Shown piece after piece: positions 1 to 64,000 of a DNA stretch of 64,000 bases. Origin of the DNA: a virus (lineage: Duplodnaviria; Caudoviricetes). Where the stretch lies: the IMG/VR virus record IMGVR_UViG_3300047539_000055. The stretch is one strand, 5' to 3'. The translations under genes and the position numbers were made by a program. Under the pieces are notes generated by a model. It ran no database searches, had not been told where the DNA came from, and saw only the letters and a list, made by a program, of their open reading frames with translations. Numbering within the stretch: the stretch's first letter is position 1; each line of letters opens with the position of its first letter.

Positions 1-2
1 CA

Positions 3-485
3 GCACTTGGATCACCGTTTACCAATATTGCTGTATTGCCAATCGTAACAAATGCTCTTGCTGATTTTGATTCTGCGAGTGGATTGATTGGAATGATTCT
101 CAGCGTCATTCACAAATATTATGGAGCAAGCACAATTACAAAAATTGACAATCCACCACAGCAAGCAATGTTTCAAAAAATTCCAGGTGCGCCGAATTTT
201 TCACCAACAGCCGTTCTTTCATCATTTCCATCATCGTTGGCATCAATGGCATCTTTGGGAACTCAGATACCAAATGCCAGTGAAATTACAGGTTTGGGCA
301 ATGTGACAAATTGTATAGATAATACGCTAACTGGGCAAGCATTGAGCGCCACGATCAAAGAGGCGCAAAATGCACAGGCTTTAGTGTCCAACGGTCTTAT
401 CTCTCAAGCACTTGCGACCAATCCAACCAAATTATTGACTTCTCCGACTGGTCTAAACACAATTGGTGGTGGAATTTTGAAATAA
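3..485 (+). CDS. 3' part of a hypothetical (possibly virion) protein, open from window start
   Basis: Frame open from nt 3 to TAA 485; Ser/Thr/Ala/Gly-rich; no motif recognised. Confidence 0.5.
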   Translation, partial: ALGSPFTNIAVLPIVTNALADFDSASGLIGMILSVIHKYYGASTITKIDNPPQQAMFQKIPGAPNFSPTAVLSSFPSSLASMASLGTQIPNASEITGLGNVTNCIDNTLTGQALSATIKEAQNAQALVSNGLISQALATNPTKLLTSPTGLNTIGGGILK

Positions 486-505
486 ATGATAAACCAAAAT
501 CTAAT

Positions 506-534
506 TTGACTTTTACTTCCTAAGCGTGTAAGAT
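506..534 (+). promoter_or_regulatory. sigma70-like early promoter
   Basis: TTGACT-N17-TAAGAT immediately before ATG 541. Confidence 0.6.
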
Positions 535-540
535 AGAAGT

Positions 541-1050
541 ATGCTTAGTGAACGAATCAAATCCGCAATAGATTTTGCCATTGTAAAACATCAAGGACAA
601 TTAGACAAAGCAGGAAAACCATATTTTGGTCATGTTCTGCGTGTTGCTCTTTCTGTTGCATCTCGGCAAGATATTCCAGACGATGATGATTATTTTATCT
701 CTGCAATTTTACATGATGTAGTAGAAGATGCCAAAGTTTCTTTGGCAGAAATTGAGGAACAATGGGGTAAAGTTGTTGCTGATGCCGTCGATTCTGTTTC
801 TCGTCAAATAAAACATAAAAGAAAAGAATCGTATATGCAGTTGATTGAACGGGCTAGTCAAAATGAGATTGGCATTGTTGTAAAGATGGCCGATCTTGAA
901 GATAACAGTAATCCTGAAAGAATTGCCTCGCTCCCGCCAGATAATAGAGATATTGTCAAGCGGTATGATCGTGCCAAGAAATATTTGCTGGAAGTAATTC
1001 GTGTAAAAGAGGAACAGAAAGTTGCAATGTCAATTGACGGCGGTGCATAA
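541..1050 (+). CDS. HD-domain protein, RelA/SpoT hydrolase-like (small alarmone hydrolase type)
   Basis: HxGQxDKAGxPYxxH, AILHDVVED and VKMADLEDN motifs. Confidence 0.8.
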   Translation: MLSERIKSAIDFAIVKHQGQLDKAGKPYFGHVLRVALSVASRQDIPDDDDYFISAILHDVVEDAKVSLAEIEEQWGKVVADAVDSVSRQIKHKRKESYMQLIERASQNEIGIVVKMADLEDNSNPERIASLPPDNRDIVKRYDRAKKYLLEVIRVKEEQKVAMSIDGGA

Positions 1051-2561
1051 TGTATATACCAATTTGGGAAATGATTATGTTTTTCATTCTTGCTTTCATT
1101 GGAGCATGTAGTGTGGAAAACTTTTTCAAAAAGGTTTGGAAAGATTTCAAAAAGGATCAAATAAAGCGAGGTAGGGTATAATGATTATTTTTGTTTTGTG
1201 GTTTTTGGTTTCCGCAATTACTTTTGTTTTGCTTATCAATCAGACGCGGAATAAGCAGTCAATCAGTATTGCTGATATGGTATTGATGTTAGTATTTGCC
1301 ATTTTATTTCCATGTGGTCTTGTTTGCTTAGTTAAATGGGATACTGTTGTTTTCTCTCAAAAAAATTCCGAGTCACCAAAAATTGATACAAACTTTTTGG
1401 GATGGTAAAATGAAAAAAGATTACGGTACTGCATCACACGAAGAAATTATGGCTGGTTATAAAACAGCGACTAAGATTGCCAACACGATCCGCGCAGTCA
1501 AAAATCCAGCGGTGCGTGACATGATCAAGCAAATGATTGCGATGATCAATATTGAGTTGCCAAACTAATATAGAAAAGGATAAAATATGAGATGTTATAA
1601 ATTTCAACAAGGTGACAATGTTTTGATTCATAGTATTGGACCGGATGGTAAAACATATCGTGCCAGGATTTGTGGACTCGCCCATGATTGGGGCGATGAT
1701 CCTGCTACATCTTACATTGTGGAAATGATTGATTCCATCAGGGATGATTATAAGTTTACACATTGTGTTATGCCAGCCGCGTGTTTGAAGTATGAAAAGT
1801 AAGAGCGGATACAAACTTCTAAGACTTCGTAAAAATGGAACTATTGGCCCATTGTTCATAAACAAGACAATGATAGTTCCTGTGGGAAAATGGCTAAAAG
1901 CTGAGACATTTCCCACCAAAGGATATGCAGTTAGAAAAGGTTGGCATTGCTGTGTAGAGCCAACCGCTCCGCATTTGACAATGAATGGTAGAGTTTGGTG
2001 TAAAGTTTCAATGCGTGATGTGGTTGAATATACTCGCCCCAAATCGCAGGGTGGTTTGTGGTTACTTGCAAATTATATGAGAGTTGATGAAATTTTGAAA
2101 GGAATATAATGAAGAAAACTATTGTATGTGTTTTGTTGCTTGGCGTGGGCATTGCCATTGGTCAACAAGTAAAGAAAATTTGGGTGACTCCACAATATCA
2201 AGATGATTATATTCGTGCTTGGTATATGGAAGATAAAGAAACTGGAACTCGCTGTTATTTGGTTCAATCAATTATAGAAGGCGTAGGAGCAAGTAGGCAA
2301 GTAACAATGAATTGTGTACCGAAAGGAAAATAAAATGGCTGTTGCAAAAATTTCACGAAAAAGATCAAAGATGGATGAAAACGTAGTGACTGGTAGAATG
2401 TCTGCAATCATAGTTGCATTTGGTATACTTGGTTGGATGATTCTTAATGCTTGGACATTATCAGTAAAATTTTAATCGTCCACGGAGTTGTGGAAATAGA
2501 AAAGACTCCCGTAATTGGGAGTTTTGCTTTATGAAACCAAATTTGAGATAAATACAACACT

Positions 2562-3020
2562 ATGATTAAAAAATTACAACCGATGATCTTGGGAGTCTTT
2601 TTGTGTTTGACAGGAATATCACTTGCCGAAAAATCTCCTTCCCCCGACCAAAGTTGCCTTGCTCAAGTTATCTATCATGAATCTGGTAATCAAAGTTTAA
2701 TGGGTCAATATGCCGTGGGAGAAGTCATATTAAATCGTGTTCGTGCTGGTGTTGCAGAAACAGTATGTGGTGTTGTTCATCAGCATGTTGGAAAGAGTTG
2801 GCAATTTGGAAGTTTTGTGAATAACAAGAAGCTGATTCCAACATCCCGCCGTAAATATTTTTACGATATCGCTCAACAAGTTCTTGATGGTGATACTGGT
2901 TTCTTTTTGCCATCGAATGTTTTGTATTTCAACAACACTCTATTTGACAAAACTAGGTATAGACTATATGGAAAAATTGGACAGCAATACTTCTTCACCA
3001 GAATCCATCGCAACCGATGA
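2562..3020 (+). CDS. SleB/Hydrolase_2 cell wall hydrolase with N-terminal signal/anchor
   Basis: CLAQVIYHESGNQ, AVGEVILNRV, VCGVVHQ, WQF motifs; late promoter GATAAATA just upstream. Confidence 0.85.
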   Translation: MIKKLQPMILGVFLCLTGISLAEKSPSPDQSCLAQVIYHESGNQSLMGQYAVGEVILNRVRAGVAETVCGVVHQHVGKSWQFGSFVNNKKLIPTSRRKYFYDIAQQVLDGDTGFFLPSNVLYFNNTLFDKTRYRLYGKIGQQYFFTRIHRNR

Positions 3021-6000
3021 AGAAAAATATGTGTATCTGATGTTCTGTGGATGGATAGTAAGTCCCGATGGACTTATTTTTCATAAGGAATTTAACGGTC
3101 ATACAACTATTTCAGATGTTTTGTCATATGCTTATAAATGCCAAAAACAATATGATAAGAACGGTTCGTTTTTCGGCAAGGTACAGCAAAAATATCTGGA
3201 AAGTGCTGATCCTATTGAAGATAACATGAATCTCGATATTTATACTTGACTTTTATTCAGATTTTTGGTATACTTGAATTGTAACCGAAAGGACTCAATG
3301 AAAATCGTACACTCTTTGATGGCGTTTATTGCAAACAAGATGCCGCCGCCTGTTCACCCCGCTGATTTGAAGTCAAATATCAATGTGAACGCTATTGCCA
3401 ATGCCCTTGAAAAGACTTCAAAGGTATTGGCAGAATTGCGTCTTGGTGGATCAACTGGTGTTGTCAATGCCGATGCTATTGCCACTTGGGAAATTATTCA
3501 AGCATCTTTGCAACGTAAATGGATGGACGCAATGATTGAAGTAAGCACGAAAGGAAATTTTACCTTTGAATAAAAAAGACAAACAAGAGTTTTATTTGAT
3601 GTTGAGTGGTTGGAGTATGGAGCGTTATAAAGAAATTGGTGGATACTACTACACAATCTATATTCCTCCAGAAAATTCAACATATCGAAAAAGATATAGG
3701 TGGACGACATTTTTAGATAATGCTTATCGCGCACAAAAGAGAGCAGATTTGAGACAGCGAACGAAGGTATAATGACTAAACAAATCACGAAAGACAAAAA
3801 AGAGTTTTATTTGATGTTGAGTGGTTGGAGTATAGTGCGTTGTCCGAATCATAGTATTTTCTATAATTCACCAGATGGTGGTAGATGGACAACTCTTTTA
3901 GCTAGCGCTTATCGCGCATAAAAGAGAGCAGATTTGAGACAGCGAACGAAGGTATAATGACTAAACTTACAAATGACGAAATGGAAATGTATCTTATGTT
4001 TTGTGGATGGCATATCAATCATAAAACATATATAGGACGTGGTATTTCTTGTGATACATATTTTCCGCCAACTGGTAATCTAGGACATTATTCTTTAGAA
4101 GATGCATTTTTAGACCAGAAGAATCGTGATGTGTAAAATTACTGACGACGAAAAACGAATGTATCTAATGTTTCATGGATGGCATATGGAAGAAAATTTG
4201 CCTCGGCGCGGTGAACTGTGGGGGAACGATGAACGTAATCTTTTTTATTATTTGTTGAAAAACGCATATCTTGTAGTGAGGCTGGAAAATGGCTATACTG
4301 ACTGACGACGAAAAAAGAATGTATCTTATGTTTCACGCATGGAAAAGGCGTGAAATCACATCCATGCGGGAAGCATGGATTCGTGAAGATGAAGACAGTT
4401 TCTATTATTCGTTGGAAGATGCATATCGTTTTGTAAGACGGGGAGAATGGTTATCAAATGGCTACACCGACTAACGACGAAAAACGAATGTATCTGATGT
4501 TTCATGGATGGACACGCTCAAAAGGATCAATAGATGATATTTATGAAATATGGTCTAATGGTGAACGTGCCTTTTATTTTTTGAAGGATGCATATAATTG
4601 TGTAAGGGATAAAGATGGTCAAATCAACTGACGACGAAAAACGAATGTATCTAATGTTTCATGGGTGGACACATGCACAAGGATCATCTGATGATTATGA
4701 GGTATGGATTAGTTGTACAGGTGGCGCTTATTTTTTGAAGGATGCGTATAATACTGTAAGGGAAGAACATGGCCAATTTGACTAAAGACGCAAAAGAAAT
4801 GTATTTGAAGTTGCATAATTGGACTATTGATTATGCTACCGATCCAGATATTGCTTGTTATACGCCACCTTTTATAAACTATGATGATTTTGAACAGCGC
4901 TTGATATTGACTTACAATTTGGATAAAGCGCTGGCATATCAAAGAAAGATTGATAGGTTTAGAAATGGCCAAACTAACTAACATCGAAAAGGAAATGTAT
5001 CTCAAACTTTTTTCAAGTTGGAAGAGTCAAGAGGCCGAGTGGGATGGAAACACCGATTCTGGACAGCCACAGTATATTGTTGGAAATATGTATTGGTGTC
5101 ATGAAGATGATGATGGGTGGTTACCTAAGTCGTGGCTTACAACTGATGAAGCTTTTGATAGACAGAGAGAGTTAGAAAAATGGTAAAAATAACCGATGAA
5201 GAAAAATCCGTGTATCTAATATTCTGTGGATGGAAATCTGTGATTGCAAGTTTCCGCAACGACAACTATATAGGTGGTGTTCGTTATTGGAATTTGGAGG
5301 AAGCATTTGACGTGAAGTTTCTTCCGTGGTTAACCATAGAAAAAGCTTTCCGAAAGCAGAAGAGTTGGGACAATGGAACATCAATTAAGTAATGACGAAA
5401 AAGAAATGTATCTAATGTTGACTGGTTGGACTACAGAAATGTATGGTAATGATCGTTGGTGGAATCCACCAATAGGATCACCAATTTTAAGAAAACTCCT
5501 ATCAACAAAACTCATTGATAATGCTGTGGGATATCAAAAGAGGGAAGATGGACTCGAATCATATAACTGATGATGAAAAGAAAATGTATATTATGCTACA
5601 TGGGTGGAGAATCATACCAAAGTATGATGGTTATAGAACAGCATATCTTCAACAAAATAATGGAACTTATAATCTTGATGAGGCATACGATGAAGTCAAA
5701 CACAAAAAAATTGACTGATGAAGAAATGGAAATGTATATGCGATTTCTTCCAGATTGGAAAAGTGTAATTGCCGATCATGATGATGTTAGATATAATTAT
5801 GTAAAAGGCTGTCGATATTGGAATAATGGGAATAGATTATTTGATTGGTATTCTTTAGCAACGGCTTTTGAATTGGCAAGGTATAAAAAATGACAGATGA
5901 TGAAAAAGAGTTTTATCTGATGCTTTGTGGATGGGAAAGTGAGATTGCAATAAAAAACGCTTCGAAAAAATATTACATAACGGGAGTTCGTTATTGGACT

Positions 6001-6843
6001 ATCAATAATATGTGTCCGTGGTTATCCATAGAAAAAGCGTTTCGATATCAGAAGGAGTTAGATTGTGGAAATAACAAAAGATGAAAAGGAATTCTTTTTG
6101 ATGTTGCATGATCTTGAAAGTTGTGTTCTCACTGTTGATCCAAATAGATTTCCAGGTTATGATTCAAAATTTATTCAAGGTGAAAAGTATTGGTTGAATC
6201 CTGTTCTTGATCATACATTGGAGTTGAGATTACAAGATAGATGGCTTAGTACTGATGAAGCATATTGGTTGATGACAAATGATAAGCAATGAAGAAATGG
6301 AAATGTATATGATATTTTGCGGATATCGTTCGGAGCAATATAATGGTAGTATTGATTTTAAACAAGGTGGCCGCACTATTTATAAGGTAGGAGAAACTTA
6401 TTGGGAATGTGGTGATCATCCAATTCCTTGGCTACCACTACGCAAAGCTTTTGAAAAATGAGATACAAAGATGCCAAATGAAGATGAAAAAGCGATGTAT
6501 TTAATATTGTGTGGGTGGGAATATGTAGTTTCTAATATAGATAATCCTCATTGGCGCGGTGAACGTGCTTGGTTTTATCCTGAAGGTGCTTTGGGATACG
6601 TAACCACGAATCAGGCATATGAGATGGAGAGATATAAAGATGCTGAGTAATGACGAAAAAGAAATGTATATGATGCTTTTGCCGCAGTGGAGCAGTTGCA
6701 TTGCTGGCCCTAATGACCCAGAATTTTATGTGGGAGGGGCTAAATATTGGCTTCATTGTAACGCTCCAATCAAGGATACTAATCCTTGGATTACCTTAGA
6801 AGAAGCTTTTGAAGCTGAAATGTCGAAAATGTATGAAAAATAA
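2968..6843 (+). repeat. Tandem array of ~19 short paralogous ORFs (about 40-95 aa) with N-terminal T(D/N)DEKxMYLMxxGW motif
   Basis: Motif seen in ORFs starting at about 2968, 3566, 3772, 3957, 4129, 4289, 4458, 4614, 4769, 4965, 5180, 5373, 5548, 5689, 5890, 6065, 6279, 6471, 6640; C-terminal L(E/D)xA(Y/F); mostly overlapping start/stop codons. Confidence 0.9.
3246..3274 (+). promoter_or_regulatory. sigma70-like early promoter
   Basis: TTGACT-N17-TATACT with extended TG. Confidence 0.75.
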
Positions 6844-6900
6844 AATTAAATATTTTGTTTTATAATTCAAACAATGTTGATATTTTGTATAAATAGATGT

Positions 6901-7836
6901 ATGGCAAATAAAAAATTAACCCGCGAAGGGATCATTGAAAAACTTCAAGCAGTTCATGGTAACAAATTTGATTATTCAGAATTTGTATATGAAGGAAGTA
7001 AGTCAAAAGCAACAATAATTTGTAATAACTGCGGAGAAAAATTTTCGCAATGGTTATGTCATTTGAAATACTGTCCAAATTGTGAGGGAAGATATAAGAA
7101 ATTTAATAGTAATTTTATTATTGCCCAAATCAAAGAGAAGTTTGGTGATACATATGGATTTGATAAATTTATTTGGGCTGGATCAAAAACACCAGTTATT
7201 TTGAAATGTCAAAAGCATGGATACTTTGAACAAAGAGTGAATAGTTTATTGGCAGATATAACACCTTACTGTTGCTCAAATAAGCAACCGTGGACAACGG
7301 AAAAATTTATCAACGAGTCACAAAAGATTCATGGACAGTTATATGATTATACCAAAACTGTATATAAAAATTGTCGAACAAAGGTTATAATTATTTGTTC
7401 TAAGCATGGATACTTCTTGCAATCTCCAACAAATCATCTTCATATGAAAACTGGGTGTCCAATTTGTTCTGCATCTAAAGGTGAACGAATTATTGAAAAA
7501 TGGTTACAAAAGAAGTTATTGACATATTTTAGACAGTATAGATTTGAAAATTGCCGATATAAAAATCCACTTGTGTTTGATTTTGCAATTATGGATAATG
7601 ATGGTGTTCAATGGTTGATAGAATTTCAAGGTGAGCAACATTATAGACCAATTGATTGGAGCGGTAAACTCTCTGAAAAAGAGAAAAATAAAATTTTTGA
7701 TACAGACAAGAAACGCGATCAAATTAAAAATCAATATTGTCAAGAGAATAATTTAAAACTCCTTCTTATTCCATATTGGGATGAAAAAAACATCAATAAA
7801 ATATTGAAAATGAGTATTCTAAGTGATTCAAAATAA
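6901..7836 (+). CDS. Free-standing homing-type endonuclease (repeated Cys/His DNA-binding units plus C-terminal DUF559/Vsr-like nuclease domain)
   Basis: Repeated HG..YDY..YxxxxxxVxIxCxxHG units; SKGE..I, FDF, IEFQGEQHY, LLxIPYW; late promoter TATAAATA just before ATG 6901. Confidence 0.8.
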   Translation: MANKKLTREGIIEKLQAVHGNKFDYSEFVYEGSKSKATIICNNCGEKFSQWLCHLKYCPNCEGRYKKFNSNFIIAQIKEKFGDTYGFDKFIWAGSKTPVILKCQKHGYFEQRVNSLLADITPYCCSNKQPWTTEKFINESQKIHGQLYDYTKTVYKNCRTKVIIICSKHGYFLQSPTNHLHMKTGCPICSASKGERIIEKWLQKKLLTYFRQYRFENCRYKNPLVFDFAIMDNDGVQWLIEFQGEQHYRPIDWSGKLSEKEKNKIFDTDKKRDQIKNQYCQENNLKLLLIPYWDEKNINKILKMSILSDSK

Positions 7837-7852
7837 AGGGTTTATTTTATAT

Positions 7853-7881
7853 TTGACTTTTGATTCAATACTTGTTATAAT
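7853..7881 (+). promoter_or_regulatory. sigma70-like early promoter for ligA
   Basis: TTGACT-N17-TATAAT. Confidence 0.75.
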
Positions 7882-7887
7882 GTATCT

Positions 7888-9885
7888 ATGAGTCAAGAAA
7901 TCAAAACCGCAGTTGAAAAGATGAATCAAGAGTTGTTGGATGGACAGAATGCTTATTATTCCGGAAATCCAATTATGTCAGATGCCCAATATGATACCTT
8001 AGAGGGTCAACTTTCGGCTATTGTGACAAAAAATCCACAGTATTCAAATATTGCTACAACTTTACTGCGAGTCGGGGTTGAAGCTAATTCTGTATTGCGT
8101 ATTCCTCATGCAAAACCCATGTTGTCAATTGAGAATTACTACACAGAAGAATCTTTTGTCAAAGCTATTCAAAACTATGGTGCAATTGTATTGGTTGAAC
8201 CAAAGCGAGATGGATGCAGTTGCGAACTCACTTATATTGATGGTAAATTGCTACGCGCTGTATCTCGTGGAGATGGAAATTCAGGCGAAGACCAAACCGC
8301 CCAAGTTAAAGTTTGTAAAAAAATCCCGCAAAAAATTAAAACTCACATTCATGATTTGCGCATTCGTGGCGAGATAGTAATGTGTAATTCGGAATTAACA
8401 CGCATCAATTCGCTCGTTAGTGAAAAAACATATGCCAATTCTCGGAATTTAGTAGCAGGAACTTTAAAACAGAAAGACTTGACAATTGTAAAGTCTCGCG
8501 AAATTTCTTTAATTCCTTGGGATGTATATTCACCAGAAGAAGATAATTTATTACCAGATAGCGCATATGATAGAATGCAATTGGTGTCTACCTTTGGATT
8601 CTCGCAATATGAAGGTGAAAAAATTCATCGTCAAAATAGTGTAGATATTATTCAGTCACTCCATAAAATTTTGGCGCAAAACGAATTGTCTGATATTACT
8701 GCTGATGGAGTTGTAGTTAAGACTGATAGTTATCGTTTACGTGAAAAACTTGGAGTAGGAACAAAATTCAGTAAATTTCAGCATTGCTTCAAGCCTCAGA
8801 ATATGGTTGCGACTACAACGTTGCTTGGAATTGAATATGGTCTTGGTCGCACTGGTAAGGTAACGCCTGTTGCCTTGCTCAAGCCTGTTGATCTTGGTGG
8901 TGCAATGATTGGACGCGCTTCAGTTTGCAATGAAACCTACATGGAAACACTTGATCTAACAATCGGCTGCGAAGTTGAATTGGTTCGCTCTGGTGACGTG
9001 ATTCCTTATATCGTCAAGGTGACGAAAAAGGGAACAAAGAAATTTGTTTTCCCGACTCATTGCCCATCTTGCAAATCGCTTCTGGCATTTGACCCTACAT
9101 CTGAAATCGTTCAGCGTATGTGCGTAAACAGCAATTGTGCTGGTAAGGCCGCTGAACAGTTTGCTTATGTTGGCAAGCGTGAGACTTTGGAAATCGACAA
9201 TCTTGGTGATTCAATGGCTGCTGAACTTGTAGCACAGAAGATTACCACTCTTGCTGGATTGTTTACATTCGGCAATGACATTGCTAAGATGCCAAAACTT
9301 TTGGAATCAATGTTTTCATTCCGTTCCAATGTCAACACACTAAAGATGGTAAAGAGTCTTGAAACAGCAAAGACTGCCACTTGGGATAGATGGATTGCCG
9401 CCCTTGGAATTTCTTTTATAGGTCATAGTTTGGGTAAAGAAATTTCAAAAGCTTTGAAGTTGACTTCGGATGATATGAAGAATCTGCCAACTCTTTTACT
9501 TAAACTTCCTGCTTTGAATCTTGATAAATTAGGAGCAGTAAAAACTGCCTCAATCGTTGACTGGGCAAAAGATAAGAACAATATTCAATTTTGCGCTCGG
9601 TTGTATAATGCTGGCGTTCGTCCAGCATCATTAGTAACTAAAGTAGTTGGAGGAAAGATGAAACTTAGTAGAACGAAATTTGTAATGACGGGCGAGTTAA
9701 AAATGGGTACTCGTAAAGTAGTGGCCGCTCAATTGGAAGCACTTGGAGCGGAAGAACTTTCGGCTGTATCATCGGCTTGTAATCTTCTGATTGTTGGTGA
9801 AAATCCAGGATCAAAACTTGCCAAAGCACAAGCGAAAGGCATCAAGATTGTTGATGAAAATTGGGTTAAGGAACAACTTGGATAG
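7888..9885 (+). CDS. ligA: NAD+-dependent DNA ligase
   Basis: YY..P.MSDAQYD, EPKRDG (KxDG), RGE, GRTGKVTPVA, RSGDVIP, Cys4 Zn finger, HhH, C-terminal BRCT (GENPGSKLAKA). Confidence 0.95.
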   Translation: MSQEIKTAVEKMNQELLDGQNAYYSGNPIMSDAQYDTLEGQLSAIVTKNPQYSNIATTLLRVGVEANSVLRIPHAKPMLSIENYYTEESFVKAIQNYGAIVLVEPKRDGCSCELTYIDGKLLRAVSRGDGNSGEDQTAQVKVCKKIPQKIKTHIHDLRIRGEIVMCNSELTRINSLVSEKTYANSRNLVAGTLKQKDLTIVKSREISLIPWDVYSPEEDNLLPDSAYDRMQLVSTFGFSQYEGEKIHRQNSVDIIQSLHKILAQNELSDITADGVVVKTDSYRLREKLGVGTKFSKFQHCFKPQNMVATTTLLGIEYGLGRTGKVTPVALLKPVDLGGAMIGRASVCNETYMETLDLTIGCEVELVRSGDVIPYIVKVTKKGTKKFVFPTHCPSCKSLLAFDPTSEIVQRMCVNSNCAGKAAEQFAYVGKRETLEIDNLGDSMAAELVAQKITTLAGLFTFGNDIAKMPKLLESMFSFRSNVNTLKMVKSLETAKTATWDRWIAALGISFIGHSLGKEISKALKLTSDDMKNLPTLLLKLPALNLDKLGAVKTASIVDWAKDKNNIQFCARLYNAGVRPASLVTKVVGGKMKLSRTKFVMTGELKMGTRKVVAAQLEALGAEELSAVSSACNLLIVGENPGSKLAKAQAKGIKIVDENWVKEQLG

Positions 9886-9899
9886 TTAGTAACTTTTGA

Positions 9900-10196
9900 A
9901 CTGGAAACGATCTGATTGTTAAATGTAATACGGTTATTAAGTCTCTCAACACCGATAATGATCTTGTTGTTAATTCCAAGCAAGATGCATATGCCAGTGG
10001 ATTATGCGAAGGAATAGTTATAGCCACTGCCTCAACTATAACTCTTGGTGAAGCTTGGAATACACAACAGATGCCCACTAATATTCAAATGGTTCGGGTA
10101 GTAGTCAAATATCTCGATGATAATCCAGAGAAGTTGAATTTAGGGGCAGGATTTTTGATTCGCACTGCTCTAATCAAGGCATTTCCAAAAAAGTAA
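9900..10196 (+). pseudogene. Rap1a/Tai-like immunity protein remnant lacking start and signal peptide
   Basis: Frame not in ORF track: TGNDLIVKC...GLCEGIV...QMVRVVVKYLDDNPEKLNLGAGFLIRTALIKAFPKK*; preceded in frame by TGA. Confidence 0.6.
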
Positions 10197-10202
10197 CAGG
10201 CC

Positions 10203-10250
10203 ATAAAGATCGTTGACGAAAAGTGGGTGGAAAAAGTTCTCGGTTTGTAA
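10203..10250 (+). pseudogene. Orphan duplicate of the ligA 3' end
   Basis: Encodes IKIVDEKWVEKVLGL* versus LigA C-terminus IKIVDENWVKEQLG*. Confidence 0.75.
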
Positions 10251-10362
10251 TGTCAGATGTTCATACAAAACGCGGTGATACAGTTTTCAAAGTATTGTTT
10301 GACGTATTGGTAGTTGTAGGCATAATACTGTTTACCATGTTTGCATATGTCGGCATTGTGCG

Positions 10363-10782
10363 ATGAAAGGTTTTATGAAGGAAATGAATAAAATTTTCGC
10401 AAAGCATGGGTCATATCTTTGCGGTTATAGCATTGATATGAATTTTACTGAAATAAGCGGAGTTTATTTCCGTAGTACACGCAGAAAGACTTATTCAACA
10501 GATAGACATAGATTGTGGGAAGGTCAGAACGGCAAATGTCATTGGTGCGACAAACAGTGTGTTTTTTATGAAACAGAAGGATCAGCGCTTTTTACCGTGG
10601 ATCATGTAATTCCGTTGTCTAATAAAGGGACAAATCATTGGATGAACCTTGTCGGAAGTTGCTACCACTGTAACCATAAACGAAATATTGAATGGCAAAA
10701 TTATACAAATGTGAGTTTCAATAAACCCGAGGAGATTTATGAAATATGTAATTTTAGCAGTAATGTTGTTGTCAACAATTAG
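10363..10782 (+). CDS. HNH endonuclease
   Basis: CHWC...TVDHVIPLSNKGTNHWMNLVGSCYHCN. Confidence 0.85.
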   Translation: MKGFMKEMNKIFAKHGSYLCGYSIDMNFTEISGVYFRSTRRKTYSTDRHRLWEGQNGKCHWCDKQCVFYETEGSALFTVDHVIPLSNKGTNHWMNLVGSCYHCNHKRNIEWQNYTNVSFNKPEEIYEICNFSSNVVVNN

Positions 10783-11257
10783 CGTTTTTTCTCAAGATGA
10801 AAAAGATACAATTCCCCCACCCCCATCACAAGCAGAGATGAAGGAATTAGTAAACAAATTTGCTCAAGATGTAGTAGCATATGATAAAGTTGTCAAACTA
10901 TCTAAACCTGTGATGTCAGATGCAGTTTATCAAAAAGATGAATACGCAATCACTCTTGCTAATACTCTAATAACTAAATTGAATGAAACTAATAATATGT
11001 CGGCAGGGCAAATGGTTTTATTTTTGTCAATCATAGACGATCTAACTTTGGATTCGGCGCAAACTGCTGCTGTTGTTGAAACAGAATATATTGAACATTT
11101 GTCGCAAAGCAAATCAGACACGCCAGCTATATTTCTTGAATGGAATCAATTGTTGAATGAATCTTCTTCATTTTATGATCTTTCAGATTTGGTTTTACAT
11201 GCAACCATACGATACGTTGATGCCGAAGAATACGTATTGGTCAAACTTTTGAAATAA
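10739..11257 (+). CDS. Secreted hypothetical protein
   Basis: N-terminal signal peptide MKYVILAVMLLSTISVFS. Confidence 0.6.
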   Translation: MKYVILAVMLLSTISVFSQDEKDTIPPPPSQAEMKELVNKFAQDVVAYDKVVKLSKPVMSDAVYQKDEYAITLANTLITKLNETNNMSAGQMVLFLSIIDDLTLDSAQTAAVVETEYIEHLSQSKSDTPAIFLEWNQLLNESSSFYDLSDLVLHATIRYVDAEEYVLVKLLK

Positions 11258-11295
11258 CCGTCCAGCGGAGTTGCTGGAAATTATGAAAGGTAAAC

Positions 11296-11763
11296 ATGAA
11301 TAAATTAATTGCTATTTTTCTTTGTATGTTGTTTCCGATTACGGCGTTTGCTGGTGATAACAGTTTCAAGATCGCTTATGATGGTGGATCAATTTCAGGT
11401 GTTAAATCTGGAGTCGAAATGAAACTCTTCATTGAAGGCAATCAAATTCGAATCGTAAAAGGTAAGGATGATTTCGTGATAATTCCCGCAGCATCCGTGA
11501 CCGAAATTAGCTATGGTCAAGATGTTCATCGGCGCGTGGGAGCAGCTATTGGTTTGGCAGTTGTCTCATTTGGTATTGGGGCATTGATGGTTTTGACCAA
11601 ATCAAAGAAGCATTTTGTCGGCTTAACATGGGATGATGGGGGCAAGAAAGGCGGTATTGCGTTTCAAGCAGATAAAAACAACTATCGAGGTTTGTTGACT
11701 GGGCTGGAAGGTATTACTGGTAAAAAAGCGTTTGATTCAGACGCTATGACAGTAAAGAACTAA
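11296..11763 (+). CDS. Secreted/membrane hypothetical protein, host-like
   Basis: Signal peptide ending AFA; internal hydrophobic segment; RBS AAAGG. Confidence 0.65.
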   Translation: MNKLIAIFLCMLFPITAFAGDNSFKIAYDGGSISGVKSGVEMKLFIEGNQIRIVKGKDDFVIIPAASVTEISYGQDVHRRVGAAIGLAVVSFGIGALMVLTKSKKHFVGLTWDDGGKKGGIAFQADKNNYRGLLTGLEGITGKKAFDSDAMTVKN

Positions 11764-11798
11764 TAGGGAAATTAATGACACCCATGAATTGGCATTTC

Positions 11799-11926
11799 TA
11801 ACTTACTGATTCTAAAGGGGCAAAATCTCGGTTTTGCCTCTATTTAGCGTTCTAAGGGGTCTGGACGTGTCCTAGCATGGTTTCGACTTGAAAACGCTCT
11901 AAAAGGGCATTCTGAGCCTTAAAATG
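11799..11926 (+). repeat. ~130 bp structured intergenic repeat, copy A
   Basis: Similar to 59328-59454 (TGATTCTAAAGGG, GCAAAA..TTTTGCC hairpin, GCGTT.TAAGGGGTC, CTTGAAA, CTGAGCCT.AAAAT). Confidence 0.75.
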
Positions 11927-11971
11927 CAAGAAAAATTACCACATTTTTCTTGCAAATAAGTCGAATTTTGG

Positions 11972-12000
11972 TTGACTTTTGCCTGTGAATTTGGTATACT
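11972..12000 (+). promoter_or_regulatory. sigma70-like early promoter
   Basis: TTGACT-N17-TATACT. Confidence 0.75.
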
Positions 12001-12026
12001 ATATTTGTAGTTGAGAGGATAAACCC

Positions 12027-12311
12027 ATGATTCAAAAAGGCGACATTGTAAAAATCGGGGTTGGCAGAGCAGACGTTCCTACGGAATCCAACAAAGTTAC
12101 CCCATTTACCAACAAAAAGTGGGGCAGGAATGTTTTTGCTCGTGTCCTTTCTGTGAGTGAGTACAGGAAGAAAAGAAAAGGGCCAGCGTTTACGTGCAAT
12201 ATTCCCAACCAATGGGGGAATTGCTTGAAGGTGGTTGGCATGGGTCGCACCGATTGCTATCAGTTGGCGACGGATTCTGAAGTTGTAATGTTCAAATTGG
12301 AGCAAGAATGA
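12027..12311 (+). CDS. Hypothetical protein ending in VVMFKLEQE
   Basis: RBS GAGGA; follows early promoter. Confidence 0.65.
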   Translation: MIQKGDIVKIGVGRADVPTESNKVTPFTNKKWGRNVFARVLSVSEYRKKRKGPAFTCNIPNQWGNCLKVVGMGRTDCYQLATDSEVVMFKLEQE

Positions 12312-12498
12312 TTCTCATTTTGGTTATGATTTCATTGCTCGTGGTTATTTGGTTACTCAGGGACGCATAAATGATTGCTTTGTTGTGGATACTTTTGATA
12401 TTTTTGTTTTTGTTTCATGAGAGCCGCCGTGGGCTTGGTTGCCTGTGGTGGCTGTTATTGTTGTTTTTGATTATTCATGGTTGCAGATAAGGAATTGT

Positions 12499-12834
12499 AT
12501 GTTGGAATTACCGAGTATCGAAAATTTGTCTATTGGTATAGATATTCCACTTCGGAGACTTATCAAACAAGGATTGTTCGGTATTTCACGAGAATTCAAA
12601 ACAGCAAAAGTTCGGCGCGAACTTCTTGTCAAAAATAATATTTGTTCTATATGCAATACTTTGATGAATGATAGTAAAGAAACGCATGTTGATCATATGT
12701 GGACGAAAAATGAAGCAACAAACGCCGTGTTTGACGGGAGTCTTGATTTGATATCGGCCTTCAATCGGCTTCAAGCACCAGAAAATTTACGAGTAGTTCA
12801 TGCTTCCTGTAATTGGGGAAGGAATAAGAAATAA
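12499..12834 (+). CDS. HNH-like small nuclease
   Basis: CSIC...HVDH...NLRVVHASCN. Confidence 0.6.
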   Translation: MLELPSIENLSIGIDIPLRRLIKQGLFGISREFKTAKVRRELLVKNNICSICNTLMNDSKETHVDHMWTKNEATNAVFDGSLDLISAFNRLQAPENLRVVHASCNWGRNKK

Positions 12835-12872
12835 TTTTGTTATAAGTTATTGATTTATAGAAAGGTAGTAAA

Positions 12873-13229
12873 ATGAAATTGTTTGCTTTAATCTCATTGA
12901 GTTTGATTCTTGGATGTGTAGGTTGTAATTTTATTTCTACAACAGACCGAGTAAATTATACAATAATAATGTCAGATGATTGGCAAATTGGTGAAGAAAG
13001 GGCTTGTTTCTATAAGGCAAACGATTTTATAGTTGATTGTGGCTTGGGTTATCCAAATAGTTCTAAGCGCAATTTTGAAGTGCTTATTCCAAAGCGAGTA
13101 AGATATTCAACAAAAACAGCACTTTCTCGTGACATAAATAGTTTCTGGTACAATAAAGTGCCAATTTATTGCTTAAGAAATGATACAAATAAATTGTTTG
13201 CTGATTCGGCCACATTTATTTGCAAATAA
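12873..13229 (+). CDS. Putative lipoprotein
   Basis: Signal peptide with LGC/VGC lipobox-like Cys. Confidence 0.5.
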   Translation: MKLFALISLSLILGCVGCNFISTTDRVNYTIIMSDDWQIGEERACFYKANDFIVDCGLGYPNSSKRNFEVLIPKRVRYSTKTALSRDINSFWYNKVPIYCLRNDTNKLFADSATFICK

Positions 13230-13270
13230 ATACCGCAACTTGTTGATTTTATCGACAGTTGCGGTATTTT
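13229..13270 (+). terminator. Intrinsic terminator-like hairpin
   Basis: AATACCGCAAC...GTTGCGGTATT then T run. Confidence 0.6.
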
Positions 13271-13271
13271 G

Positions 13272-13300
13272 TTGACAAACTGAGTAAAGTTTGCTACAAT
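13272..13300 (+). promoter_or_regulatory. sigma70-like early promoter for R-M operon
   Basis: TTGACA-N17-TACAAT. Confidence 0.7.
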
Positions 13301-13347
13301 TAAAACATTGCATAAATCCTATCAATGATAGGTAGAAAGAGCCTGTG

Positions 13348-14649
13348 ATGGCGACAGTAACAGTTCATGATGGAATATCTCGCGGTAATGTTATCCACGA
13401 GCAAACATTTACTTTACTAAAGGGTTTACACCCGACTAATAGCGGAAATACTGTTATTACTGTGGAAGGCTTTACCTTATATGGCCGTCCAAAAGCAAAT
13501 ATTGAGGTAGAGTCGAGCGCAGATTTTACTGTTTATGGTGAACTTCCATTAGTAACAAAAACACCTAAATCAAGCGTGGAGAGAACAGCGAAAAGAACAG
13601 CAAGAGCCGAAGCAAAGGAACTGGCGAAGATAAAAAAGATGGCAAGAAAAGGTGAGCAATCTGAAAGTAACGGAACTGATTTTGAATTAGAGGTTGCAAA
13701 ACGGCTTGAGGAAATTACTAAATTTCAAATTACAGGTATGACTAAAAAATTGGATTCAGCATCAGAAAGAACGCGCATTCCTATAGATAAAGTATTGACA
13801 GATTCCCTTCGACATGTTCTTGCACAAGAAAAATTGAATTCATTTCAAAATAATATTGCTGGACGAATTAAAATGAATCCTGACTCTCAAGCGAAGATAA
13901 CAGGAGATGTAAGTGATATTACTCTTATCGTAGATTCTGCTGAGATAAAGCCATCACAACTTATAAATGTTTCATTGAAAGTAAATAATAGTGAATTCAA
14001 ACATCCTTGGTATAGACCCAATACTAATATCTTGAGTATTCTAACTTCTGAGATGTGTAATACATCTGTTGACGGAGCAAAAAAAATATCAGATGTGTTT
14101 AAGCGTATAGCCAAAAATGGTTATGATTACTGGGAAGGTGAAGGCGAAACTGGTAAAAAAGGAGATGATTGCTGCCCCATAGCAATAAAGCGCGGATATT
14201 ACCAAGAGTTGCTTGATATTTTGCGAGATGAGTTGTTACCTATTCAGTGTAATGCCATCGTAATCAAATCGCTTTTTTATTATGTAATAGGGTCTAAAAG
14301 TTATTATCAATTTATCAAAACAAAAAAAGATGACATTACAATCAAGGCGTATAATATCAATGATCCTGCATTGAAACAGGTAACAGTAAGTAACATACCT
14401 ACTTCCATAAATTCTATTAAAATTGAAAATGGAACTCGTGGCGGTCGCGAATTACATATTAAATTCCCTAATGATGTTGTTTTGATAATCAGGATACACA
14501 ACGATTCTGACAAAATCAAAACAACTGCAAAAACAGGTAGTGAGATTAAGGGCTTCAAAATGGGTATAACATTGAGTGATCCTACTAATCAAATATTTAC
14601 TCCTATATTGCCAACCAAGATAACAGCATCCAATTTTCAAGGAGAATAA
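13348..14649 (+). CDS. HaeIII-family type II restriction endonuclease with extra N-terminal phage domain
   Basis: SNGxxFE, GDVSDI, VSLKxN..FKH, IRIHN motifs as recalled for the HaeIII family; directly upstream of a HaeIII-like MTase. Confidence 0.7.
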   Translation: MATVTVHDGISRGNVIHEQTFTLLKGLHPTNSGNTVITVEGFTLYGRPKANIEVESSADFTVYGELPLVTKTPKSSVERTAKRTARAEAKELAKIKKMARKGEQSESNGTDFELEVAKRLEEITKFQITGMTKKLDSASERTRIPIDKVLTDSLRHVLAQEKLNSFQNNIAGRIKMNPDSQAKITGDVSDITLIVDSAEIKPSQLINVSLKVNNSEFKHPWYRPNTNILSILTSEMCNTSVDGAKKISDVFKRIAKNGYDYWEGEGETGKKGDDCCPIAIKRGYYQELLDILRDELLPIQCNAIVIKSLFYYVIGSKSYYQFIKTKKDDITIKAYNINDPALKQVTVSNIPTSINSIKIENGTRGGRELHIKFPNDVVLIIRIHNDSDKIKTTAKTGSEIKGFKMGITLSDPTNQIFTPILPTKITASNFQGE

Positions 14650-14657
14650 ATAGTTTT

Positions 14658-15599
14658 ATGACTTTACTATCATTATTTGCTGGCGCTGGTGGAATGGATT
14701 TTGGATTCCATCAAGCAGGTTTTAAAACAATTTGGGCTAACGAATTTGATAAAAATATTAGTCCTTCATATAGGAATTATTTTCCAAAAGTTAAATTTGA
14801 TGGTAGATCAATTGTTGACATACCAAATGAAGATTTACCAACAAACATAACTGGAGTTATTGGCGGCCCGCCTTGTCAATCTTGGAGTGCAGCCGGAGCA
14901 AGAAGAGGAATTGATGACAAAAGAGGAAAATTATTTTTTGAATATTTACGAGTGATTGAACATACAAAACCATTGTTTTTTGTTGCTGAAAATGTTTCTG
15001 GTATACTTCATAAAAAGCATAGTCAAGCATTTGAGGATATAATCCACTCTTTTGAATCATTGGACTATTCTGTAACTTGGAAACTGGTAAACGCGGCCGA
15101 TTATGAAGTTCCACAAGATAGAAAACGAGTAATCATCGTTGGTTATCATAAATCTCTCAATAAGAGTTTTGTGTTTCCGAAGCCCATTCTTTTAAAGAAA
15201 TCAATGAAAGATGTAATTTTTGATTTACAAAATCAATCATTTGGTGTAAACAATCACGAATTTAAAGAGGGTGGATTTTCATCAATATTTTTAAGTAGAC
15301 AACGAGTGCGTGATTGGAATGATCAATCATTTACCATATTAGCAACAGCCAAGCATATTCCATTTCATCCATCGTCACCAAAAATGATTAAAATAAGTAC
15401 AGATATTTGGAAACTTGAACAAAATAAGGAAAATGATTATCGTCGGTTAACGGTTAGAGAATGTGCAAGAATTCAAACTTTTCCTGATGATTATAAATTT
15501 TTGTATTCAAACATAGATTATGGTTATAAAATGATAGGGAATGCAGTTCCAGTAAAATTAGCATATCATATTGCCAAAACGATTAAAAATGATTTATAA
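14658..15599 (+). CDS. DNA (cytosine-5)-methyltransferase, M.HaeIII-like
   Basis: SLFAGAGGMD, GGPPCQSWS, ENV, QDRKRV, SRxRVRxW, RRLTVRECARIQTFPD, YKMIGNAVP. Confidence 0.92.
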   Translation: MTLLSLFAGAGGMDFGFHQAGFKTIWANEFDKNISPSYRNYFPKVKFDGRSIVDIPNEDLPTNITGVIGGPPCQSWSAAGARRGIDDKRGKLFFEYLRVIEHTKPLFFVAENVSGILHKKHSQAFEDIIHSFESLDYSVTWKLVNAADYEVPQDRKRVIIVGYHKSLNKSFVFPKPILLKKSMKDVIFDLQNQSFGVNNHEFKEGGFSSIFLSRQRVRDWNDQSFTILATAKHIPFHPSSPKMIKISTDIWKLEQNKENDYRRLTVRECARIQTFPDDYKFLYSNIDYGYKMIGNAVPVKLAYHIAKTIKNDL

Positions 15600-15740
15600 A
15601 ATTCATAATCGAAAACCAGCCTAAAAAGTAAGTAATGAAAGTTCTTGTAGCTGTACCAGTAATCACAAGAATAGCAAAACAAATACAACTTCAATAATTT
15701 TCAACTGTGTCTACCGCATTAGTGTAGAAAAGGAAATAAA

Positions 15741-16238
15741 ATGGCAAACCCATTGATAAAAAAGGCAGTAATAACAAAAAAAGGATTTTTTAGAGTTAGA
15801 AGCGAAGCAAGCCTTTGTGGACACTTCTTACACCCCCAAAAAGGAATTACAACAGGAAATTCAAAATATGGAACACATAAGGTAGCAGTTTCTATTGCGC
15901 TTGATGGTAAGTATGATGATGATCAAATTGCGTTTGCCGCCGCTTGCGAAAGTTTTGAGTATAGTGGACGCTCTGGATATGCTTCAAAGGGTACAAAGCA
16001 GATCAAAGATCAAATTTGGAACACTGATAACAACGCACTGCGAGAATCTCGTGAGCAAAATTTTCCTATCAGCGTTTTTGTGGCGGAATGGGATGAGAAT
16101 GGTAAAAAGTTGGGATATCAACTTTTACCAGACAATTATTATGTTTGGGAAATAAAAGATGGCAATGTTGATGGTGTTACTCTTAATCCTCAAACTGGAC
16201 ATGCACAAATCAAGTTTGTTTTGAAACCTGGCAAGTGA
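15741..16238 (+). CDS. Stand-alone SRA/YDG-like domain protein (putative 5mC reader)
   Basis: HPQKGI, AVSIALDGKYDDD, FEYSGRSG, QIKDQ, NNAL, PISV match SRA core pattern; no nuclease domain attached. Confidence 0.7.
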   Translation: MANPLIKKAVITKKGFFRVRSEASLCGHFLHPQKGITTGNSKYGTHKVAVSIALDGKYDDDQIAFAAACESFEYSGRSGYASKGTKQIKDQIWNTDNNALRESREQNFPISVFVAEWDENGKKLGYQLLPDNYYVWEIKDGNVDGVTLNPQTGHAQIKFVLKPGK

Positions 16239-16251
16239 AAATTTTGATAAA

Positions 16252-16905
16252 TTATTGATCTAAAAGGTCAGCATTCTTTCTAATCGTTTCCAATTCCTCA
16301 GTGACTTCTGCATTCACATCCCCGCCCCATTGATCAGCAAAAGCTGCCGCGATACCAGGAAAAGTACGATTACGAATCTTCACACGATCTTTGACTGGTG
16401 CGAATGCACTCCACTTCGCCATTACTTTTCCACTTTTGAGGGTAACTTGCTCACCACGATCAACAATATTGGTTGGAACAAGTTTTGGAAGATTCTTGAG
16501 CCATAGGCAAGTAGTTTTTTGAAAGCTATCTCCGAATTGATATGGCTGAATGATCTGATCTGGCTTGCGCCATAACGTACTCATGATTCCGACAGGGTTC
16601 TCAATTGCTAATTTTGGTATTTTGCAGTTTGCAACGGCCATAAAAAACTCAATTCCTTTTTGTTGTCTGCCGTCTGCTCTTTTTTCTTTAAACCATCTGG
16701 CTCCGGAAACAGTAAGGTGTGTACATGGAGGGTGCATAATACCCAAGTCCCACGAGCCGTCGTTCATAATTTCAAGCAAGTCACCGTGGATATGATTTCC
16801 ACCAGTTTCAGAGGCTTCTAAATCACAGGAATAGGCTTCATGGCCTAGTGCTTTGAAGGCATCTCTGGTCCGACCACTGAACTCACAACCGATTAAAACG
16901 CGCAT
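16252..16905 (-). CDS. Short phage-type DNA cytosine methyltransferase
   Basis: MRVLIGCEFSG, HPPCTHL, IENPVG, IQPYQFG, KTTCLWLKNLP, RTFPGIAAAFADQW; late promoter CTAAATA upstream. Confidence 0.8.
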   Translation of the reverse strand: MRVLIGCEFSGRTRDAFKALGHEAYSCDLEASETGGNHIHGDLLEIMNDGSWDLGIMHPPCTHLTVSGARWFKEKRADGRQQKGIEFFMAVANCKIPKLAIENPVGIMSTLWRKPDQIIQPYQFGDSFQKTTCLWLKNLPKLVPTNIVDRGEQVTLKSGKVMAKWSAFAPVKDRVKIRNRTFPGIAAAFADQWGGDVNAEVTEELETIRKNADLLDQ

Positions 16906-16976
16906 GATTCAATACCTCTGAGGTATTTAGCAATAACCTATTGACAAATGGCTCCCCACCATAGTATAATCATAAT

Positions 16977-17480
16977 ATGATTCTAAAAATTGTCAAATAC
17001 CCCGATCCAATTCTCTCCCAAGTCGGAGAAGCTATCACTGAATTCAATGCGGATTTACATACGCTGATAGCCGACTTGTTTGAAACCACCTATGCCAATC
17101 AAGGTATTGGTTTATCAGCACATCAAGTAGGCATAGCAAAGCGTGTGGCTGTAATTGATATCAGTAGAGGCGAGAGTTCCGCAGACAAATTAGTACTTAT
17201 CAATCCTGAGATTATTTTCAAAGAAAGATTTATGTATGAAGAAGAAGGATGTCTCAGCTTCTCCCCAGATATTCGTGAAAAAATTGTTCGCTATGCCAAA
17301 GTAACGGTTCGCTCTCAGAATGAACAAGGCGAGTGGTTTGAGATGGACGGTGAAAATCTATTGTCAAGGGCGATGCAACACGAGATAGACCACCTTGATG
17401 GAATATTGTTTATTTTTCGTATGAGTTCTCTCAAGCGCAATCTTAATATGCGTAAAATTCGCAAGATGCAACAGAAATGA
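16977..17480 (+). CDS. def: Peptide deformylase
   Basis: GIGLSAHQVG, EGCLS, QHEIDHLDG. Confidence 0.95.
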   Translation: MILKIVKYPDPILSQVGEAITEFNADLHTLIADLFETTYANQGIGLSAHQVGIAKRVAVIDISRGESSADKLVLINPEIIFKERFMYEEEGCLSFSPDIREKIVRYAKVTVRSQNEQGEWFEMDGENLLSRAMQHEIDHLDGILFIFRMSSLKRNLNMRKIRKMQQK

Positions 17481-17483
17481 CTT

Positions 17484-18518
17484 ATGGAATCCGCACTACA
17501 AACTCGCGATTCGTTCCGCAATGGAGTCTTCCAGCGCGATAAGAATTTGTGTGTCATTTGTGGCAAAGCAGGGCAAGATGCCCATCACATTATGGAAAGA
17601 CGACTTTTCCCTGATGGTGGATATTATTTTGATAACGGTGCTGTCGTTTGCGGCGAGTGTCATATCAAAGCTGAACAAACCTTAATCACAACTGAAGAAT
17701 TGAGAGAAGCGATTGGCATTGAAACTGTCATTCTTCCGCCACATTTGTATCCAGATCAACGATACGATAAATGGGGAAATCCAATTATTGACAATGGAAT
17801 GAGACTTCGTGGAGAACTTTTCGAGGATGTAAGTGTTCAGAAAGTTCTTGCGCCTGTTCTACATTTGTTTTCTTACAAGGTAAAATATCCGCGTACATTT
17901 CACTTACCTTGGAGTCCTGGCGCAACTAAAGATGACAGAATGCTTTCAACGGATGTTGTTGACTCTTGGAATTGGGAAGTGGTTATAACCGAGAAAATGG
18001 ATGGAGAAAATACTACCCTATACAAAAATGATTTACACGCGAGAAGTCTTGACTACGAACCACATCCAAGCCGTAATAAGATCAAGGCACTCCATAGTCA
18101 GATTGGATACAATATTCCGGATAATTGGAGAATCTGTGTAGAAAACCTGACAGCGGTTCACTCAATCAAATATATGAATTTACCTTCTATCTGTGCTGTG
18201 TTTAGCATATGGGATGGATGCAGTTGTATGAGTTGGGATGATACTGTTACGTTTGCTCAGGTGTTGAACTTGGATACCGTGCCTGTTATTTGGCGCGGAA
18301 TGTGGAATCAATTTGACAGCGAATCTTTTGGGTTGAATTTAGCTAAACAGCTTGATACTATCAAACAAGAAGGGTATGTCATTCGTCCAGCCGCATCGTT
18401 TCAGTTCAAAGATTTCCGAACTATGGTTGGCAAGTATGTTCGCGCCAAACACGTACAAACTCATGGACATTGGATGCGCCAAAAAATAGATTTCAATATT
18501 GTCAATCCTATGCTATAA
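17484..18518 (+). CDS. HNH domain fused to ATP-dependent RNA ligase (Rnl2-like)
   Basis: N-term CVIC..AHHI..NG..C.ECH; ligase KYPRTFHLPWSPG, TEKMDGEN, EGYVIR, KYVR. Confidence 0.8.
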   Translation: MESALQTRDSFRNGVFQRDKNLCVICGKAGQDAHHIMERRLFPDGGYYFDNGAVVCGECHIKAEQTLITTEELREAIGIETVILPPHLYPDQRYDKWGNPIIDNGMRLRGELFEDVSVQKVLAPVLHLFSYKVKYPRTFHLPWSPGATKDDRMLSTDVVDSWNWEVVITEKMDGENTTLYKNDLHARSLDYEPHPSRNKIKALHSQIGYNIPDNWRICVENLTAVHSIKYMNLPSICAVFSIWDGCSCMSWDDTVTFAQVLNLDTVPVIWRGMWNQFDSESFGLNLAKQLDTIKQEGYVIRPAASFQFKDFRTMVGKYVRAKHVQTHGHWMRQKIDFNIVNPML

Positions 18519-18526
18519 TTAGAAAC

Positions 18527-19534
18527 ATGAAAACAATTCTAGTAACTGGTGGTTGCGGTTTTATCGGTTCAAATTTTATTTTACAATATCTAAAAAATCA
18601 TCCTAATGACAATATCGTAAATTTAGACTTGCTTACCTATGCGGCCAACAAAGAAAATTTGAAAGAATTAGAAGATGATAGGAGATACTCCTTTGTTTTT
18701 GGCAATGTTTGTGATGGTGACTTAATCAACTATATTTTGGATTATTATCAACCATCTTCTGTAGTTCATTTTGCCGCTGAAACGCATGTGGATCGCTCTA
18801 TTACTGGGCCAGCCGCGTTCATTCAAACTAATATTGTGGGAACTTTTACATTGTTGGAAGCCCTCCGTAAATATTGGCTAAGTTTTAATTCTGTATTCTC
18901 TACATTTCGTATGGTTCATGTAAGCACCGATGAAGTGTATGGTTCTCTGAGTTTTACCGATCTTCCATTTTCTGAAACAACACCTTACGCACCCAATAGT
19001 CCATATTCGGCAAGCAAAGCCGCCGCCGATCATTTAGTGCGTTCATACTTTCATACATATGGATTCCCTGCCATTATCACCAATTGTTCAAATAACTATG
19101 GCCCTTTTCAATTTGAAGAAAAGTTGATTCCCCATATGATTAATTGTGCCATAACTGGGAAGAAACTTCCGGTTTATGGTAATGGAAAAAATGTTCGTGA
19201 TTGGTTATATGTTGAAGATCATTGTTCTGCTTTAGAAGCGGTTCTTGAAAAAGGTGTAGTCGGTGAAAAATACAATATTGGTGGCAATTGTGAAATGAAC
19301 AATGTTGAACTGGTTCATTGTATTTGTAGTATTTTGGACAAGCTAAAGCCAACAATTTTTAAGTATAAGGATCAAATAGAATTTGTAACTGATAGAGCAG
19401 GACACGATCTACGATACGCAATTGACAGCACAAAAATACAAAATGAACTTGGTTGGAAGCCACAACAATCTTTTGATTCTGGGTTAGAAAAAACTATTGA
19501 ATGGTACTTGAAACAGTGGCCTTCTGTGGTATAA
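18527..19534 (+). CDS. rfbB: dTDP-glucose 4,6-dehydratase
   Basis: GGCGFIGSNF, HFAAETHVDRSI, STDEVYG, YSASK, NNYGP, RDWLYVEDH, DRAGHDLRYAID. Confidence 0.95.
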   Translation: MKTILVTGGCGFIGSNFILQYLKNHPNDNIVNLDLLTYAANKENLKELEDDRRYSFVFGNVCDGDLINYILDYYQPSSVVHFAAETHVDRSITGPAAFIQTNIVGTFTLLEALRKYWLSFNSVFSTFRMVHVSTDEVYGSLSFTDLPFSETTPYAPNSPYSASKAAADHLVRSYFHTYGFPAIITNCSNNYGPFQFEEKLIPHMINCAITGKKLPVYGNGKNVRDWLYVEDHCSALEAVLEKGVVGEKYNIGGNCEMNNVELVHCICSILDKLKPTIFKYKDQIEFVTDRAGHDLRYAIDSTKIQNELGWKPQQSFDSGLEKTIEWYLKQWPSVV

Positions 19535-19652
19535 TAAAAACATGGATACGAGGCTATAAAAGACCTACTCTGCTAAATACAGACGAACATCTCCGCGCCC
19601 AATTCACATTGGGCCATTTTTATACATAAAATACACAAAGAGGTATCATAAA

Positions 19653-22238
19653 TTGAACGCAACTATTGCCATAAATATTCGTCCTCATCAAGTCACAACT
19701 TTTCAAGATTCATTCAGCCAAGAAGTATGGAGAACAACTTATAAGGATCACAAAGATAACGATATCAACGATACTTTTTGGCGAGTAGCAACTGCCATAG
19801 CGAGTGTTGAAATTACAGAAGACCTTCGACAAAAGTGGGCAAACAATTTTTATGAAATGATGACTTCATTTCGTGTTGTTCCCGGCGGTAGAATCGTTGC
19901 CAATGCCGGAACAGATTTCAAAGGGACTTCCCTAATCAATTGTTTTGTTTCACCATCACCGATACACGATGCAGATAGCATGGTTGGAATTCTTGAAACT
20001 CTAAGAGCGCAAACGTTAACATTGAAAAGTGAAGGTGGCTGGGGACATAATTTTTCAGTTCTTAGACCGCGAGGAGCATTCATTAATGGTATTGGTGTTG
20101 AGACTCCTGGTTCAGTTAAATTCATGGAGTTATTTGATAAGAGTAGTGAAATTATTACGGCCGGTTCTGGTACAAAAAGCCTGAACAAAAAAGCAAAGGG
20201 TAAGATTCGTAAGGGCGCAATGATGGGTGTTTTGGACGTATGGCACCCGGATATTATTGAATTCATCACAGCAAAGCAAACGAGTAATCGGCTTCAAAAA
20301 TTCAATGTCAGTGTAAATTGCGTTGATGAATTTATGGAGCAAGTTCTGAAAGTTTATGATCTGAAGAAAAAAGGATTACAAAGTGAAGCAGAGCAGATTA
20401 CTTGGGATTTGATCTTTCCAGAACCCACACACGCCAAATATAAAAAAGAATGGAAGGGTGATATTCGGGATTGGAAAGCAAAAGGCTATCCGATTCATAT
20501 TTACAAAACTGTCAAAGTTGAGTGGCTTTGGAATCTGATTACGCAAAGCACATATAATCGTAACGAGCCTGGTGTTCTATTTTTAGATCGGGCGAACAAG
20601 TTCAATCAACTCAATTACGCCGAAAAAATTGTATCCACAAACCCTTGTGGTGAACAACAATTATCTCATGCAAATGTTTGTTGTCTTGCAACTCTCAATC
20701 TCACACAATTTATCAATGTTGACCATACTGGTTTTGATCATGTAAAGATTAGAAAGTATACGAAGTATATGGTGAGATTTCTTGATAATGTTGATACCTA
20801 CAGTGATGCTCCGCTTCCAGAATATGTTGAATCAATGCGTAAGAAGAGACGCATTGGTTGTGGACTTATGGGATGGGGAAGCGCGTTGTATATGCTGAAG
20901 GTTCGCTTTGGTTCTAAGGAAGCCGCCGAACTTCGCAATGAATTATTGAAGACTTTTACACACGCTGGAGTTGAAGCATCATTGGATTTGGCCGACGAAA
21001 AGGGCATGTTTGAATTGTGTGAGCCTGAGAAGCATGTATTGAGTCCTTATTGGGACAATATTGATTTGCCAATAGCCCTTCGTAACAGAATGCGTAAAAA
21101 TGGTATTCGTAACAGTTCATTATTTTCAATGCAACCCAATGGTAATTCAAGTATCTTTGCCAACATATTAACTGGTGGTATTGAACCTGTATTCCTGCAA
21201 GATTATACACGCACTGTTATTGTTGGGGAGATGCCAGAACACATCAAGGATGTAACGCCACTTTGGTATCAAGGTGAATGGCATGAAACATCTATGTTTA
21301 AGTTTGTTCAAGAAGGTGATGAACAAATTCTTCGTGGTGTGGATAAGAATGGTACGGTTTATAAGATTGACAAAAATCGTGGACTTACCAAGGAAGTAAC
21401 TTGCCAGGATTATGGTGTTCGTTATCTAATCAATCTTGGAGAGTGGAATCCAAAAGCAAAGTGGGCTGTAACAACTGATGATATATCTGTGGCAGATCAT
21501 ATTTCTGATTTGAAAGGATTTGCCAAGGCAGTTGATAGTGCTTGTTCAAAGACTGTCAACCTGCCAAACGATTATAATTTTGAAGATTTTCAAAACATCT
21601 ATTTGGATGCTTACAAGACCGGCTTTATCAAAGGATTGACCACTTTTAGAGCTGGAACAATGACTACGGTTTTGTCAGCGACAGATCAAAAAACGGATTT
21701 GGATGAAGAAATTATTTTGGCAGATGTAAAAGTTCCAGATAATGGAATTGCGGAAGTAAAGGTATTACGTGATCATGAAGGTGGAAGTAGTCGTAAATGG
21801 TATGTAACAGTTATGTTGAACGAAAATAAAGCACCAATTGCATTATTTGTGCAAACGAATGCTATGGAAAAAACAGTTACAACAAATGATGCAATTGATA
21901 GGCTTTTAACTCTTGCTCATAGGAAAGGCATTCCTGAAAAATTTGTGACGGGGGTTGAACATAAGTTTATTGGAGATAATAATAGTACTAAAATTGCAAG
22001 AGCAATTGGCTTGTTATTACGTCATGGAGTTCGTATTAAAAATATAGTTGCAGAAATTGATAAAATAGAAGGAATAACTTTTTCAAGCTTTCTTTTTCAT
22101 ATAAAGAAATTGCTTTCGAGTTATGTTAAGGACGGAGAAAAACTGGTTGGTGTCAAATGCATTGAATGTGATGGTCAATTGGTTTATGAATCTGGTTGTC
22201 AAAAATGCATAAATTGTGGTAACAGTAAATGTGGATAA
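19653..22238 (+). CDS. nrdJ: Ribonucleotide reductase, probably class II (adenosylcobalamin-dependent) with C-terminal Zn ribbon
   Basis: PGGRI..AG, NCFV, GGWG.NFS.LRP.G, EPGVLF, TNPCGEQ, RRIGCG, SKTVN, terminal CxxC..CxxCG; no small subunit in window. Confidence 0.8.
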   Translation: MNATIAINIRPHQVTTFQDSFSQEVWRTTYKDHKDNDINDTFWRVATAIASVEITEDLRQKWANNFYEMMTSFRVVPGGRIVANAGTDFKGTSLINCFVSPSPIHDADSMVGILETLRAQTLTLKSEGGWGHNFSVLRPRGAFINGIGVETPGSVKFMELFDKSSEIITAGSGTKSLNKKAKGKIRKGAMMGVLDVWHPDIIEFITAKQTSNRLQKFNVSVNCVDEFMEQVLKVYDLKKKGLQSEAEQITWDLIFPEPTHAKYKKEWKGDIRDWKAKGYPIHIYKTVKVEWLWNLITQSTYNRNEPGVLFLDRANKFNQLNYAEKIVSTNPCGEQQLSHANVCCLATLNLTQFINVDHTGFDHVKIRKYTKYMVRFLDNVDTYSDAPLPEYVESMRKKRRIGCGLMGWGSALYMLKVRFGSKEAAELRNELLKTFTHAGVEASLDLADEKGMFELCEPEKHVLSPYWDNIDLPIALRNRMRKNGIRNSSLFSMQPNGNSSIFANILTGGIEPVFLQDYTRTVIVGEMPEHIKDVTPLWYQGEWHETSMFKFVQEGDEQILRGVDKNGTVYKIDKNRGLTKEVTCQDYGVRYLINLGEWNPKAKWAVTTDDISVADHISDLKGFAKAVDSACSKTVNLPNDYNFEDFQNIYLDAYKTGFIKGLTTFRAGTMTTVLSATDQKTDLDEEIILADVKVPDNGIAEVKVLRDHEGGSSRKWYVTVMLNENKAPIALFVQTNAMEKTVTTNDAIDRLLTLAHRKGIPEKFVTGVEHKFIGDNNSTKIARAIGLLLRHGVRIKNIVAEIDKIEGITFSSFLFHIKKLLSSYVKDGEKLVGVKCIECDGQLVYESGCQKCINCGNSKCG

Positions 22239-22250
22239 AAAGAGTCTTAC

Positions 22251-23147
22251 TTATGGATTTATTCTTTTTCTTTTAGGATTTTTGATGAATCCTCTGACGA
22301 ATCCAATGCTTTCATAATATGGCAATTCATTTCTAACAATTTTTTTCTTTTCTCGTGTAATTAAATTGAAAATTCCGATTCTACCCTTATTTGGAATTTT
22401 AGATGTTTCGATGCGATTCCAATCTTTTGAACGTCTTCCACGTAAATAACCTCGTTGAAGATAATCATTAAGTTCAGTGGGTAAAATTCTTTTTTCTAAA
22501 TTTAGTTTTCTATGGAATACTGTTATGGTTTGTGAAATTGTAATAGACCTTTTTAAATTTGCTTCATTTGTCTGTTGTTTTGTACCTTTGCTTAGTACAT
22601 ATCCCATTGCCAAAAATTTACTGAAATTATTCGGATGAATACGGCGTTCTTGTAAAGTTGTTGGATTAATCAAATATACATATTCATGTTGACGAATTGC
22701 TTGTGCTAACTTGCTGGCTTCTGTTCTTTTTAAACCAAACGCAGGATTATTTTTACCTATATTGGCTTCATAAGCACACAGTTTTACATATTCATATTGT
22801 TTAGATCGTAAAATCCTAATAGGAGTTCTTTTAGATTTTGCAAAACATTGAATTGCCCATCTACACTGTTTATAAAATATTGATCCTTTTGAAAACATTT
22901 TGGTTAATAATTTATGGCATATAAAATGTTCTCTTCCTGTTAGATATACATAATTTAATAAATCTTTTTCACCACCCAAGGCAAATGATTTTGGAAGAAT
23001 ATGATGCTTTTCAGTATATCCACAAATCAGATTTGCGTCCTTTTTATTTGTAGCGCGGATTTTCGCTCTAGCACAAATGGCTAGATATGTATTTGTATAT
23101 TTTGGTTTGGGATTCAATGATAAAAGTGTGGTAATATAAATATTCAT
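22251..23147 (-). CDS. Free-standing HNH homing endonuclease (MobE-like), downstream of RNR
   Basis: EKHHILPKS..GG...LTGREHFICHKLL; NUMOD-like C-terminal repeats; likely ATG 23147 after GGAGG. Confidence 0.85.
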   Translation of the reverse strand: MNIYITTLLSLNPKPKYTNTYLAICARAKIRATNKKDANLICGYTEKHHILPKSFALGGEKDLLNYVYLTGREHFICHKLLTKMFSKGSIFYKQCRWAIQCFAKSKRTPIRILRSKQYEYVKLCAYEANIGKNNPAFGLKRTEASKLAQAIRQHEYVYLINPTTLQERRIHPNNFSKFLAMGYVLSKGTKQQTNEANLKRSITISQTITVFHRKLNLEKRILPTELNDYLQRGYLRGRRSKDWNRIETSKIPNKGRIGIFNLITREKKKIVRNELPYYESIGFVRGFIKNPKRKRINP

Positions 23148-23214
23148 ATGCTGTTGCCTCCCTTGGCGATAGGGCAGTTGGGTCTTCATACCGCGAACTG
23201 CAATAGTATTTATA
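23135..23214 (+). ncRNA. Endonuclease-associated two-hairpin element, copy 1
   Basis: TAAATA..CTGTTGCC-TCCCTT-GGCGATAG-G-GCAGTT-G-GGT-loop-ACC-GCG-AACTGC..TATTTA. Confidence 0.75.
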
Positions 23215-23222
23215 CAAATAAT

Positions 23223-23549
23223 TTATCTTGCCAGCATATAAATCATTACATACGCGGTATCAACCAAGGTGCATTGATCTGGTTTTCTATACACTTTTTT
23301 GTTAGCAACATCAGCCTTGCAATTTTGCTCTTTCCAAGTTCTTTCCAGAACCAATTGGTCTGTTCGTTGAATTGTTCTGCGCGTTTTATTTGCTCCGAGT
23401 CGCGGTCCTTGTTCTCGTATTTCAATGACGCGAAATAATTCAATATTACCACGATCCCATGGCGCGGTTACATAATCATCAACTTTTATTTCTCTACCGA
23501 TAAAATCAACTACCATTGTGATTCCTTTCTTGGTTGAGCGTATAACCAT
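23223..23549 (-). CDS. Hypothetical small protein (DFIGREIKVDDYV), related to 25473 and 53247 ORFs
   Basis: Shared D..G..(I/L).V.D(Y/W)V start; minus-strand TTGACA-N17-TATAAT near 23748. Confidence 0.55.
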   Translation of the reverse strand: MVIRSTKKGITMVVDFIGREIKVDDYVTAPWDRGNIELFRVIEIREQGPRLGANKTRRTIQRTDQLVLERTWKEQNCKADVANKKVYRKPDQCTLVDTAYVMIYMLAR

Positions 23550-23786
23550 GATGTAGTTGAATCACACCAACATGGTTGTAATTTTTTATTTTCGTGAATC
23601 CAATTTGAATAGTCACCTGCATGAAATATAAATATTCGTTTTCCACAATTTTTGCAGAGAACTATCATGCCGAGTTTTTCGGCCATCAATTCGGTGTCAG
23701 GTATTTCAATCACATTTTCATTATATAAGAATTTAGTCCAGTTGTCAAGTTTTCTAAGTTATAGAAAACAAAGAAGTTATATTTTC

Positions 23787-23815
23787 TTGACTTTTATTCG
23801 GTAATTTGGTATACT
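23787..23815 (+). promoter_or_regulatory. sigma70-like early promoter
   Basis: TTGACT-N17-TATACT. Confidence 0.75.
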
Positions 23816-23838
23816 ATATTTGTGGTTGAGGAAAACAA

Positions 23839-24159
23839 ATGACTGAGTTGACTCGCGAAGGAATTGTTGAGTTGCTGAAAAAGAGTGACAAGGCGGTTTG
23901 CCGCGCTCTTTTGGTTATCAATTCTAATCAGACCGCAGATGAGCAAATTTCCGAAACAACTACACATCTTAATGGGCGTGGTTTTCGCCCATTTCACGCC
24001 GCTATCGGCACTTCAATGGCAAATTTCTATCAGCGCAATTCGTATCTCACGCCAAAGCAGATTGCATATTGGCGCAAGACTGATTGCAAAGGAAACATGA
24101 ATATTGGATTGTATTGGAAACAGTTGGTGGAAGCTGCAAAGCAGAAAGCGAGTGTATAA
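23839..24159 (+). CDS. Phage hypothetical protein
   Basis: RBS GAGG; first gene after promoter. Confidence 0.7.
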   Translation: MTELTREGIVELLKKSDKAVCRALLVINSNQTADEQISETTTHLNGRGFRPFHAAIGTSMANFYQRNSYLTPKQIAYWRKTDCKGNMNIGLYWKQLVEAAKQKASV

Positions 24160-24863
24160 TGAACGTTGAATTTCCGTCTATTGTCAATACTGAAAAGTAT
24201 TTGTTTGTTTTTGATTCCGAGCAATATGGAAGTTCGTCCACTGCCCCTGTGTTGCAGAATTTTTTGGTGAAGATTCGCTGTGGGGATGGATGGGGTTTTT
24301 CTTCACCGATTGCTATGCCTTTGGTTGGCGAATATCTCGCGTCATTGGCTACAGTGATGTTGGAAAACGATGAACTGTGTAAGGCATTGTATTACACACT
24401 CAATTGCAGATTCAGTGACGAAGATATAACTTTCGCAAGCAAAGTCGTGTATGGCAAAAAGAAGAAATACTATTCACGACATTTTTCTCGCGTTTCAACT
24501 GTATCTATGAAACAATACGATACACGCTGGAAAGAAGTAAACGAGTATATGGATGGTTCTCCAAATAGCATCATAAATATTTTGACGGGTGATTATCCCC
24601 GCTCGACTTTGGAACAGTATTTTTTGGCCGAAAAGGTTCGTACTTGGCTGTTTGCAGATCGTAAGCGTTCGCGTAAGTTTAGTATGGATGGTGCAGCCGA
24701 ATATGTAGGTTGGACACATAATTTTACACAAGAACGGGCAATTGAAAAAGCAATGTCAGCTTGTAAGTCGGCATTGACAATTTACAGAGAGAAGCTGGCC
24801 TTCAAGGAACATCTTGAAGATTTTACCAGAAACGCAATGGTAGTCAAACTGGAACAGGAATAA
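24159..24863 (+). CDS. Hypothetical protein ending in AMVVKLEQE
   Basis: TAATG coupling to upstream gene. Confidence 0.65.
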   Translation: MNVEFPSIVNTEKYLFVFDSEQYGSSSTAPVLQNFLVKIRCGDGWGFSSPIAMPLVGEYLASLATVMLENDELCKALYYTLNCRFSDEDITFASKVVYGKKKKYYSRHFSRVSTVSMKQYDTRWKEVNEYMDGSPNSIINILTGDYPRSTLEQYFLAEKVRTWLFADRKRSRKFSMDGAAEYVGWTHNFTQERAIEKAMSACKSALTIYREKLAFKEHLEDFTRNAMVVKLEQE

Positions 24864-25472
24864 GAAAGAGGAAAATGATATGATGGGAGCATCTGGTTAC
24901 AAGGCAAAGAAGGATTTGAAGGCGAGTGTTGGAAAGCCTTTGGGTTATGTTGAAACTTCACTGTTTGGCACTGAGTATAAGCCAAATGGAAAATTCTGTG
25001 TGGTTGGCCCCGATGCGTATAATGATCGGCGCTGGTATGCAGAAGTCACAATGGAAAATGGGTTGATAAAAAAAGTTACCTAATGAAAAATTGGCCTACT
25101 TTAAAGGCGGTCTTAGGAGCATTGGCAATAGCGTTTATAATACTATTGCCAATGATCCATTTGTTGACCATTCCAGCAATGCCGTGGATATTGGTTTTCA
25201 AAATTGATGGTATTGGTTGTGGCGCTATGGCTCCAATTCTTATTATATTTGGTTGGATGCAAGATCGCGAATATCGCAGACACATTGGACGAGAGATGCT
25301 TAGAAAGTTTGAGTCTTAGATAAACCATTCCCCAATATATTTTGAGGGATAGTAATAGGCATTGCGTTGCTTTGGCAATAGATTCATGGCAAAGCATAGA
25401 CCAATTGTGGCGAAGCCAACAAGAAACGCGAATTTTGCTGAAGTGTTCATAAGGGTATTTATCGGAGAACTG

Positions 25473-27171
25473 ATGATTGATATGTTTGGTAAAGAATTGG
25501 AGATTGGCGATTATGTTATGTATTACGAACGAGTGCCATATACGAATCCAAGAAGAAAATTTTTGGCAGTAATCAGCAAGTATGCATATGAAAGCGATTA
25601 TACTGCATTGATCAGTTTTTATCCAACACGGCAGAGTGCCAATTTAGCTGTAAAATCTTCGGAAATTGAAAAATTATTGCCCGAACAAGCGATGTTATTG
25701 ATGTTGGAGTATGTATGAAAACCAAATGGATTCCAAAAATCGGTGATTATGTTTGGTTTAATTTTAAAGCCACTCCAAAATATTGGCTTGGATGGGTCGG
25801 AGATATTTATTATGGAAACAATGTAAAATTTGTATATCATTGGGAAGGTCATATACAAGATAAGCAAGCACCTCTGTTGTATCTATCACCAGCCACAAAA
25901 GAGGAAGTTGTATTGTGGATGTTGGAGAACGTATGAAAACCAAATGGATTCCAAAAGTTGGCGATTATGTTTTCTATAATTTTCCTGGGGATACGCCACA
26001 TATTGGAGGAAGCGTTCCTTTGGAAGTTGGAGCATTGATGAGAGACAAAAACGGAGTGGAAATTACCGAAGGTTCTTTAGTATTGTTTGAAACATTTATG
26101 GATAATGATGAACGCTGGATTTCAAAAATAATCTGTTTTGATAAGGGAAAGTATTATTCCAAAGAAGGTTATCCTGAAGATTATGATGTAGTAGTAATGT
26201 GGGAGAATTGGCGAAGACTGCCATCCAACGTGGAAGTTGTTACCGAAGATAAAGCGTTGTTACTGGCGTTTGAAGACAGCCGAGTGAGGTTGAAATTTTG
26301 AAGAAAAATGACGCTACAGTAATGATTGATAAAAATGGCAGACGAGTCTATAAAAATAGTTTGGCTAAATATCACGCCGCTATATATGATGAAAATGGTG
26401 CGCTTAATATTCCTCAAATTTGGATTTCTCATATTCCAAAATATATCATATGATCGTGGTAAGGGTTCGGAGATTACTTTGCGTATGTATGATGATTGGA
26501 TGAAAAATCCATATGAAATTGAAGTAATTGACGACACTCCAGAAAGTATAATGTTGGCAATATTTGAAGGCGCGATTTTGAAAGGATATAAATGAAAGTT
26601 AAATATCACAAAATTCATAAAATGAAGATGCAGGATAAAAATGGCAAACGGATTTATGAAAAAAGTTTTGTCAAGTATGCGACAGGCTGGGGTGCGATAG
26701 GCTCAAGTTTTAACGCAGCGCAAATATCTCGTATTGAAGAAACTACATTTCAAATTAAATTTTCTTTCAATGGTGGTAGATGGAATAAAAATCCTTATGA
26801 GGTTGAAGTAATTACAAAAGGAGAAGCGGTTTTATTAATGTTTGAAAGGTGATGTCATGGAAGAATGGACTTTAAAAGACAATTTTACACGAATGATTGA
26901 CAAAAATGGAAAGACGATCCATGAAGATAGTTTGATGAAATATCTTGCGTATCCTTTGCCTCTAAACGAGACAGGCAACATGCCACAAACTTTTTGTATT
27001 GCCAGAGCGTCAGATATTCTACACTATCACACATCAATTGTGTTTGTTTTTGATAATATGTGGCACAAGAATCCATGTGAGGTTGAAGTTGTAACAGAAG
27101 ACGAAGCAATATTGGAAGCGTTCAAGGGCAACGTAAGGTTAAAATTTGAAAGGAAAACAAAATGTATATAG
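25473..27171 (+). repeat. Array of small paralogous ORFs with YopX-like DKNGxxI motif and NPxE(V/I)EV..EA.L..FE end
   Basis: ORFs at 25473, 25715, 25934, 26322 (frameshifted), 26592, 26842. Confidence 0.7.
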
Positions 27172-27252
27172 TTGAAAACAAACGACTTGTTTTATTTGAC
27201 TTTTTGGTTTGAATTTGGTATACTATACTTGTACTCAAGAAAGGGAAACCCT

Positions 27253-27708
27253 ATGACAGATGATAGAATTTATGTAATCGTTCCAGAAACAGTTCAGGTA
27301 ACCATTCCTGGCAAGTGGGATTTTCCAAATGGAGTCAATGCACCTGCCGAGCAGTTGCCTGACACCGTGGAATCATATTCACTGGTGCCTGGTAGACTTA
27401 TTGCGCAAGGCGTTCATATTGGTCGCAAGATCGGTGCTTGGTTGGCTCAGCGTGAGATTCCTTATGAAGATGTTACTACCATTGTGTTGAGTGTTCGCAA
27501 CACAAAGGAACTGCGTAAGGTTTCCACTGAAATGTCAGTTGCGCTTTCGCTCCATGCACTCAATGTTGGTTATCAGGAATTTCACGATACCAATCTTGAG
27601 TTCTATGGAACTGATGCGACTGTACATACTATTACCGCTGTCGGCCCACTGTCTCCAGAAGTTCGGGAGAAGCTTGAAGATTCCATGGGTCATTTGGAGT
27701 TATACTAA
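27253..27708 (+). CDS. Peptidyl-tRNA hydrolase type 2 (Pth2)-like protein
   Basis: YVIV, GRLIAQGVH, TIVLSV, D, T.TAVGP pattern; follows early promoter 27196-27224. Confidence 0.6.
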   Translation: MTDDRIYVIVPETVQVTIPGKWDFPNGVNAPAEQLPDTVESYSLVPGRLIAQGVHIGRKIGAWLAQREIPYEDVTTIVLSVRNTKELRKVSTEMSVALSLHALNVGYQEFHDTNLEFYGTDATVHTITAVGPLSPEVREKLEDSMGHLELY

Positions 27709-28056
27709 TGACCAGTACAAAAGATGAGCGAGTAGCGAAGGCAAAGGTATTTTTGCATACTTTGGTTGGTGACCAGTTGAGTTATCGAGCAGTGTATTAT
27801 AGAAGACCGTCAACTTTGCCAAAAAATTATAATTATCTTATGTCTGAATGGAATATCATAAACGATGTAATAATACGGATTCATGAAAAGAAAGATGTTT
27901 CCATTCAACTTTTATTTGCAATGGAAGAAATGGAAAATAAATATCGCGATCCGTTGATGCTTGCAAAGTTGATGAACTAAATATGCATTAAAATTTCCTT
28001 GTTATTTTTGTAAAGATGCGTTACACTATAAATAGACCATATCTATAGGAGCATCT

Positions 28057-28611
28057 ATGAATAAAGCATTTCTTATTTTACTTTTGATATTTGGGTTTGG
28101 TAGTGTCAAATTATTCGCACAAATTGATAAGCCAACAACAGCAGTAAAATCAACAATACCAGTTACAGCGAAATCAGCAAATCCAACACTCCAATCAAAA
28201 GTACCACAATTGCCAGCGGGAAAACACCTTACACCAAAAGTTATTCAATTTGGCGGATCAACAATTCCGGGAGACTCGGCGGTTCTTGCAAATTTGACAC
28301 AGAGAAATTTATTGGATACAACATACAATAGCGATGTGAAAAATTTGAATGATGCTTGTCAAGCGACATTTGGTAAACTTCAACAAGATTTTCTGCCCAA
28401 GGATTTAAATTATCAAAACGCTATTCAAAAATCGTTTGAACAACTAAAGAAAGAAAATGGTTGGGGCGAAGATGTGATTATGGTTAGCGGTGCAGATAAT
28501 GTAATTACCTATATCAAATTATCACCTGAAGCCTTCAAAGCAATGCAGGATGCTGGCAAAAAAGGACCGGAAAAAGTCAAACCAGAAGTTAAGCCAGCAC
28601 TCCAGCCATGA
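28057..28611 (+). CDS. Secreted hypothetical protein, late
   Basis: Signal peptide ending LFA; TATAAATA and AGGAG upstream. Confidence 0.6.
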   Translation: MNKAFLILLLIFGFGSVKLFAQIDKPTTAVKSTIPVTAKSANPTLQSKVPQLPAGKHLTPKVIQFGGSTIPGDSAVLANLTQRNLLDTTYNSDVKNLNDACQATFGKLQQDFLPKDLNYQNAIQKSFEQLKKENGWGEDVIMVSGADNVITYIKLSPEAFKAMQDAGKKGPEKVKPEVKPALQP

Positions 28612-28815
28612 ATATTCCAGCAGATTTACAAGTAATGTACGATCATTACCTTGATTTGACAGCCAAAAACGGTGAACGAGCGCCAGTGTCTCAAGAGATA
28701 GCCGATCTTATTTTGACGTTGATTGAAAGAATCGCTGAATTGGAAACAGATAGTAAAAACCTAAATTCGTATATTCATTTTGAATGTAGGAGAAACCAAG
28801 CGAAGGAGAATTAAA

Positions 28816-29475
28816 ATGGCATATCTTTTGCCCGATCTTCCATATGCATATAATGCATTGGAACCGCATATTGATGAAGAAACAATGAGATTGCATCATG
28901 ATAAACATCATCAAAATTATGTGGATAAATTGAATGAGGCACTCAAGGATTATCCAAAGTATCAAAAGTATCCAGTTGAAGTCTTGGTTACAAATTGGAA
29001 AAAATTACCGAAGGCAATTCAAGAGGCAGTTCGTAACCAGGGCGGCGGTCATGCAAATCATACTATGTTCTGGACAATTATGAAGAGTGGCGGCGGTAAT
29101 CCAACAGGAGAATTAGCAATACAAATCAATAAAGATTTTGGATCGTTTGACAAATTCCAGAAAAAATTCAATGAAGCAGGAACAAAGTTTTTTGGCTCTG
29201 GTTGGGTTTGGCTTGTGTTTGTCGGAAACAAATTGAGAATTGTTACACTGTCAAATCAGGATAGTCCGTTGACAAATGGTGATTTTCCAATTATGGGAAA
29301 TGATCTTTTTGAACATGCGTATTATTTGAAGTATCATAACAAGCGCGACGAGTATTTGGATGCGTGGTGGAATGTTTTGAATTGGGAGGCTGTAGGGCGT
29401 AGGTATCAGCAAGCAAAGGTAATTGCGGTCAAAAAGCCGATCAAAAATGTCGTTCAAAAACAATTTGGAATTTAG
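28816..29475 (+). CDS. sodA: Fe/Mn superoxide dismutase
   Basis: LPYAYNALEPHID, HHDKHH, GGGHANH, FGSGW, NQD, DLFEHAYYL. Confidence 0.9.
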   Translation: MAYLLPDLPYAYNALEPHIDEETMRLHHDKHHQNYVDKLNEALKDYPKYQKYPVEVLVTNWKKLPKAIQEAVRNQGGGHANHTMFWTIMKSGGGNPTGELAIQINKDFGSFDKFQKKFNEAGTKFFGSGWVWLVFVGNKLRIVTLSNQDSPLTNGDFPIMGNDLFEHAYYLKYHNKRDEYLDAWWNVLNWEAVGRRYQQAKVIAVKKPIKNVVQKQFGI

Positions 29476-29596
29476 TGCTTGACAAAATTATAGTTTTGGT
29501 GTATGATAAAGAAGATGCTACAACTGGCTCAAAAACGATGTTTAGCGATGATACTTTTGATTTGTATCAAAAATATTTGAAATATGTGAATGGATA

Positions 29597-29926
29597 ATGT
29601 TTCTTTGGTTAGACGATATACGAAATCCCGCAGAACATGGCGCAATCGGGGCAGTATGGGCAAAAACCTATGAAGAGGCTATTTGTTTATTGGAAACAGA
29701 ACAGTTTACGGTAGTTTCTTTAGATCACGATCTTACAATGGCGCAAACCTTGGGTGATGGTGATAAAGAAAAAACTGGTTATGACGTGGTAACATGGATG
29801 GAAGAACACAATATTTGGCCCGAACGAGTTTTTGTTCATAGCGCAAATCCATCTGGAAGATATAGAATGTTTTTGGTTATTCAGAAGCATTATGGGAAAT
29901 TGTTTCAGCCACCATTTTATGTTTAA
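29597..29926 (+). CDS. Cyclic-phosphate-processing receiver-like domain protein
   Basis: LWLDDIRNP, SLDHDL, KTGYD, HSANP. Confidence 0.7.
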   Translation: MFLWLDDIRNPAEHGAIGAVWAKTYEEAICLLETEQFTVVSLDHDLTMAQTLGDGDKEKTGYDVVTWMEEHNIWPERVFVHSANPSGRYRMFLVIQKHYGKLFQPPFYV

Positions 29927-29927
29927 C

Positions 29928-29956
29928 TTGACAAATGAGAGGAAGACAGGTATAAT
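29928..29956 (+). promoter_or_regulatory. Perfect sigma70 consensus promoter
   Basis: TTGACA-N17-TATAAT. Confidence 0.85.
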
Positions 29957-29962
29957 TATCTT

Positions 29963-30108
29963 AGTAAATGTCCCAATTCATTTTTAATTGGGTGGAGATG
30001 GGGGTGTATCAATTCACACAATAATTGATTGGTGGAGAGGCTAGTGAGGAAACTCGTTATGTCCCCGTAAGATGGCTCTCAAAATTACTATTTGGGGGCC
30101 ATCTTTAT
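29963..30108 (+). ncRNA. Putative ~145 nt structured small RNA
   Basis: No tracked ORF except the upstream extension of 30119; several hairpins and a closing stem; long terminal hairpin plus T run; follows perfect promoter. Confidence 0.5.
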
Positions 30109-30118
30109 AAAAGGATTT

Positions 30119-30679
30119 ATGAAAATTGGAACTAAAAGTGTTTTAATTGGCGCACATTGTTTTTTCTTGCACCCGTTTTTCGTTGCAAGGGCGTGGACTC
30201 ACTTGTATGGTTATCCACTTGATCCAAGACTTTGGGCGTGTTTTTTCTTGCATGATTTTGGATACTGGGGTCAGCCGAATATGGACGGACCTGAAGGCGA
30301 GACACATCCAGAATTTGGTGCAAATATCATAAGATTTTTCTTTGGTGATAAATGGGGTGATTTTTGTATGCTTCATTCACGATATTTTGCAAAAAAGATG
30401 GATCGTCAACCATCAAAGTTATGTTTTGCAGACAAATTAAGTTTTGTTTATACTCCGAGATGGCTTTATTTACCAATGGTAACTTTTACCGGCGAAATTA
30501 ACGAGTATTTGCAGAATGGTCAGAAAAATGACAGTCCACATTGGACTCCAACAAATTTTGACAAGAAGAAATGGCATTCTCAGTTAAAGGCATATTTTAT
30601 TGCGTGGGTTGCCGAACATCAGAATGGAACTGAAGATACTTGGACTAAGAAAAGGCATATCAACATTTGCGCTAAATAG
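30119..30679 (+). CDS. HD-like domain hypothetical protein
   Basis: H...LHDFG...H...HSR...ADK pattern. Confidence 0.55.
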   Translation: MKIGTKSVLIGAHCFFLHPFFVARAWTHLYGYPLDPRLWACFFLHDFGYWGQPNMDGPEGETHPEFGANIIRFFFGDKWGDFCMLHSRYFAKKMDRQPSKLCFADKLSFVYTPRWLYLPMVTFTGEINEYLQNGQKNDSPHWTPTNFDKKKWHSQLKAYFIAWVAEHQNGTEDTWTKKRHINICAK

Positions 30680-30687
30680 ATTTACGT

Positions 30688-30773
30688 TGGGATGTAGGAA
30701 AACTGGAAACCCCATCTGACTCTGAATCAGACGCCGTTAGGCACTGAAGGTTCAACTCCTTCCATCCCAGCCA
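30688..30773 (+). tRNA. tRNA-Gln(CTG) with long variable arm
   Basis: TGGGATG/CATCCCA, G73, CCA; TCTGA-CTCTGAA-TCAGA; TTCAA T-loop. Confidence 0.9.
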
Positions 30774-31145
30774 AAAATTTTGAGGTAATTATGTCTGATA
30801 AGAAAAAATTAGTTCCTGAGCAATGTCCAAATTGTGGGGCAACTGACAAAAAAGACAAGAAAAATGGGTGCTGTTATTTTTGGCACGATCTTGTAGATAG
30901 TCTCGGTAATGCCATTGGAGAAGCAAAGTTTGGTGAGTAACATGAAACCAAGCGAAGAATTAATTACGCTCATGGCAGATTTGGAAATATATCTGAACGA
31001 TTTAGATTTGCAAATCGCAGATGTTCAAGAAAAAAGATTAGCCGCTGTAAAAAGTTTAGAAACATTGAAAAATTTAATGCTTGAAGACACAGAAATTTAG
31101 TGAGTAAATATGATTCAAATTAGATGGCGTGGTTGGTGAGATTAA

Positions 31146-31220
31146 GCCGTATTCGTATAGTGGCTATTACTCATTCTCGGTAAGAATGAAACGTGGGTTC
31201 AATTCCCTCATGCGGCTCCA
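31146..31220 (+). tRNA. tRNA-Thr(GGT), C33
   Basis: GCCGTAT/ATGCGGC, CCA; CATTC-TCGGTAA-GAATG. Confidence 0.85.
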
Positions 31221-31413
31221 TTTTGGAAATTAGATAAATATGAATAAGTTAAAAGAAGAATTTGAAATAGTAACTCGTGAATATGACGCATTACAAGACT
31301 GGCAAAAGAAACTCATAGTAATGGCTGAGTTGAGAAAGCAACAAGTGATCCGTCAAAAATTTGAACGCAATCATTTACGCGATACCAATAATGATTGGAC
31401 TTAGATTTTAAAT

Positions 31414-31496
31414 GCTACGGTGGCACAGCGGCGACTGCACCTGTTTTGTAAGCAGGAATATAAACACCGGGGGTTCGATTCCCTTCCGTAGCTCCA
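31414..31496 (+). tRNA. tRNA-Thr(TGT), enlarged variable loop
   Basis: GCTACGG/CCGTAGC, CCA; CCTGT-TTTGTAA-GCAGG. Confidence 0.88.
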
Positions 31497-31502
31497 AATT
31501 TT

Positions 31503-31585
31503 GCTACAGTGGTCCAGCGGCGACGACAGCAGTTCCGTAAACTGCCATACAAACATCGGGGGTTCGATTCCCTTCTGTAGCTCCA
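31503..31585 (+). tRNA. tRNA-Thr(CGT), C33, enlarged variable loop
   Basis: GCTACAG/CTGTAGC, CCA; GCAGT-TCCGTAA-ACTGC. Confidence 0.88.
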
Positions 31586-31661
31586 TAATTCAGAAATTTG
31601 GTTCAGCGAAAGCTGAGCCTTTTCTATTGACAAATGATTAATTTGGTGGTATAATAGTTTT

Positions 31662-32108
31662 ATGAATGAACCAATTTTAGGATTCTTTGGCAAGTACCGA
31701 TTTTTGAGCAATTTTCACGAGCAACAAGGCGTGACAATTTGGATTGATGGATTGGAACTGGAAAATCGTGTCCCTTGCAAAAGTGTCGAAGTGGCTTATC
31801 AAGCATCAAAAACTTTGGTATTGGGTGAGCGTTTCATCGTTGCCGAAACACCTGGAATTGCAAAAAAGCTTGGATATGAAGTTACATTGCGTTATGATTG
31901 GCAAAATGTTAAAAATGACATAATGTTGGAATTGTTGACACAGAAATTTGCTCAACCATATTATCGTGATTTGTTGTTGGCTACTGGCGATGCGTATTTA
32001 GAAGAAACCAATACGTGGGGTGATTGCTGGTTTGGTGTTTGTAATGGTAGTGGTCAAAATTGGCTTGGTAAGATGTTGATACAGATTCGTGAGGCGTTGC
32101 GTGATTGA
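31662..32108 (+). CDS. NADAR (YbiA/DUF1768) family protein
   Basis: FLSNF, SVE.AYQA.K, AKKLG, KF.Q, LLATG...LEE, D.WFG, GQNWLGKML. Confidence 0.88.
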   Translation: MNEPILGFFGKYRFLSNFHEQQGVTIWIDGLELENRVPCKSVEVAYQASKTLVLGERFIVAETPGIAKKLGYEVTLRYDWQNVKNDIMLELLTQKFAQPYYRDLLLATGDAYLEETNTWGDCWFGVCNGSGQNWLGKMLIQIREALRD

Positions 32109-32473
32109 TATCAAGACGGTTCAAAAATTAGAGGAAGAAGCCCTTGCTCTGCGTATTCTTAGAGAGCAAGAAAAACAAGAATCTGCTCTTAGAGCTTATG
32201 AAGAGATGCGCAAGAACAATATAGTCTTGGTTGAAAAGGCAAAAAAGCTGGCTGAAAAAGCCCTTCCTAAAATGCTAACAAAGTTTGAAGAGGATGTAAA
32301 ATATGCAATACGAAATGGAGTAAGAACTGTAACAATAAGATGTAATATTGCAGATGACGATCCGTTTATTGTAATGCAAGTACAAATATTAATAATGGGA
32401 ATATTATCATTGGAAGGGTTTATATGTAAATATTCCGGTGATAATAAAAATGTATTAATTGTGGGTTGGTAAA

Positions 32474-32701
32474 ATGAGAGACGAATATGATTTTTCAAAA
32501 GGTGTACGCGGTAAATATATCAACAAGATAAGTTCTTGGGTTTTAGAACCAGAAGTTTGTAGATTTTGTGGGAAGCTGACTTACACAAGTTTGGATGATG
32601 CAGAGTATGCCGCCAAGCGATCCTCTCAAGGAAAGCAAACAATTAGTACTTATGCTTGCCCATACGAAACGGGCTGGCATTTAACATCAAAACAGAGATA
32701 A
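32474..32701 (+). CDS. Small protein: EYDFSKGVRGKY motif plus Cys/His Zn-finger-like region
   Basis: MRDEYDFSKGVRGKY...CRFCGK...YACPY..GWHLTS. Confidence 0.6.
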   Translation: MRDEYDFSKGVRGKYINKISSWVLEPEVCRFCGKLTYTSLDDAEYAAKRSSQGKQTISTYACPYETGWHLTSKQR

Positions 32702-33288
32702 GAATTTATAAGTTGTTTTCTTTGTTGATTGTATAATTTTAATGATTTGGAAATTTTTAAGCGCGATACAGGAGATAAGGTTCTATTTTTATTTGAATTA
32801 GCAACTTTTTTGCTAAAGCCAAGCGGTTTTGATTTACCTTTTAATCCTTTGGACATTTTTTGTTTAATTGTTTTTGTTTTTTCGACTCCATAAATTTCTT
32901 CATATGTTTTACCTAAATTTCGTTTATGTGCTGGATGTATGGATTGTTTGTTTCGGGTTTCGGCGCTACGTTTAGCACCAGATATACCATCGCCGCCATT
33001 GGTCATATTACGAAGACATCCGATTCCAAGATCAATGCGACCATATAAATGAATAAGTAGTACTTCAATTTGTAATGCATTGGCTTCAGTAATATTTTGA
33101 GACACAAATTGAATATTGTTTTTATCATTTGGTTTAATACGATGTTGGGTACAAAAGGCACGATTGCCGATACCTTTTCCAATATAATATGGGGTTCCAA
33201 TAGCACCATATTTTGATTTACGAGAACGTAAATATTGGTAAACATAAAAATTTTTGTTTTGAAAAAGATTTGTGGAATAAATAGTCAT
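32650..33288 (-). CDS. Free-standing GIY-YIG-like homing endonuclease with NUMOD3-like repeats
   Basis: FYVYQYLR..TPYYIGKG, E..LI..YGR.D...G.LRNMTNGGDG; ATG 33288 after GGAGG. Confidence 0.85.
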   Translation of the reverse strand: MTIYSTNLFQNKNFYVYQYLRSRKSKYGAIGTPYYIGKGIGNRAFCTQHRIKPNDKNNIQFVSQNITEANALQIEVLLIHLYGRIDLGIGCLRNMTNGGDGISGAKRSAETRNKQSIHPAHKRNLGKTYEEIYGVEKTKTIKQKMSKGLKGKSKPLGFSKKVANSNKNRTLSPVSRLKISKSLKLYNQQRKQLINSYLCFDVKCQPVSYGQA

Positions 33289-33354
33289 ATGCTGTTGTCC
33301 TCCAAGGCGATAGGGCAGTTGGGTCATGACACCGCGAACTGCATAAGTATTTAG
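33277..33354 (+). ncRNA. Endonuclease-associated two-hairpin element, copy 2
   Basis: CTGTTGTC-CTCCAA-GGCGATAG-G-GCAGTT-G-GGT-loop-ACC-GCG-AACTGC between inverted TAAATA. Confidence 0.75.
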
Positions 33355-33373
33355 CAAAAAGAAAGGGAATAAT

Positions 33374-33955
33374 ATGAGTAATTTATGTCAAAGACCGGTT
33401 TTAATGTTGAGTAGTTCATTCGAACCACTAACAATTTGCAGTGTCAAGAGAGCGATGAAGTTGATCGTCAAGGGAGTTGCTCGTGCAGAGGAAACTCTTG
33501 ATCAGAAGTTTTACACTGGAAAGATGTGGGACGAATATACTGGCGAAATGATAACGGTTGACTTCATGTTGCCGAGTGTCATTAGGTTGCTGGAATATCG
33601 TTACATTCCAATTCGTACCCCAATTGTTACGAGAAAGAATATTTTCAATCGTGACAAGCATATGTGTTTGTATTGTGGTCATCCATTTACAGCAAGTAAG
33701 TTGACTCTTGACCACGTAATTCCACGTTTCTGTGGAGGTAAGAGTACATGGGAAAATCTTGTTTCTTGCTGTATGCCTTGTAACAAAAAGAAGGGAAACA
33801 AGATGTTGCATGAATTGACGGATATGAAGCTGATGTATAAGCCGAGGCCGTTGAACAGCCACACTAGCCGATTCATTATGCGTGATCTTGGTGATGGTGA
33901 TCCATTGTGGAGGAAGTATCTCTACTTTGAGAACAACAATCTGCAAGAAGGCTAA
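33374..33955 (+). CDS. HNH endonuclease (bacterial McrA-like type)
   Basis: PSVIRL, RKNIFNRD..C.YCG, LTLDHVIPR..GG..WENLV.CC..CN. Confidence 0.88.
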   Translation: MSNLCQRPVLMLSSSFEPLTICSVKRAMKLIVKGVARAEETLDQKFYTGKMWDEYTGEMITVDFMLPSVIRLLEYRYIPIRTPIVTRKNIFNRDKHMCLYCGHPFTASKLTLDHVIPRFCGGKSTWENLVSCCMPCNKKKGNKMLHELTDMKLMYKPRPLNSHTSRFIMRDLGDGDPLWRKYLYFENNNLQEG

Positions 33956-33976
33956 TAAACAATCAACATAGTACAG

Positions 33977-34007
33977 AAACAGCGAGTCTTTATGACTCGC
34001 TGTTTTT
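33977..34007 (+). terminator. Intrinsic terminator
   Basis: AAACAGCGAGTC-loop-GACTCGCTGTTTTT. Confidence 0.8.
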
Positions 34008-34051
34008 GTTTGGTATAGATAAATACTACTACTTAGGATAGGTGTTTATCT

Positions 34052-35185
34052 ATGTCCAGTTCTATAAAAATTAGTCAACTTCCATTTGCTCCGTCTTTAT
34101 CAAATGTGGCTATTTTTCCGCTTGTTCAAAATTCAATAACAGAAAAAGCCACAATTGCACAGCTTGCCGGTTTTCTTAATGGACAGATTGGTGGTGCGCA
34201 AGGACCACAAGGAAACCAAGGTAATACTGGTGGACCGCAAGGTTTCCAAGGAAACCAAGGAAACCAAGGCAACCAAGGTACTGGAAATCAAGGAACTCAA
34301 GGAAATCAAGGAGCATCTGTCCACGGATCACAAGGTAATAATGGTGCGACAGGATTACAAGGAGTCCCTGGAACACAAGGAGTTCAAGGAGTTCAAGGAG
34401 GCCAAGGAAGCCAAGGAAATCAATCCAGCGTTCAAGGCAATCAAGGAAATCAAGGAAATCAAGGCATTCAAGGCGCTGGATTCCAAGGCACGCAGGGATC
34501 ACAAGGAAATCAAGGCAATCAAGGAACTTCTGTTCAAGGAACACAAGGTCCACAAGGTTCTGGATATCAAGGTTTTCAAGGAAATCAAGGAAATAACGGA
34601 ACGCAAGGCAATCAAGGTATTCAAGGCGCGGGATTCCAAGGCAATCAAGGAAACACTGGAACACAAGGAAATCAAGGCATTCAAGGCGCTGGATTTCAAG
34701 GCAACCAAGGCAATCAAGGAAATCAAGCAAGCAACGGAGCGCAAGGAAATCAAGGCATTCAAGGTGCTGGTTTCCAAGGAAGCCAAGGAAATCAAGGTGA
34801 CCAAGGTGGTGCTGGAACTCAAGGTAATACTGGCCCACAAGGAACTCAAGGATTACAAGGCAATCAAGGCAATCAGGGAATCCAAGGCACTCAAGGATTA
34901 CAAGGCACTCAAGGCACTCAAGGATTACAAGGAACTCAAGGCAATCAAGGCAATCAAGGAGTTGGACATATTATTGTATTGGCTAATGCTTCACCTTCAT
35001 CGCCTGGTCCATTTGTTGTAGGACACACTTTAGGCTCTGCTCCCGAAGCAGTTGCAATTACAATGATTACCGGCGGCCAGATTTGGCTAAATACTGCTAA
35101 TATTTCTATTGGGTATGATTCGGCCAATATTTATTGTGTTGCATCAGATGCTAATGTTGCAGCACGCATTTATGTATGGAGTTAA
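34052..35185 (+). CDS. Collagen-like (Gly-X-Gln) fibre protein
   Basis: ~250 aa of GNQ/GTQ/GIQ triplets; N-term IKISQLP typical of phage fibres. Confidence 0.85.
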   Translation: MSSSIKISQLPFAPSLSNVAIFPLVQNSITEKATIAQLAGFLNGQIGGAQGPQGNQGNTGGPQGFQGNQGNQGNQGTGNQGTQGNQGASVHGSQGNNGATGLQGVPGTQGVQGVQGGQGSQGNQSSVQGNQGNQGNQGIQGAGFQGTQGSQGNQGNQGTSVQGTQGPQGSGYQGFQGNQGNNGTQGNQGIQGAGFQGNQGNTGTQGNQGIQGAGFQGNQGNQGNQASNGAQGNQGIQGAGFQGSQGNQGDQGGAGTQGNTGPQGTQGLQGNQGNQGIQGTQGLQGTQGTQGLQGTQGNQGNQGVGHIIVLANASPSSPGPFVVGHTLGSAPEAVAITMITGGQIWLNTANISIGYDSANIYCVASDANVAARIYVWS

Positions 35186-35194
35186 GAGGAAAAG

Positions 35195-36391
35195 ATGAAG
35201 AAATTATTTGGTATTTTAGCTTTTGTAATTGCGATGCTCCCATTGATAGGCAGCGCTCAAGAAATCCAATTAGGACCAAATAATATTCAGGTCAAAGGAA
35301 CTCTTCAGCAAGCATATGGCGGAACAGGTTCAACTCAGCCAATTCCAACAAACTGTTTTGGTGCTACTAATGCTTTGTTTTGGGATCCGGTTGCTGTGAA
35401 GTTTGGATGTAATACAATTGCTGGTGGCGGTGGTGGTGTTACTCTTGTTGCTGCAACCAGTTCTTATATGTTTACAGTTGGTGTTGCAACTGCCAGCACA
35501 ACGCCAAGTATTACTTTCACTTTTGGAAATACAAATAATCAAGTTTATGTTGGAACTGGTACAGGAACAGGATATTGGACTACCATTCCAGAATGTAACG
35601 GCGGAAACAATGCTTTATCATTTGATAATACTTTGCAATCTTTTGGATGTAATACAATTACTGGCGGTGGTGGGGGCGGTGGAACTACAACTAACCCAGT
35701 AACATTTGCCGGTAGTGGTGGTGCATCGGCCGGTGCTTCATTCAATGGTTCTTCTGCTGTCACAATTGATTATCACACTGTCGGCGCTCCATCTGTTTCT
35801 GGTACTGGTGCAACAGGAACTTGGGGTATCAATATTTCTGGTATCGCCTCGCAAGTTGCTCAATCAGTAACTTTTGCCGCTTCTGGTGGTGCAGCCCCTT
35901 CGCAAGTATATAATGGATCATCAGCATTTACGGTTGATTATCATACTGTTGGCGCTCCATCAGCTACAGGAACAGGTGCATCAGGAACTTGGGCAATTAG
36001 CGTTACAGGAAATGCTGGTACTGCTTCTGCTTTAGCTTCTACACCAGGACTTTGCTCGTATGGACAATTTGCATATGGTATTCTTGCTAATGGCAGTGGT
36101 GTTTGCAGTCCTTCAAATGTAACTCTTACAATGCCTTCAGGAACACCCATTACTTATAATACTTGTACAACTCCACAAACACAATCATACATTGGTGTCA
36201 GATCAGCATCAACATTCACATCAGCTTTTGCTACAAACCCGACTGCTGTTAACGGTTGGGGAGCTAATGGCGGATTAGTACTTATGTTGTGGCCAGATAG
36301 TTCCAATGATAATCTTGATTGGTCTGTTTGTAATCAAGACAATATAAATATCACGCCGGGGGCGATGAATATCAATGTTGGAGTGAAGTAA
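35195..36391 (+). CDS. Gly/Thr/Ser-rich fibre-like protein with signal peptide and internal repeats
   Basis: Signal peptide ending GSA; duplicated DYHTVGAPS..GTGA.GTW.I units; paired Cys. Confidence 0.65.
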   Translation: MKKLFGILAFVIAMLPLIGSAQEIQLGPNNIQVKGTLQQAYGGTGSTQPIPTNCFGATNALFWDPVAVKFGCNTIAGGGGGVTLVAATSSYMFTVGVATASTTPSITFTFGNTNNQVYVGTGTGTGYWTTIPECNGGNNALSFDNTLQSFGCNTITGGGGGGGTTTNPVTFAGSGGASAGASFNGSSAVTIDYHTVGAPSVSGTGATGTWGINISGIASQVAQSVTFAASGGAAPSQVYNGSSAFTVDYHTVGAPSATGTGASGTWAISVTGNAGTASALASTPGLCSYGQFAYGILANGSGVCSPSNVTLTMPSGTPITYNTCTTPQTQSYIGVRSASTFTSAFATNPTAVNGWGANGGLVLMLWPDSSNDNLDWSVCNQDNINITPGAMNINVGVK

Positions 36392-36879
36392 TGAAGCAGT
36401 TTCTAATAGCAATTGCATTATTATTTTGTTCAAGCATTGCATTTGGACAAGCCGGAACTGCGCCCGGTAGAGTAACTGGTAATCATGGTATACATGGAAC
36501 ATTCATTTTGTATGCAGGAATATCAGTTTCTTGTAATCAATCTTCTTCTCCATTATGTCCACAAACAAGTGGATCATTTACTGGCCCAAACCAAGTCGCG
36601 GCTGGTATTATGAATTTTTCTTCAACTCATGATGCGAGTGGTGGTAGTTCTGGCACAGGCGGTGGTTCTGGTACTCTTTATGTTACTTGTAATGGTGGTT
36701 CTCCGCTTGGAGTCGCAGAAGTGACATTGCCAAGTGGAGTACCTTCATATTCAACTCCAGCATGTTCAGGCGTAATAAATTTGAATCAAATACAATTTTA
36801 TGCTGTTATTGCTGGTGGTGGCGCACCTGGATATTCGGAAAATTTTAATTCTCCAACCCAAATTATTGTTACTTTCTAA
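36391..36879 (+). CDS. Secreted Gly/Ser-rich protein
   Basis: Signal peptide ending AFG; TAATG coupling. Confidence 0.6.
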   Translation: MKQFLIAIALLFCSSIAFGQAGTAPGRVTGNHGIHGTFILYAGISVSCNQSSSPLCPQTSGSFTGPNQVAAGIMNFSSTHDASGGSSGTGGGSGTLYVTCNGGSPLGVAEVTLPSGVPSYSTPACSGVINLNQIQFYAVIAGGGAPGYSENFNSPTQIIVTF

Positions 36880-37230
36880 GTCCTTTAGAATCAACATAAT
36901 TATTTTCCTTGACATTTCCAAAAATTTAGTGTAGTATTGATCGTAAGCAGATGTTTTATTTGTAGTTATTTGAGCCTGAATTTAATTTAGGCTCTTTTCT
37001 TGACATTTTCGCCCCAATAAGGTATAATAATTTTGTGAGGTTTATATGAAGCAACCGTCGAACCCAGATTTTGCTCAGGCCGCACTTGAGGCTCTTACAA
37101 AGGCTCGTAAATTGCACGATGTTTCGCGTATTACAGAAGCCGTCAATCGTGCTTCGCTTTTGCTTGCTCTCACCCCACAAGAAGCTGAAAAAGAAATGCG
37201 TCAAAAATTTGAACAAGAAAAGAGTAATTT

Positions 37231-38307
37231 GTGAAGACATATACATCCGACGAATTTGATAAATTGAAGCGCGTAACTTATGAAGACTTGAAAGCAAATA
37301 AGTCAATTGTTACCAAAGATGCAGAAGTAAATTGGTATGTTTTATATGGCACACCAGATGGAAAGTATCTTACAGCAAATTTGTGGTATGCTGATAGCTG
37401 TCAGAAAACCATAAATTTTTCAATAAGAAAGCTTGATCAATTTGTGCGCCTTGTTCCAGAAACTCCAAAGACACCAGAACGAAAAGAACGATGGTTCGAT
37501 GTTTTTGAAGATGGTCCATATTTTGGAAGCGGTGGTTTTTCAACTAAAGGGATGGCCGTCAAATATAGTAAATATGGCTTACTACTTAAAGTTGAAGTTG
37601 AAAAGCAACCTGATGGAACTTGGATTGTTGTGACTGATACCAAAGCTGAAACCGAGATAAATTATCTTGCCGAGATAAACGGATCAATATCGTCAACGTT
37701 TCCAGAACAATTTGGAAAGATTACGGTGACACATTATGATAAAGCTTTAGATGATCCTAATAGTTATCAATGGGTTCGTGCTAATGATTATCCGCAAAAG
37801 ACACTTACACTTACTGAAGCATTTGATAAAGCATCGCGAGTGCCACACAATCCTACAGATTGGAAAAAATCATTAAATGACAGCGGTTGGTATCGCGATG
37901 ATAATAGTTATCAATGGGAGCGTAAAGTTCAACCCCATTCTTTTTATGATATTGATAATGATTATGCGCATGGTTTGATTACCTATGATGAATGGATGCT
38001 GATGGGACACGCAGATTTCCAAGTAAACCCTACAAAAGAACCAACACGAAAGATGAGTTGGGTTAATGTATACAGAGACGGGCCAATTGTAATAGATGGT
38101 GGTTATGCCACACAAGAAGAAGCAAACGAAATTGATTCAAAAGGTAGTCGTCTTGCCGTAGGGCAAGCCTATGTAGAACTCGAACAAAAACCCAATGGCC
38201 TCTGGAAATTTTCTGAGAAAAAAGAAGGTTCGGTAAAACAAGTGGATGATGAAGGTTGGTCTTGGGGTTTCAAAGGAAGAAGGAAATCTCCTTCTGGAGT
38301 GAAATAA
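37231..38307 (+). CDS. Hypothetical protein with internal repeats
   Basis: Repeated W..V..DGP...GG..T and DDxNSYQW segments. Confidence 0.6.
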   Translation: MKTYTSDEFDKLKRVTYEDLKANKSIVTKDAEVNWYVLYGTPDGKYLTANLWYADSCQKTINFSIRKLDQFVRLVPETPKTPERKERWFDVFEDGPYFGSGGFSTKGMAVKYSKYGLLLKVEVEKQPDGTWIVVTDTKAETEINYLAEINGSISSTFPEQFGKITVTHYDKALDDPNSYQWVRANDYPQKTLTLTEAFDKASRVPHNPTDWKKSLNDSGWYRDDNSYQWERKVQPHSFYDIDNDYAHGLITYDEWMLMGHADFQVNPTKEPTRKMSWVNVYRDGPIVIDGGYATQEEANEIDSKGSRLAVGQAYVELEQKPNGLWKFSEKKEGSVKQVDDEGWSWGFKGRRKSPSGVK

Positions 38308-38698
38308 TATGACTATTTTTCATCGTCATACATATGATGGTTCAAAATGGAAGAAAGATAATGACCTTGCTGTTACTGAACGGCATGATATTGATACTTG
38401 GTTTTGGACTGTTGGCCCAGTAGCAAGAAAATTACCAGAATCAAAGGTTGTTGAAAAGCGTGTCACCTATACGAATACTTGTTTGACGTGTGGTGACTTG
38501 ACAAGCAAAACTATTGTTACATAAGGAATAAAATGGAAAATCCAGCAACTTGGAATGAAGATGTAAAAGCAGTTCAAACCGCCATAGACGATTATAATAG
38601 ACAGATTGCCGAAGGAAGCTGTGGCTTCTCTCTTGCAAAATTTATTGAATTCGAGGTTATCGCTCCACTTCGTGAGCAACTTGAAAATGGAAAGTATT

Positions 38699-39115
38699 AT
38701 GAATGAATTTGTATTACAACCATGGGTTGCAACTGTCGGTTTGAAGATGCAATCCATTCTATTGTCAGGATTTAGAGCGCCCGATGCTAAAACTCAATTT
38801 GTAAAGAAATGCATTAGATGGCATCGTTCCAATTGTCAAGTCGATGCCGATCCATTCAAGCAATCATATATGCAAACGGTTGAAATGAATCAAATCTTGA
38901 TCAACGGAGCCATTGATGAACTTGAATATCTGCCAGTCCATTATGTTCATCATCTTGCAGATTCGTTCAGGATCGCCGCGATTTTTCATCCATCTGCCCC
39001 TGTTCGCATACCATCGTTTGAATTGCATTCGCTTATTGCAACAGAACTATTTCATTTCAAGCCGGAAACTGATGAAGAGTTTTTAGAACGACATAAGGAT
39101 AAAAGAATTATATGA
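38699..39115 (+). CDS. Phage hypothetical protein
   Basis: VLQPWV...RAPD...LPVHYVHH; ATG 38699 overlaps the end of a short upstream ORF. Confidence 0.55.
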   Translation: MNEFVLQPWVATVGLKMQSILLSGFRAPDAKTQFVKKCIRWHRSNCQVDADPFKQSYMQTVEMNQILINGAIDELEYLPVHYVHHLADSFRIAAIFHPSAPVRIPSFELHSLIATELFHFKPETDEEFLERHKDKRII

Positions 39116-39867
39116 AATTTATTATTTTACTATGCTTGCTATCACAGTTAGCATATGGTCAGCTTTGTACCAGTGCTACTAGTCCTTGTCTTCTTATTCC
39201 TTCTACACCAATCGGATCAGCAGTATCAACAGCGTCAGGAACTCTTACATTTAGTAGTGGTACTAGTACTTGGTTACCAACTACATTTTTCAATAGATCG
39301 GCGCATGAGTATGCATTGGCTACTATGAAAGAGTATCAAGATTATCTAAAACTTTATCATTCTGAGATGTCCGATACGGAATTAAATTTTGCTGTTGGAA
39401 ACCTGCCAAATGGAGATATGCAATCATTTACAGTATTGCCAAATGGTAAGGTTGAATTGAAAAATATCACTATTGAAGACGCTTTTTTATCTCTGTATGC
39501 AGATCGGGTAAAGGATGATTTAGCTGAATTGAAAAAGATAGATGCCGAAGATAGAGAACGTACAAGAGAACGTAAGAGTATTCCACCAGCAGACATTATT
39601 ACGGGAAATACAGCTTATTCAGTGAATAACATAGCAGATTGGTCTAATGGAATGGAGGTTGGAGACACAAATTGCGTATTACAAAGAGTACGAATATTGA
39701 AAACCGACCCAACAAAGCGCGATACAATGTTACATGAAATAATGCACGTGGCTACAAATTGTGATACGGATAAGAACTTACATAAGGCAATTTACCGATT
39801 AACACCGAGTTTATTGCAAATTCTTAGAAGTAATCCTGATCTTGTAAAATATTTGATGGCAAAATAA
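39112..39867 (+). CDS. Secreted protein with C-terminal HExxH metallopeptidase-like motif
   Basis: Signal peptide; TMLHEIMH. Confidence 0.5.
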   Translation: MKFIILLCLLSQLAYGQLCTSATSPCLLIPSTPIGSAVSTASGTLTFSSGTSTWLPTTFFNRSAHEYALATMKEYQDYLKLYHSEMSDTELNFAVGNLPNGDMQSFTVLPNGKVELKNITIEDAFLSLYADRVKDDLAELKKIDAEDRERTRERKSIPPADIITGNTAYSVNNIADWSNGMEVGDTNCVLQRVRILKTDPTKRDTMLHEIMHVATNCDTDKNLHKAIYRLTPSLLQILRSNPDLVKYLMAK

Positions 39868-40181
39868 AGCCACAAGAAATCAAAATTTTAGATAAATACT
39901 TGCACTATGAAATGGACCAAAATAACGTGGCTGATATTAGTCGGTTTTTTTGGTGGATATTTCGCGTCACGACTTGTTCCGCAAGAACCGTTGCAATTAG
40001 GTAGTAGTTTGTGGATGGCATCAGTACATTGTGATATTCGTGAATCTAAAGCATTTAACTGTAAAATAATGCCTGGATTTACACTTGACAATGTTGTTAC
40101 AGAGTGGTATACTCTATATATTGGTAACACTTCGAACGTTGATGATTCGGGTGGTGATCAGTAGAATCAAGATTATTATTT

Positions 40182-40275
40182 AGCCCTATAGTTTAACGGC
40201 AGAACAGCGGCCTTATAACCCGTATTAGCATTAGATAGATGCATTGTCTCAGTTCGAATCTGAGTGGGGCTACCA
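40182..40275 (+). tRNA. tRNA-Ile(TAT) with long variable arm
   Basis: AGCCCTA/TGGGGCT, A73, CCA; loop CTTATAA; V-arm GCATT/GATGC; CTCAG-TTCGAAT-CTGAG. Confidence 0.8.
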
Positions 40276-40514
40276 AAAATAAGAAAGGTTGTTATGAAGG
40301 GTTATTTAACAATATTATTTGCTATTGGAGCAGTCATTAATAGTTTTGTACTGGCGTGGCTTAGTTCAATGCATAATGTGTGGTTTGCTACTTGGTGGTA
40401 TAATACAGCATTAGGTTGGGTGGGATTTTTAACATTTACTTGTGGAACTACTGCTATTATCCGATTTTTAATGTGGCTTGATCCTATGATGTGTGATGAT
40501 AAATAATTATATGT

Positions 40515-40589
40515 GGGCGTGTCGTCCAACGGATAGGACCACAATCTTCTAAATTGAAAATGCAGGTTCGATTCCTGCCATGCCTACCA
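40515..40589 (+). tRNA. tRNA-Arg(TCT)
   Basis: GGGCGTG/CATGCCT, CCA; loop CTTCTAA. Confidence 0.9.
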
Positions 40590-40603
40590 AATTAGCTCCA
40601 TTA

Positions 40604-40678
40604 GCTCCATTAGTTCAACGGATAGAACACTGGTCTTCGGAACCAGCTATGAGGGTTCAAATCCTTCATGGAGTACCA
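40604..40678 (+). tRNA. tRNA-Arg(TCG)
   Basis: GCTCCAT/ATGGAGT, CCA; CTGGT-CTTCGGA-ACCAG. Confidence 0.9.
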
Positions 40679-41321
40679 AATTTGAAACAGATATTTTGAT
40701 TTCTTCTCTGTTTCCAATAATTAGGGGAAAGAGTTTTATTAATTGTTCTAATTTATCGGCATCTTCTTTCATTTTGATCGGATTTTTTACATCAAGGAAT
40801 TTATTAAATTTTGGTAGATAGAAGTCTGGAAGATAGGTTCTCCATTTTTTCATAGTAGTATCAAACCAATGAAGTCTTTTAGATGGTCTTAACCATATGA
40901 TATTTTGTTCATCTAACCACTTTGCAATTGTTAGTTCCCAAGAAGATTGAAGACTAGCTTCAGTATTGTCATTATGATTGAAGTAAATAATTCTAATTTT
41001 GGCACATTTATTTTTAGAACGAATTGAGTCGCGACACGCAATTGAACAGCATTTTTGCCCCCAATTTTTTTGTTCGAATATATTGTGGCAATGATGACAT
41101 TTATAAAATTGTTTTGTTCGTTTAGATCGTGTTATTCCCTTGGGCATAGTAATTTTTCCTTCTTTATACAGTTTTTTCATTTTTTGAGAAAGATTTTCTT
41201 TAGCTTTGGTTGACCAAGTTGTTCGTGTTCGTCTTGCATTGTTAAATTTTGCAGCACAAGACTGAGAACAAAACATCTTAGTTTCAATGATAGATATTTG
41301 ACATTGTTTACAATTTTTCAT
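40647..41321 (-). CDS. Free-standing PD-(D/E)xK (TnsA-like) endonuclease with Zn-finger repeats
   Basis: C..C..FCS.SC twice; SSWE, YLPDFYLP, LDVK; TATAAATA just upstream of ATG. Confidence 0.75.
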   Translation of the reverse strand: MKNCKQCQISIIETKMFCSQSCAAKFNNARRTRTTWSTKAKENLSQKMKKLYKEGKITMPKGITRSKRTKQFYKCHHCHNIFEQKNWGQKCCSIACRDSIRSKNKCAKIRIIYFNHNDNTEASLQSSWELTIAKWLDEQNIIWLRPSKRLHWFDTTMKKWRTYLPDFYLPKFNKFLDVKNPIKMKEDADKLEQLIKLFPLIIGNREEIKISVSNLVLHEGFEPS

Positions 41322-41613
41322 ATACTGTATTTATACATTTTTCTGAATATGATGTAGTGAAGGTTCAAAAAAGGAAACAAATGAAAGTATTTTTATTGCT
41401 ACTCGTTGTATTTGTGGGTTATTACTTTTTGACTTCGTGGATGATTGATTCCCACTATAAAGAGATTGCTCAGCAAGAGCAGTATGTGAAAACACATGGT
41501 TGTACATTGGTAGAGACAATCCCAGTTCGTAGCGTAGGAATGATGGTACACGGAGAAACCGATATTTATAAATGTTCAGATGGAAAGACTATAGTAATAA
41601 ACTAGGTGATGAA

Positions 41614-41949
41614 ATGTCTGACAAGCCGAAGCACTTGCTATTCTCGTTAACCGCAAAAGATTTTGAGTTTCAAACCTTTTGTACTGGTGGACCTGGAGGG
41701 CAACATAAAAACGCGAAACAAAACGGTGTGCGATGCATTCATAAAGAATCAGGCGCAAGGGCGGAACATCGTGACGGAAGGGATCAGTTTAGAAACAAGC
41801 AAGCGGCTTTCGAGAAATGCGCTAACACACCACAGTTCAAGGCATGGCATAAAGTAGAGTGTATGCGTAAACTTGGACAATTGAAAGATATTGAACGAGC
41901 AGTTGATGAAGCCATGGCTGATAGTAATTTGAAAGTTGAGTATTTATAA
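41614..41949 (+). CDS. Stand-alone RF-1 (GGQ) domain protein, ArfB/PrfH-like
   Basis: GGPGGQHKN, VR..H..SG, RDQ..NK..AF. Confidence 0.85.
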   Translation: MSDKPKHLLFSLTAKDFEFQTFCTGGPGGQHKNAKQNGVRCIHKESGARAEHRDGRDQFRNKQAAFEKCANTPQFKAWHKVECMRKLGQLKDIERAVDEAMADSNLKVEYL

Positions 41950-42404
41950 TGAAAAAGATTCATAAAAATATGTACATTTGGATTTTTGCTGTTACGTTGT
42001 CAGGAATGTTTGCAGGTCCAGCCTTATCCGATTTGTCAAATTATATGTTGTGCGCTTTTAGCGCCATATTTGCATTTATTGGTGGTGTTTATTGGTATAA
42101 ATGGAATAACGAGCAAGGAAAAGGAAAGAACGATGAAAAACAAATTGGCTTCTGATTTTGTGTTGGAAAAATTGACGGAATTACAGAAGCAGTATTACTT
42201 ACTATATCCATTGCCATATGTGTATCCAAGCGATAATGGCAAAATGGCGCAACTTATCGCAGATTCAATTGACATAGCAGTAATTGCTAAAAATAAAGCG
42301 GGAGCTAATATGTCCTAATCATAAATTTGTTCAATTGCCCCATACTGATACAATACCAAACAGTAGTATCGTAATCCCAGTTAAACTCTAACCAAGTAGA
42401 AATT

Positions 42405-43148
42405 ATGAAAATCACTCAGTTCACACAGCAAAATTTACGGAACTATCAGGAGGATCGCGCCTTCGTTAAGCAAATGAATAACGGAGAAGCGTTGCTCGGT
42501 ATGTTTGATGGTCATGGAGGCGATTGGACTTCCGCATTTGCGGCTAAGCACGCTCCGTATATTTTTAAATCCATACACAAGAATTTGAAAGCCACTCCTG
42601 AATTGGCGTTGCAATATTTGTTTCAAAGATTAGCTGATAAGACCCAATTTTATTATGCTGGTTCTACCGCGTGTGTTGTTTGGGTCAAAAAAGATATAGC
42701 ATATGTTGCCACATTGGGTGATAGTCTGGCAATTATTAAAACCGCCAATGATGATATTTGGATTTCTCCAGAACATAATGTGCGAACGAATACAGTAGAA
42801 GTTGATAAAGCTGTGTCGCGTGGCGGCGTTGTTTCTGATGGATATTTGTTTGATAGTAAGGTTTTTCAAGGATCAGGATTACAAATGAGTCGTGCCTTTG
42901 GAGATTCAAATTTATCTCGCGTTCTTGACAGAGAACCAGAAATTTTCTCTATTCCTATCAATGAAAAAAGTTGGATTTTGATTTGTACTGATGGTTTGAT
43001 TGATCCTACTCATGCATCGACTGCATGTTTAGATGTGATGGTTGATATGATCAAAAATCCAAAAGTTACTGCCGAAAATTTAGTTGAGATGGGTGCTACA
43101 TTTCAAAGAGATGACAATTCCACTGCAATCTTGGCAAGAATAGAATAA
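42405..43148 (+). CDS. PP2C-family Ser/Thr phosphatase
   Basis: R.YQED, FDGHGG, GSTA, GDS, SRAFGD, TDGL, DDNST. Confidence 0.9.
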   Translation: MKITQFTQQNLRNYQEDRAFVKQMNNGEALLGMFDGHGGDWTSAFAAKHAPYIFKSIHKNLKATPELALQYLFQRLADKTQFYYAGSTACVVWVKKDIAYVATLGDSLAIIKTANDDIWISPEHNVRTNTVEVDKAVSRGGVVSDGYLFDSKVFQGSGLQMSRAFGDSNLSRVLDREPEIFSIPINEKSWILICTDGLIDPTHASTACLDVMVDMIKNPKVTAENLVEMGATFQRDDNSTAILARIE

Positions 43149-43287
43149 TTTGATTTTTGCAAGTTTTGTATAAATAACTTCAGTGATGTATAATATTATA
43201 CACTCTCTAAAGATGGTATGTTGATTTGCGGATTGTCCGTAGCTTAAAAAATCCATTTAAAGTTATTTGAGTAATCATTTCTAATTA

Positions 43288-44523
43288 ATGACCAAAAATA
43301 ATATACAATGTGCTTTTTGCAACAAGAGTAGAGATGAAAGTCTCAAAATGGTTGTTAGTGGAAGTTTTTCCATATGCGATAAGTGTGTATTTCTTTTTAA
43401 CGATCTTCTCAAAAACACACCAGAAGCAACTACTGCAATAATTCCTGAGAAAAAACATTTAGCCGAACAGCTAGACAGCATAAAGATTCGTAAATTCATT
43501 GATCAATATGTGATTGGACAAGAGCCAGCAAAGATGGCCCTTTGTGTTAGTGTAGTCAATCATTATAAGAGAATGTTGTTTGGTCAGGATAATGATAGTC
43601 TCAATAAAAGCAATCTACTGATTATGGGGCCGAGTGGCAGTGGTAAGAGTTTGTTAGTTAGCACGATTGCTAAGTTTTTAGATGTTCCATTCATTTCTGT
43701 TGATGCCACAACACTCACCGAAGCAGGATATATAGGCCAAAACGTTGATACAATCATTATGAGAATGTTGACAGAAGCAAATGGTGATATTGACGCTGTG
43801 GAAAATGGTATTGTATTTTTGGATGAAGTTGACAAGATTGCTTCAACAAAGAATAGAGTGTCAACAACCGATTCTAAAGTTGCTGGAGTTCAATCAGCAT
43901 TATTGAAAATGGTTGAAGGAACAATAGTTCCTATTGGTTCTGGATTGGATTTCAAAAGAGCAAAGCCTATTGAAGTTGATACATCCAATATTCTTTTCAT
44001 ATGTGGTGGATCGTTCAATGGACTAAATGAAATAGCGGCGGCAAGACTCAAGAAGAAGAAAGGTCTTGGTTTTTCAGATGTAGCTCCCATGATTCAAAAT
44101 ATTGAGTCTGAATATGCTACAGAAGATTTTATTGAATTTGGTTTGATTCCTGAATTTGTGGGGCGTTTTCCTATCAAGACATTTACCAAAGAACTTACTG
44201 AAGAAGAATTGGTTTGCGTTTTGAAAAATGACAAAAACAATATTTTGTCCGAATACAAATTCTATTTTGGTGTGGATGATATCGAATTAGAATTTACAGA
44301 AGGTTTTTTGGAAAAGGTTGCTCATAAAACCAAATTTGAGAAATCTGGTGTACGTGGTCTTCGTTCCCTGTGCGACAATATCATGTTATCCCATTTATAT
44401 TTGATACCAGAATATAAAAAGAGGAATGTAACCAAAGTAACATTTGATGGCGATTGCATAGACAAAAACCAAATACCAAAAATTGAGATTATTGAAAAAA
44501 AGCTTGACAAGAGAGCCAAATAA
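43288..44523 (+). CDS. clpX: ClpX ATPase
   Basis: C4 zinc domain, YVIGQ, NHYKR, GPSGSGKS, LTEAGY, DEVDK, LGF loop, PEFVGR, GVRGLR. Confidence 0.92.
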   Translation: MTKNNIQCAFCNKSRDESLKMVVSGSFSICDKCVFLFNDLLKNTPEATTAIIPEKKHLAEQLDSIKIRKFIDQYVIGQEPAKMALCVSVVNHYKRMLFGQDNDSLNKSNLLIMGPSGSGKSLLVSTIAKFLDVPFISVDATTLTEAGYIGQNVDTIIMRMLTEANGDIDAVENGIVFLDEVDKIASTKNRVSTTDSKVAGVQSALLKMVEGTIVPIGSGLDFKRAKPIEVDTSNILFICGGSFNGLNEIAAARLKKKKGLGFSDVAPMIQNIESEYATEDFIEFGLIPEFVGRFPIKTFTKELTEEELVCVLKNDKNNILSEYKFYFGVDDIELEFTEGFLEKVAHKTKFEKSGVRGLRSLCDNIMLSHLYLIPEYKKRNVTKVTFDGDCIDKNQIPKIEIIEKKLDKRAK

Positions 44524-44572
44524 TAGTATTATGAAAGTATAGATACTATTCTACCTAAGAAAAGAGAAAATA

Positions 44573-44884
44573 ATGACAGGCGCACAGTGTGAAATTGTAA
44601 CCAAAGTCAAAATCAACACTGATTTGAAACCACCCGCACGATACAGTGTGGTGTATTTCAATGATGAAAAAACAAGTGCCGCGTTTGTGGTTCAATCATT
44701 AGTTGAAGTTTTTGGTTATTCAGTTGATGCCGCAATAGCGTTGACTAAGCAAGTTGATGAGAAAGGTTCTGGAGTTGCCGCATCTGGACTCAATAAAGAA
44801 TTGGCATCTCATTTACGAGATTTGGTTAAATCCAAAGCAGAGGCCGAAGGTTATCCTTTGGTTGTTGAAATCAAGGAAGACTAA
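44573..44884 (+). CDS. clpS: ClpS adaptor-like protein
   Basis: PP.Y.V..ND..T..FV...L..VF, G.G, YPL. Confidence 0.82.
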   Translation: MTGAQCEIVTKVKINTDLKPPARYSVVYFNDEKTSAAFVVQSLVEVFGYSVDAAIALTKQVDEKGSGVAASGLNKELASHLRDLVKSKAEAEGYPLVVEIKED

Positions 44885-45111
44885 TAAATGAAAATCCCTG
44901 AAGATTTAAAACGACATACGGCCGGGCATGGATATGAAGCAGGTTGTGATTGTGATCTTTGCGATGGGACGGGCGGCGAACCTGATTCCGAATGCAAAAT
45001 TTTGCCACCATATGAAACAATTCAAGCTTATATTGAACGTCTCATAAACAGAATTATGGAATTAGAAAAAGAGGTTCGCGCTGCGAATCTAAAATATATT
45101 AAACACCTGAA

Positions 45112-45417
45112 TTAAATAATTGTTGCTGTAACTTTCTTTGCTTTCTTAGGTGCTGCCTTCTTTTTAGGTGCCGCCTTCTTTTTAGGTGCTGTCTTTTTAG
45201 GTTCTTCCTTTGGAGACGCAACTTCAACAACTACTGTTTTTGGGTGATCAATTTTCACTGCAACTTTTACTTCTTCATCTTCGTTTTTGACTGGGATTGG
45301 GCCGATTGCTTTATCAAGAGCATCGGTAGAAATTTCAAAGTTTTTGTCTTTCTTATTACCAACATATATTACTGCCGCTACAATAGCAACTGCAACCAAA
45401 ACATAGATATAAATCAT
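45112..45417 (-). CDS. Membrane-anchored protein with KKAAP histone-like tail
   Basis: N-terminal hydrophobic helix; (K)KAAPKK repeats; late promoter upstream. Confidence 0.6.
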   Translation of the reverse strand: MIYIYVLVAVAIVAAVIYVGNKKDKNFEISTDALDKAIGPIPVKNEDEEVKVAVKIDHPKTVVVEVASPKEEPKKTAPKKKAAPKKKAAPKKAKKVTATII

Positions 45418-45549
45418 AAAGACTCCTTTTACTAACAATATTATTTAGCAATTTTTTTGTTGACATTGTGGTGCAGTATTTGATATACTTACATTAATTA
45501 GAAAAATCAAGCAATGTATCAAACATTATTTGATAAGGAGTAGTAAATT

Positions 45550-45789
45550 ATGAAGCTTTCAAGCACACAAAATGTATTTTTGCACGAGTATCTTCGCGGA
45601 ACTGGTAAGACTCTTACCGCACGTCAGGCGTTGAGCAAGTACAACATCAAGAATCTTCGCGCACGTATTTCGGAGTTGAGACAGGCTGGTTTGGTTGTCG
45701 TAACTGAGAAGACCCGCGACGGTTTTAACAAGTATAGCGTTTCGCAGCGTGATATTTGGGGCAAGAACGGCAAGCGCAACAGCAGATAA
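45550..45789 (+). CDS. Small winged-HTH protein
   Basis: LTARQA...I.NLRARISELR..G; RBS AAGGAG. Confidence 0.65.
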   Translation: MKLSSTQNVFLHEYLRGTGKTLTARQALSKYNIKNLRARISELRQAGLVVVTEKTRDGFNKYSVSQRDIWGKNGKRNSR

Positions 45790-45810
45790 TCCAGAATTTT
45801 GGGTGAAATG

Positions 45811-45836
45811 AGGGGAAGGCTAGACCTTCCCCTTTT
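45811..45836 (+). terminator. Intrinsic terminator
   Basis: AGGGGAAGG-CTAGA-CCTTCCCCT-TTT. Confidence 0.75.
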
Positions 45837-46342
45837 GCTTGCCCTTTAGAATCAATAACTTAGTTCCTATTGACTTTATCTCATTTATTTGGTATACTAT
45901 ATCTGTAGTCGAAAAGAGGGAATTATGGAAAAGATTGGTAAGTATGTTGTGGCAACGATTGTGACTATACCAATGTTAATAGGTATATCTTTTCTGTTGT
46001 CATGGTTTGTGATGCAATTATGGAATGGTTGTTTGGTTCCTGCTGTTTCTGGCGTTCATACTATTGGTTGGATGCAAGCATGGGGAATTATGATTTTGAG
46101 TTCTTTTTTGTTTGCTACATCTTCAAAAAAGTAATTGAAAGGGTGTCATGTTCTGGATTTATGTAATTATCGCGTTTTTCATTTCCAGCTATTTGATGAA
46201 AATTGGATGGGATTATATGCGCCCCAAGAGCGATCCAATACAAGATGTGTTGGAAAGTTTGTATATGTTTTTTGGAATGGGTGGAATGATTGGGGTACTT
46301 TCAATCGTGATTTATCATTTGGTAGCATAACGAAAGGGTGTC

Positions 46343-47086
46343 ATGAAAACGGCAAAAGTGGTTGTTCCATCAATTTCGTATCCGCGTGATTTGGTTTTTG
46401 CAACGGCTTGTGCTGCTCAGCGTATCAATGGCCAATATGTGAAACGTCCGTTTATTCCGTTTAGTCGTTATTATCCTGTTTATGTCCCCGTTGCTAAGAG
46501 GGTTGAACCTAGCGATACAATGTTGTATAATGCGGCTTTGATGAAGTCAATTCTTGCTTCTGATCAAAGTAATATTTTGCCAGAAGATTATGAATATGCT
46601 GAATTGGTTCGCAATTATTATTGCAGTAAGATTGCGTATGTTTTTAGTGGTGAAGCAGGAGATTTTCTCAAGAATGCCGTGGATGCCGCCAGCACAGAAG
46701 AAATTGCAACTGGTGAAAAGTTGTTTGGACTTACCGCATCATTGCCATCTTGTTACGCAAACAATGTCAAGCGTGATTTAGAGCGCAATAATTTGAGGGA
46801 ACTAACGGATAACAGTATTGCTCTTGATGCAGAAATTGGTCAGCTAGTAATTTTGAACGTCAAGATTGTTGATGCGATCTTCAAGGAAAAGTGGCAGTCA
46901 AATGCTGTCAATGCCTTGGTAAACAATGTTTCTGGAAATCGTATGGTCTTTTTCTTTAGCAAGCATTCTTGGACTAAAGGAAACACCTACAATGTTTCTG
47001 GCACTATCAAGAACAAGGGAAATCAGACTACTCAATTGAACAGGGTTACACTATTAGACCCTAGTGGAAAAGAAAAGGATATGTAA
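46343..47086 (+). CDS. Phage hypothetical protein, possible C-terminal OB fold
   Basis: ACAAQRING.Y.K; ..G.IK....TQLNRV end. Confidence 0.55.
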   Translation: MKTAKVVVPSISYPRDLVFATACAAQRINGQYVKRPFIPFSRYYPVYVPVAKRVEPSDTMLYNAALMKSILASDQSNILPEDYEYAELVRNYYCSKIAYVFSGEAGDFLKNAVDAASTEEIATGEKLFGLTASLPSCYANNVKRDLERNNLRELTDNSIALDAEIGQLVILNVKIVDAIFKEKWQSNAVNALVNNVSGNRMVFFFSKHSWTKGNTYNVSGTIKNKGNQTTQLNRVTLLDPSGKEKDM

Positions 47087-48207
47087 TGAAGTTTTTGAAA
47101 GAAATTTTGGACGTGGACTTACTCAATAAGTTGATTGAGGATGGGTTTGTCTCGCGCAAGTTTCACAACGATTATCCGTTGGCGGTTTTGAACTATACCC
47201 CGCAAGCGCAATATGATCCAAATTTGGTTTGGAACACCGAGATGAATTTGTCTCGTGGTCTGGTTTATTGTACTGAAACTGAAAAAATAGTGGCATTAGC
47301 TTTTCCTAAATTTTGGAACATCAACGATACCCGCCATCCTGAAACGATGGAAGAGAATCTTCCTAACGAAATTCCGATGTTATTGGATAAGTTGGATGGT
47401 TCTTTGGGAATAATGTTTGAATGGGATGGTTTGAATCACGTTGCAACTCGTGGCTCTTTTCATTCTGACCAAGCAAATTGGGCAACGAATTGGATTCGTA
47501 CTAAGTATCCGCGTTTGAAGTTGTCTCCCATGTATACTGTACTTTCAGAAATCATTTTCAAGGAAAACAAGATTGTTATTGATTATGATTTTGAAGGTTT
47601 GGTTGTTTTGGGCGTGATCAATATTGATACTGGCCGAGAATTGTCTCGCGATGATTTGAAGCCGTATTGTCGCGCTATGGGTCTGAATTTGGTGCAGGAA
47701 TACAAGAAGTCTCTTTCTGATGCTTTGAAGGAAAACGAAAAGAATCGTGAAGGTTACGTTTTGACTTATCCTTCTACTGGAATCAAGGTCAAGGTGAAGT
47801 TTGAAGAATATGTTCGTCTTCACAAGATTTTGACTGGTCTGAATGTTCATAGCGTATGGGAATTGTTGCGTGATGGTAAGTCTGCAACGATTGATGAATG
47901 GATTGCTGATGCTCGTATGCCCGAAACTTTCAAGGCGTGGGTTTTTGGAGTTCGCCGTGAATTGTGCATAAAGTTTATTGAAATCAATAATATCGCTGTG
48001 AATGCTTTTCAGTCAAAGCCGATACTTGATCAATTTATGCCATACAAGGAATCTCGTAAGAAAATGGCGGCATATTTTACTCAAGAAAAGTATCGTCCGT
48101 ATTCAGGATTGCTGTTTGGATTGCTGGATCACAAGGATATTACTCCTTCAATTTGGAAGATGGTTGAGCCTTCGGGCAATGCTGTTTATCTTGTGGACGG
48201 GGAGTAA
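47086..48207 (+). CDS. T4 Rnl1-like RNA ligase
   Basis: LNY, SRGL, FPKFWN, KLDGS, ATRGSF.S, E, EGYV, KVK..EY..LH. Confidence 0.88.
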   Translation: MKFLKEILDVDLLNKLIEDGFVSRKFHNDYPLAVLNYTPQAQYDPNLVWNTEMNLSRGLVYCTETEKIVALAFPKFWNINDTRHPETMEENLPNEIPMLLDKLDGSLGIMFEWDGLNHVATRGSFHSDQANWATNWIRTKYPRLKLSPMYTVLSEIIFKENKIVIDYDFEGLVVLGVINIDTGRELSRDDLKPYCRAMGLNLVQEYKKSLSDALKENEKNREGYVLTYPSTGIKVKVKFEEYVRLHKILTGLNVHSVWELLRDGKSATIDEWIADARMPETFKAWVFGVRRELCIKFIEINNIAVNAFQSKPILDQFMPYKESRKKMAAYFTQEKYRPYSGLLFGLLDHKDITPSIWKMVEPSGNAVYLVDGE

Positions 48208-48222
48208 TCCCCGTCTATTTTT
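48196..48222 (+). terminator. Intrinsic terminator
   Basis: GACGGGGA-GTAA-TCCCCGTC-TATTTTT. Confidence 0.7.
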
Positions 48223-48250
48223 ATTGATATATCAACTAAGAAAGGAAACT

Positions 48251-49150
48251 ATGAAAAATTCAATTTGCAGTATTGCAATGATGCTTGTAATGCTATCACC
48301 GAGTGTATGGGGGCAGACTAAATCATACACTCACAAAGGAATCACTCAGGATTTGGGGCAACAGATAAAGGCCGTACTTGATCCAAATGCCACTAACGCT
48401 GATATCGCTGTCTATGTGCGTAATGCAAGGCCACTTGTTTACACGCCACAGGACAAGAAAGATTTTGACCTACTTTTTTCCCTTCAAACAATGAAAACTG
48501 ATCTTGATAATGATCAAGAGTTTCTTGGAAAATGGTCTTATAATACTGAAGACTGTCGCGCTATAGCAATCAATGGCGATCATCTCAAACTTGATGAGCG
48601 TAGAAATTATAAGGAAAAGTGTTTGGTTGACGCGGAACAAATGAAAAAGTCTCACGAGACTTTTCTTTCCCTTATTGCTAAAACTCGTATTGCTTATATT
48701 GCCCTTGAACACACTTACGCTCAACTTAGCGTTGACGTTGGGCTTACGCCAGAAGCTAATTTGAAGAACAATATTGATCTGTCTTTATTAGTAGACCGTG
48801 AGACAGCAAAATACAATGAAGCCTCAGATAGTATCAATGATTGCCTTACAAAATGGCAGGAATGGACTGATAATATAGTGGCAGAGCAATCTAAACATGA
48901 TGCCGAATTTGTTGATCTTAAGAAACAATATGATAATTGTTTAACAGCGAGAGGAATACTTATAACGTCTCTTGCTGATGCAATTGCAGATGATGTTGAT
49001 CATAAGCCAAGCAAGTCGGCTCAACTTTATGTTGCAAAGCATCCAGGATTATATTCTTTGCAAAACAATAAGGATAAGAATCGTTTAGAATATATGCCTA
49101 TTCTGACTTGTGGTGATTTGCCAGTTCGAATGGTATTTGCACCATTATAA
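48251..49150 (+). CDS. Secreted helical hypothetical protein
   Basis: RBS AAGGA, signal peptide ending VWG. Confidence 0.6.
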   Translation: MKNSICSIAMMLVMLSPSVWGQTKSYTHKGITQDLGQQIKAVLDPNATNADIAVYVRNARPLVYTPQDKKDFDLLFSLQTMKTDLDNDQEFLGKWSYNTEDCRAIAINGDHLKLDERRNYKEKCLVDAEQMKKSHETFLSLIAKTRIAYIALEHTYAQLSVDVGLTPEANLKNNIDLSLLVDRETAKYNEASDSINDCLTKWQEWTDNIVAEQSKHDAEFVDLKKQYDNCLTARGILITSLADAIADDVDHKPSKSAQLYVAKHPGLYSLQNNKDKNRLEYMPILTCGDLPVRMVFAPL

Positions 49151-49158
49151 AATTTGGT

Positions 49159-49575
49159 TTACGAAACCCACCCTTGCCAATATAGGTTGTCCGTAGAAAT
49201 TGGGGCAGTGGTAAAGGTCACGGTAGAGCCAGAAACAGTGTAACCCACTCCTAAAATGAGTGGATAATTACACCAAACGAGCAAAGTGTTAGGAATTGGA
49301 GCAACATTACCGTAGGTTGTAAATACTTGAAGATTTCCATTTGGGGATTCTTGAAAAACACCCGAAACTGGAAGATTCGCAGGAGTTGTAGCAGCGGCGA
49401 CGACCGTAAGAATTTCGGTATTGCCGATAAAAGGCGCACCTTCCGCAATAGTGCCATTACCGATGAATAGGCGTTGGGAATCAACTGCCCATCCAAATTC
49501 ACCTGGGGAAAGTTGTGGCAAATTTTGTTGAAGTCCTAAACGTGTTTCTATTCGTGATTTCTGTTTGATAGGCAC
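49159..49575 (-). CDS. Virion structural protein (fibre/attachment N-terminal domain type)
   Basis: R.G...LPQL..GEFGWAVD..RLFIGNG; late promoter GATAAATA upstream. Confidence 0.65.
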   Translation of the reverse strand: MPIKQKSRIETRLGLQQNLPQLSPGEFGWAVDSQRLFIGNGTIAEGAPFIGNTEILTVVAAATTPANLPVSGVFQESPNGNLQVFTTYGNVAPIPNTLLVWCNYPLILGVGYTVSGSTVTFTTAPISTDNLYWQGWVS

Positions 49576-49921
49576 TGTTTGTTTCCTCTATTGTATTTAT
49601 CAAAGGAAAAGATTTTAGTTGACACGTATGCCAAAGTTTGGTATACTTGAGAAGTAAAGGAATCAAATGCTATTTATTGAAAAGTATCCGATTATCGTCA
49701 TTATTTCGATTGCACTTGGGGTATTTGCACTTGCCTTGACTGTACCTTTTTGGAAATAAACCAAAATTTGTGTTGACAAACATGACAAAGTTTGGTATAC
49801 TAATAATAGGAATAATAATACCAAATAGTATTACCGAACGGCGCGATCATGATGAATCGTGCAATTATAAACCAACAACCAACAACCAATGGTAGTTCCA
49901 TTGAAAAGGATTATTGAAGTT

Positions 49922-50386
49922 ATGAAGATTGATACACGTACATTTACTCATGCAGGATCAAGCGCTGATGCATCTGGAGTTTTCAAGGCGCGATTTGCCA
50001 ACGGACTCAGCACTCGTCCGAAGGTTATGGAAAAGGTTTTTGGTTATAGCAACGTGACTTTTGTTGAGTTGCCTAACGAAATGACCAAACTTGAGGCTAT
50101 TGCCTATCTTTTGGAAACAAAGCCAGAAGGTGTAAATTTGGCATCGCTTGAAGCGAAGCGCACTTACATCAACAATCAGATTGCAAAGATTGATGGTACT
50201 GTGGTTGGTCGCAAGCGTGGCCGTCCAGTGGGTTCAGGAAAGAAGAACAAGGTTACTGTTGAGTCAAAAACTCCTACAGTTGTAGTCGTTCCTTCACCTG
50301 ACAGTATCGTTTCACAGATTGTTGCATCAGCGCGTGGTAATTCAATTCGCGCCAAGGCAGCAAGGGTAGCAGCGGCAAAGAAGTAA
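49922..50386 (+). CDS. Basic DNA-binding protein with AT-hook
   Basis: RKRGRP; basic C-terminus; followed by terminator 50460-50494. Confidence 0.55.
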   Translation: MKIDTRTFTHAGSSADASGVFKARFANGLSTRPKVMEKVFGYSNVTFVELPNEMTKLEAIAYLLETKPEGVNLASLEAKRTYINNQIAKIDGTVVGRKRGRPVGSGKKNKVTVESKTPTVVVVPSPDSIVSQIVASARGNSIRAKAARVAAAKK

Positions 50387-50851
50387 TTTGTTACTAAGTA
50401 AAATTTGATAATTTAGTAAAAGATAATTTAGTATGTGGTGTAATACCAAGCTGTTTTACAAAACTGCGGCCAACTGTATAGAGGCCGCAGTTTTGATGTA
50501 AATAATGGAGAGGGAATTGCATGAACGATAATCTTCTGTCAAAAATTAATTTACTCCGTCAGCAAATTCAGAAATATAATTCGTTGGATGATTGGTGGGA
50601 AAAGTGTATTTTCACCCCAGTTATGAGAGTGTTTTGGCCGCAGATAATTGTATTAGCTTTGATAGAAGTTGTCATTTGTCATACGGGAAATTGGCTTGCC
50701 GCTCTTTTATGTTTGGCTATTATAGTTTCAAAAATTTATAGCACTATCAGTTTGTTGGGTAACAATTTGATGCATGGATATTTGGTGCAACGACTTGGCA
50801 ACGATATTACGATTCCCACCATTGAAAAAATTCAAGAACCATAAGGAAATT

Positions 50852-51157
50852 ATGTTAACATCAAAAGTTTTGACGATTCAAGAGCATCAAGAAATAATTG
50901 GAAGTCGTTTTCAATTAGCACAATTGGTAATGGCGCGAACCAAGCAGTTATACAATGGCGCTCCGATTTATAAGGCAGTTGGAACAGTTGGTTCAGAACT
51001 AAACCCAAAGTTTCGTGATGAAATTCCATTACAGCGATATACAAAGATCGCTTTGGAGGAAATTCGTTTAAAGCAGTTCAATTGGAAACGAAACACAACT
51101 ACTTTGCCAGAGGCAGAGCTATTATCCGACCCAAATGAAATAGTTTTTGGTTCGTAA
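50852..51157 (+). CDS. rpoZ: RNA polymerase omega subunit homologue
   Basis: SRFQL..L...R.KQL..G, ..IALEEI. Confidence 0.75.
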   Translation: MLTSKVLTIQEHQEIIGSRFQLAQLVMARTKQLYNGAPIYKAVGTVGSELNPKFRDEIPLQRYTKIALEEIRLKQFNWKRNTTTLPEAELLSDPNEIVFGS

Positions 51158-51259
51158 CTGATCGAAAATCCCTATGCTCTTGATTTCAAAGGGTATAGGA
51201 ATTTTTTTTGTCTATTGACATTTGGTTGGCATCATGTTATAATCATTTTAGGTGAAAGT

Positions 51260-51910
51260 ATGCTTTTGGTAGGTGACATTCACGGTCATTTGGATTCGTT
51301 CAGGCGGAAAATGAAGAAATTTCGCAAGGAATTTCCAAACGATACTGTGGTACAAGTCGGTGATTTGGGAATAGGTTTTCCGAAGTCGCAAAGTGCTGTT
51401 CTGCCAGAGCATTGCAGGTTCATTCGTGGAAATCACGACAATCCGGCAGTGTGCAGAGTTCATCCAAATTACTTGGGTGATTTTGGAAGTGCAGAAATTG
51501 ATGGTCACTCGGTTTTCTTTGTGAGTGGTGCATGGTCTATTGATAGAGCCTTGCGTATTGAAGGTGTTGATTGGTGGTCGGAAGAGGAATTAACAATTGC
51601 TGAATTGAATACAGCATTGGACGCATACATTGAAGCGAAGCCAGAAATTATGATTACGCATGATGCTCCGCATCCAGCGTCTCATTATTTGTTGAATCGT
51701 TTTGCTCTGCAATCTCAGGCATGGTATAAAGAATCGTCTGTGAATCCAACAAGAACTGGGCAAGCGTTATCGGCAATGTTTGAGGCGTATCAACCAAAGC
51801 AATGGTTTTTTGGCCACTGGCACACCGATTGGGAAAAGCAAATTGGAAACACTCGGTTTTTGTGTCTCAATGAATTGAGTTTTAAACACGTTGACGAACC
51901 AGAAAGGTAA
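51260..51910 (+). CDS. Calcineurin-like metallophosphoesterase
   Basis: GDIHG, GDLG, GNHD, THDAP, FGHWH. Confidence 0.9.
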   Translation: MLLVGDIHGHLDSFRRKMKKFRKEFPNDTVVQVGDLGIGFPKSQSAVLPEHCRFIRGNHDNPAVCRVHPNYLGDFGSAEIDGHSVFFVSGAWSIDRALRIEGVDWWSEEELTIAELNTALDAYIEAKPEIMITHDAPHPASHYLLNRFALQSQAWYKESSVNPTRTGQALSAMFEAYQPKQWFFGHWHTDWEKQIGNTRFLCLNELSFKHVDEPER

Positions 51911-52496
51911 GTATGTTAACTCGCATAGTTTTAATCATTTTGTGTTGTCTCTATTTCAGAGAAAGGGAAAGACGAGAAAAAGTAAGTCACAGAGGAAAGA
52001 TGTATTTGTGGGTTTTTCTTATTCTACTTTTTACTCCGAGTCCAATTTAAGAAAGGGAAATATGAAAAATCCTAGTAAGAAATTTAATAAGCCTGTTGGA
52101 TATGTGGCACGAGTTAATTTGCCAAAGGGATATACAAATCAATACCCTTTTGAAGATGGAGAAACGGTTTTTGTTTTTGGTGAAATTTATCTTATGCCAG
52201 AACATTGTGTCGTAGCAACTAGGGATGGAAAAGTTTTGTGGGGATATCACACAGAGCATTTCATTCCACTAACCGAAGACGAACTTTAGAAAGGAAAATA
52301 TGGCAAGCAAAATTCGTAAACCTGGAAAGTTTAGTAAGGTCACAGCAGTAAAGTTGAACGCTCGTGATCAAGTGGGTACGCCTAAAGCGTCCTTCGCAAT
52401 TACACCAAAAAACCAGCGTGAGCCGCGTTACAAGGAATCGTGGCAGGATTACGCTGATTCTGAATTTGAAGACTTGAAGGAAGATTTGGAAAAGTT

Positions 52497-53247
52497 ATGA
52501 TTACATGGCACGAATTAATTATAAATTTTGCCGAGATTTTTTCAATGCTTGGTGTAGGATGTTTATTATTAGGTACTTTTTATTTTGTGGGTACGCTTCC
52601 TACACGGATATTTAATTACCTTGAACGCAAAGAACAACTCAAGAAAGATTTTTTGAGAAAGTTGGAAAGCTAATATGAGGCACTGGAATATAAATGGTGC
52701 TGGGCGCTATTGGATATTATTATCGTGGTATACTGATCGTGAAAATTGGCCAGATGGCATTACAAAAAAATTCTTTACATCTGAGCAAGAAGCCATCGCG
52801 GTAATGGTTTTGGAAAAGTTGGAAAGCTGATGATCACGCAAGAACATATTATAATGACGCTGGCAATAGTTGAAGCCATTACATATTTCATAATTTTGTA
52901 TAGATTGGAAAGAGAATGAAATCATTTATATATGGTATAGAACTTATTGGTTTGGCTGTTGTATGGTCTGTATCTATAACAGCATTTGTTTTTGGCTGGC
53001 TGTATTTTTGGACGAATAAAGTTCCAATGTGGATAGATAATTATTTTGGTAAAAAAGAAAAACTCAAGCAAGATTTTTTGAGGAAATTGGAAAGTTAATT
53101 ATGAATTTTTATGACAAACTCGTAACTATTTTTTTGATTCTAGCATTTACGCTTGTTCAACTTGAAGACTTGCGTTGGAAACGAGAACTACGAAAATTTA
53201 AACAACAAAAAGAAGGCGAAGATTTTTTGAAAAAGTTGGAGAGCTAA
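52497..53247 (+). repeat. Cluster of short ORFs all ending L(R/E/K)KLES
   Basis: ORFs 52497-52673, 52675-52830, 52916-53098, 53101-53247. Confidence 0.75.
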
Positions 53248-54238
53248 TGGCAAATGATTTAAAAACTATTTCGTTACCTGATACAATAGGTGTTCCGCTT
53301 AAAGTGGATGATTGGGTTGTATATGCAACAGATGTATTCAATGGTCAGCTACGTGTTGGACAAGTTGCCCGATTCAACGAGAAATCAATCATTGTTAAAC
53401 GAACAAGAGGAAAAAATGTTCGTTTGACAAGTTCACAACTTATCAAAGTTTCAGAAGAACAATTGACACTCTACTAGTTTTCATTATAAATCAATTTTGG
53501 TTTATGACCATACTAGTTGACAAACCCACTAAATAAGAGTAGAATAGAGTAGTAGTCAAAAGTGGGGTGTGAAATGGCGCGATGGTTTGAAGATGAAATT
53601 GCTGATAAGATTCGCACTGCCGAAAATCATGTAATCCTAATTCCTGCGCAAAATCCTGACGCTGGTATTGATATGGTTGATGTGTATGATGGAGTGACAG
53701 GGAAATTTATCGCGGCTGATGTTCCCGAATCGCCAGCGCGAGAGTTCGTTATCATTTGGAATGAATTGGTTGATGCTGGTGACAATACTGAATCTGTAAA
53801 GAAACTCAATCTTGAATGGCTCATTCAAAGCAGAAAGAGATATGGTTGCTAATGAAAAAGCTGAAAACGGAAAATTTTGCAAAATGCTCAATGGCGTTAG
53901 ATTTTATTGACGGATTGAAAAAGAAAAACAAAAAGTGCGAAGGGTATCTAAATTGCACTTCAAATAAAGATTATAGCAAAGTTGAATGGCACGTAACCTA
54001 TAATCCTGAACTTTTGAAAGTTGTAGAAAGGAAGACATAAATGTTTGATAAAGAAGTAAAAGTTGGCGATACGATTTTATTGCAAGGTGATAACGGAGTG
54101 GTAGAAGCTAAAATTCTTAAATGTTCTGCTAATTACAAAGCAGTATTAGTAAGATTTGTAGCAAAGGGATTTTTTGCCCGTCCACAAACCGATATATGGA
54201 AAGAAACTTGCTATATACTTGATTTAGTAAAAGATTGA

Positions 54239-54634
54239 CTATAGAGAAAAGAACTGATTTTCAAAAGTAAATTTTTCTTGAATTTGTTGAGGATTGTATC
54301 GTCCATTTCTTAGCGTAACTTTTTTGTATTCGGCAAGTATTAATTCTGCCCTACGTTTCTTTTTTGGTTCTAATAAAAATGGAGTAATTTGTTCTAAGCA
54401 AGATATGGCAGCATCATAATGAAGTTTCCAAGACCATGATGGTTTGTGATGTTTCTTGTAAATTTTATGTGAACTAATAGAACCACCAAAAGTGGTTTTC
54501 ATAAATTGTAATAGTTCGTAAGTAGTATTTGATATTTCAATAACTGGGTGACGAAAGGTTTCGTTTTTGTTTGCTTTTAAAAGCGAAATACTTCCCTCAC
54601 CATCAATTAAACCAGCAGCGTAAGCATTTTTCAT
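54239..54634 (-). CDS. Single-motif LAGLIDADG homing endonuclease
   Basis: YAAGLIDGEGSI; ..P.L..KK.RA; late promoter CTAAATA upstream. Confidence 0.88.
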   Translation of the reverse strand: MKNAYAAGLIDGEGSISLLKANKNETFRHPVIEISNTTYELLQFMKTTFGGSISSHKIYKKHHKPSWSWKLHYDAAISCLEQITPFLLEPKKKRRAELILAEYKKVTLRNGRYNPQQIQEKFTFENQFFSL

Positions 54635-54696
54635 AAATGTTCTCCGTTGTATTTAGCCGAACAAGTGGTATTTATACCCCTTGTCCTAAAATAAAA

Positions 54697-55036
54697 AGCT
54701 TAACAGTCGAAAGACTGAAACGCTCGTGAAAGGAGACAACCTCTATATATATTCGGACGTGACTAGCATTATGTCACCGGATCCACCAAATTTTTGATTT
54801 ATGTTTAGACACGAATTGTCTATACGGGTCCGACAAGATTCGACGGGTATATAAACGGGAAGTTACGAGCCAGGTTGTGGTACTCGCCCCTGTAAAAAGG
54901 AGAGAACTATTTATAATCGCTAACTCTGTTAACGATGGCACGGAAGTTTACACACACAGTGTAAAAATCCGTGTGCCAGTAATGGCGTAAGCCAGTACTC
55001 CGCAGCGTGGCCCCGACTGTGTAAAAGAAACGGGGC
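54697..55036 (+). ncRNA. ssrA: Circularly permuted (two-piece) tmRNA
   Basis: 3' acceptor half GAC-GTGAC/GTCAC-CGGATCC-ACCA (ends 54788) lies upstream of 5' half GGGTCCGA..GATTCGAC (starts 54826); G3-U70; tag frame 54919-54990 ANSVNDGTEVYTHSVKIRVPVMA*; outer ends approximate. Confidence 0.85.
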
Positions 55037-55046
55037 AACTACTTTT

Positions 55047-56057
55047 ATGAAACGAGAAATCACATTCGAAATTAAAAAATATGAGCAGTTTTTCAATAAT
55101 CAGTGGATTGTTTGGAAAATTGATAACGCCGCTTCAGATCGGGAATTTCTTGGAAGATTTGACACCGAGCAACTAGCAGAACAATTTGTAATGTTGAAAA
55201 AGTTGGAACAATGAATCTTTCCGAAATGAAATTACCGATTATCAATAAAGTTTTTTCGGAACTGATCTTTGCTGATATTTATGGTATACAACCAATGACA
55301 AAATTAGTGGGAACAAAAATAACGTATCATTGGAGCATTAAGGGGTATGAACATCAATGGATGCTTATACGAGAAGAAATTCATCCAATATTTTCATTGT
55401 TAAGTCCAATGCCAATTTATAGAATATTTGACACCGAGCAAGAAGCAATTGAAGCGATGGTTTTAGAAAAGTTGGAATACTAATGTCAACGATACCGCAG
55501 GGCAATCAGAGAATTTCAGTAGCGTTTGGTAATCAGGGAAATGTTGCTGGCGCAATAATTACTTCTGCTGGAAGTGCATGTGTTTCACTAGGACCGCAAG
55601 GTAATCAAGGGCCACAAGGTGCGGTTGCAGTAAACATAAGCAGTAGAAAACACTGGCGTATTGAATTTAGAAAAGCACATTTTTTAAAACGATTGTGGGA
55701 TAAAGGTTATTGGGTTTTAAAAACTTGGTATGAATATGATCATGATGGTTCACCGTACATATATCCTTCATATATCTTTAATGATCAAACCAGAACTTTT
55801 GCCACAGAACAAGAAGCAATCAATGTTCAAGTATTAGAACAGTTGGAACAATAATGGAACGCGAATTTGCAAGGCCAGTCGATGATAGACTTAACAAAAT
55901 ATTTTATGAAATTCACCCGACTAAGTTTGCGTTTTGTAGAAACTGGCAATGGCAGTTGAATATATATCACGGTTTGAATGGTGGACTTAGACGATATTTG
56001 TTTAGAACAGAAGAACAAGCCGAACAATATGCAATGTTGAAAAAATTAGAAGAATAA
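55047..56057 (+). repeat. Four ORFs sharing C-terminal F.TE(Q/E).A.....L(K/E)(K/Q)LE motif
   Basis: ORFs 55047-55214, 55211-55483, 55483-55854, 55854-56057. Confidence 0.8.
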
Positions 56058-56071
56058 GAAAGTAGAAATAA

Positions 56072-56629
56072 ATGAAAATCCAATTTTTAGATTGTGAAAT
56101 GCTCTGTTGGGAAAATGGCATTGCACCGCAAGGGCAGACAAATCATATTATTCAAATCGGAATTGCAGAAGTCTCCACGGATACTTTGACAATCACGCGC
56201 AGTAAAAACTATTACATTCGTCCATCCAATCGTGATTTTGACTTGACTGATTACTGTCAGGATTTGACAGGAATTTCTAAATCATTGTTGGTTGATGAAG
56301 GTCACTACTTTCCAGAAGTTATGCAGTCCATCAAGAAACAATTTGGTGGCAATACGCCGACCTTTGCATGGGGAGATGATTATCGTCCTATTATGGAACA
56401 TTGTTTAATTTACGATGTTTCTAATCCTTGGTTAGAAATGGGAATTGATGATTTTGGTATATTATTTCGCGGTTTTTATAATATTCAGAAAAAACTTCCA
56501 CTTAAAACAGCGTTGGATAGATTACATTTGAAATTTGAAGGTTGCCCTCACAACGCAATCAATGATGCAGTTGCCTTATCCGCACTCTATATGGAAACTT
56601 GCAAGAGAGTTAGAGTCAATAAAATTTAA
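56072..56629 (+). CDS. DEDDh 3'-5' exonuclease (ERI-1/KapD-like)
   Basis: LDCE, IIQIG, LTGI, WG.D, H.A..DA. Confidence 0.85.
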   Translation: MKIQFLDCEMLCWENGIAPQGQTNHIIQIGIAEVSTDTLTITRSKNYYIRPSNRDFDLTDYCQDLTGISKSLLVDEGHYFPEVMQSIKKQFGGNTPTFAWGDDYRPIMEHCLIYDVSNPWLEMGIDDFGILFRGFYNIQKKLPLKTALDRLHLKFEGCPHNAINDAVALSALYMETCKRVRVNKI

Positions 56630-56763
56630 GTGGAAATTTAAGGGAATCCCAACCTACAAATTCTGTAGTGATGAAATAGACCTTCGTTGGGTAAAACAGC
56701 TTGCAGATATGGTTGCAAGATAACCAATGATATAAGTAGTCATACCGTTTGGTACTCATGCGC

Positions 56764-57564
56764 TCAATAGCAATGATTTGAGAGGCGGCAAAATTCCGAA
56801 GTGGCATAAGGGAAATCTTCGGCTACAGATAATTTTGATTTGCAACGTTTCAAATGAAGAGTCATATTTTTATGAAAACACTCTTTTTGACAATATTTAC
56901 ATTTTTCGCGGGAGCGAGGACTTTGAACCATACCTAATTGTCTTTTTCTTTCCCAAGTATCTTTTTTCTTTTTAATGGCTTGCGCAGAAGCACAATTATT
57001 CATTGTACCGTTTTTCTTCTTAGTGGCTAAAATTTTAGCAATAATATTTGTATTATTTTCAGTTGTTCCATTTGCTCTTTTAGTTGCTAAAATTTTTTGA
57101 ACTACTAATGGAGTAAGAACATTTAGTGTACCATTTAATTTCTTTGTAGTAAGTTGTTTCGCTATAATTAATGGAGAATCATTGTTCGTGCCGTTTTTCT
57201 TTTTAGTTTCTTTACATTTCTTGATTTCTTCTTGAGTTATGGAACGACCACTATTGCCATCACCGCCCACAGTTCTATTTCTCAAACATCCAGTCCCCAA
57301 ATCAATACGACCAAATAATTGAATTAAATTTATTTCCAAGTCAAAGGAAACCAATTCTTTCATATGTTCGTATACAAATTGAATGCGATTCCGATCTTTT
57401 GGAACGGAAATTCCTTTTTGGTGTTTAGCAAATGCTCTATTGTCGAAACCTTTACCAATATAATATGGCGTCCCAGCTAATCCATTTATAGAGTCTTTTT
57501 CGCGCAGATACATATAGACATAGAATCTATTGTCTTGGTGAAATGTAATGGGATAAATATTCAT
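56764..57564 (-). CDS. Free-standing GIY-YIG-like homing endonuclease with TKKxNGT repeats
   Basis: FYVYMYLR..TPYYIGKG, GRIDLGTGCLRNRT.GGDG; paralogue of 32650-33288. Confidence 0.85.
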   Translation of the reverse strand: MNIYPITFHQDNRFYVYMYLREKDSINGLAGTPYYIGKGFDNRAFAKHQKGISVPKDRNRIQFVYEHMKELVSFDLEINLIQLFGRIDLGTGCLRNRTVGGDGNSGRSITQEEIKKCKETKKKNGTNNDSPLIIAKQLTTKKLNGTLNVLTPLVVQKILATKRANGTTENNTNIIAKILATKKKNGTMNNCASAQAIKKKKDTWERKRQLGMVQSPRSREKCKYCQKECFHKNMTLHLKRCKSKLSVAEDFPYATSEFCRLSNHCY

Positions 57565-57632
57565 AGCTGATCGCCTCCATTGGCATTAGAGCGATTGGGA
57601 ATTAGAGTTCCGTGAATCGCATTAGTATTTAT
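57553..57632 (+). ncRNA. Endonuclease-associated two-hairpin element, copy 3
   Basis: CTGAT(C)GCC-TCCATT-GGCATTAG-A-GCGATT-G-GGAA-loop-TTCC-GTG-AATCGC between inverted TAAATA. Confidence 0.75.
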
Positions 57633-57793
57633 CCCAAATAGGGAACTCCACGGCTGTAGATTACAAAAGTGGAAGAATAATATTACTATGGTAAATTACT
57701 ATGGTAATGTTGTTTTTCTACTTTTTGTATGTTACACTCTGTTTATGGCAACATCGTTGCCGAACTAAATTTACAAGAAAAGGAAAACAATTT

Positions 57794-58969
57794 ATGAATT
57801 TCTCATTGAAAACTGCGGTGTTTTTTCTTGCCGCTTTTGTATTAACTTGTCCTACTTCTGCATTTGCTTGGCCTACTTGCTCTGGTAATTGGGTTCAGGT
57901 TCCTACAGGAACTACGGGTACAGGTGCTTCTGGTACTGGTTATGGTGCCGTTGAAGTTGAAAGCGGTCAAACATGGCAATGTACCGCCATAACTACTCCA
58001 ACAACGGGTGGCGGTACAAATAACAATACTTCTACTTCTACTTCAAGTGCAAACGGCGGCAATTCTTCTTCCAGTGCTAATGGTGGAAATTCATCTGCAA
58101 CTGGTGGAACAGCCAATGGCGGTGCTGGTGGTAAGGGTGGTGCTGGTGGTTCAGCGACAGGTGGTACGGGCACTGGTGGTTCAGCTACAGGTGGAACAGC
58201 CAATGGTACAAACACGCTCAACGGCGGTGCAACAACATCTTCGGCCAATGGAACAAACACCCTCAATGCTGGTTCAACAACAGCTACCGGTGGAACGGCC
58301 AATGGTGGAACAACTACATCCAGTGGTGGTAATTCTAAAAATGCTAACAAGAATACCAACACTGCCGCTGGTGGTACAGGTGGTACTGGCGGAACTTCAA
58401 CAGTAACTTCTGCAAATACAAACGCTAACACAGCGAATGGTGGTGCAGGTGGTACTGCAAACCAAAGCCAACAACAGTCAAACAATAGTACTGGCAATAG
58501 CACATCATTGAATTCAACTTATAATGAAGTTCGTCAAACTCCGTTGGCATATGCACCAGATGCTATTCCAACTGCTCCATGTATCAAGAGTTATGGTGCG
58601 GGTGCTTCTGGCCCAATGTTTGGTGCTTCATTCGGCGGCGGTAAGATTGATAAAGGTTGCGATGCTCGTGAAACTGCGCGTTCATTTGCTCTCTTGCATA
58701 ATTTTACAGCAGCGGCAAAAATTCTTTGTCAGACAGATGCGGCAAAACGCGCTGGCTTAACTTTGGATGATTGCTTGGCAATTATCACTCCAGTAGTTCC
58801 AGTGACTATTAGAGAAGTTCCAGCAGTGACACCAACTCCGGTGGCATCAGTAACACCAGTAACAGTAGAAACTCCTGCTCCTACTCCTGCTCCGCAGATT
58901 GTAGACGCACCAGTAACTCCTGTGACTCCTGTGAAGTCTGTCTATCCAGAAAAAAAGATTAGTCAATAA
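57794..58969 (+). CDS. Secreted Gly/Thr/Asn-rich low-complexity protein with Cys-containing C-terminal domain
   Basis: Signal peptide ending AFA; GGTANG repeats; Pro/Thr tail. Confidence 0.7.
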   Translation: MNFSLKTAVFFLAAFVLTCPTSAFAWPTCSGNWVQVPTGTTGTGASGTGYGAVEVESGQTWQCTAITTPTTGGGTNNNTSTSTSSANGGNSSSSANGGNSSATGGTANGGAGGKGGAGGSATGGTGTGGSATGGTANGTNTLNGGATTSSANGTNTLNAGSTTATGGTANGGTTTSSGGNSKNANKNTNTAAGGTGGTGGTSTVTSANTNANTANGGAGGTANQSQQQSNNSTGNSTSLNSTYNEVRQTPLAYAPDAIPTAPCIKSYGAGASGPMFGASFGGGKIDKGCDARETARSFALLHNFTAAAKILCQTDAAKRAGLTLDDCLAIITPVVPVTIREVPAVTPTPVASVTPVTVETPAPTPAPQIVDAPVTPVTPVKSVYPEKKISQ

Positions 58970-59316
58970 TGGTTGCACTAATTATACTCTCGTCGGCGCT
59001 AATTTGCTTTCAAGGCCAATGCCATCATGCATTGGTCGGAAGCGACACGCCGACAGGAGTTTTTTCAGTTGTTCATATGCTTACTGATCAACCTGGTTAT
59101 GGTGGTGATGTTTTAGTTTTCGCACAAACAAAAACAACTGTATTCGCAATTCATCGTGTGTGGCTTCGTATTCCAACACAACACCGAGCGGAAAGACTCG
59201 CAAGCGATGATCCTATAGAAAGAAAAACTGTAACAAGAGGCTGTATAAATGTTGCTCCTGATATATATGATGAATTGCAAGACCTAACGACGGTGGAAAT
59301 ACGGCAAGACCCATAA
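58969..59316 (+). CDS. L,D-transpeptidase (YkuD)-like protein
   Basis: TPTG.F, FAIH, T.GCINV. Confidence 0.7.
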   Translation: MVALIILSSALICFQGQCHHALVGSDTPTGVFSVVHMLTDQPGYGGDVLVFAQTKTTVFAIHRVWLRIPTQHRAERLASDDPIERKTVTRGCINVAPDIYDELQDLTTVEIRQDP

Positions 59317-59327
59317 AACTGAGTTTC

Positions 59328-59454
59328 TAAAGTGTTGATTCTAAAGGGCAAAATTTCCGAATTTTGCCCTATTTGGCGTTATAAGGGGTCGGGTGGTATA
59401 ATGACATCATTTGACCTTGAAAGTCGCTTAAAACGTCAATCTGAGCCTCAAAAT
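59328..59454 (+). repeat. ~130 bp structured intergenic repeat, copy B
   Basis: Similar to 11799-11926. Confidence 0.75.
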
Positions 59455-59946
59455 AAGTAATATTTTGGTTGACTTTTGAATAAATTCTTGCTATACAATA
59501 TTTGTAGTTGAGAGGAATGAACGATATGACATTTCGTGAAGATACCGAAGCATTGGCGTCTATGATCATTAGAACAAAGGATTTACTCAATTTTTGGGTT
59601 AAGAACAGTGATGCTGATGGTATATGGAATAATGATTCAAAGGCTCAATTTGACACTCTTATGAATGCGTTTATGGTTGATGCTCTGTCATATCATATTG
59701 ATCTGGCTAGCCTAATTATGCATGATGCTGTTTCCGTTGCGCATTTGGAACGTGCTACCGATTTTACAAAGTTGGCAGTTTGGCCAAGAATGATTGACGA
59801 ATTGTATCCTTATTTGAAGGATGCCCAAGTAAGTTACTGAAAACAAAGGACAAAATAATTGAGATTTTGGTTGACAAACACGCCCAACTTTGGTATTCTA
59901 TATATGTTGGTAGGGAATACCAAACACTTTCAAGGAGAAATCACAG

Positions 59947-61059
59947 ATGGCTACAGTAACCATTATCAAGGGTTTTGGACGTGGTGGAAAGCTGATCAAG
60001 AATCAGACTTTTACCTTGCTCAAGGGTTTTGCTGTTGGCGGTAGGAGCGGTAAGGGGTTTATTACCGTTGATGGCACAAAGTTGTATGGATGCCCTTCCG
60101 CTCGTATCAAGGTCAAGTCCGAAAAGGATTTTGTCATCAATGGCGAATTGCCTGTAGGTAAGTCAAAGCCTCTTTCTGCCCGTCGCATTGCGGCTGACGC
60201 AAAGAAGGGTGAAGCAGTTTCCATGCTGGAAGACTCTTCCATTCCTGATGTTGAATCAAATGAAACAGATGAAGAAATTACCACACGAATCAGGAAGCGT
60301 TTTAGCACTCTGAATAAGTTGACAATGGGTGTTAGACGCGGTGATATTACATCTCTTTTTGTTACTGGTGCGCCAGGTGTTGGAAAAACTTATGGCGTCG
60401 AAGCAACTTTGAATGAGGCTGGTTTTCTTGCTGCTCTTGAAGATAACCCAAAGCGTTATGAAGTTGTTTCTGGTGCAATGACTCCCATTGGCCTTTATAT
60501 GAAGTTGTTTGAATATTGTGGGCCAAATGATGTTCTTGTGCTGGACGATTGCGATATGGTTTTCGCTGATGAAACTGCACTCAACATTCTCAAGGCTGCA
60601 TTGGACACTTCTAAGGTTCGCAAGATTTATTGGAATGTGGCTTCCAATGTTTTGAACAAGGCAGACGTTCCAAATTATTTTGTATTTGAAGGTTGTGTAA
60701 TCTTCATTTCAAATATCAACTTTCGCAAGGTTCGCAGTGAGCGTCTTCGTGGTCATTTGTCTGCTTTGATGTCTCGTTCACACTTCCTTGATTTGACTGT
60801 CCATACCTTCCGTGAGAAAATGCTTCGCATTGAAGATTTGGTTACGAATCACGATATGCTTGATCAGTTTGGTTTGAAGAAGTCCACTTGTAATGCGATG
60901 ATGGGATTTCTTCGCGAGAATGCCAAGGAGTTCAATGAACTTTCTTTGCGCTCTGTTATCAAGTTGGCTGGTCTTGCTAAGACTTGCGATGAAATCACAG
61001 AAGAATGGGAAGAAATCGCTCGTGAATCGTTGATGGGTAATCCACTGTCTTACGAATAA
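59947..61059 (+). CDS. AAA-type ATPase with small N-terminal domain
   Basis: Walker A GAPGVGKT, Walker B VLVLDD, FISN, SR; early promoter near 59871. Confidence 0.85.
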   Translation: MATVTIIKGFGRGGKLIKNQTFTLLKGFAVGGRSGKGFITVDGTKLYGCPSARIKVKSEKDFVINGELPVGKSKPLSARRIAADAKKGEAVSMLEDSSIPDVESNETDEEITTRIRKRFSTLNKLTMGVRRGDITSLFVTGAPGVGKTYGVEATLNEAGFLAALEDNPKRYEVVSGAMTPIGLYMKLFEYCGPNDVLVLDDCDMVFADETALNILKAALDTSKVRKIYWNVASNVLNKADVPNYFVFEGCVIFISNINFRKVRSERLRGHLSALMSRSHFLDLTVHTFREKMLRIEDLVTNHDMLDQFGLKKSTCNAMMGFLRENAKEFNELSLRSVIKLAGLAKTCDEITEEWEEIARESLMGNPLSYE

Positions 61060-61070
61060 TCTAAACACTT

Positions 61071-61095
61071 GGGTCAGTCGAGAGACTGACCCTTT
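61071..61095. terminator. Hairpin terminator between convergent genes
   Basis: GGGTCAGTC-GAGA-GACTGACCC-TTT. Confidence 0.7.
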
Positions 61096-61766
61096 CTTTC
61101 CTTCAAAGTGTCTTTTTGCTTTTGAATAGATTCTAAAGTTCGTTTTCTACCTCTATTTGCATCACCAATTTTCTTTTTACATTCTGCCGATCTTTCACAC
61201 AGTCCATTTTTCTTTCTAGTAGCAATTACTTTTTCTATTACATCTTTTGTCATAACATTCATTGTTCCATTTTTGCGCTTTGTTTCTAGTTGCTTGGAAA
61301 TTGTATTTTCGGATACAATATCTTTTCCGTTTTTGCGTCTTGTTTTCCAAGCCTGTTTTCGATTTTCAGGGGTATTCGGATTTATAATTCCTTTTGCTTT
61401 TTTCGTAGCGACACCCTTTGCTAAAGATTCGGGTGTCTGAGATAATAGTAAGAAACTTTTATTTCCGTTTGATTTATTGAACCAATCATTTCGTTGTGCC
61501 GCCCCAATTTTACACAATATTTTAGTTTCTAAATTTCTTGTTTGTTCAACAGTTTTACAAATAAGACGAATTTCCCAAGCAAACCACGAAACGCCATATT
61601 TATCTACTAGTTCATTTATTTCTTTGCTTGAAGTGAAATATTTATTTCCCAGATCAGAAGGATGACAATTTTTAGCGTAACGCGAACCATAATATCTTTT
61701 TCCGGTTGATTTTTCTGTAACAAGATATGTGAATGGTGTGCGATCTATGGCAGAATAAATAGGCAT
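61074..61766 (-). CDS. Free-standing GIY-YIG (Seg-like) homing endonuclease
   Basis: PFTYLV..TGKRYYGSR...YFTSS, E, N; T(K/R)(R/K)KNG repeats; ATG 61766 after GGAG. Confidence 0.8.
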   Translation of the reverse strand: MPIYSAIDRTPFTYLVTEKSTGKRYYGSRYAKNCHPSDLGNKYFTSSKEINELVDKYGVSWFAWEIRLICKTVEQTRNLETKILCKIGAAQRNDWFNKSNGNKSFLLLSQTPESLAKGVATKKAKGIINPNTPENRKQAWKTRRKNGKDIVSENTISKQLETKRKNGTMNVMTKDVIEKVIATRKKNGLCERSAECKKKIGDANRGRKRTLESIQKQKDTLKERKGQSLD

Positions 61767-61829
61767 GGCTGGTGCTCCATAAAGCATTAGAATTGGTGGG
61801 ACTCGTTATCCGCGACCAATAGTATTTAT
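61755..61829 (+). ncRNA. Endonuclease-associated two-hairpin element, copy 4
   Basis: CTGGTGCT-CCATAA-AGCATTAG-A-ATTGGT-G-GGA-loop-TCC-GCG-ACCAAT between inverted TAAATA. Confidence 0.75.
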
Positions 61830-61835
61830 CAAAAA

Positions 61836-62222
61836 TTACGGCATTTTTTTCACAACTGTTATACTTCTTCGCTTTTTCTTTTGATTTAGTGCTGATAGAG
61901 AAACACATGGCCCATGCACGATTTGAAGTTCTTTAGAAATAAATGTCTTGAAAATTTTTTCAAAAACCTTCCATTCATCTTTCAAATAAATATTGATCGG
62001 CAGTTGTCGATTTGATTCGTAGTACCATTTTTCTCCGAGTGTCAAAAATAGCTTTTTCTCTTCATCAGTCTTCAAAAGACTAAAATCATAGACGCTGGTT
62101 ATAATGCTATCTGCATTTTGAATAATGCCTACATATTCATCCTGCGAATCTCCATAAGTTATAATACTTAAAAAAGGAAAAGATTGGTTTAGTTTCTCGT
62201 ATAAGTTGTTTGGCATGATCAC
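61836..62222 (-). CDS. Phage hypothetical protein
   Basis: FPFLS..EYVGIIQN..LGE.W..ESNR.LPI; late promoter upstream. Confidence 0.6.
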   Translation of the reverse strand: MIMPNNLYEKLNQSFPFLSIITYGDSQDEYVGIIQNADSIITSVYDFSLLKTDEEKKLFLTLGEKWYYESNRQLPINIYLKDEWKVFEKIFKTFISKELQIVHGPCVSLSALNQKKKRRSITVVKKMP

Positions 62223-62292
62223 CCATTGATTATTTGATTACGCATTCTATTTATAAGACTAAATACAATACAGTTGAGCAGATAAATACGGT

Positions 62293-63120
62293 ATGCAGCT
62301 AATCAGAACATATTTTGAGAATTTAGAGCCGAAAATCCGCGCACAAATCGTAGGATTTTCAAGCGCCAATGCTGGTATCGGGTTGATTGGCTACAATGAG
62401 GACCGAATCGTGTATAGCACACCACTTACCCTATATTCTGGAGTCAACAATCCTGTCAAGATTGTTTGTTTAAATTCTGATCAAAAATCTATTAATGTGG
62501 AAGCTGTTAGTATTCAAGTTGGATTATTTGTTCCCAATACCCAAAATGAATTACTTACTGCAAATGCCACAAATATTGATTCTGCCAACGGAGTAGTGCA
62601 AGTTACCTTCACTCCAAGTCAGTTGGCTCCGCTTGATTTTGGATTTTATGAAGTTGCATTGACGGCTACCGATGGAAATTTGAATGTCTTTCCAATTTAC
62701 ATTGATGACAATTATGGTTCTCGTTTGACTACAACTTTGATGAAAGGCCCAGTATTGGCATATCCAAACCCATATCCAGTTGTTTTTTCCGATGTGACAG
62801 ATGTGGGTGTAGTCAGTGATCCTATCAATCTTACCGGCCGTCCAATGAATAGCACCGTGGCAACATTGTGTGCCAATATTGTTTCATATACTGGTAATAT
62901 TGTTGCTCAAGGCACAACTGTTACGATTCCAACTCTGCATGATTGGGGAAATGTGAGTGCCACCTATTATGCAAATGCTGCTGGATTATATTTTCAATCG
63001 GTAACAGGGTCGTTTGCCTGGATTCGTTTTATTCTTGATTCCATTGATCCAACTGGAACTGGAAATCTCAGTCCATCCAATGTTGCAGCATTTATAAGCG
63101 GTGGAAATATAAGAATTTAA
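62293..63120 (+). CDS. Putative virion structural protein
   Basis: Late promoter GATAAATA just before ATG; beta-rich composition; terminator 63142-63169. Confidence 0.55.
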   Translation: MQLIRTYFENLEPKIRAQIVGFSSANAGIGLIGYNEDRIVYSTPLTLYSGVNNPVKIVCLNSDQKSINVEAVSIQVGLFVPNTQNELLTANATNIDSANGVVQVTFTPSQLAPLDFGFYEVALTATDGNLNVFPIYIDDNYGSRLTTTLMKGPVLAYPNPYPVVFSDVTDVGVVSDPINLTGRPMNSTVATLCANIVSYTGNIVAQGTTVTIPTLHDWGNVSATYYANAAGLYFQSVTGSFAWIRFILDSIDPTGTGNLSPSNVAAFISGGNIRI

Positions 63121-63393
63121 CAAACAAATCAAATTTTGGTTGGGCCGCATTTGACGCGGCCCTGTTTTTGTGCTATACTATTTCAAAGGATAAAATATGA
63201 AAGTATGGCAATCATCTTATGGAAATATAATTGGAATCCGAAGCGAATCACCAGAAGAAGAATGTATAATTGAAAATTTTGTATTTCTTAAAAAATTAGA
63301 AGGTGTACAGATTCATTTTGCCAGTAATCAAGAATTTATCCCGCCACAAACTCCTTGTCCTGATTGTGGATGGGATGGAAGGCATCACACTTA

Positions 63394-64000
63394 ATGAACA
63401 TTATTATCCAAACCACATTAGATTATTGGAGACGCACAAGAACCAAAATTGCCCCATCTGGTTGGGAACATAGAAACTCGGTTTGTTGTCATCATAGAGG
63501 AGATACACCAGATAAAAGAGGACGGGGTGGAATTAAAACTGATGGCAGAAATATAAGTTACCATTGTTTTCAATGTGGATTTACTGCGAATTATACACCA
63601 GGAAAACCACTCTATCCAAAGTTTATCAATCTTTTAACTTGGCTCAACGTTGATGAAAAAACAATAAGCCACTTGAAGTTGGAAAGTTTCCGTATTTCAA
63701 AAGAGATTGATGTTGAATCAAGTGCAATAGTTCGTCGCGATATCAAAGAGGTTGATTTGCCAAATGGTTGCTCTTTGTTGGAATTGGAACATGAAAAAGA
63801 AACACATAAAGCACACATTGAATTTTTGAAAACACGCGGTTTTGAAGCAGAAGATTTTCCATTTTTAGTTTCACCAAACCTAACATATAGAACTCGTGTT
63901 ATATTGCCATTCATTTTACATAATACGATTGTTGGTTATTCTGCCAGATCAATTGTTCAGGCAGAAAAACTTCGCTACCTTATGAAAACGACAACGGATT
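63394..64000 (+). CDS. DNA primase-like protein, N-terminal part (runs off window)
   Basis: Not in track: MNIIIQ..SGW...CC..D.R.RGG..YHCFQCG Zn-binding region, L..RG, RVILPF, GYSAR. Confidence 0.7.
   Translation, partial: MNIIIQTTLDYWRRTRTKIAPSGWEHRNSVCCHHRGDTPDKRGRGGIKTDGRNISYHCFQCGFTANYTPGKPLYPKFINLLTWLNVDEKTISHLKLESFRISKEIDVESSAIVRRDIKEVDLPNGCSLLELEHEKETHKAHIEFLKTRGFEAEDFPFLVSPNLTYRTRVILPFILHNTIVGYSARSIVQAEKLRYLMKTTTD

What the first reader, a model, noticed from the sequence alone, without database searches (positions are those of the whole stretch)
13348..13575. Restriction endonuclease carries the same N-terminal domain as the phage AAA ATPase 46 kb away
Seen: REase MATVTVHDGISRGNVIHEQTFTLLKG...ITVEGFTLYGRPKANIEVESSADFTVYGELP aligns with ATPase (59947) MATVTIIKGFGRGGKLIKNQTFTLLKG...ITVDGTKLYGCPSARIKVKSEKDFVINGELP over ~70 aa, each followed by a basic linker. 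Both genes follow early promoters. Inference: a bacterial R-M nuclease domesticated by grafting on a phage localisation, oligomerisation or DNA-binding module, perhaps coupling it to the ATPase for host-DNA degradation or exclusion of competing phages.
Basis: partly seen in the sequence, partly recalled or inferred. Interest (0 to 1): 0.75.

Follow-up and report, generated by a model that had tools for sequence, protein, structure and literature searches.

The report
Phage restriction enzyme with borrowed ATPase head
A T4-like phage carries a HaeIII-type restriction-modification pair whose nuclease has acquired, by gene fusion, the small N-terminal barrel and basic linker that normally head the phage's conserved NrdC.10 AAA+ ATPase. 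The fusion is real but so far one of a kind, and what it does is unknown.

Summary
The protein at 13348-14646 (433 aa) and the one at 59947-61056 (370 aa) share an N-terminal module: 53% identity over 70 aa, and BLASTP E 4e-18 over 132 aa.

The ATPase is the homologue of T4 NrdC.10. The shared module, a roughly 68-aa all-beta barrel plus a basic linker, is the native N-terminus of that family, which has at least 5365 homologues including T4's own.

The nuclease part is a divergent but complete HaeIII-family enzyme:
- It scores above the Pfam PF09556 cut-off.
- It keeps all family-invariant residues.
- Its predicted fold is HinP1I/MspI-like, Z 9.7.
- It is followed 8 nt later by a methylase matching M.HaeIII at E 1.6e-99.

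Ordinary HaeIII enzymes lack the module. A longer bacterial subfamily has an unrelated extension.

The captured copy did not come from the resident gene. It groups with a sister phage lineage (97/96 support; AU p 0.006), has AT-shifted codon usage, and has swung from net charge about +6 to -3.

No second example turned up among 1.84 billion representative proteins or 1071 cultured T4-like genomes. Two of the three environmental haplotypes covering that part of the gene carry null alleles of the nuclease.

I read it as an early-expressed GGCC restriction-modification operon with a captured accessory module of unknown role. Coupling to the ATPase is unsupported.

The parts
13272..13300 (+). Sigma-70-type promoter (TTGACA-17-TACAAT with TG extension) in front of the nuclease-methylase operon. 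A terminator-like hairpin with a T run lies just upstream, at about 13230-13273.
   Evidence: 11 of 12 consensus positions; sequence read.
13348..13551 (+). Captured NrdC.10-type N-terminal domain (residues 1-68). It is an all-beta small barrel with net charge -3.
   Evidence: similarity; AF2 pLDDT 90.3 with a 103-row alignment; origin from a sister lineage; charge.
13552..13665 (+). Basic linker (residues 69-106, net +7). It is homologous to the NrdC.10 linker up to about residue 90. An internal Met98 sits where short HaeIII-family enzymes start, so the fusion junction lies at about residues 90-98.
   Evidence: alignment to P0035 and P0033; family N-termini; charge.
13666..14649 (+). HaeIII-family PD-(D/E)XK nuclease core (residues 107-433) plus the stop codon. 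Invariant E113, D179, D187, D190, S209-x-K211, N213, R382-x-H384-N385 are all kept.
   Evidence: PF09556, 30.5 bits against a cut-off of 25; family alignment; AF2 pLDDT 74; HinP1I Z 9.7 over 221 aa, MspI Z 8.0.
14658..15599 (+). C5 cytosine methyltransferase, a close relative of M.HaeIII over its whole length including the target-recognition region. It starts 8 nt after the nuclease stop.
   Evidence: PF00145, 2.4e-86; 1DCT E 1.6e-99, residues 1-312 against 1-323.
59871..59899 (+). Sigma-70-type promoter (TTGACA-17-TATTCT with TG extension) in front of the NrdC.10 homologue.
59947..61059 (+). Resident NrdC.10-family AAA+ ATPase (370 aa). It consists of an N-domain (1-69, net +8), a linker, and an RFC-like AAA+ body.
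   Evidence: phrog_1250, 4.7e-83; Konradin nrdC.10, 38% identity over the full length; T4 NrdC.10.

Best explanation
The locus is an early-transcribed type II restriction-modification operon of the HaeIII (GGCC) kind, carried by an environmental T4-like phage.

Origin. The nuclease is a chimera. A HaeIII-family catalytic core, with a HinP1I/MspI-like PD-(D/E)XK fold, was joined in frame near its original start codon (about Met98) to the first 90 or so codons of an NrdC.10 AAA+ ATPase gene. That segment encodes the family's 68-aa beta-barrel head and the basic part of its linker. The donor was a sister phage lineage, not the resident nrdC.10. The fusion is old enough that codon usage has drifted to that of the AT-rich cassette, and the barrel has lost about nine units of positive charge while keeping its hydrophobic core.

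Inferred mechanism:
- The incoming phage DNA is already GG(m5C)C-methylated.
- The nuclease can therefore be made at once from a host-type promoter and cut unmethylated GGCC sites in the host chromosome or in co-infecting DNA.
- The co-transcribed methylase maintains protection of the replicating phage DNA.
- The captured barrel plus basic linker acts as a folded accessory arm on an enzyme class that binds DNA as a monomer. Most plausibly it raises DNA affinity through the linker or brings two nuclease molecules, or a partner, together.

Steps shown: the chimeric architecture, family memberships, donor lineage, intact motifs and cognate methylase. Steps inferred: GGCC specificity, nuclease activity, timing, and any role of the module.
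For: Architecture and shared module:
- The two proteins share the module.
- The module is universal in NrdC.10, including T4 and the Acinetobacter phages.
- It is present as one copy per genome in 1071 cultured T4-like records.
- It is a confidently folded beta-barrel, pLDDT 90.
- The nearest Atlas shapes are phage NrdC.10-type clusters only.

Donor lineage:
- The copy groups with P0031/33/34/35/38 at 97/96 support.
- The AU test rejects grouping with resident P0002, p 0.006.
- It shares their shorter GLH.T..G.(N/T)VITV loop.
- It is 63% identical to the L003/P0035 N-domain against 53% to the resident copy.
- GC3 is 0.29 against 0.47 in the resident copy, close to the cassette's 0.19-0.24.

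Nuclease:
- It scores above the PF09556 cut-off.
- It aligns end to end with bona fide family members and keeps all 20 invariant columns.
- HinP1I gives Z 9.7 and MspI Z 8.0, well above the next match at 5.5.

Methylase and operon:
- The methylase matches M.HaeIII at 1.6e-99 including the target-recognition region.
- It starts 8 nt downstream of the nuclease stop.
- GGCC is not depleted in the window, 79 sites against 97 expected. Self-protection must therefore come from modification.
- The operon has a strong host-type promoter.
Against: - The fusion is found nowhere else. Exhaustive phmmer over 1.84e9 representatives returned only fragments of this same phage. IMG/VR scans found nothing.
- Two of three environmental haplotypes covering that part of the gene are null. 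One has an 8-bp tandem duplication at 13712. The other has CGA to TGA at codon 155. The nuclease is therefore dispensable and may be on its way out.
- The captured barrel sits on a long branch (0.62 against a median of 0.19) and has reversed charge. This fits relaxed constraint as well as new function.
- The Pfam match covers only the last third of the profile, and the AF2 model is of medium confidence, from a 10-row alignment.
- No activity, specificity, expression timing or binding partner has been measured.
- Whether this phage uses plain cytosine could not be checked, because no whole genome is held.
Confidence: 0.55

Rival explanations
1. Passenger fusion in a decaying gene. An illegitimate recombination put the restriction-modification cassette behind the promoter, ribosome site and first 90 or so codons of an nrdC.10 gene. 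The N-module is kept in frame only because the nuclease is read through it, and it has no function of its own. The nuclease itself is being lost, leaving the methylase as the selected anti-restriction cargo.
For: - The fusion is unique.
- Two independent null alleles occur among three haplotypes, while the methylase is 100% identical in L011 and L012.
- The captured barrel has a long branch and has lost six basic residues.
- Internal Met98 sits at the ancestral start position, so a core-only product is conceivable.
Against: - The barrel still keeps every family-wide conserved position (G9, F21, T38, V39, G46) and its hydrophobic core. It folds at pLDDT 90 in the family alignment.
- Codon usage has had time to ameliorate, yet the module has been neither deleted nor degraded.
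- No Shine-Dalgarno-like sequence is evident before Met98.
- The window's allele is fully intact.
Confidence: 0.25
2. The shared head lets the nuclease dock onto, or co-assemble with, the resident NrdC.10 ATPase or its target. The ATPase would then drive or direct host-DNA degradation or exclusion of competitors.
For: - The two proteins share a homologous, folded N-module and similar host-type promoters.
- In many AAA+ proteins the N-domain is the partner- or substrate-recognition element (general knowledge of AAA+ architecture).
Against: - The module derives from a different NrdC.10 lineage.
- It has changed charge by about 9-11 units relative to its source clade and the resident copy. The same binding surface is therefore doubtful.
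- It lacks the conserved acidic P..E..ETDEE part of the NrdC.10 linker.
- The function and partners of NrdC.10 are unknown. The only paper in the library that names it reports just a weak AAA match.
Confidence: 0.1
3. Regulatory or auto-inhibitory arm. The now acidic barrel folds back on the very basic linker or on the DNA-binding cleft. It would hold the nuclease off until a phage or host cue releases it, protecting freshly replicated phage DNA.
For: - An acidic barrel (-3) sits next to a +7 linker, a pairing absent from the source clade, where the barrel is +5 to +7.
- The nuclease is transcribed ahead of the methylase from an early-type promoter. Some delay mechanism would therefore be useful.
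Against: This is purely inferential, with no structural or interaction data. Incoming DNA is expected to be pre-methylated and hemimethylated daughter DNA is normally resistant, so a delay is not required.
Confidence: 0.08
4. Assembly or annotation artefact: the N-module and the nuclease are really separate genes.
For: In contig L009 the gene caller splits the region into a 133-aa and a 191-aa product.
Against: - That split is caused by an 8-bp duplication downstream of the junction. Residues 1-122 are collinear and identical in L009.
- The ESM Atlas holds the 433-aa protein letter for letter.
- The window's frame is open throughout.
Confidence: 0.02

Closest known systems
HaeIII restriction-modification system (R.HaeIII, Pfam PF09556, with M.HaeIII, PDB 1DCT)
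   Same: The nuclease core is a PF09556 member with all family-invariant residues. The adjacent C5 methylase matches M.HaeIII over its whole length, E 1.6e-99. The two genes are arranged as a tandem pair.
   Different: The nuclease is very divergent: 20-26% identity to family members, 30.5 bits in Pfam. It carries a 106-residue N-terminal module absent from the standard 305-330 aa enzymes. It is encoded by a T4-like phage behind an early-type promoter, with the nuclease first. GGCC cleavage is inferred, not shown.
HinP1I and MspI, monomeric four-base type IIP endonucleases (PDB 2FKC, 1YNM, 1SA3)
   Same: These are the best and clearly separated structural matches of the predicted nuclease core (Z 9.7, 9.0, 8.0). 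The motif layout is the same: an acidic residue in the first helix, an Asp, and a polar-x-Lys (here E113, D187/D190, S209-x-K211). Residue equivalence is from my recall of those structures and was not aligned here.
   Different: There is no detectable sequence similarity. Those enzymes have no N-terminal accessory domain. Whether this enzyme also works as a monomer is unknown.
T4 NrdC.10 (phrog_1250), a conserved early AAA+ ATPase of T4-like phages with no known function
   Same: The N-terminal barrel and the first part of the linker of the nuclease are homologous to the NrdC.10 head, and the barrel nests inside one NrdC.10 sub-clade.
   Different: The nuclease has no AAA+ body, lacks the conserved acidic linker segment, and has an acidic rather than basic barrel. 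It carries an NrdC.10 module but is not a family member.
Type IIE/IIF and other restriction enzymes with an added N-terminal domain (EcoRII, NaeI and the like; from general knowledge)
   Same: The layout is the same: a PD-(D/E)XK catalytic domain preceded by an independently folded accessory domain that modulates DNA binding or oligomerisation.
   Different: Their accessory domains are DNA-recognition folds unrelated to this small barrel. No second-site or effector behaviour has been tested here.
Long-form HaeIII-family proteins (P0010, P0011, P0014, P0015, P0016; 410-433 aa) from metagenomes
   Same: They have the same catalytic family and likewise carry an N-terminal extension of about 110-125 aa. 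The N-terminus of this family evidently tolerates added modules.
   Different: Their extension (MD..I..KIKQTGKS..ER...) is unrelated to the NrdC.10 head (hhalign probability 1.3%). The one context examined, L010, is a bacterial-looking contig next to a D12-class adenine methylase.

Membership tests
HaeIII restriction endonuclease family (PF09556) | Pfam score at or above the curated cut-off | tested here: met
   30.5 bits against a cut-off of 25, E 2.6e-07. Only residues 300-397 match profile positions 186-291.
HaeIII restriction endonuclease family (PF09556) | Full-length alignment to undoubted members, with the family's invariant residues retained | tested here: met
   phmmer hits P0010-P0020 cover query residues 105-409, and those tested score 120-273 bits on PF09556. 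All 20 invariant columns are kept in the window protein, including E113, D187, D190, S209, K211, N213, R382, H384 and N385.
HaeIII restriction endonuclease family (PF09556) | PD-(D/E)XK restriction-endonuclease fold | tested here: met
   AF2 model pLDDT 74, pTM 0.76. HinP1I Foldseek E 4.3e-4, probability 1.00. VIA Z 9.7 over 221 residues, MspI Z 8.0, next match 5.5.
HaeIII restriction endonuclease family (PF09556) | Adjacent cognate GGCC C5 methyltransferase | tested here: met
   The next gene matches M.HaeIII (1DCT) at E 1.6e-99 over residues 1-312, target-recognition region included. The specificity itself is inferred.
HaeIII restriction endonuclease family (PF09556) | Cleavage at GG^CC, blocked by GG(m5C)C | not testable with these tools
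   Needs a cleavage assay.
NrdC.10 AAA+ ATPase family (phrog_1250) | N-terminal M(A/K)TVTI... beta-barrel head | tested here: met
   53% identity to the resident copy, 63% to L003/P0035, and 32% (E 2e-06 pairwise) to phage Konradin NrdC.10. It nests in the family tree.
NrdC.10 AAA+ ATPase family (phrog_1250) | Walker-type AAA+ body after the linker | tested here: not met
   P0001 gives no PHROG or Pfam AAA match. Residues 107-433 are the nuclease. It carries a module of the family but is not a member.
SH3-like small beta-barrel fold (for the N-module) | Significant structural match to SH3, SH3b, KOW or LSm barrels | tested here: inconclusive
   Best Foldseek E 0.39, TM 0.48. Best VIA Z 4.4, with SH3, SH3b, LSm and KOW chains all tied at Z 3.5-4.4.
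Restriction enzymes with an effector or oligomerisation domain (type IIE/IIF-like behaviour) | Accessory domain binds a second DNA site or drives oligomerisation | not tested
   No tool output bears on DNA binding or self-association of the module.

The most novel reading that the evidence does not exclude
The NrdC.10 head is a portable 'address' module of T4-like phages. It takes whatever it is attached to (an AAA+ motor in every T4-like phage, a restriction nuclease here) to one conserved site of action on DNA or on a conserved replication or nucleoid component. The fusion would then be a Rosetta-stone clue that the unknown job of NrdC.10, conserved in thousands of phages, is carried out on DNA.
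Probability: 0.15. Interest if true: 0.65.

Novelty: new variant of a known kind. Interest (0 to 1): 0.42.

Why it matters
Complete restriction-modification pairs in lytic T4-like phages are uncommon. As far as my searches reach, a restriction nuclease built on a domain lifted from a phage AAA+ ATPase has not been described.

The main value is indirect. NrdC.10 is conserved across T4-like phages of enterobacteria, Acinetobacter, Vibrio and marine hosts. Its function is unknown, and its N-terminal barrel has no Pfam model.

This fusion shows that the barrel plus linker is an autonomous module that can be transplanted onto a DNA-cutting enzyme. That gives a concrete handle (pull-downs, localisation, DNA binding of the 1-100 fragment) for asking what NrdC.10 does.

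The coexistence of intact and null nuclease alleles beside an invariant methylase also gives a small natural snapshot. It shows how a phage-borne restriction-modification pair may decay into a lone protective methylase.

Tried and rejected
Searches that found nothing:
- Near-DNA and tblastn searches of INPHARED with the R-M region and with residues 1-75 or 1-80 of either protein gave no match. A marine-type N-domain also gave none. These 70-aa queries are too divergent from cultured phages for a 2.3-Gb search.
- No whole genome is held for the window.
- The search for homologous proteins with P0001 gave one hit, an NrdC.10. With the HaeIII-family alignment A3 it returned only two proteins because the candidate list was swamped.
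- IMG/VR scans with the methylase and the nuclease core found no relatives.
- The N-domain scan of IMG/VR returned six loci, all ordinary NrdC.10 genes.
- The search of solved structures found no solved relative of P0001.
- The feature search of the ESM Atlas gave no usable hit, and its structure rows (Rossmann-type oxidoreductases at TM about 0.5) are noise for a 58-residue stretch.
- The literature search for phage R-M, HaeIII and host DNA degradation returned nothing relevant.

Technical failures:
- A combined alignment of P0001 with both domain families was misaligned by MAFFT (A8), so it was not folded. The two domains were folded separately, which means inter-domain packing was not assessed.

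Tests with no usable answer:
- Complex prediction of full-length resident NrdC.10 with the nuclease's N-domain returned 'no answer' (score 0.00). It is neither support for binding nor evidence against it.

Ideas considered and dropped:
- The N-extension of long-form HaeIII enzymes is a distant relative of the NrdC.10 head. MAFFT and phmmer superficially aligned VITVEGFTLYG with LINFEGTPIAS, but hhalign gives 1.3% probability.
- The basic charge of the head marks a DNA-binding domain family-wide. Net charge across 102 NrdC.10 heads ranges from -3 to +9, with a large group near 0 to +1.
- The copy is a recent intragenomic duplication. This is rejected by the tree, the AU test, GC3 and the lack of DNA-level identity.
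Full report
**What is there**

The window is an early-gene region of an environmental T4-like phage.
- Its genes include a gp63-type RNA ligase, an NAD-dependent ligase, a ribonucleotide reductase and many homing endonucleases.
- It has no near-identical DNA in INPHARED, and no whole genome is held for it.

The ORF at 13348-14646 encodes 433 residues (P0001) and the ORF at 59947-61056 encodes 370 residues (P0002).
- BLASTP of the two gives 40% identity over 132 residues, E 4e-18.
- A six-frame search of the window with the first 72 residues finds just these two copies, 52.9% identical over 70 residues. The next hit is at E 0.7.

**The ATPase and the origin of the shared module**

P0002 is the homologue of T4 NrdC.10.
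- It matches phrog_1250 at 4.7e-83.
- It is 38% identical over its full length to the gene annotated nrdC.10 in Acinetobacter phage Konradin, N-terminus included.
- It is 38% identical to T4 NrdC.10 over the ATPase body.
- T4's own protein starts MKTVTINKG...TFELL...I.G, the same pattern.

Of 8000 candidates scored, 5365 proteins matched P0002 at E of 1e-5 or better. The barrel is present at the N-terminus throughout the listed set, from soil-type to marine-type sequences.

A T4-type barrel query finds 1071 INPHARED records and 1071 places, so cultured T4-like phages have one copy per genome.

The shared segment is therefore the native head of the NrdC.10 family, and the nuclease is the borrower.

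**The fold of the module**

With a 103-row alignment, AlphaFold2 folds the module as a seven-stranded small barrel (pLDDT 90.3, pTM 0.75).
- PDB comparisons give only generic SH3, SH3b, LSm or KOW-like similarity (Foldseek E 0.39 or weaker; VIA Z 4.4 or lower). I call it SH3-like in shape only.
- A shape search of the ESM Atlas returns only phage clusters of NrdC.10 type.
- The module has no Pfam or PHROG model of its own.
- A profile of full-length NrdC.10 weakly resembles RFC clamp-loader subunits (E 9e-4).
- The only paper in the library that names the gene reports just a weak AAA match.

**The nuclease and its methylase**

Exhaustive phmmer of P0001 against 1.84 billion representatives gave 16 hits.
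- Three are 99-100% identical fragments of this same phage.
- Four (P0008, P0009, P0013, P0017) match the N-module. P0009 and P0017 are full-length NrdC.10 proteins, and P0008 and P0013 are truncated NrdC.10 fragments.
- Nine match residues 105-409. The eight of these that I tested are solid PF09556 (RE_HaeIII) members, scoring 120-273 bits.

P0001 itself passes the Pfam cut-off (30.5 against 25 bits), though only over the last third of the profile. In the family alignment it keeps every invariant column: G109, E113, D179, D187, V188, D190, S209, K211, N213, R382, H384, N385 and others.

The core alone folds at pLDDT 74.
- Its best structural neighbours are HinP1I (Z 9.7, 221 residues) and MspI (Z 8.0), against 5.5 for the next match.
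- From my recall of those structures, the arrangement is a helix-1 acid, an Asp and a polar-x-Lys. This fits E113, D187/D190 and S209-x-K211. I did not obtain a residue-level superposition.

Eight nucleotides downstream begins a C5 methylase. It matches M.HaeIII (1DCT) at E 1.6e-99 over its whole length, including the target-recognition region (...NHE...S.IF.SR.RVR.WN...).
- GGCC occurs 79 times in the window against 97 expected. The phage does not avoid the site and must rely on modification.

**Is the module standard in the nuclease family?**

It is not.
- The short family members (305-330 aa) begin a few residues before the NG..FE motif.
- A subfamily of 410-433 aa has an N-extension of 110-125 residues with its own conserved pattern. 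Profile-profile comparison with the NrdC.10 head gives 1.3% probability.
- The one context examined for that subfamily looks bacterial.

**Where the captured copy came from**

- In a maximum-likelihood tree of the barrels, the nuclease's copy groups with P0031, P0033, P0034, P0035 and P0038 at 97/96 support. The resident P0002 sits elsewhere.
- Forcing the nuclease copy and P0002 together costs 26 log-likelihood units (AU p 0.006). The caveat is that I named the grouping after seeing the tree.
- The copy shares that clade's shorter loop and its GLH.T..G.(N/T)VITV and ANI.V motifs.
- It is 63% identical to the clade member on IMG/VR contig L003, against 53% to the resident copy.
- Homology continues through the basic part of the linker to about residue 90.
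- Met98 lies where short family members start. I place the junction at residues 90-98.
- GC3 of the captured segment is 0.29. That is close to the nuclease core (0.24) and methylase (0.19) and far from the resident N-domain (0.47). DNA-level similarity between the two copies is negligible.

The fusion is therefore not a recent local duplication. Either it formed in, or with DNA from, a sister phage and moved with the cassette, or it is old.

**What has happened to the copy since**

- Its terminal branch is three times the median.
- Its net charge is -3, against +5 to +7 in the source clade and +8 in the resident protein. It lost basic residues at six positions and gained acidic ones at three.
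- The family-wide conserved positions and the hydrophobic core are intact.
- The linker kept and extended its basic part (+7) and lost the conserved acidic P..E..ETDEE segment of NrdC.10.

**Population evidence**

Fragments of this phage occur in three JGI metagenomes and one ENA assembly.
- L009 is identical to the window over 1670 bases except for a tandem duplication of AAATTACT at 13712. The duplication shifts the frame after about residue 122.
- L013 carries C to T at 13810, turning codon 155 (CGA) into TGA. Its first 44 bases are Nextera adapter.
- L011 and L012 start downstream of both sites and are 100% identical through the methylase.

Of the three haplotypes that cover the 5' half of the nuclease, one is intact and two are independently broken, while the methylase is unchanged. 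L009 also confirms, independently of the window, that the barrel, linker and start of the nuclease are one reading frame. The ESM Atlas holds the intact 433-aa sequence.

**Expression signals**

Both genes are preceded by TTGACAAAC, a 17-nt spacer and an extended -10, matching 11/12 and 10/12 of the consensus. The nuclease operon is set off by an upstream hairpin with a T run. This supports host-polymerase, early-type transcription at consensus level only.

**How it most likely works**

*Shown:*
- the chimeric architecture;
- the family memberships of both halves;
- the donor lineage;
- intact motifs;
- a cognate-looking methylase in the same operon.

*Inferred:*
- The phage's DNA enters already methylated at GGCC.
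- The nuclease can therefore be made immediately and cut unmethylated host or competitor DNA.
- The methylase keeps the replicating phage DNA protected.
- This would be a functional analogue of the T4 strategy of modified cytosine plus cytosine-specific nucleases. The analogy comes from general knowledge.

For the module I can only rank possibilities:
- an accessory arm that raises DNA affinity or brings nuclease molecules or a partner together (my preferred reading, included in the best explanation at 0.55 overall);
- a functionless passenger in a gene that is being lost (0.25);
- docking to the resident ATPase or its target (0.10);
- an auto-inhibitory arm (0.08).

**Novelty and score**

- Added N-terminal domains on restriction enzymes are known, and so are phage-borne R-M systems.
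- A nuclease headed by the NrdC.10 barrel was not found anywhere else, and that barrel itself is undescribed.
- I rate it a new variant of a known kind.
- Interest is moderate. The fusion is a singleton with null alleles in nature, but it offers a handle on a widely conserved phage ATPase of unknown function.

Noticed in passing
window 15741-16238 (+): A stand-alone SAD/SRA (5-methylcytosine-binding) domain protein of 165 aa, with no nuclease attached, sits directly after the M.HaeIII-like methylase (PF02182, 46.9 bits against a cut-off of 30.7). It is identical in JGI contig L011.
   Followed up: partly
window 16252-16905 (-): A second DNA methyltransferase (phrog_757, 3.4e-66; no Pfam hit at E 0.01) lies convergent to the R-M/SRA genes. 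Together they form a small cytosine-methylation island.
   Followed up: partly
L009 1063-1070 (window 13712) and L013 227 (window 13810): Two independent natural null alleles of the nuclease: an 8-bp tandem duplication (AAATTACT) in JGI 3300037150, and CGA to TGA at codon 155 in ENA ERZ27249415. The L009 allele would still make the barrel, linker and first helix as a 133-aa protein.
   Followed up: yes
P0010, P0011, P0014, P0015, P0016; locus L010 2805-4061: A subfamily of HaeIII-family nucleases (410-433 aa) has a conserved N-terminal extension of about 115 aa (MD..I..KIKQTGKS..ER..L...EGTPI...FK) with no Pfam match. In L010 the neighbour is a D12-class adenine methylase, not a C5 methylase.
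   Followed up: partly
window 11795-12019 and 59324-59516: A repeat of about 220 bp (75-84% identity) lies 1.3 kb upstream of the nuclease and 430 bp upstream of nrdC.10. It may mark recombination-prone spots but is not adjacent to the fusion junction.
   Followed up: partly
window 17484-18518 (+): An RNA-ligase-family protein (phrog_24030, 2.1e-110) whose first 70 or so residues also match several HNH-endonuclease PHROGs (E 5e-08 to 3e-04). It may be an HNH-like zinc-finger head on an RNA ligase.
   Followed up: no
window 16977-17480 (+): A phage-encoded peptide deformylase (phrog_2890, 2.3e-30; Pfam Pep_deformylase in L011) lies next to the methylation island.
   Followed up: no
window 13639-13641 (codon 98 of the nuclease): An internal ATG (Met98) sits 10 residues before the NG..FE motif, where short HaeIII-family enzymes start. 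It probably marks the ancestral start codon, and a core-only product by internal initiation cannot be excluded. No clear Shine-Dalgarno sequence precedes it.
   Followed up: partly
window 57701-58969 (+): A 422-aa protein with a signal-like N-terminus and a long low-complexity Gly/Thr/Asn/Ala/Ser stretch (GGTANGG-type repeats), followed by a 115-aa ORF. It lies just upstream of the nrdC.10 region.
   Followed up: no

Follow-up and report, generated by a model that had tools for sequence, protein, structure and literature searches.

A portable, putative control cassette of about 80 bp, made up of two hairpins between facing TAAATA boxes, is found by sequence comparison to travel with the homing endonuclease genes of large uncultured T4-like phages. 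In the window (the whole analysed stretch, 64,000 nucleotides of virus IMGVR_UViG_3300047539_000055), each of four copies overlaps the start of one minus-strand homing endonuclease gene (Table 1). With its filters switched off, covariance model R1 recovered the four at 79.7–84.7 bits where the sequence-only reading had placed them, and detected no further copy in the window (next-best score 17.8 bits). That reading was also correct that the cassette heads four different nuclease genes (phrog_655 HNH, two phrog_15526 YIGKG, SegE_GIY-YIG), that TAAATA stands at both ends of the element (on the + strand in codons 2–4, and as TATTTA at the far end, in 4/4 copies), and that an M-x-I-Y start is found only with the element (MNIY, MTIY, MNIY and MPIY vs MSNL, MKNC and MKNA). 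As to function, convergent late promoters together with a structured antisense RNA covering the ribosome site would restrain the nuclease; about an even chance is given to this explanation.

Table 1. Positions of the cassettes, their parts and the endonuclease genes in the window.
Feature	Position	Strand	Basis and remarks
Copy 1, whole element	23135–23214	+	
Copy 1, + strand box TATAAATA	23135–23142; core TAAATA 23137–23142	+	sequence; within nuclease codons 2–4; putative antisense-RNA promoter; 7 nt ahead of GCTG
Copy 1, hairpin 1: CTGTTGCC / loop TCCCTT / GGCGATAG	23151–23172	+	MFE fold, covariation, G-U asymmetry; two G-U pairs; loop complementary to nuclease Shine-Dalgarno sequence
Copy 1, hairpin 2: GCAGTT-G-GGT / loop / ACC-GCG-AACTGC	23174–23201	+	forms on both strands; invariant bulged G residues
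Copy 1, minus-strand box TATAAATA(CT)	23207–23214	-	putative late promoter of nuclease mRNA
Copy 2 (82.5 bits)	33276–33355	+	TAAATA 33278–33283; CAT start codon 33286–33288; hairpin 1 33292–33313; hairpin 2 33315–33342; TATTTA 33348–33353
Copy 3 (79.7 bits)	57552–57633	+	TAAATA 57554–57559; CAT 57562–57564; hairpin 1 57567–57589, one bulged C; hairpin 2 57591–57620; TATTTA 57626–57631
Copy 4 (81.6 bits)	61754–61830	+	TAAATA 61756–61761; CAT 61764–61766; hairpin 1 61769–61790; hairpin 2 61792–61820; TATTTA 61823–61828
HNH-type homing endonuclease (copy 1), MNIY	22251–23147	-	phrog_655, E 9.5e-23; NUMOD3 weak match
YIGKG-type endonuclease (copy 2), MTIY	32650–33288	-	phrog_15526
YIGKG-type endonuclease (copy 3), MNIY	56764–57564	-	phrog_15526
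SegE-like GIY-YIG endonuclease (copy 4), MPIY	61074–61766	-	Pfam SegE_GIY-YIG PF19835, E 2.3e-06; phrog_314
Endonuclease gene without element, MSNL	33374		
Endonuclease gene without element, MKNC	41321	-	
Endonuclease gene without element, MKNA	54634	-	

Search of the IMG/VR phage contigs gave 109 covariance-model matches, 74 of them distinct, at the heads of GIY-YIG, HNH, phrog_15526 and TnsA-like genes; some of the uncultured records that bear the cassette are 330–360 kb long and encode gp23. The portability proposed earlier is upheld by this range of hosts and by similarities that do not follow the nuclease family: identity is 84% between copies 1 and 2, whose proteins are unrelated, and 70% between copies 2 and 3, whose proteins are related. 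In the syntenic ribonucleotide reductase (RNR) region of a related 360-kb contig the cassette is absent; the exact insertion borders are unreadable there, because the small genes beside RNR are inverted between the two phages. Among 50,697 records of cultured phages, blastn with copy 1, with its 2-kb surroundings and with the commonest IMG/VR variant returned nothing meaningful. Novelty with respect to Rfam, which the sequence-only reading had left to be checked, was confirmed: no match at the element in the whole-window scan, no family at the gathering score and, at E ≤ 10, a best match due to chance (SodC thermometer, 19 bits vs a threshold of 125). The literature searched contained no account of a comparable cassette.

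On the + strand the two-hairpin fold is the minimum-energy fold of 4/4 window copies (−16.4 to −22 kcal/mol; minus strand, −12.6 to −14.2 kcal/mol). Both the compensatory changes first noticed in these four copies and the G-U pairs said to work only on the + strand are borne out in the 74 distinct copies that other phage contigs carry. Pair cells are standard in 97.2% and both sides have changed in 303 cells, counts that overstate the number of independent events, the copies being related by descent; the observed pairing and double-change values were matched by 0/500 shuffles, and slid partners were paired in 24–43%. In hairpin 1, 111 G-U cells on the + strand stand against 2 A-C (46 vs 2 without the conserved G-U), and the mean MFE is −5.8 kcal/mol on the + strand vs −2.7 kcal/mol on the minus strand; hairpin 1 is therefore selected on the strand antisense to the nuclease and folds there only. 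Hairpin 2 is almost purely Watson-Crick (655 Watson-Crick cells, 7 G-U, 1 A-C), has the same energy on either strand and folds on both. Its supposed G opposite a GYG bulge needs a slight correction: this is a covarying G-Y pair (66 G-C, 5 G-U, 3 A-U) with an invariant bulged G on either side (G120 and G122). The UGGG/CCGYGA sequence is kept beyond the needs of pairing.

The TAAATA in codons 2–4 is constrained as DNA and not as peptide. Codon 2 of 39 MxIY genes is represented by 12 codon types, all of them NNT (background T at the third position 0.35), and Ile is encoded by ATT in 38/39 (background 0.43); the third base of Tyr, immediately outside the hexamer, is at background level (30/39 vs 0.75). 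In six copies the same box is read in a different frame, as M-I-F-S. The distance from the + box to GCTG, 5 nt in 30 copies, 6 nt in 13 and 7 nt in 12, is held even where the start codon has shifted into hairpin 1. Identity of MxIY with the GIY motif was considered as a general cause and rejected, because the constraint follows the hexamer and not the residues; MAIYHKHHIIPK opens the HNH proteins, and MxIY is all that many N-termini without other relation have in common. It is valid for one subfamily, MxIYYVYAYLR.

Both boxes are probably T4-type late promoters, because related phages carry gp23 together with a gp55-like sigma factor and because TAAATA-N5-ATG is enriched. Related contigs encode the late sigma factor (phrog_12791, E 1e-55 to 1e-72; phrog_234) and the Gp23 capsid protein (E 1e-95 to 1e-99), one such contig having 74% identity with the window in the RNR gene; TAAATA-N5-ATG opens an ORF of ≥ 70 aa in 20 occurrences vs 1–4 at that spacing for control hexamers. 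The pattern could be a translation signal instead of a promoter. A T4 late promoter consists of a TATA box, placed roughly one helical turn ahead of the start, and is devoid of a −35 element (PMC2988020, PMC7892883). In every copy some 65 nt separate the putative nuclease promoter TAAATACT from the ATG, and this minus-strand box is 5 nt ahead of the G at the hairpin 2 base in 4/4 window copies; a TAAATACT box is also present 26 nt upstream of tail-fibre gene 34052. The cassettes contain no terminator-like site or U-tract, and no −35/−10 pattern of sigma-70 promoters beyond a single weak match to the consensus (9 of 12; copy 3, 57580–57608). In copy 4 the stem is followed by one base and then by GUAUUUAU, at best a weak terminator.

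On the preferred explanation, two facing late promoters with a TAAATA core would be arranged as follows. The minus-strand promoter would start the nuclease mRNA at the hairpin 2 base; the + strand promoter, lying in nuclease codons 2–4, would give an RNA that begins at the hairpin 1 base and extends back across the leader. Both hairpins would form in this antisense RNA, and CUCC, complementary to the Shine-Dalgarno sequence, would be exposed in the hairpin 1 loop. Since A-C mismatches would replace the hairpin 1 G-U pairs in the mRNA, its ribosome site would stay unpaired and accessible both to ribosomes and to the antisense loop. Nuclease output would be held down by pairing between the two RNAs and by collisions of the facing polymerases. 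Of this scheme, the fold and its strand, the constraint on the box as nucleotides and the spacing are shown by the sequences; activity of both boxes, and a + RNA that builds up and acts as a repressor, are inferred. In an extension of this scheme, regarded as quite unlikely, the antisense RNA is shared and acts in trans as well as in cis: pooled RNAs would throttle all cassette-bearing nucleases of the phage. The anti-Shine-Dalgarno loop, UGGG/CCGYGA and the boxes, common to all copies in a genome, would connect them in one network, possibly with a protein reading the invariant bulged G residues, and each incoming nuclease gene would have to adopt this governor to persist.

Since no canonical terminator follows hairpin 2, the + RNA may be just the long leader of the next + gene; the missing terminator also favours a two-way promoter/leader cassette free of regulatory pairing, a reading that is nevertheless unlikely. 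The nuclease, usually inverted between host genes, would have its own late promoter and an outward one restarting the next host gene; each RNA would begin with one protective 5' hairpin (hairpin 2 in the mRNA, hairpin 1 in the outward RNA), and hairpin 1 would be barred from forming in the mRNA only to keep the ribosome site free. A + gene indeed begins a median of 55 nt past the element in 45/63 copies (17 nt in copy 2), a + strand terminator at 61071–61092 halts read-through before copy 4, and T4 homing endonuclease genes embed promoters for downstream host genes (PMC2988022). The + box, however, is conserved no less well in copies that lack a + gene for it to serve. Where the right-hand neighbour runs in the direction of the nuclease, as in window copies 1 and 4, 16/18 copies have an exact box, vs 34/45 with a + gene following; by this measure the box is independent of any downstream + gene. 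Where TAAATA heads an ordinary gene of these phages, the leader measures 0–30 nt, not 90–140 nt, and the conserved G-U, the invariant bulged G and the anti-Shine-Dalgarno loop are left unexplained.

A sense-strand device of the T4 kind is very unlikely. On upstream read-through RNA the UAAAUA box would pair with UAUUUA in codons 2–4, so that the ribosome site is enclosed in a three-way junction; transcripts of late origin, starting past the box, would escape the mask, and the + strand box would be a pairing partner and not a promoter. The two boxes form a perfect inverted repeat (TAAGTA occurs together with TACTTA in three copies), the pair beside the hexamer displays some C-G / G-U alternation, and late promoters nested in masking hairpins are the rule for I-TevI, I-TevII, I-TevIII, segB and Aeh1 mobE (PMC2988022). 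The box-box covariation score, 0.086 vs 0.057 in shuffles and reached by 1/500, is ambiguous and is equally explained by a phage-specific sigma preference; a closing helix between these complementary boxes is a weakly supported alternative reason for their joint conservation. Against the device, this helix would consist of only 6–8 A-U pairs closing a multiloop of about 70 nt, on the sense strand hairpin 1, where the Shine-Dalgarno sequence lies, is broken, and mixed TAAGTA/TATTTA cases are G-U on the + strand and A-C on the sense strand. Upstream sense read-through is not expected, because about 70% of the copies are inverted relative to their neighbours.

The chances of a DNA-level element, i.e., a recombination or shuffling module, or a cruciform or single-strand hairpin site, through which unrelated nuclease genes would exchange heads or insert in the manner of PeSL, are slight. 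Element similarity decoupled from nuclease family, the strictly Watson-Crick hairpin 2 (as a cruciform requires) and the precedent of PeSL cassettes (PMC2839356, PMC4122927) agree with it; but recombination needs identity and not compensatory changes, the 303 double-change cells point to a folded single strand, and duplex DNA does not explain the strand-specific G-U bias of hairpin 1. Least probable is another job for the + strand RNA, as a phage or host protein binding site, a processing signal or a ribozyme in host-gene read-through RNA: the invariant bulges G120 and G122 and the excess conservation of UGGG/CCGYGA would suit it, but it has no known partner, the hairpin 1 loop is an exact anti-Shine-Dalgarno sequence, and no Rfam family, ribozymes included, appears at E = 10. 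A hammerhead or other ribozyme in the possible three-way junction was dropped on the same ground, and the guide-like scaffold once suggested found no support.

In IS10/Tn10, a facing promoter overlaps the 5' end of the transposase gene, and the loop of the stable RNA-OUT stem-loop meets unstructured RNA-IN over the ribosome site and start codon. The cassette resembles this system in heading a mobile-element gene and in combining a structured antisense strand with an open target: only the + strand forms hairpin 1, whose loop is anti-Shine-Dalgarno. The facing boxes, candidates for promoters whose transcripts would overlap over the ribosome site and start codon, have the right spacing and nucleotide-level constraint. 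Unlike IS10, the cassette heads a homing nuclease of a lytic phage, not a transposase, has putative T4 late-type promoters and two hairpins, is common to unrelated nuclease families and has no sequence or Rfam relation to it; past hairpin 2 it is devoid of the canonical terminator that a discrete small RNA of RNA-OUT type would have. The likeness to an antitoxin drawn earlier is retained as an analogy and nothing beyond it.

In T-even I-TevI, I-TevII, I-TevIII, segB and Aeh1 mobE, a late promoter and RNA structure at the ribosome site give late, limited expression (PMC2988022); a (here putative) late promoter with RNA structure around the ribosome site likewise heads the present nuclease genes. 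The T4 hairpin, however, is on the sense RNA, hides the RBS and contains the late promoter, whereas the sense hairpin is broken here (hairpin 1 sense mean MFE −2.7 kcal/mol, 111 A-C mismatches); both hairpins lie downstream of the sense box, a nested arrangement would be matched only by the weak helix between the boxes, a second box points the other way, and the majority of the genes run against their neighbours. PeSL of T4-type phages, in which an early sigma-70 promoter and a terminator-like stem-loop are joined between ordinary genes (PMC2839356, PMC4122927), is likewise a short conserved promoter-plus-stem-loop module, repeated in T4-type genomes and tied to modular gene exchange. Apart from the weak sigma-70-like match in copy 3, neither of those two PeSL parts occurs in the cassette, which has late-type boxes on both strands and a covarying two-hairpin fold bound to nuclease start codons.

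Within the literature searched, antisense control has probably not been described before for homing nuclease genes. To our knowledge, a detailed account of how homing endonucleases stay harmless to their carrier exists for no more than a few T-even genes, where sense-strand hairpins do the work. The cassette, if the proposal is true, would be a second, RNA-antisense solution to restraining them, common to GIY-YIG, HNH, YIGKG-type and TnsA-like nucleases and present in at least 74 sequence variants on uncultured phage contigs. It is a clean example of a putative promoter written into first codons, forcing unrelated proteins to start M-x-I-Y, and its strand-asymmetric hairpin, G-U on one strand and A-C on the other, amounts to a simple rule by which an antisense RNA can be designed to be structured and its target left open. 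The covariance model provides an annotation marker for free-standing nuclease genes of metagenomic phages.

The start of each of the four nuclease genes was found inside one copy of an ~80-bp two-hairpin element (cassette), the parts of which are listed below together with the other features of the window.

Nuclease genes, parts of the cassette and other features of the window
Feature	Coordinates	Strand	Evidence or content
phrog_655 HNH-type homing endonuclease (copy 1)	22251-23147	minus	profile match
phrog_15526 YIGKG-type homing endonucleases (copies 2, 3)	32650-33288 and 56764-57564	minus	profile match
Pfam SegE_GIY-YIG homing endonuclease (copy 4)	61074-61766	minus	profile match
Cassette, 5' part		+	(A/T)ATAAATA, NN, CAT (nuclease start codon), 0-2 nt
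Cassette, hairpin 1		+	G, then CUG...UAG stem, 8 bp, CUCC in loop, then R
Cassette, hairpin 2		+	6 bp, internal loop, 3-4 G-C pairs, loop
Cassette, 3' end		+	1-5 nt, then GTATTTA
RNA ligase, possibly an HNH-RNA ligase fusion	17484-18518	+	phrog_24030, E 2e-110; N-terminal ~65 residues also match HNH endonuclease families
Small genes beside RNR gene	23223-23713	minus	counterpart at 246-1313 of related locus L119
tRNA clusters	30688-31582 and 40182-40675	+	7 Rfam tRNA matches in total
Tail-fibre-like protein	34052-35185	+	mostly GNQG/GTQG collagen-like repeats
Candidate phage-borne two-piece tmRNA	54722-54990	+	Rfam permuted tmRNA (RF04321), 48.6 bits vs 47-bit threshold
Tandem TACTATGGTAA(A/T) repeat	57672-57718	+	just upstream of and overlapping start of a 422-aa protein gene (low-complexity, G/T/S/N-rich, secreted-looking)
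Strong terminator-like hairpin	61071-61092	+	9 bp, of which 6 G-C, with T-run; separates the end of + gene 59947-61059 from the inverted nuclease gene's 3' end

Source of the window: GC content 37% (AT-rich), gene majority on the + strand; a nucleotide search of 50,697 deposited phage genomes gave no match. The window shares 74% DNA identity in its RNR region, and 68% in its RNA-ligase region, with a 360-kb IMG/VR phage contig. Both a major capsid protein of T4 type (Pfam Gp23, E 1e-95 to 1e-99) and a late sigma factor resembling gp55 (phrog_12791, E 1e-55 and 1e-72; phrog_234) are encoded in this contig and related ones. The window is therefore assigned to a large, uncultured T4-like phage. 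The small genes beside the RNR gene lie on opposite strands in the two phages, and the block inverted relative to the 360-kb phage also contains the copy 1 nuclease of the window.

A covariance model was trained on the 4 window copies and 18 IMG/VR copies; with filters off, the window copies scored 80-85 bits and nothing else in the window exceeded 18 bits. The wider family, collected by two IMG/VR pattern scans followed by the covariance model, comprised 109 matches, 74 of them distinct. The fold with compensatory changes proposed in the sequence-only reading was borne out in these 74 copies: 97.2% of pair cells held standard pairs, in 303 cells both bases differed from those of the commonest pair, and none of 500 column shuffles equalled the observed pairing and double-change values; a shift of the 3' partners by 1-3 columns lowered pairing to 24-43%. 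An additional covarying pair was present within the internal loop of hairpin 2 (66 G-C, 5 G-U, 3 A-U), flanked by two G residues invariant in 74/74 copies. The nuclease families headed by the cassette are diverse (phrog_314, n = 27; phrog_655, n = 16; phrog_15526, n = 15; several HNH families; one TnsA-like protein), and cassette similarity is decoupled from the gene headed: copies 1 and 2 have 84% identical elements and unrelated proteins, copies 2 and 3 have 70% identical elements and related proteins.

The two hairpins differ in strand preference. On the + strand, hairpin 1 contained 111 G-U vs 2 A-C cells, and its mean folding energy was -5.8 kcal/mol vs -2.7 on the nuclease strand; with the conserved third pair removed, 46 G-U vs 2 A-C cells were left. 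Hairpin 1 is thus selected for folding on the strand opposite the nuclease gene and for remaining open in the mRNA, in which the nuclease Shine-Dalgarno sequence falls in the hairpin 1 region. The conserved G-U of CUG/UAG is the sole pair type giving this asymmetry. The pair cells of hairpin 2 (655 Watson-Crick, 7 G-U, 1 A-C) gave equal stability on both strands, and this hairpin appears to be kept foldable on both.

Both cassette ends carry a TAAATA box. The minus-strand box, TAAATACT, stands 5 bases before the G opening hairpin 2 in 4/4 window copies; the + box precedes GCUG by 5 nt in 30 copies, 6 nt in 13 and 7 nt in 12, and this spacing was unchanged where hairpin 1 is enlarged and has taken in the start codon. 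In the set of 39 distinct M-x-I-Y nucleases, codon 2 was represented by 12 codons for 11 amino acids, all T-ending (background 0.35); Ile was ATT in 38/39 (background 0.43); the wobble base of Tyr, immediately beyond the hexamer, was at background (TAT 30/39 vs 0.75). The same hexamer is read in an alternative frame, M-I-F-S, in 6 copies, and the N-termini past MxIY are mutually unrelated (e.g., MxIYYVYAYLR, MAIYHKHHIIPK, MCIYCGTTKH). The + box is thus constrained as DNA, not peptide. TAAGTA replaces TAAATA in some copies (IMG/VR contig loci L093, L079, L060), on both strands at once in 3 cases, reflecting either a phage-specific late-promoter variant or box-to-box pairing.

The T4 late promoter consists of an 8-bp TATA box placed roughly one turn of the helix ahead of the start, without a -35 element (PMC2988020, PMC7892883). 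Relatives of the window phage carry the matching sigma factor. In ~0.9 Mb of related contigs TAAATA-N5-ATG opened 20 ORFs of 70 codons or longer, vs 1-4 for five control hexamers at N5 spacing; TAAATA also showed a raised plateau 15-30 nt ahead of ATG. In the window, a TAAATACT box lies 26 nt upstream of tail-fibre gene 34052, and the element-less endonuclease 41321 has TATAAATA-N6-ATG. TAAATA followed after 5-6 nt directly by the ATG of a long ORF was seen at 6890, 14647 and 41322-41335 (-) and in loci L115-L117. Such spacing leaves no Shine-Dalgarno room; late mRNAs of these phages may therefore be leaderless. We infer that TAAATA is a start-proximal late signal with transcription starting ~6 nt downstream, so that each of the two RNAs would begin at the base of a hairpin.

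The main rival, judged unlikely, takes both promoters as real, treats the outward RNA as no more than a leader for the host gene that follows, and gives the hairpins the role of 5' stabilisers. The right-hand neighbour was a + gene in 45/63 copies, starting a median of 55 nt past the element, and was co-oriented with the nuclease in 18/63, among them copies 1 and 4 of the window. Exact + boxes were present in 34/45 and 16/18 copies, respectively, so conservation of the box does not hinge on a + gene for it to drive. The element is not followed by a canonical terminator; the terminator-like hairpin at the far end of the copy 4 nuclease gene could be bidirectional.

A T4-like mask on the sense strand, with the two boxes paired to each other, is a weak possibility and less probable again; the cassette lacks two of the features that define the RBS-masking hairpins of T-even phages (PMC2988022). 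Nor is it one of the promoter-stem-loop (PeSL) cassettes (PMC2839356, PMC4122927); no Rfam family matched it, and no description of such a cassette was found in the literature searched. A DNA-level shuffling module is considered very improbable. Some other RNA function is the least probable reading.

Convergent late promoters with a structured antisense RNA are the best-supported mechanism, with about an even chance of being correct. The cassette was likened to IS10 RNA-IN/RNA-OUT; here promoters and antisense RNA are putative, predicted from sequence. Two late promoters ~65-70 bp apart, start to start, would face each other; the outward one would yield a structured RNA complementary to the entire nuclease leader, the hairpin 1 loop of which would offer an anti-Shine-Dalgarno sequence to the open target, and RNA pairing together with polymerase collision would limit nuclease synthesis.

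Follow-up and report, generated by a model that had tools for sequence, protein, structure and literature searches.

A predicted two-piece tmRNA of an uncultured jumbo phage and its virus-restricted T-loop class

Do phages that carry tmRNA genes only take over ribosome rescue as it is, or do they redirect it? The question is made testable by a locus at positions 54697-55036 of the stretch of DNA analysed here (64,000 nt from a member of Caudoviricetes, IMG/VR record IMGVR_UViG_3300047539_000055; called the window below), where a tmRNA gene with a hairpin in its tag and a non-AA tag end shares the window with a phage ClpX whose substrate loop is altered. In our reading, which we hold to be probably correct, the locus is a functional ssrA gene for the two-piece tmRNA of an uncultured jumbo phage and belongs to a virus-restricted branch of the alpha/beta type. 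New here are a T-loop class restricted to viruses in which the D-loop has changed to match, the failure of ARAGORN to see this class, and, in the window member, a long tag that contains a conserved hairpin and does not end in AA.

Layout, detection and elbow of the permuted gene

A first-pass annotation, made from the letters alone, had described the locus as a phage-encoded circularly permuted tmRNA gene and had proposed an Infernal search with a permuted model as a check. Both the description and the check held: the Rfam permuted-tmRNA model RF04321 matches 54722-54990 on the plus strand over the full model (1-213) at 48.6 bits (E 1.7e-6 for a search of all 64 kb), a score that barely exceeds the gathering cut-off of 47, and an independent class model (R1, see below) gives 85.9 bits. 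A coding reading of the locus was rejected, as no plus-strand ORF of at least 40 aa overlaps 54697-55036.

All parts of the gene lie on the plus strand, and the elements listed in the annotation were recovered in the order it gave, with the CCA-bearing 3' half upstream of the 5' half and a 37-nt spacer between them (CCA at 54786-54788, G1 at 54826). The acceptor piece, or 3' tRNA-like half (54722-54788), was delimited by the RF04321 alignment, class model R1, and a covariation count. It contains the sequence CGGAC (54754-54758) before the T-stem, the T-stem itself (GTGAC 54759-54763 with GTCAC 54773-54777), a T-loop of 9 nt as annotated (TAGCATTAT, 54764-54772), and the acceptor 3' strand CGGATCC (54778-54784), followed by discriminator A73 at 54785 and the encoded CCA. 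The start of the coding piece (54826-54870), placed by the RF04321 alignment, covariation, and the elbow comparison, carries the acceptor 5' strand GGGTCCG (54826-54832) and a D-loop analogue, ACAAGAUUCGAC, which has AG instead of GG. The acceptor stem is paired at 7/7 positions, with G3 facing U70. Both annotated inter-piece pairings are present, an outer helix of 8 bp (GCTCGTGA 54722-54729 with TTACGAGC 54863-54870) and an inner helix of 9 bp (TATATATTC 54746-54754 with GGGTATATA 54845-54853).

Downstream of the tRNA-like domain, alignment to RF00023 and RF04321 places a PK1-like region at 54871-54918, with a hairpin formed by CAGG (54871-54874) and CCUG (54889-54892) and a possible second stem, UACUCGC/GAGAGAA, in which 5/7 pairs could form; a PK1 pseudoknot is predicted at 54871-54918, a region over which a close twin contig (L133, see below) is identical. 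The resume-codon leader ..UAUAAUC closes this region ahead of the GCU at 54919, from which the tag reading frame (54919-54990) runs for 23 codons, ANSVNDGTEVYTHSVKIRVPVMA, to a UAA stop at 54988-54990. The annotation was also right that the tag ends in VMA rather than LAA and folds into a long hairpin (-43.3 kcal/mol, z -3.6). The hairpin inside the frame (54937-54977), seen in the RF04321 alignment, in folding, and in the comparison with L133, corresponds to 30 nt inserted in frame that the family consensus lacks; it occurs once in the window and is not a repeated element. Helix 5 (54978-54999; folding and L133 comparison) holds the stop codon in its GUAA loop, and a 3' terminal hairpin, GCCCCG...CGGGGC (55010-55036), follows, whose folded stem is kept in L133 and whose loop has fully diverged. 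This hairpin is probably either a terminator or the 3' end of the coding piece; a simple terminator scan did not call it because its loop is longer than 8 nt. At the other end of the gene, an upstream leader (54697-54721) bears a small hairpin, CAGUC-GAAA-GACUG (54704-54717), and is identical in L133. It may be either part of the mature acceptor piece or a promoter-proximal leader, and a promoter scan upstream of the gene found no convincing sigma-70 promoter. The spacer (54789-54825) forms the small hairpin that had been noticed, TAGACA/TGTCTA, though it is weak (-5.3 kcal/mol, z -1.8); the spacers of relatives are 38-96 nt long and have no sequence kinship to it.

Processing, charging, and tagging are predicted from the sequence as follows. 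A single rightward transcript would begin near 54700 and reach as far as the hairpin at 55010-55036. From this precursor, host tRNA-processing enzymes would produce G1 54826 by an RNase P-type cut and the 3' end of the acceptor piece by trimming back to the CCA at 54788, so that the 37-nt spacer would be released and lost on maturation while the two pieces would stay together through the acceptor stem and the two inter-piece helices. Host AlaRS would charge the RNA via G3.U70 and A73, and the RNA, with SmpB (probably that of the host) and EF-Tu, would enter stalled ribosomes, where translation would resume at GCU 54919 and add the tag until the stop in the helix 5 loop.

ARAGORN, the other search that had been proposed, did not bear the annotation out: on the window it called 7 tRNAs and no tmRNA. 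Scanning IMG/VR for the structural pattern yielded many permuted tmRNAs of viruses, and those with perfect acceptor and T-stems have T-loops of the classes TTCRAnT, GGCAGTR, TATCGTAn, and TAGCAT(T)AT, the last of which includes the window gene. Further viral two-piece tmRNAs whose T-loop differs from 7 nt in length lie on L084, L100, and L092, with the loops TATCGTAG and TATCGTAT (8 nt) and TTCGAC (6 nt). ARAGORN called 5/5 tested viral permuted tmRNAs with 7-nt T-loops and 0/12 of those with 6-, 8-, or 9-nt T-loops, which comprise the window gene, eight TAGCAT loci, L084, L100, and the viral two-piece tmRNA of L092; its T-loop length rule is the likely explanation for the miss in the window. 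Two of the missed genes are TATCGTAn members that are also real, scoring 97 bits (L084:1987-2221, on a 378-kb contig) and 83 bits (L100:160-391) with RF04321. Members of the GGCAGTR class type as alpha (L055, 115.8 bits) or beta (L101, 107.5 bits). Since phage-borne tmRNAs have been counted almost wholly by ARAGORN, and since it found none of the 12 genes with non-7-nt T-loops, translation-gene surveys of large phages probably undercount two-piece tmRNAs.

Within the tmRNA clan, the window gene lies below the gathering cut-offs of the alpha (RF01849, 50 bits) and beta (RF01850, 84 bits) clade models. The best clan member shown is the standard one-piece model, which aligns the 5' half including the resume-codon context at 28.5 bits, so the alpha, beta, and cyano scores must be lower than that. 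Model R1, built from the viral UAGCAU(U)AU class without the window or its twin L133, scores the window at 85.9 bits (E 3e-21); with non-class viral permuted tmRNAs it gives at most 68 bits for the TATCGTAT class and 25-52 for all others.

The window gene lacks the canonical T-Psi-C loop of 7 nt (UUCRAnU) with its G53-C61 closing pair, and its T-stem closes with C-G. In the TAGCAT class generally, a U..A spacing like that of U54/A58 is kept and the G53-C61 closing pair is lost. Canonical T-loops go together with a D-loop GG in 17/17 distinct viral permuted tmRNAs, whereas the D-loop has AG in 6/6 of the TAGCAT class and 10/11 of the GGCAGTR class, and both AG classes have a GCA core in common. 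As the D-loop partner co-varies with the T-loop (GG to AG), the elbow has been rebuilt and has not decayed, and sequence comparison marks the 9-nt T-loop and its AG D-loop as an alternative elbow shared by the whole lineage rather than as damage. We know of no demonstration of function for a UAGCAU(U)AU-type elbow. Because T-loop and D-loop change together, the class offers a natural test of which changes of a tmRNA elbow are still compatible with function.

The tag and its possible partners

A scan of about 50 ORFs of the window found no SmpB, and the one complete relative (96 kb, with terminal repeats) has none either, which makes host SmpB the expected partner of the RNA. Other genes of the window may bear on what becomes of tagged proteins. 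A phage ClpX is encoded at 43288-44523 on the plus strand (Pfam zf-C4_ClpX and AAA_2; NCBIfam equivalog at 398.2 bits versus 359). It retains the Zn finger, the Walker motifs, the pore-1 loop GYIG, and the ClpP-docking loop LGF. In E. coli ClpX the C-terminus of ssrA is contacted by the RKH loop; the phage protein does not conserve this loop and has LDF..KRAK aligned to it. The gene adjoins one for ClpS (44573-44884, plus strand, Pfam 60.6 bits), and no ClpP was seen in the window. A stand-alone GGQ (RF-1 domain) protein of 125 aa is encoded at 41572-41949 on the plus strand (Pfam RF-1, 41.7 bits versus 35); its GGQ catalytic motif is present and an ArfB-type basic tail is absent, and its best NCBIfam match, below the cut-off, is the GGQ domain of PrfH (release factor H), a partner of RtcB-type RNA repair. 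Besides this GGQ protein, the window also has two RNA ligases (17484-18518 and 47086-48207).

The annotation had suggested that tagged proteins might be sent to a different proteolytic fate. A phage-directed fate is conceivable in view of the genes for ClpX, ClpS, and the GGQ factor. In its explicit form, in which the tmRNA is functional and its tag would be read by the phage ClpX (with ClpS) rather than by host ClpXP/SspB, or would mark proteins without degradation, we consider it rather unlikely. It would fit the tag ends (V-M-A in the window, V-L-A in L133, and M-V-A in L120, against AA in the other viral tags that could be read), as well as a ClpX that keeps its pore-1 and ClpP-docking loops and lacks the RKH loop, and the location of the ClpX, ClpS, and GGQ genes 10-13 kb from the tmRNA gene. 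However, several host proteases accept nonpolar C-termini as generic degrons, the physical proximity is loose, the window shows no ClpP of its own, and most class members have ordinary ..LAA tags with no sign of a linked ClpX. Class tags include ANDETFALAA, ANDSVYALAA, ANDDYFYQDLKLAA, ANEFAMAAAA, and ANEETLAMEAAA, and also ANDSQFRMVA. A broader version, unlikely in our view, is that the virus-only elbow, the non-AA hairpin tag, and the phage's own ClpX and ClpS, with the RKH loop replaced, might together make up a circuit for tagging and degradation that is under phage control and distinct from the host's, with an RNA that is in part orthogonal to host factors or withstands a host nuclease or defence directed at tRNA-like elbows.

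Selection on the RNA and on the tag

The twin of the locus is carried by a metagenome contig (L133, OBLT010055919.1) whose flanks are about 95% identical to the window. Divergence between the two is 3.0% over 54226-54696, only 0.4% over 54697-54942 (1/246; P = 2e-4 at the 4.4% flank rate), 22.9% over 54943-54990, and 41% over 54991-55046. The L133 tag, ANSVNDGTKIYTHSVKVRELVLA, has 23 codons and the same stop is kept. Within 54937-54999, 14 changes are found in L133, six of which make up three covarying pairs and one of which turns G-C into G.U, the remainder being six unpaired changes and one that opens a loop-closing pair. The tag hairpin shows a compensatory change from G-C to A-U at 54943/54969 and the change from G-C to G.U at 54937/54977, and in helix 5 an A-U pair becomes U-A at 54981/54996 and an A.G mismatch becomes U-A at 54982/54995. 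Because of these compensatory changes, the in-frame hairpin and helix 5 can be regarded as conserved RNA structures. As 6/15 distal tag residues differ between the window and L133, the comparison supports selection on the peptide, as distinct from the RNA helices, only as far as the frame, its length, the final Ala, and a hydrophobic end. Comparison of the two sequences indicates that the window tmRNA gene is under purifying selection, which is seen here alongside its architecture, covariation, and class membership.

These data also bear on the idea that the RNA is mainly a decoy or inhibitor, which would titrate host SmpB or EF-Tu or compete with host tmRNA and so might block or reroute host trans-translation, by analogy with the TLD-only RNA of DS6A. 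A TLD-only RNA that inhibits in this way has been described (PMC4131195, PMC11915505), conservation within the gene is highest in the tRNA-like part, and an altered elbow might impair normal function. We nevertheless think this quite unlikely, because the resume-codon leader, the 23-codon frame, and the helix-5 stop are kept relative to L133 at 23-41% local divergence, with compensatory changes in the helices of the coding piece, and a pure decoy needs none of them.

Up to 54943, a position within the tag frame, the window and L133 are about 95-99% identical; at that point the identity falls sharply to about 76%. The tmRNA gene sits between a free-standing LAGLIDADG endonuclease gene on the minus strand (54239-54634), directly upstream, and small plus-strand ORFs, and the identity break at 54943 could mark a gene-conversion tract driven by a homing endonuclease. 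Further upstream, a 204-nt stretch (54022-54225, most of a 65-aa ORF at 54041-54238) is present in the window and missing in the otherwise 94.5%-identical L133.

Origin of the permutation and comparison with known systems

The UAGCAU(U)AU T-loop occurs at 14 other viral loci of about seven distinct types, all on uncultured viral contigs, and class members differ in their stems and spacers. The class pattern consists of CGGAC, a 5-bp stem, the UAGCAU(U)AU loop, the returning stem strand, a 7-nt strand, and ACCA, plus the D-loop AGAUUCGAC; the window gene was assigned to the class by its R1 model score. All class loci lie above the RF04321 cut-off (50-108 bits), one passes the beta_tmRNA model (L121, 101.9 bits versus 84), and two pass alpha_tmRNA (L129, 65.2 bits; L012, 59.9 bits). 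In 185,579 prokaryote species genomes (one each), the pattern found no tmRNA and gave two chance matches, which lie inside a coding region and have no stems and no 5' half. Six class representatives including the window had no nucleotide match among 50,697 deposited phages, in a search that works, as a canonical-loop control returned 51 deposited-phage matches. An exact 22-mer from the window had no match in IMG/VR.

In the tRNA-like domain, 15 pairs compared across the class and the window are formed in 99.3% of cells, with double-sided changes at 8/15 pairs and a covariation score of 0.498 against 0.121 in shuffles (reached by 0/500). G3.U70 is invariant in 10/10 class sequences while three neighbouring pairs covary, and the TLD-proximal 3 bp of the inter-piece helices are backed by covariation across the class.

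The annotation had also proposed that the permutation arose independently in a phage. This part was not supported, since about seven divergent viral tmRNAs with different stems share the permuted order, the derived T-loop, and the D-loop change. The consensus T-loop of the beta model is the canonical UUCGAUU, and UAGCAUUAU can thus be taken as the derived state. That a one-piece tmRNA was permuted independently and recently within this phage is therefore very improbable. No cellular or cultured-phage relative of the exact gene was found, and the standard one-piece model aligns to it in part, as such an origin might predict. However, that 28.5-bit match spans only the 5' half, which is common to all tmRNAs, class members pass the beta or alpha two-piece models, and the class model gives the window the high score reported above. 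The most consistent placement, judged from these comparisons, is that the window gene belongs to a virus-restricted branch of alpha/beta-type two-piece tmRNAs. That the locus is a decaying relic, either a pseudogene or an attachment-site fragment left after integration in a host ssrA, is scarcely credible: ssrA fragments derived from integration sites are frequent in phages (PMC9004378) and the Rfam score is marginal, but both halves are complete with all stems intact, only one change is seen over 246 nt where the flanks diverge by 4.4%, compensatory changes are present, and no integrase lies nearby.

Compared with the two-piece tmRNAs of Alpha- and Betaproteobacteria (RF01849 and RF01850, merged in the published permuted-tmRNA Rfam model RF04321; PMC11915505), the window gene has the same order of acceptor piece, spacer, and coding piece, the same 7-bp acceptor stem with G3.U70, inter-piece helices, and a single PK1-like region, and it shares the Ala resume codon, the ..AUAAUC leader, and the helix-5 stop codon. 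It differs in that their T-loop UUCGAUU and D-loop GG are replaced by the 9-nt loop and AG, that their T-stem closes with G-C, and that their tags end in AA whereas the window has 23 codons, a 30-nt in-frame hairpin, and a VMA end. Moreover, the UAGCAU(U)AU class was found in none of the cellular species genomes searched. Alpha/beta permuted tmRNAs are sporadic in MAGs of unrelated phyla (PMC11915505, Supplementary Table S2), with alpha and beta counts of 18 and 23 in Bacteroidota, 15 and 5 in Patescibacteria, 9 and 1 in Thermoplasmatota, and 2 and 3 in Nanoarchaeota; phage contigs binned into MAGs could explain these occurrences. Viruses are not broken down separately in the supplement of the 2025 tmRNA database.

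Two-piece tmRNAs in phages have been published, accounting for 53/133 unique phage tmRNAs found by ARAGORN, and are encoded by OM43 phage Melnitz and by pelagimyophages (PMC9004378). In these large T4-like lytic phages the permuted ssrA is carried along with tRNA genes, as here, and use with host SmpB is presumed, as it would be here; the published genes were found by ARAGORN, whereas the window gene is missed by it. Huge phages are known to have tmRNA and SmpB genes (Al-Shayeb et al. 2020, PMC7162821), from a survey that relied on ARAGORN and did not describe T-loop variants. The window shares their translation-gene-rich jumbo setting, with 7 tRNAs, a peptide deformylase, the GGQ factor, and RNA ligases, and differs from them in that no SmpB was found in its scanned ORFs. 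The tmRNAs of mycobacteriophages (Bxz1 group) and the TLD-only RNA of DS6A (PMC4131195) are likewise phage-borne ssrA-type genes, but they are one-piece or have no tag frame, whereas the window gene is permuted with a conserved tag frame.

As to genome context, blastn/megablast of the tmRNA gene and of a 10-kb flank against the 50,697 deposited phages gave no match, and the nearest cultured-phage proteins found by tblastn with Rnl1 and ClpX are at most 41% identical. As these relatives are only distant, we draw no host inference. The window encodes a NAD ligase, a ribonucleotide reductase, the two RNA ligases, a collagen-like tail fibre, and 7 tRNAs, and further a peptide deformylase, an HD_4 protein, an Fe/Mn SOD, and a PP2C phosphatase. 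Its auxiliary genes lie at 541-1050, 15741-16238, 16977-17480, 28780-29475, and 42405-43148, the set comprising HD_4 (ppGpp-hydrolase-type), SAD/SRA, peptide deformylase, Fe/Mn superoxide dismutase, and PP2C phosphatase.

Four of the 7 phage tRNAs (Gln, two Thr, and Ile-UAU; 30688-30773, 31414-31496, 31503-31585, and 40182-40275) are 83-94 nt long, which is unusual for these identities, and the Ile-UAU tRNA carries 21 inserted nt between its anticodon and T arms. On the L100 contig, which carries one of the variant two-piece tmRNAs, a group I intron (RF00028, 69.3 bits) was observed at L100:5544-5735 within an array of 20 tRNAs.
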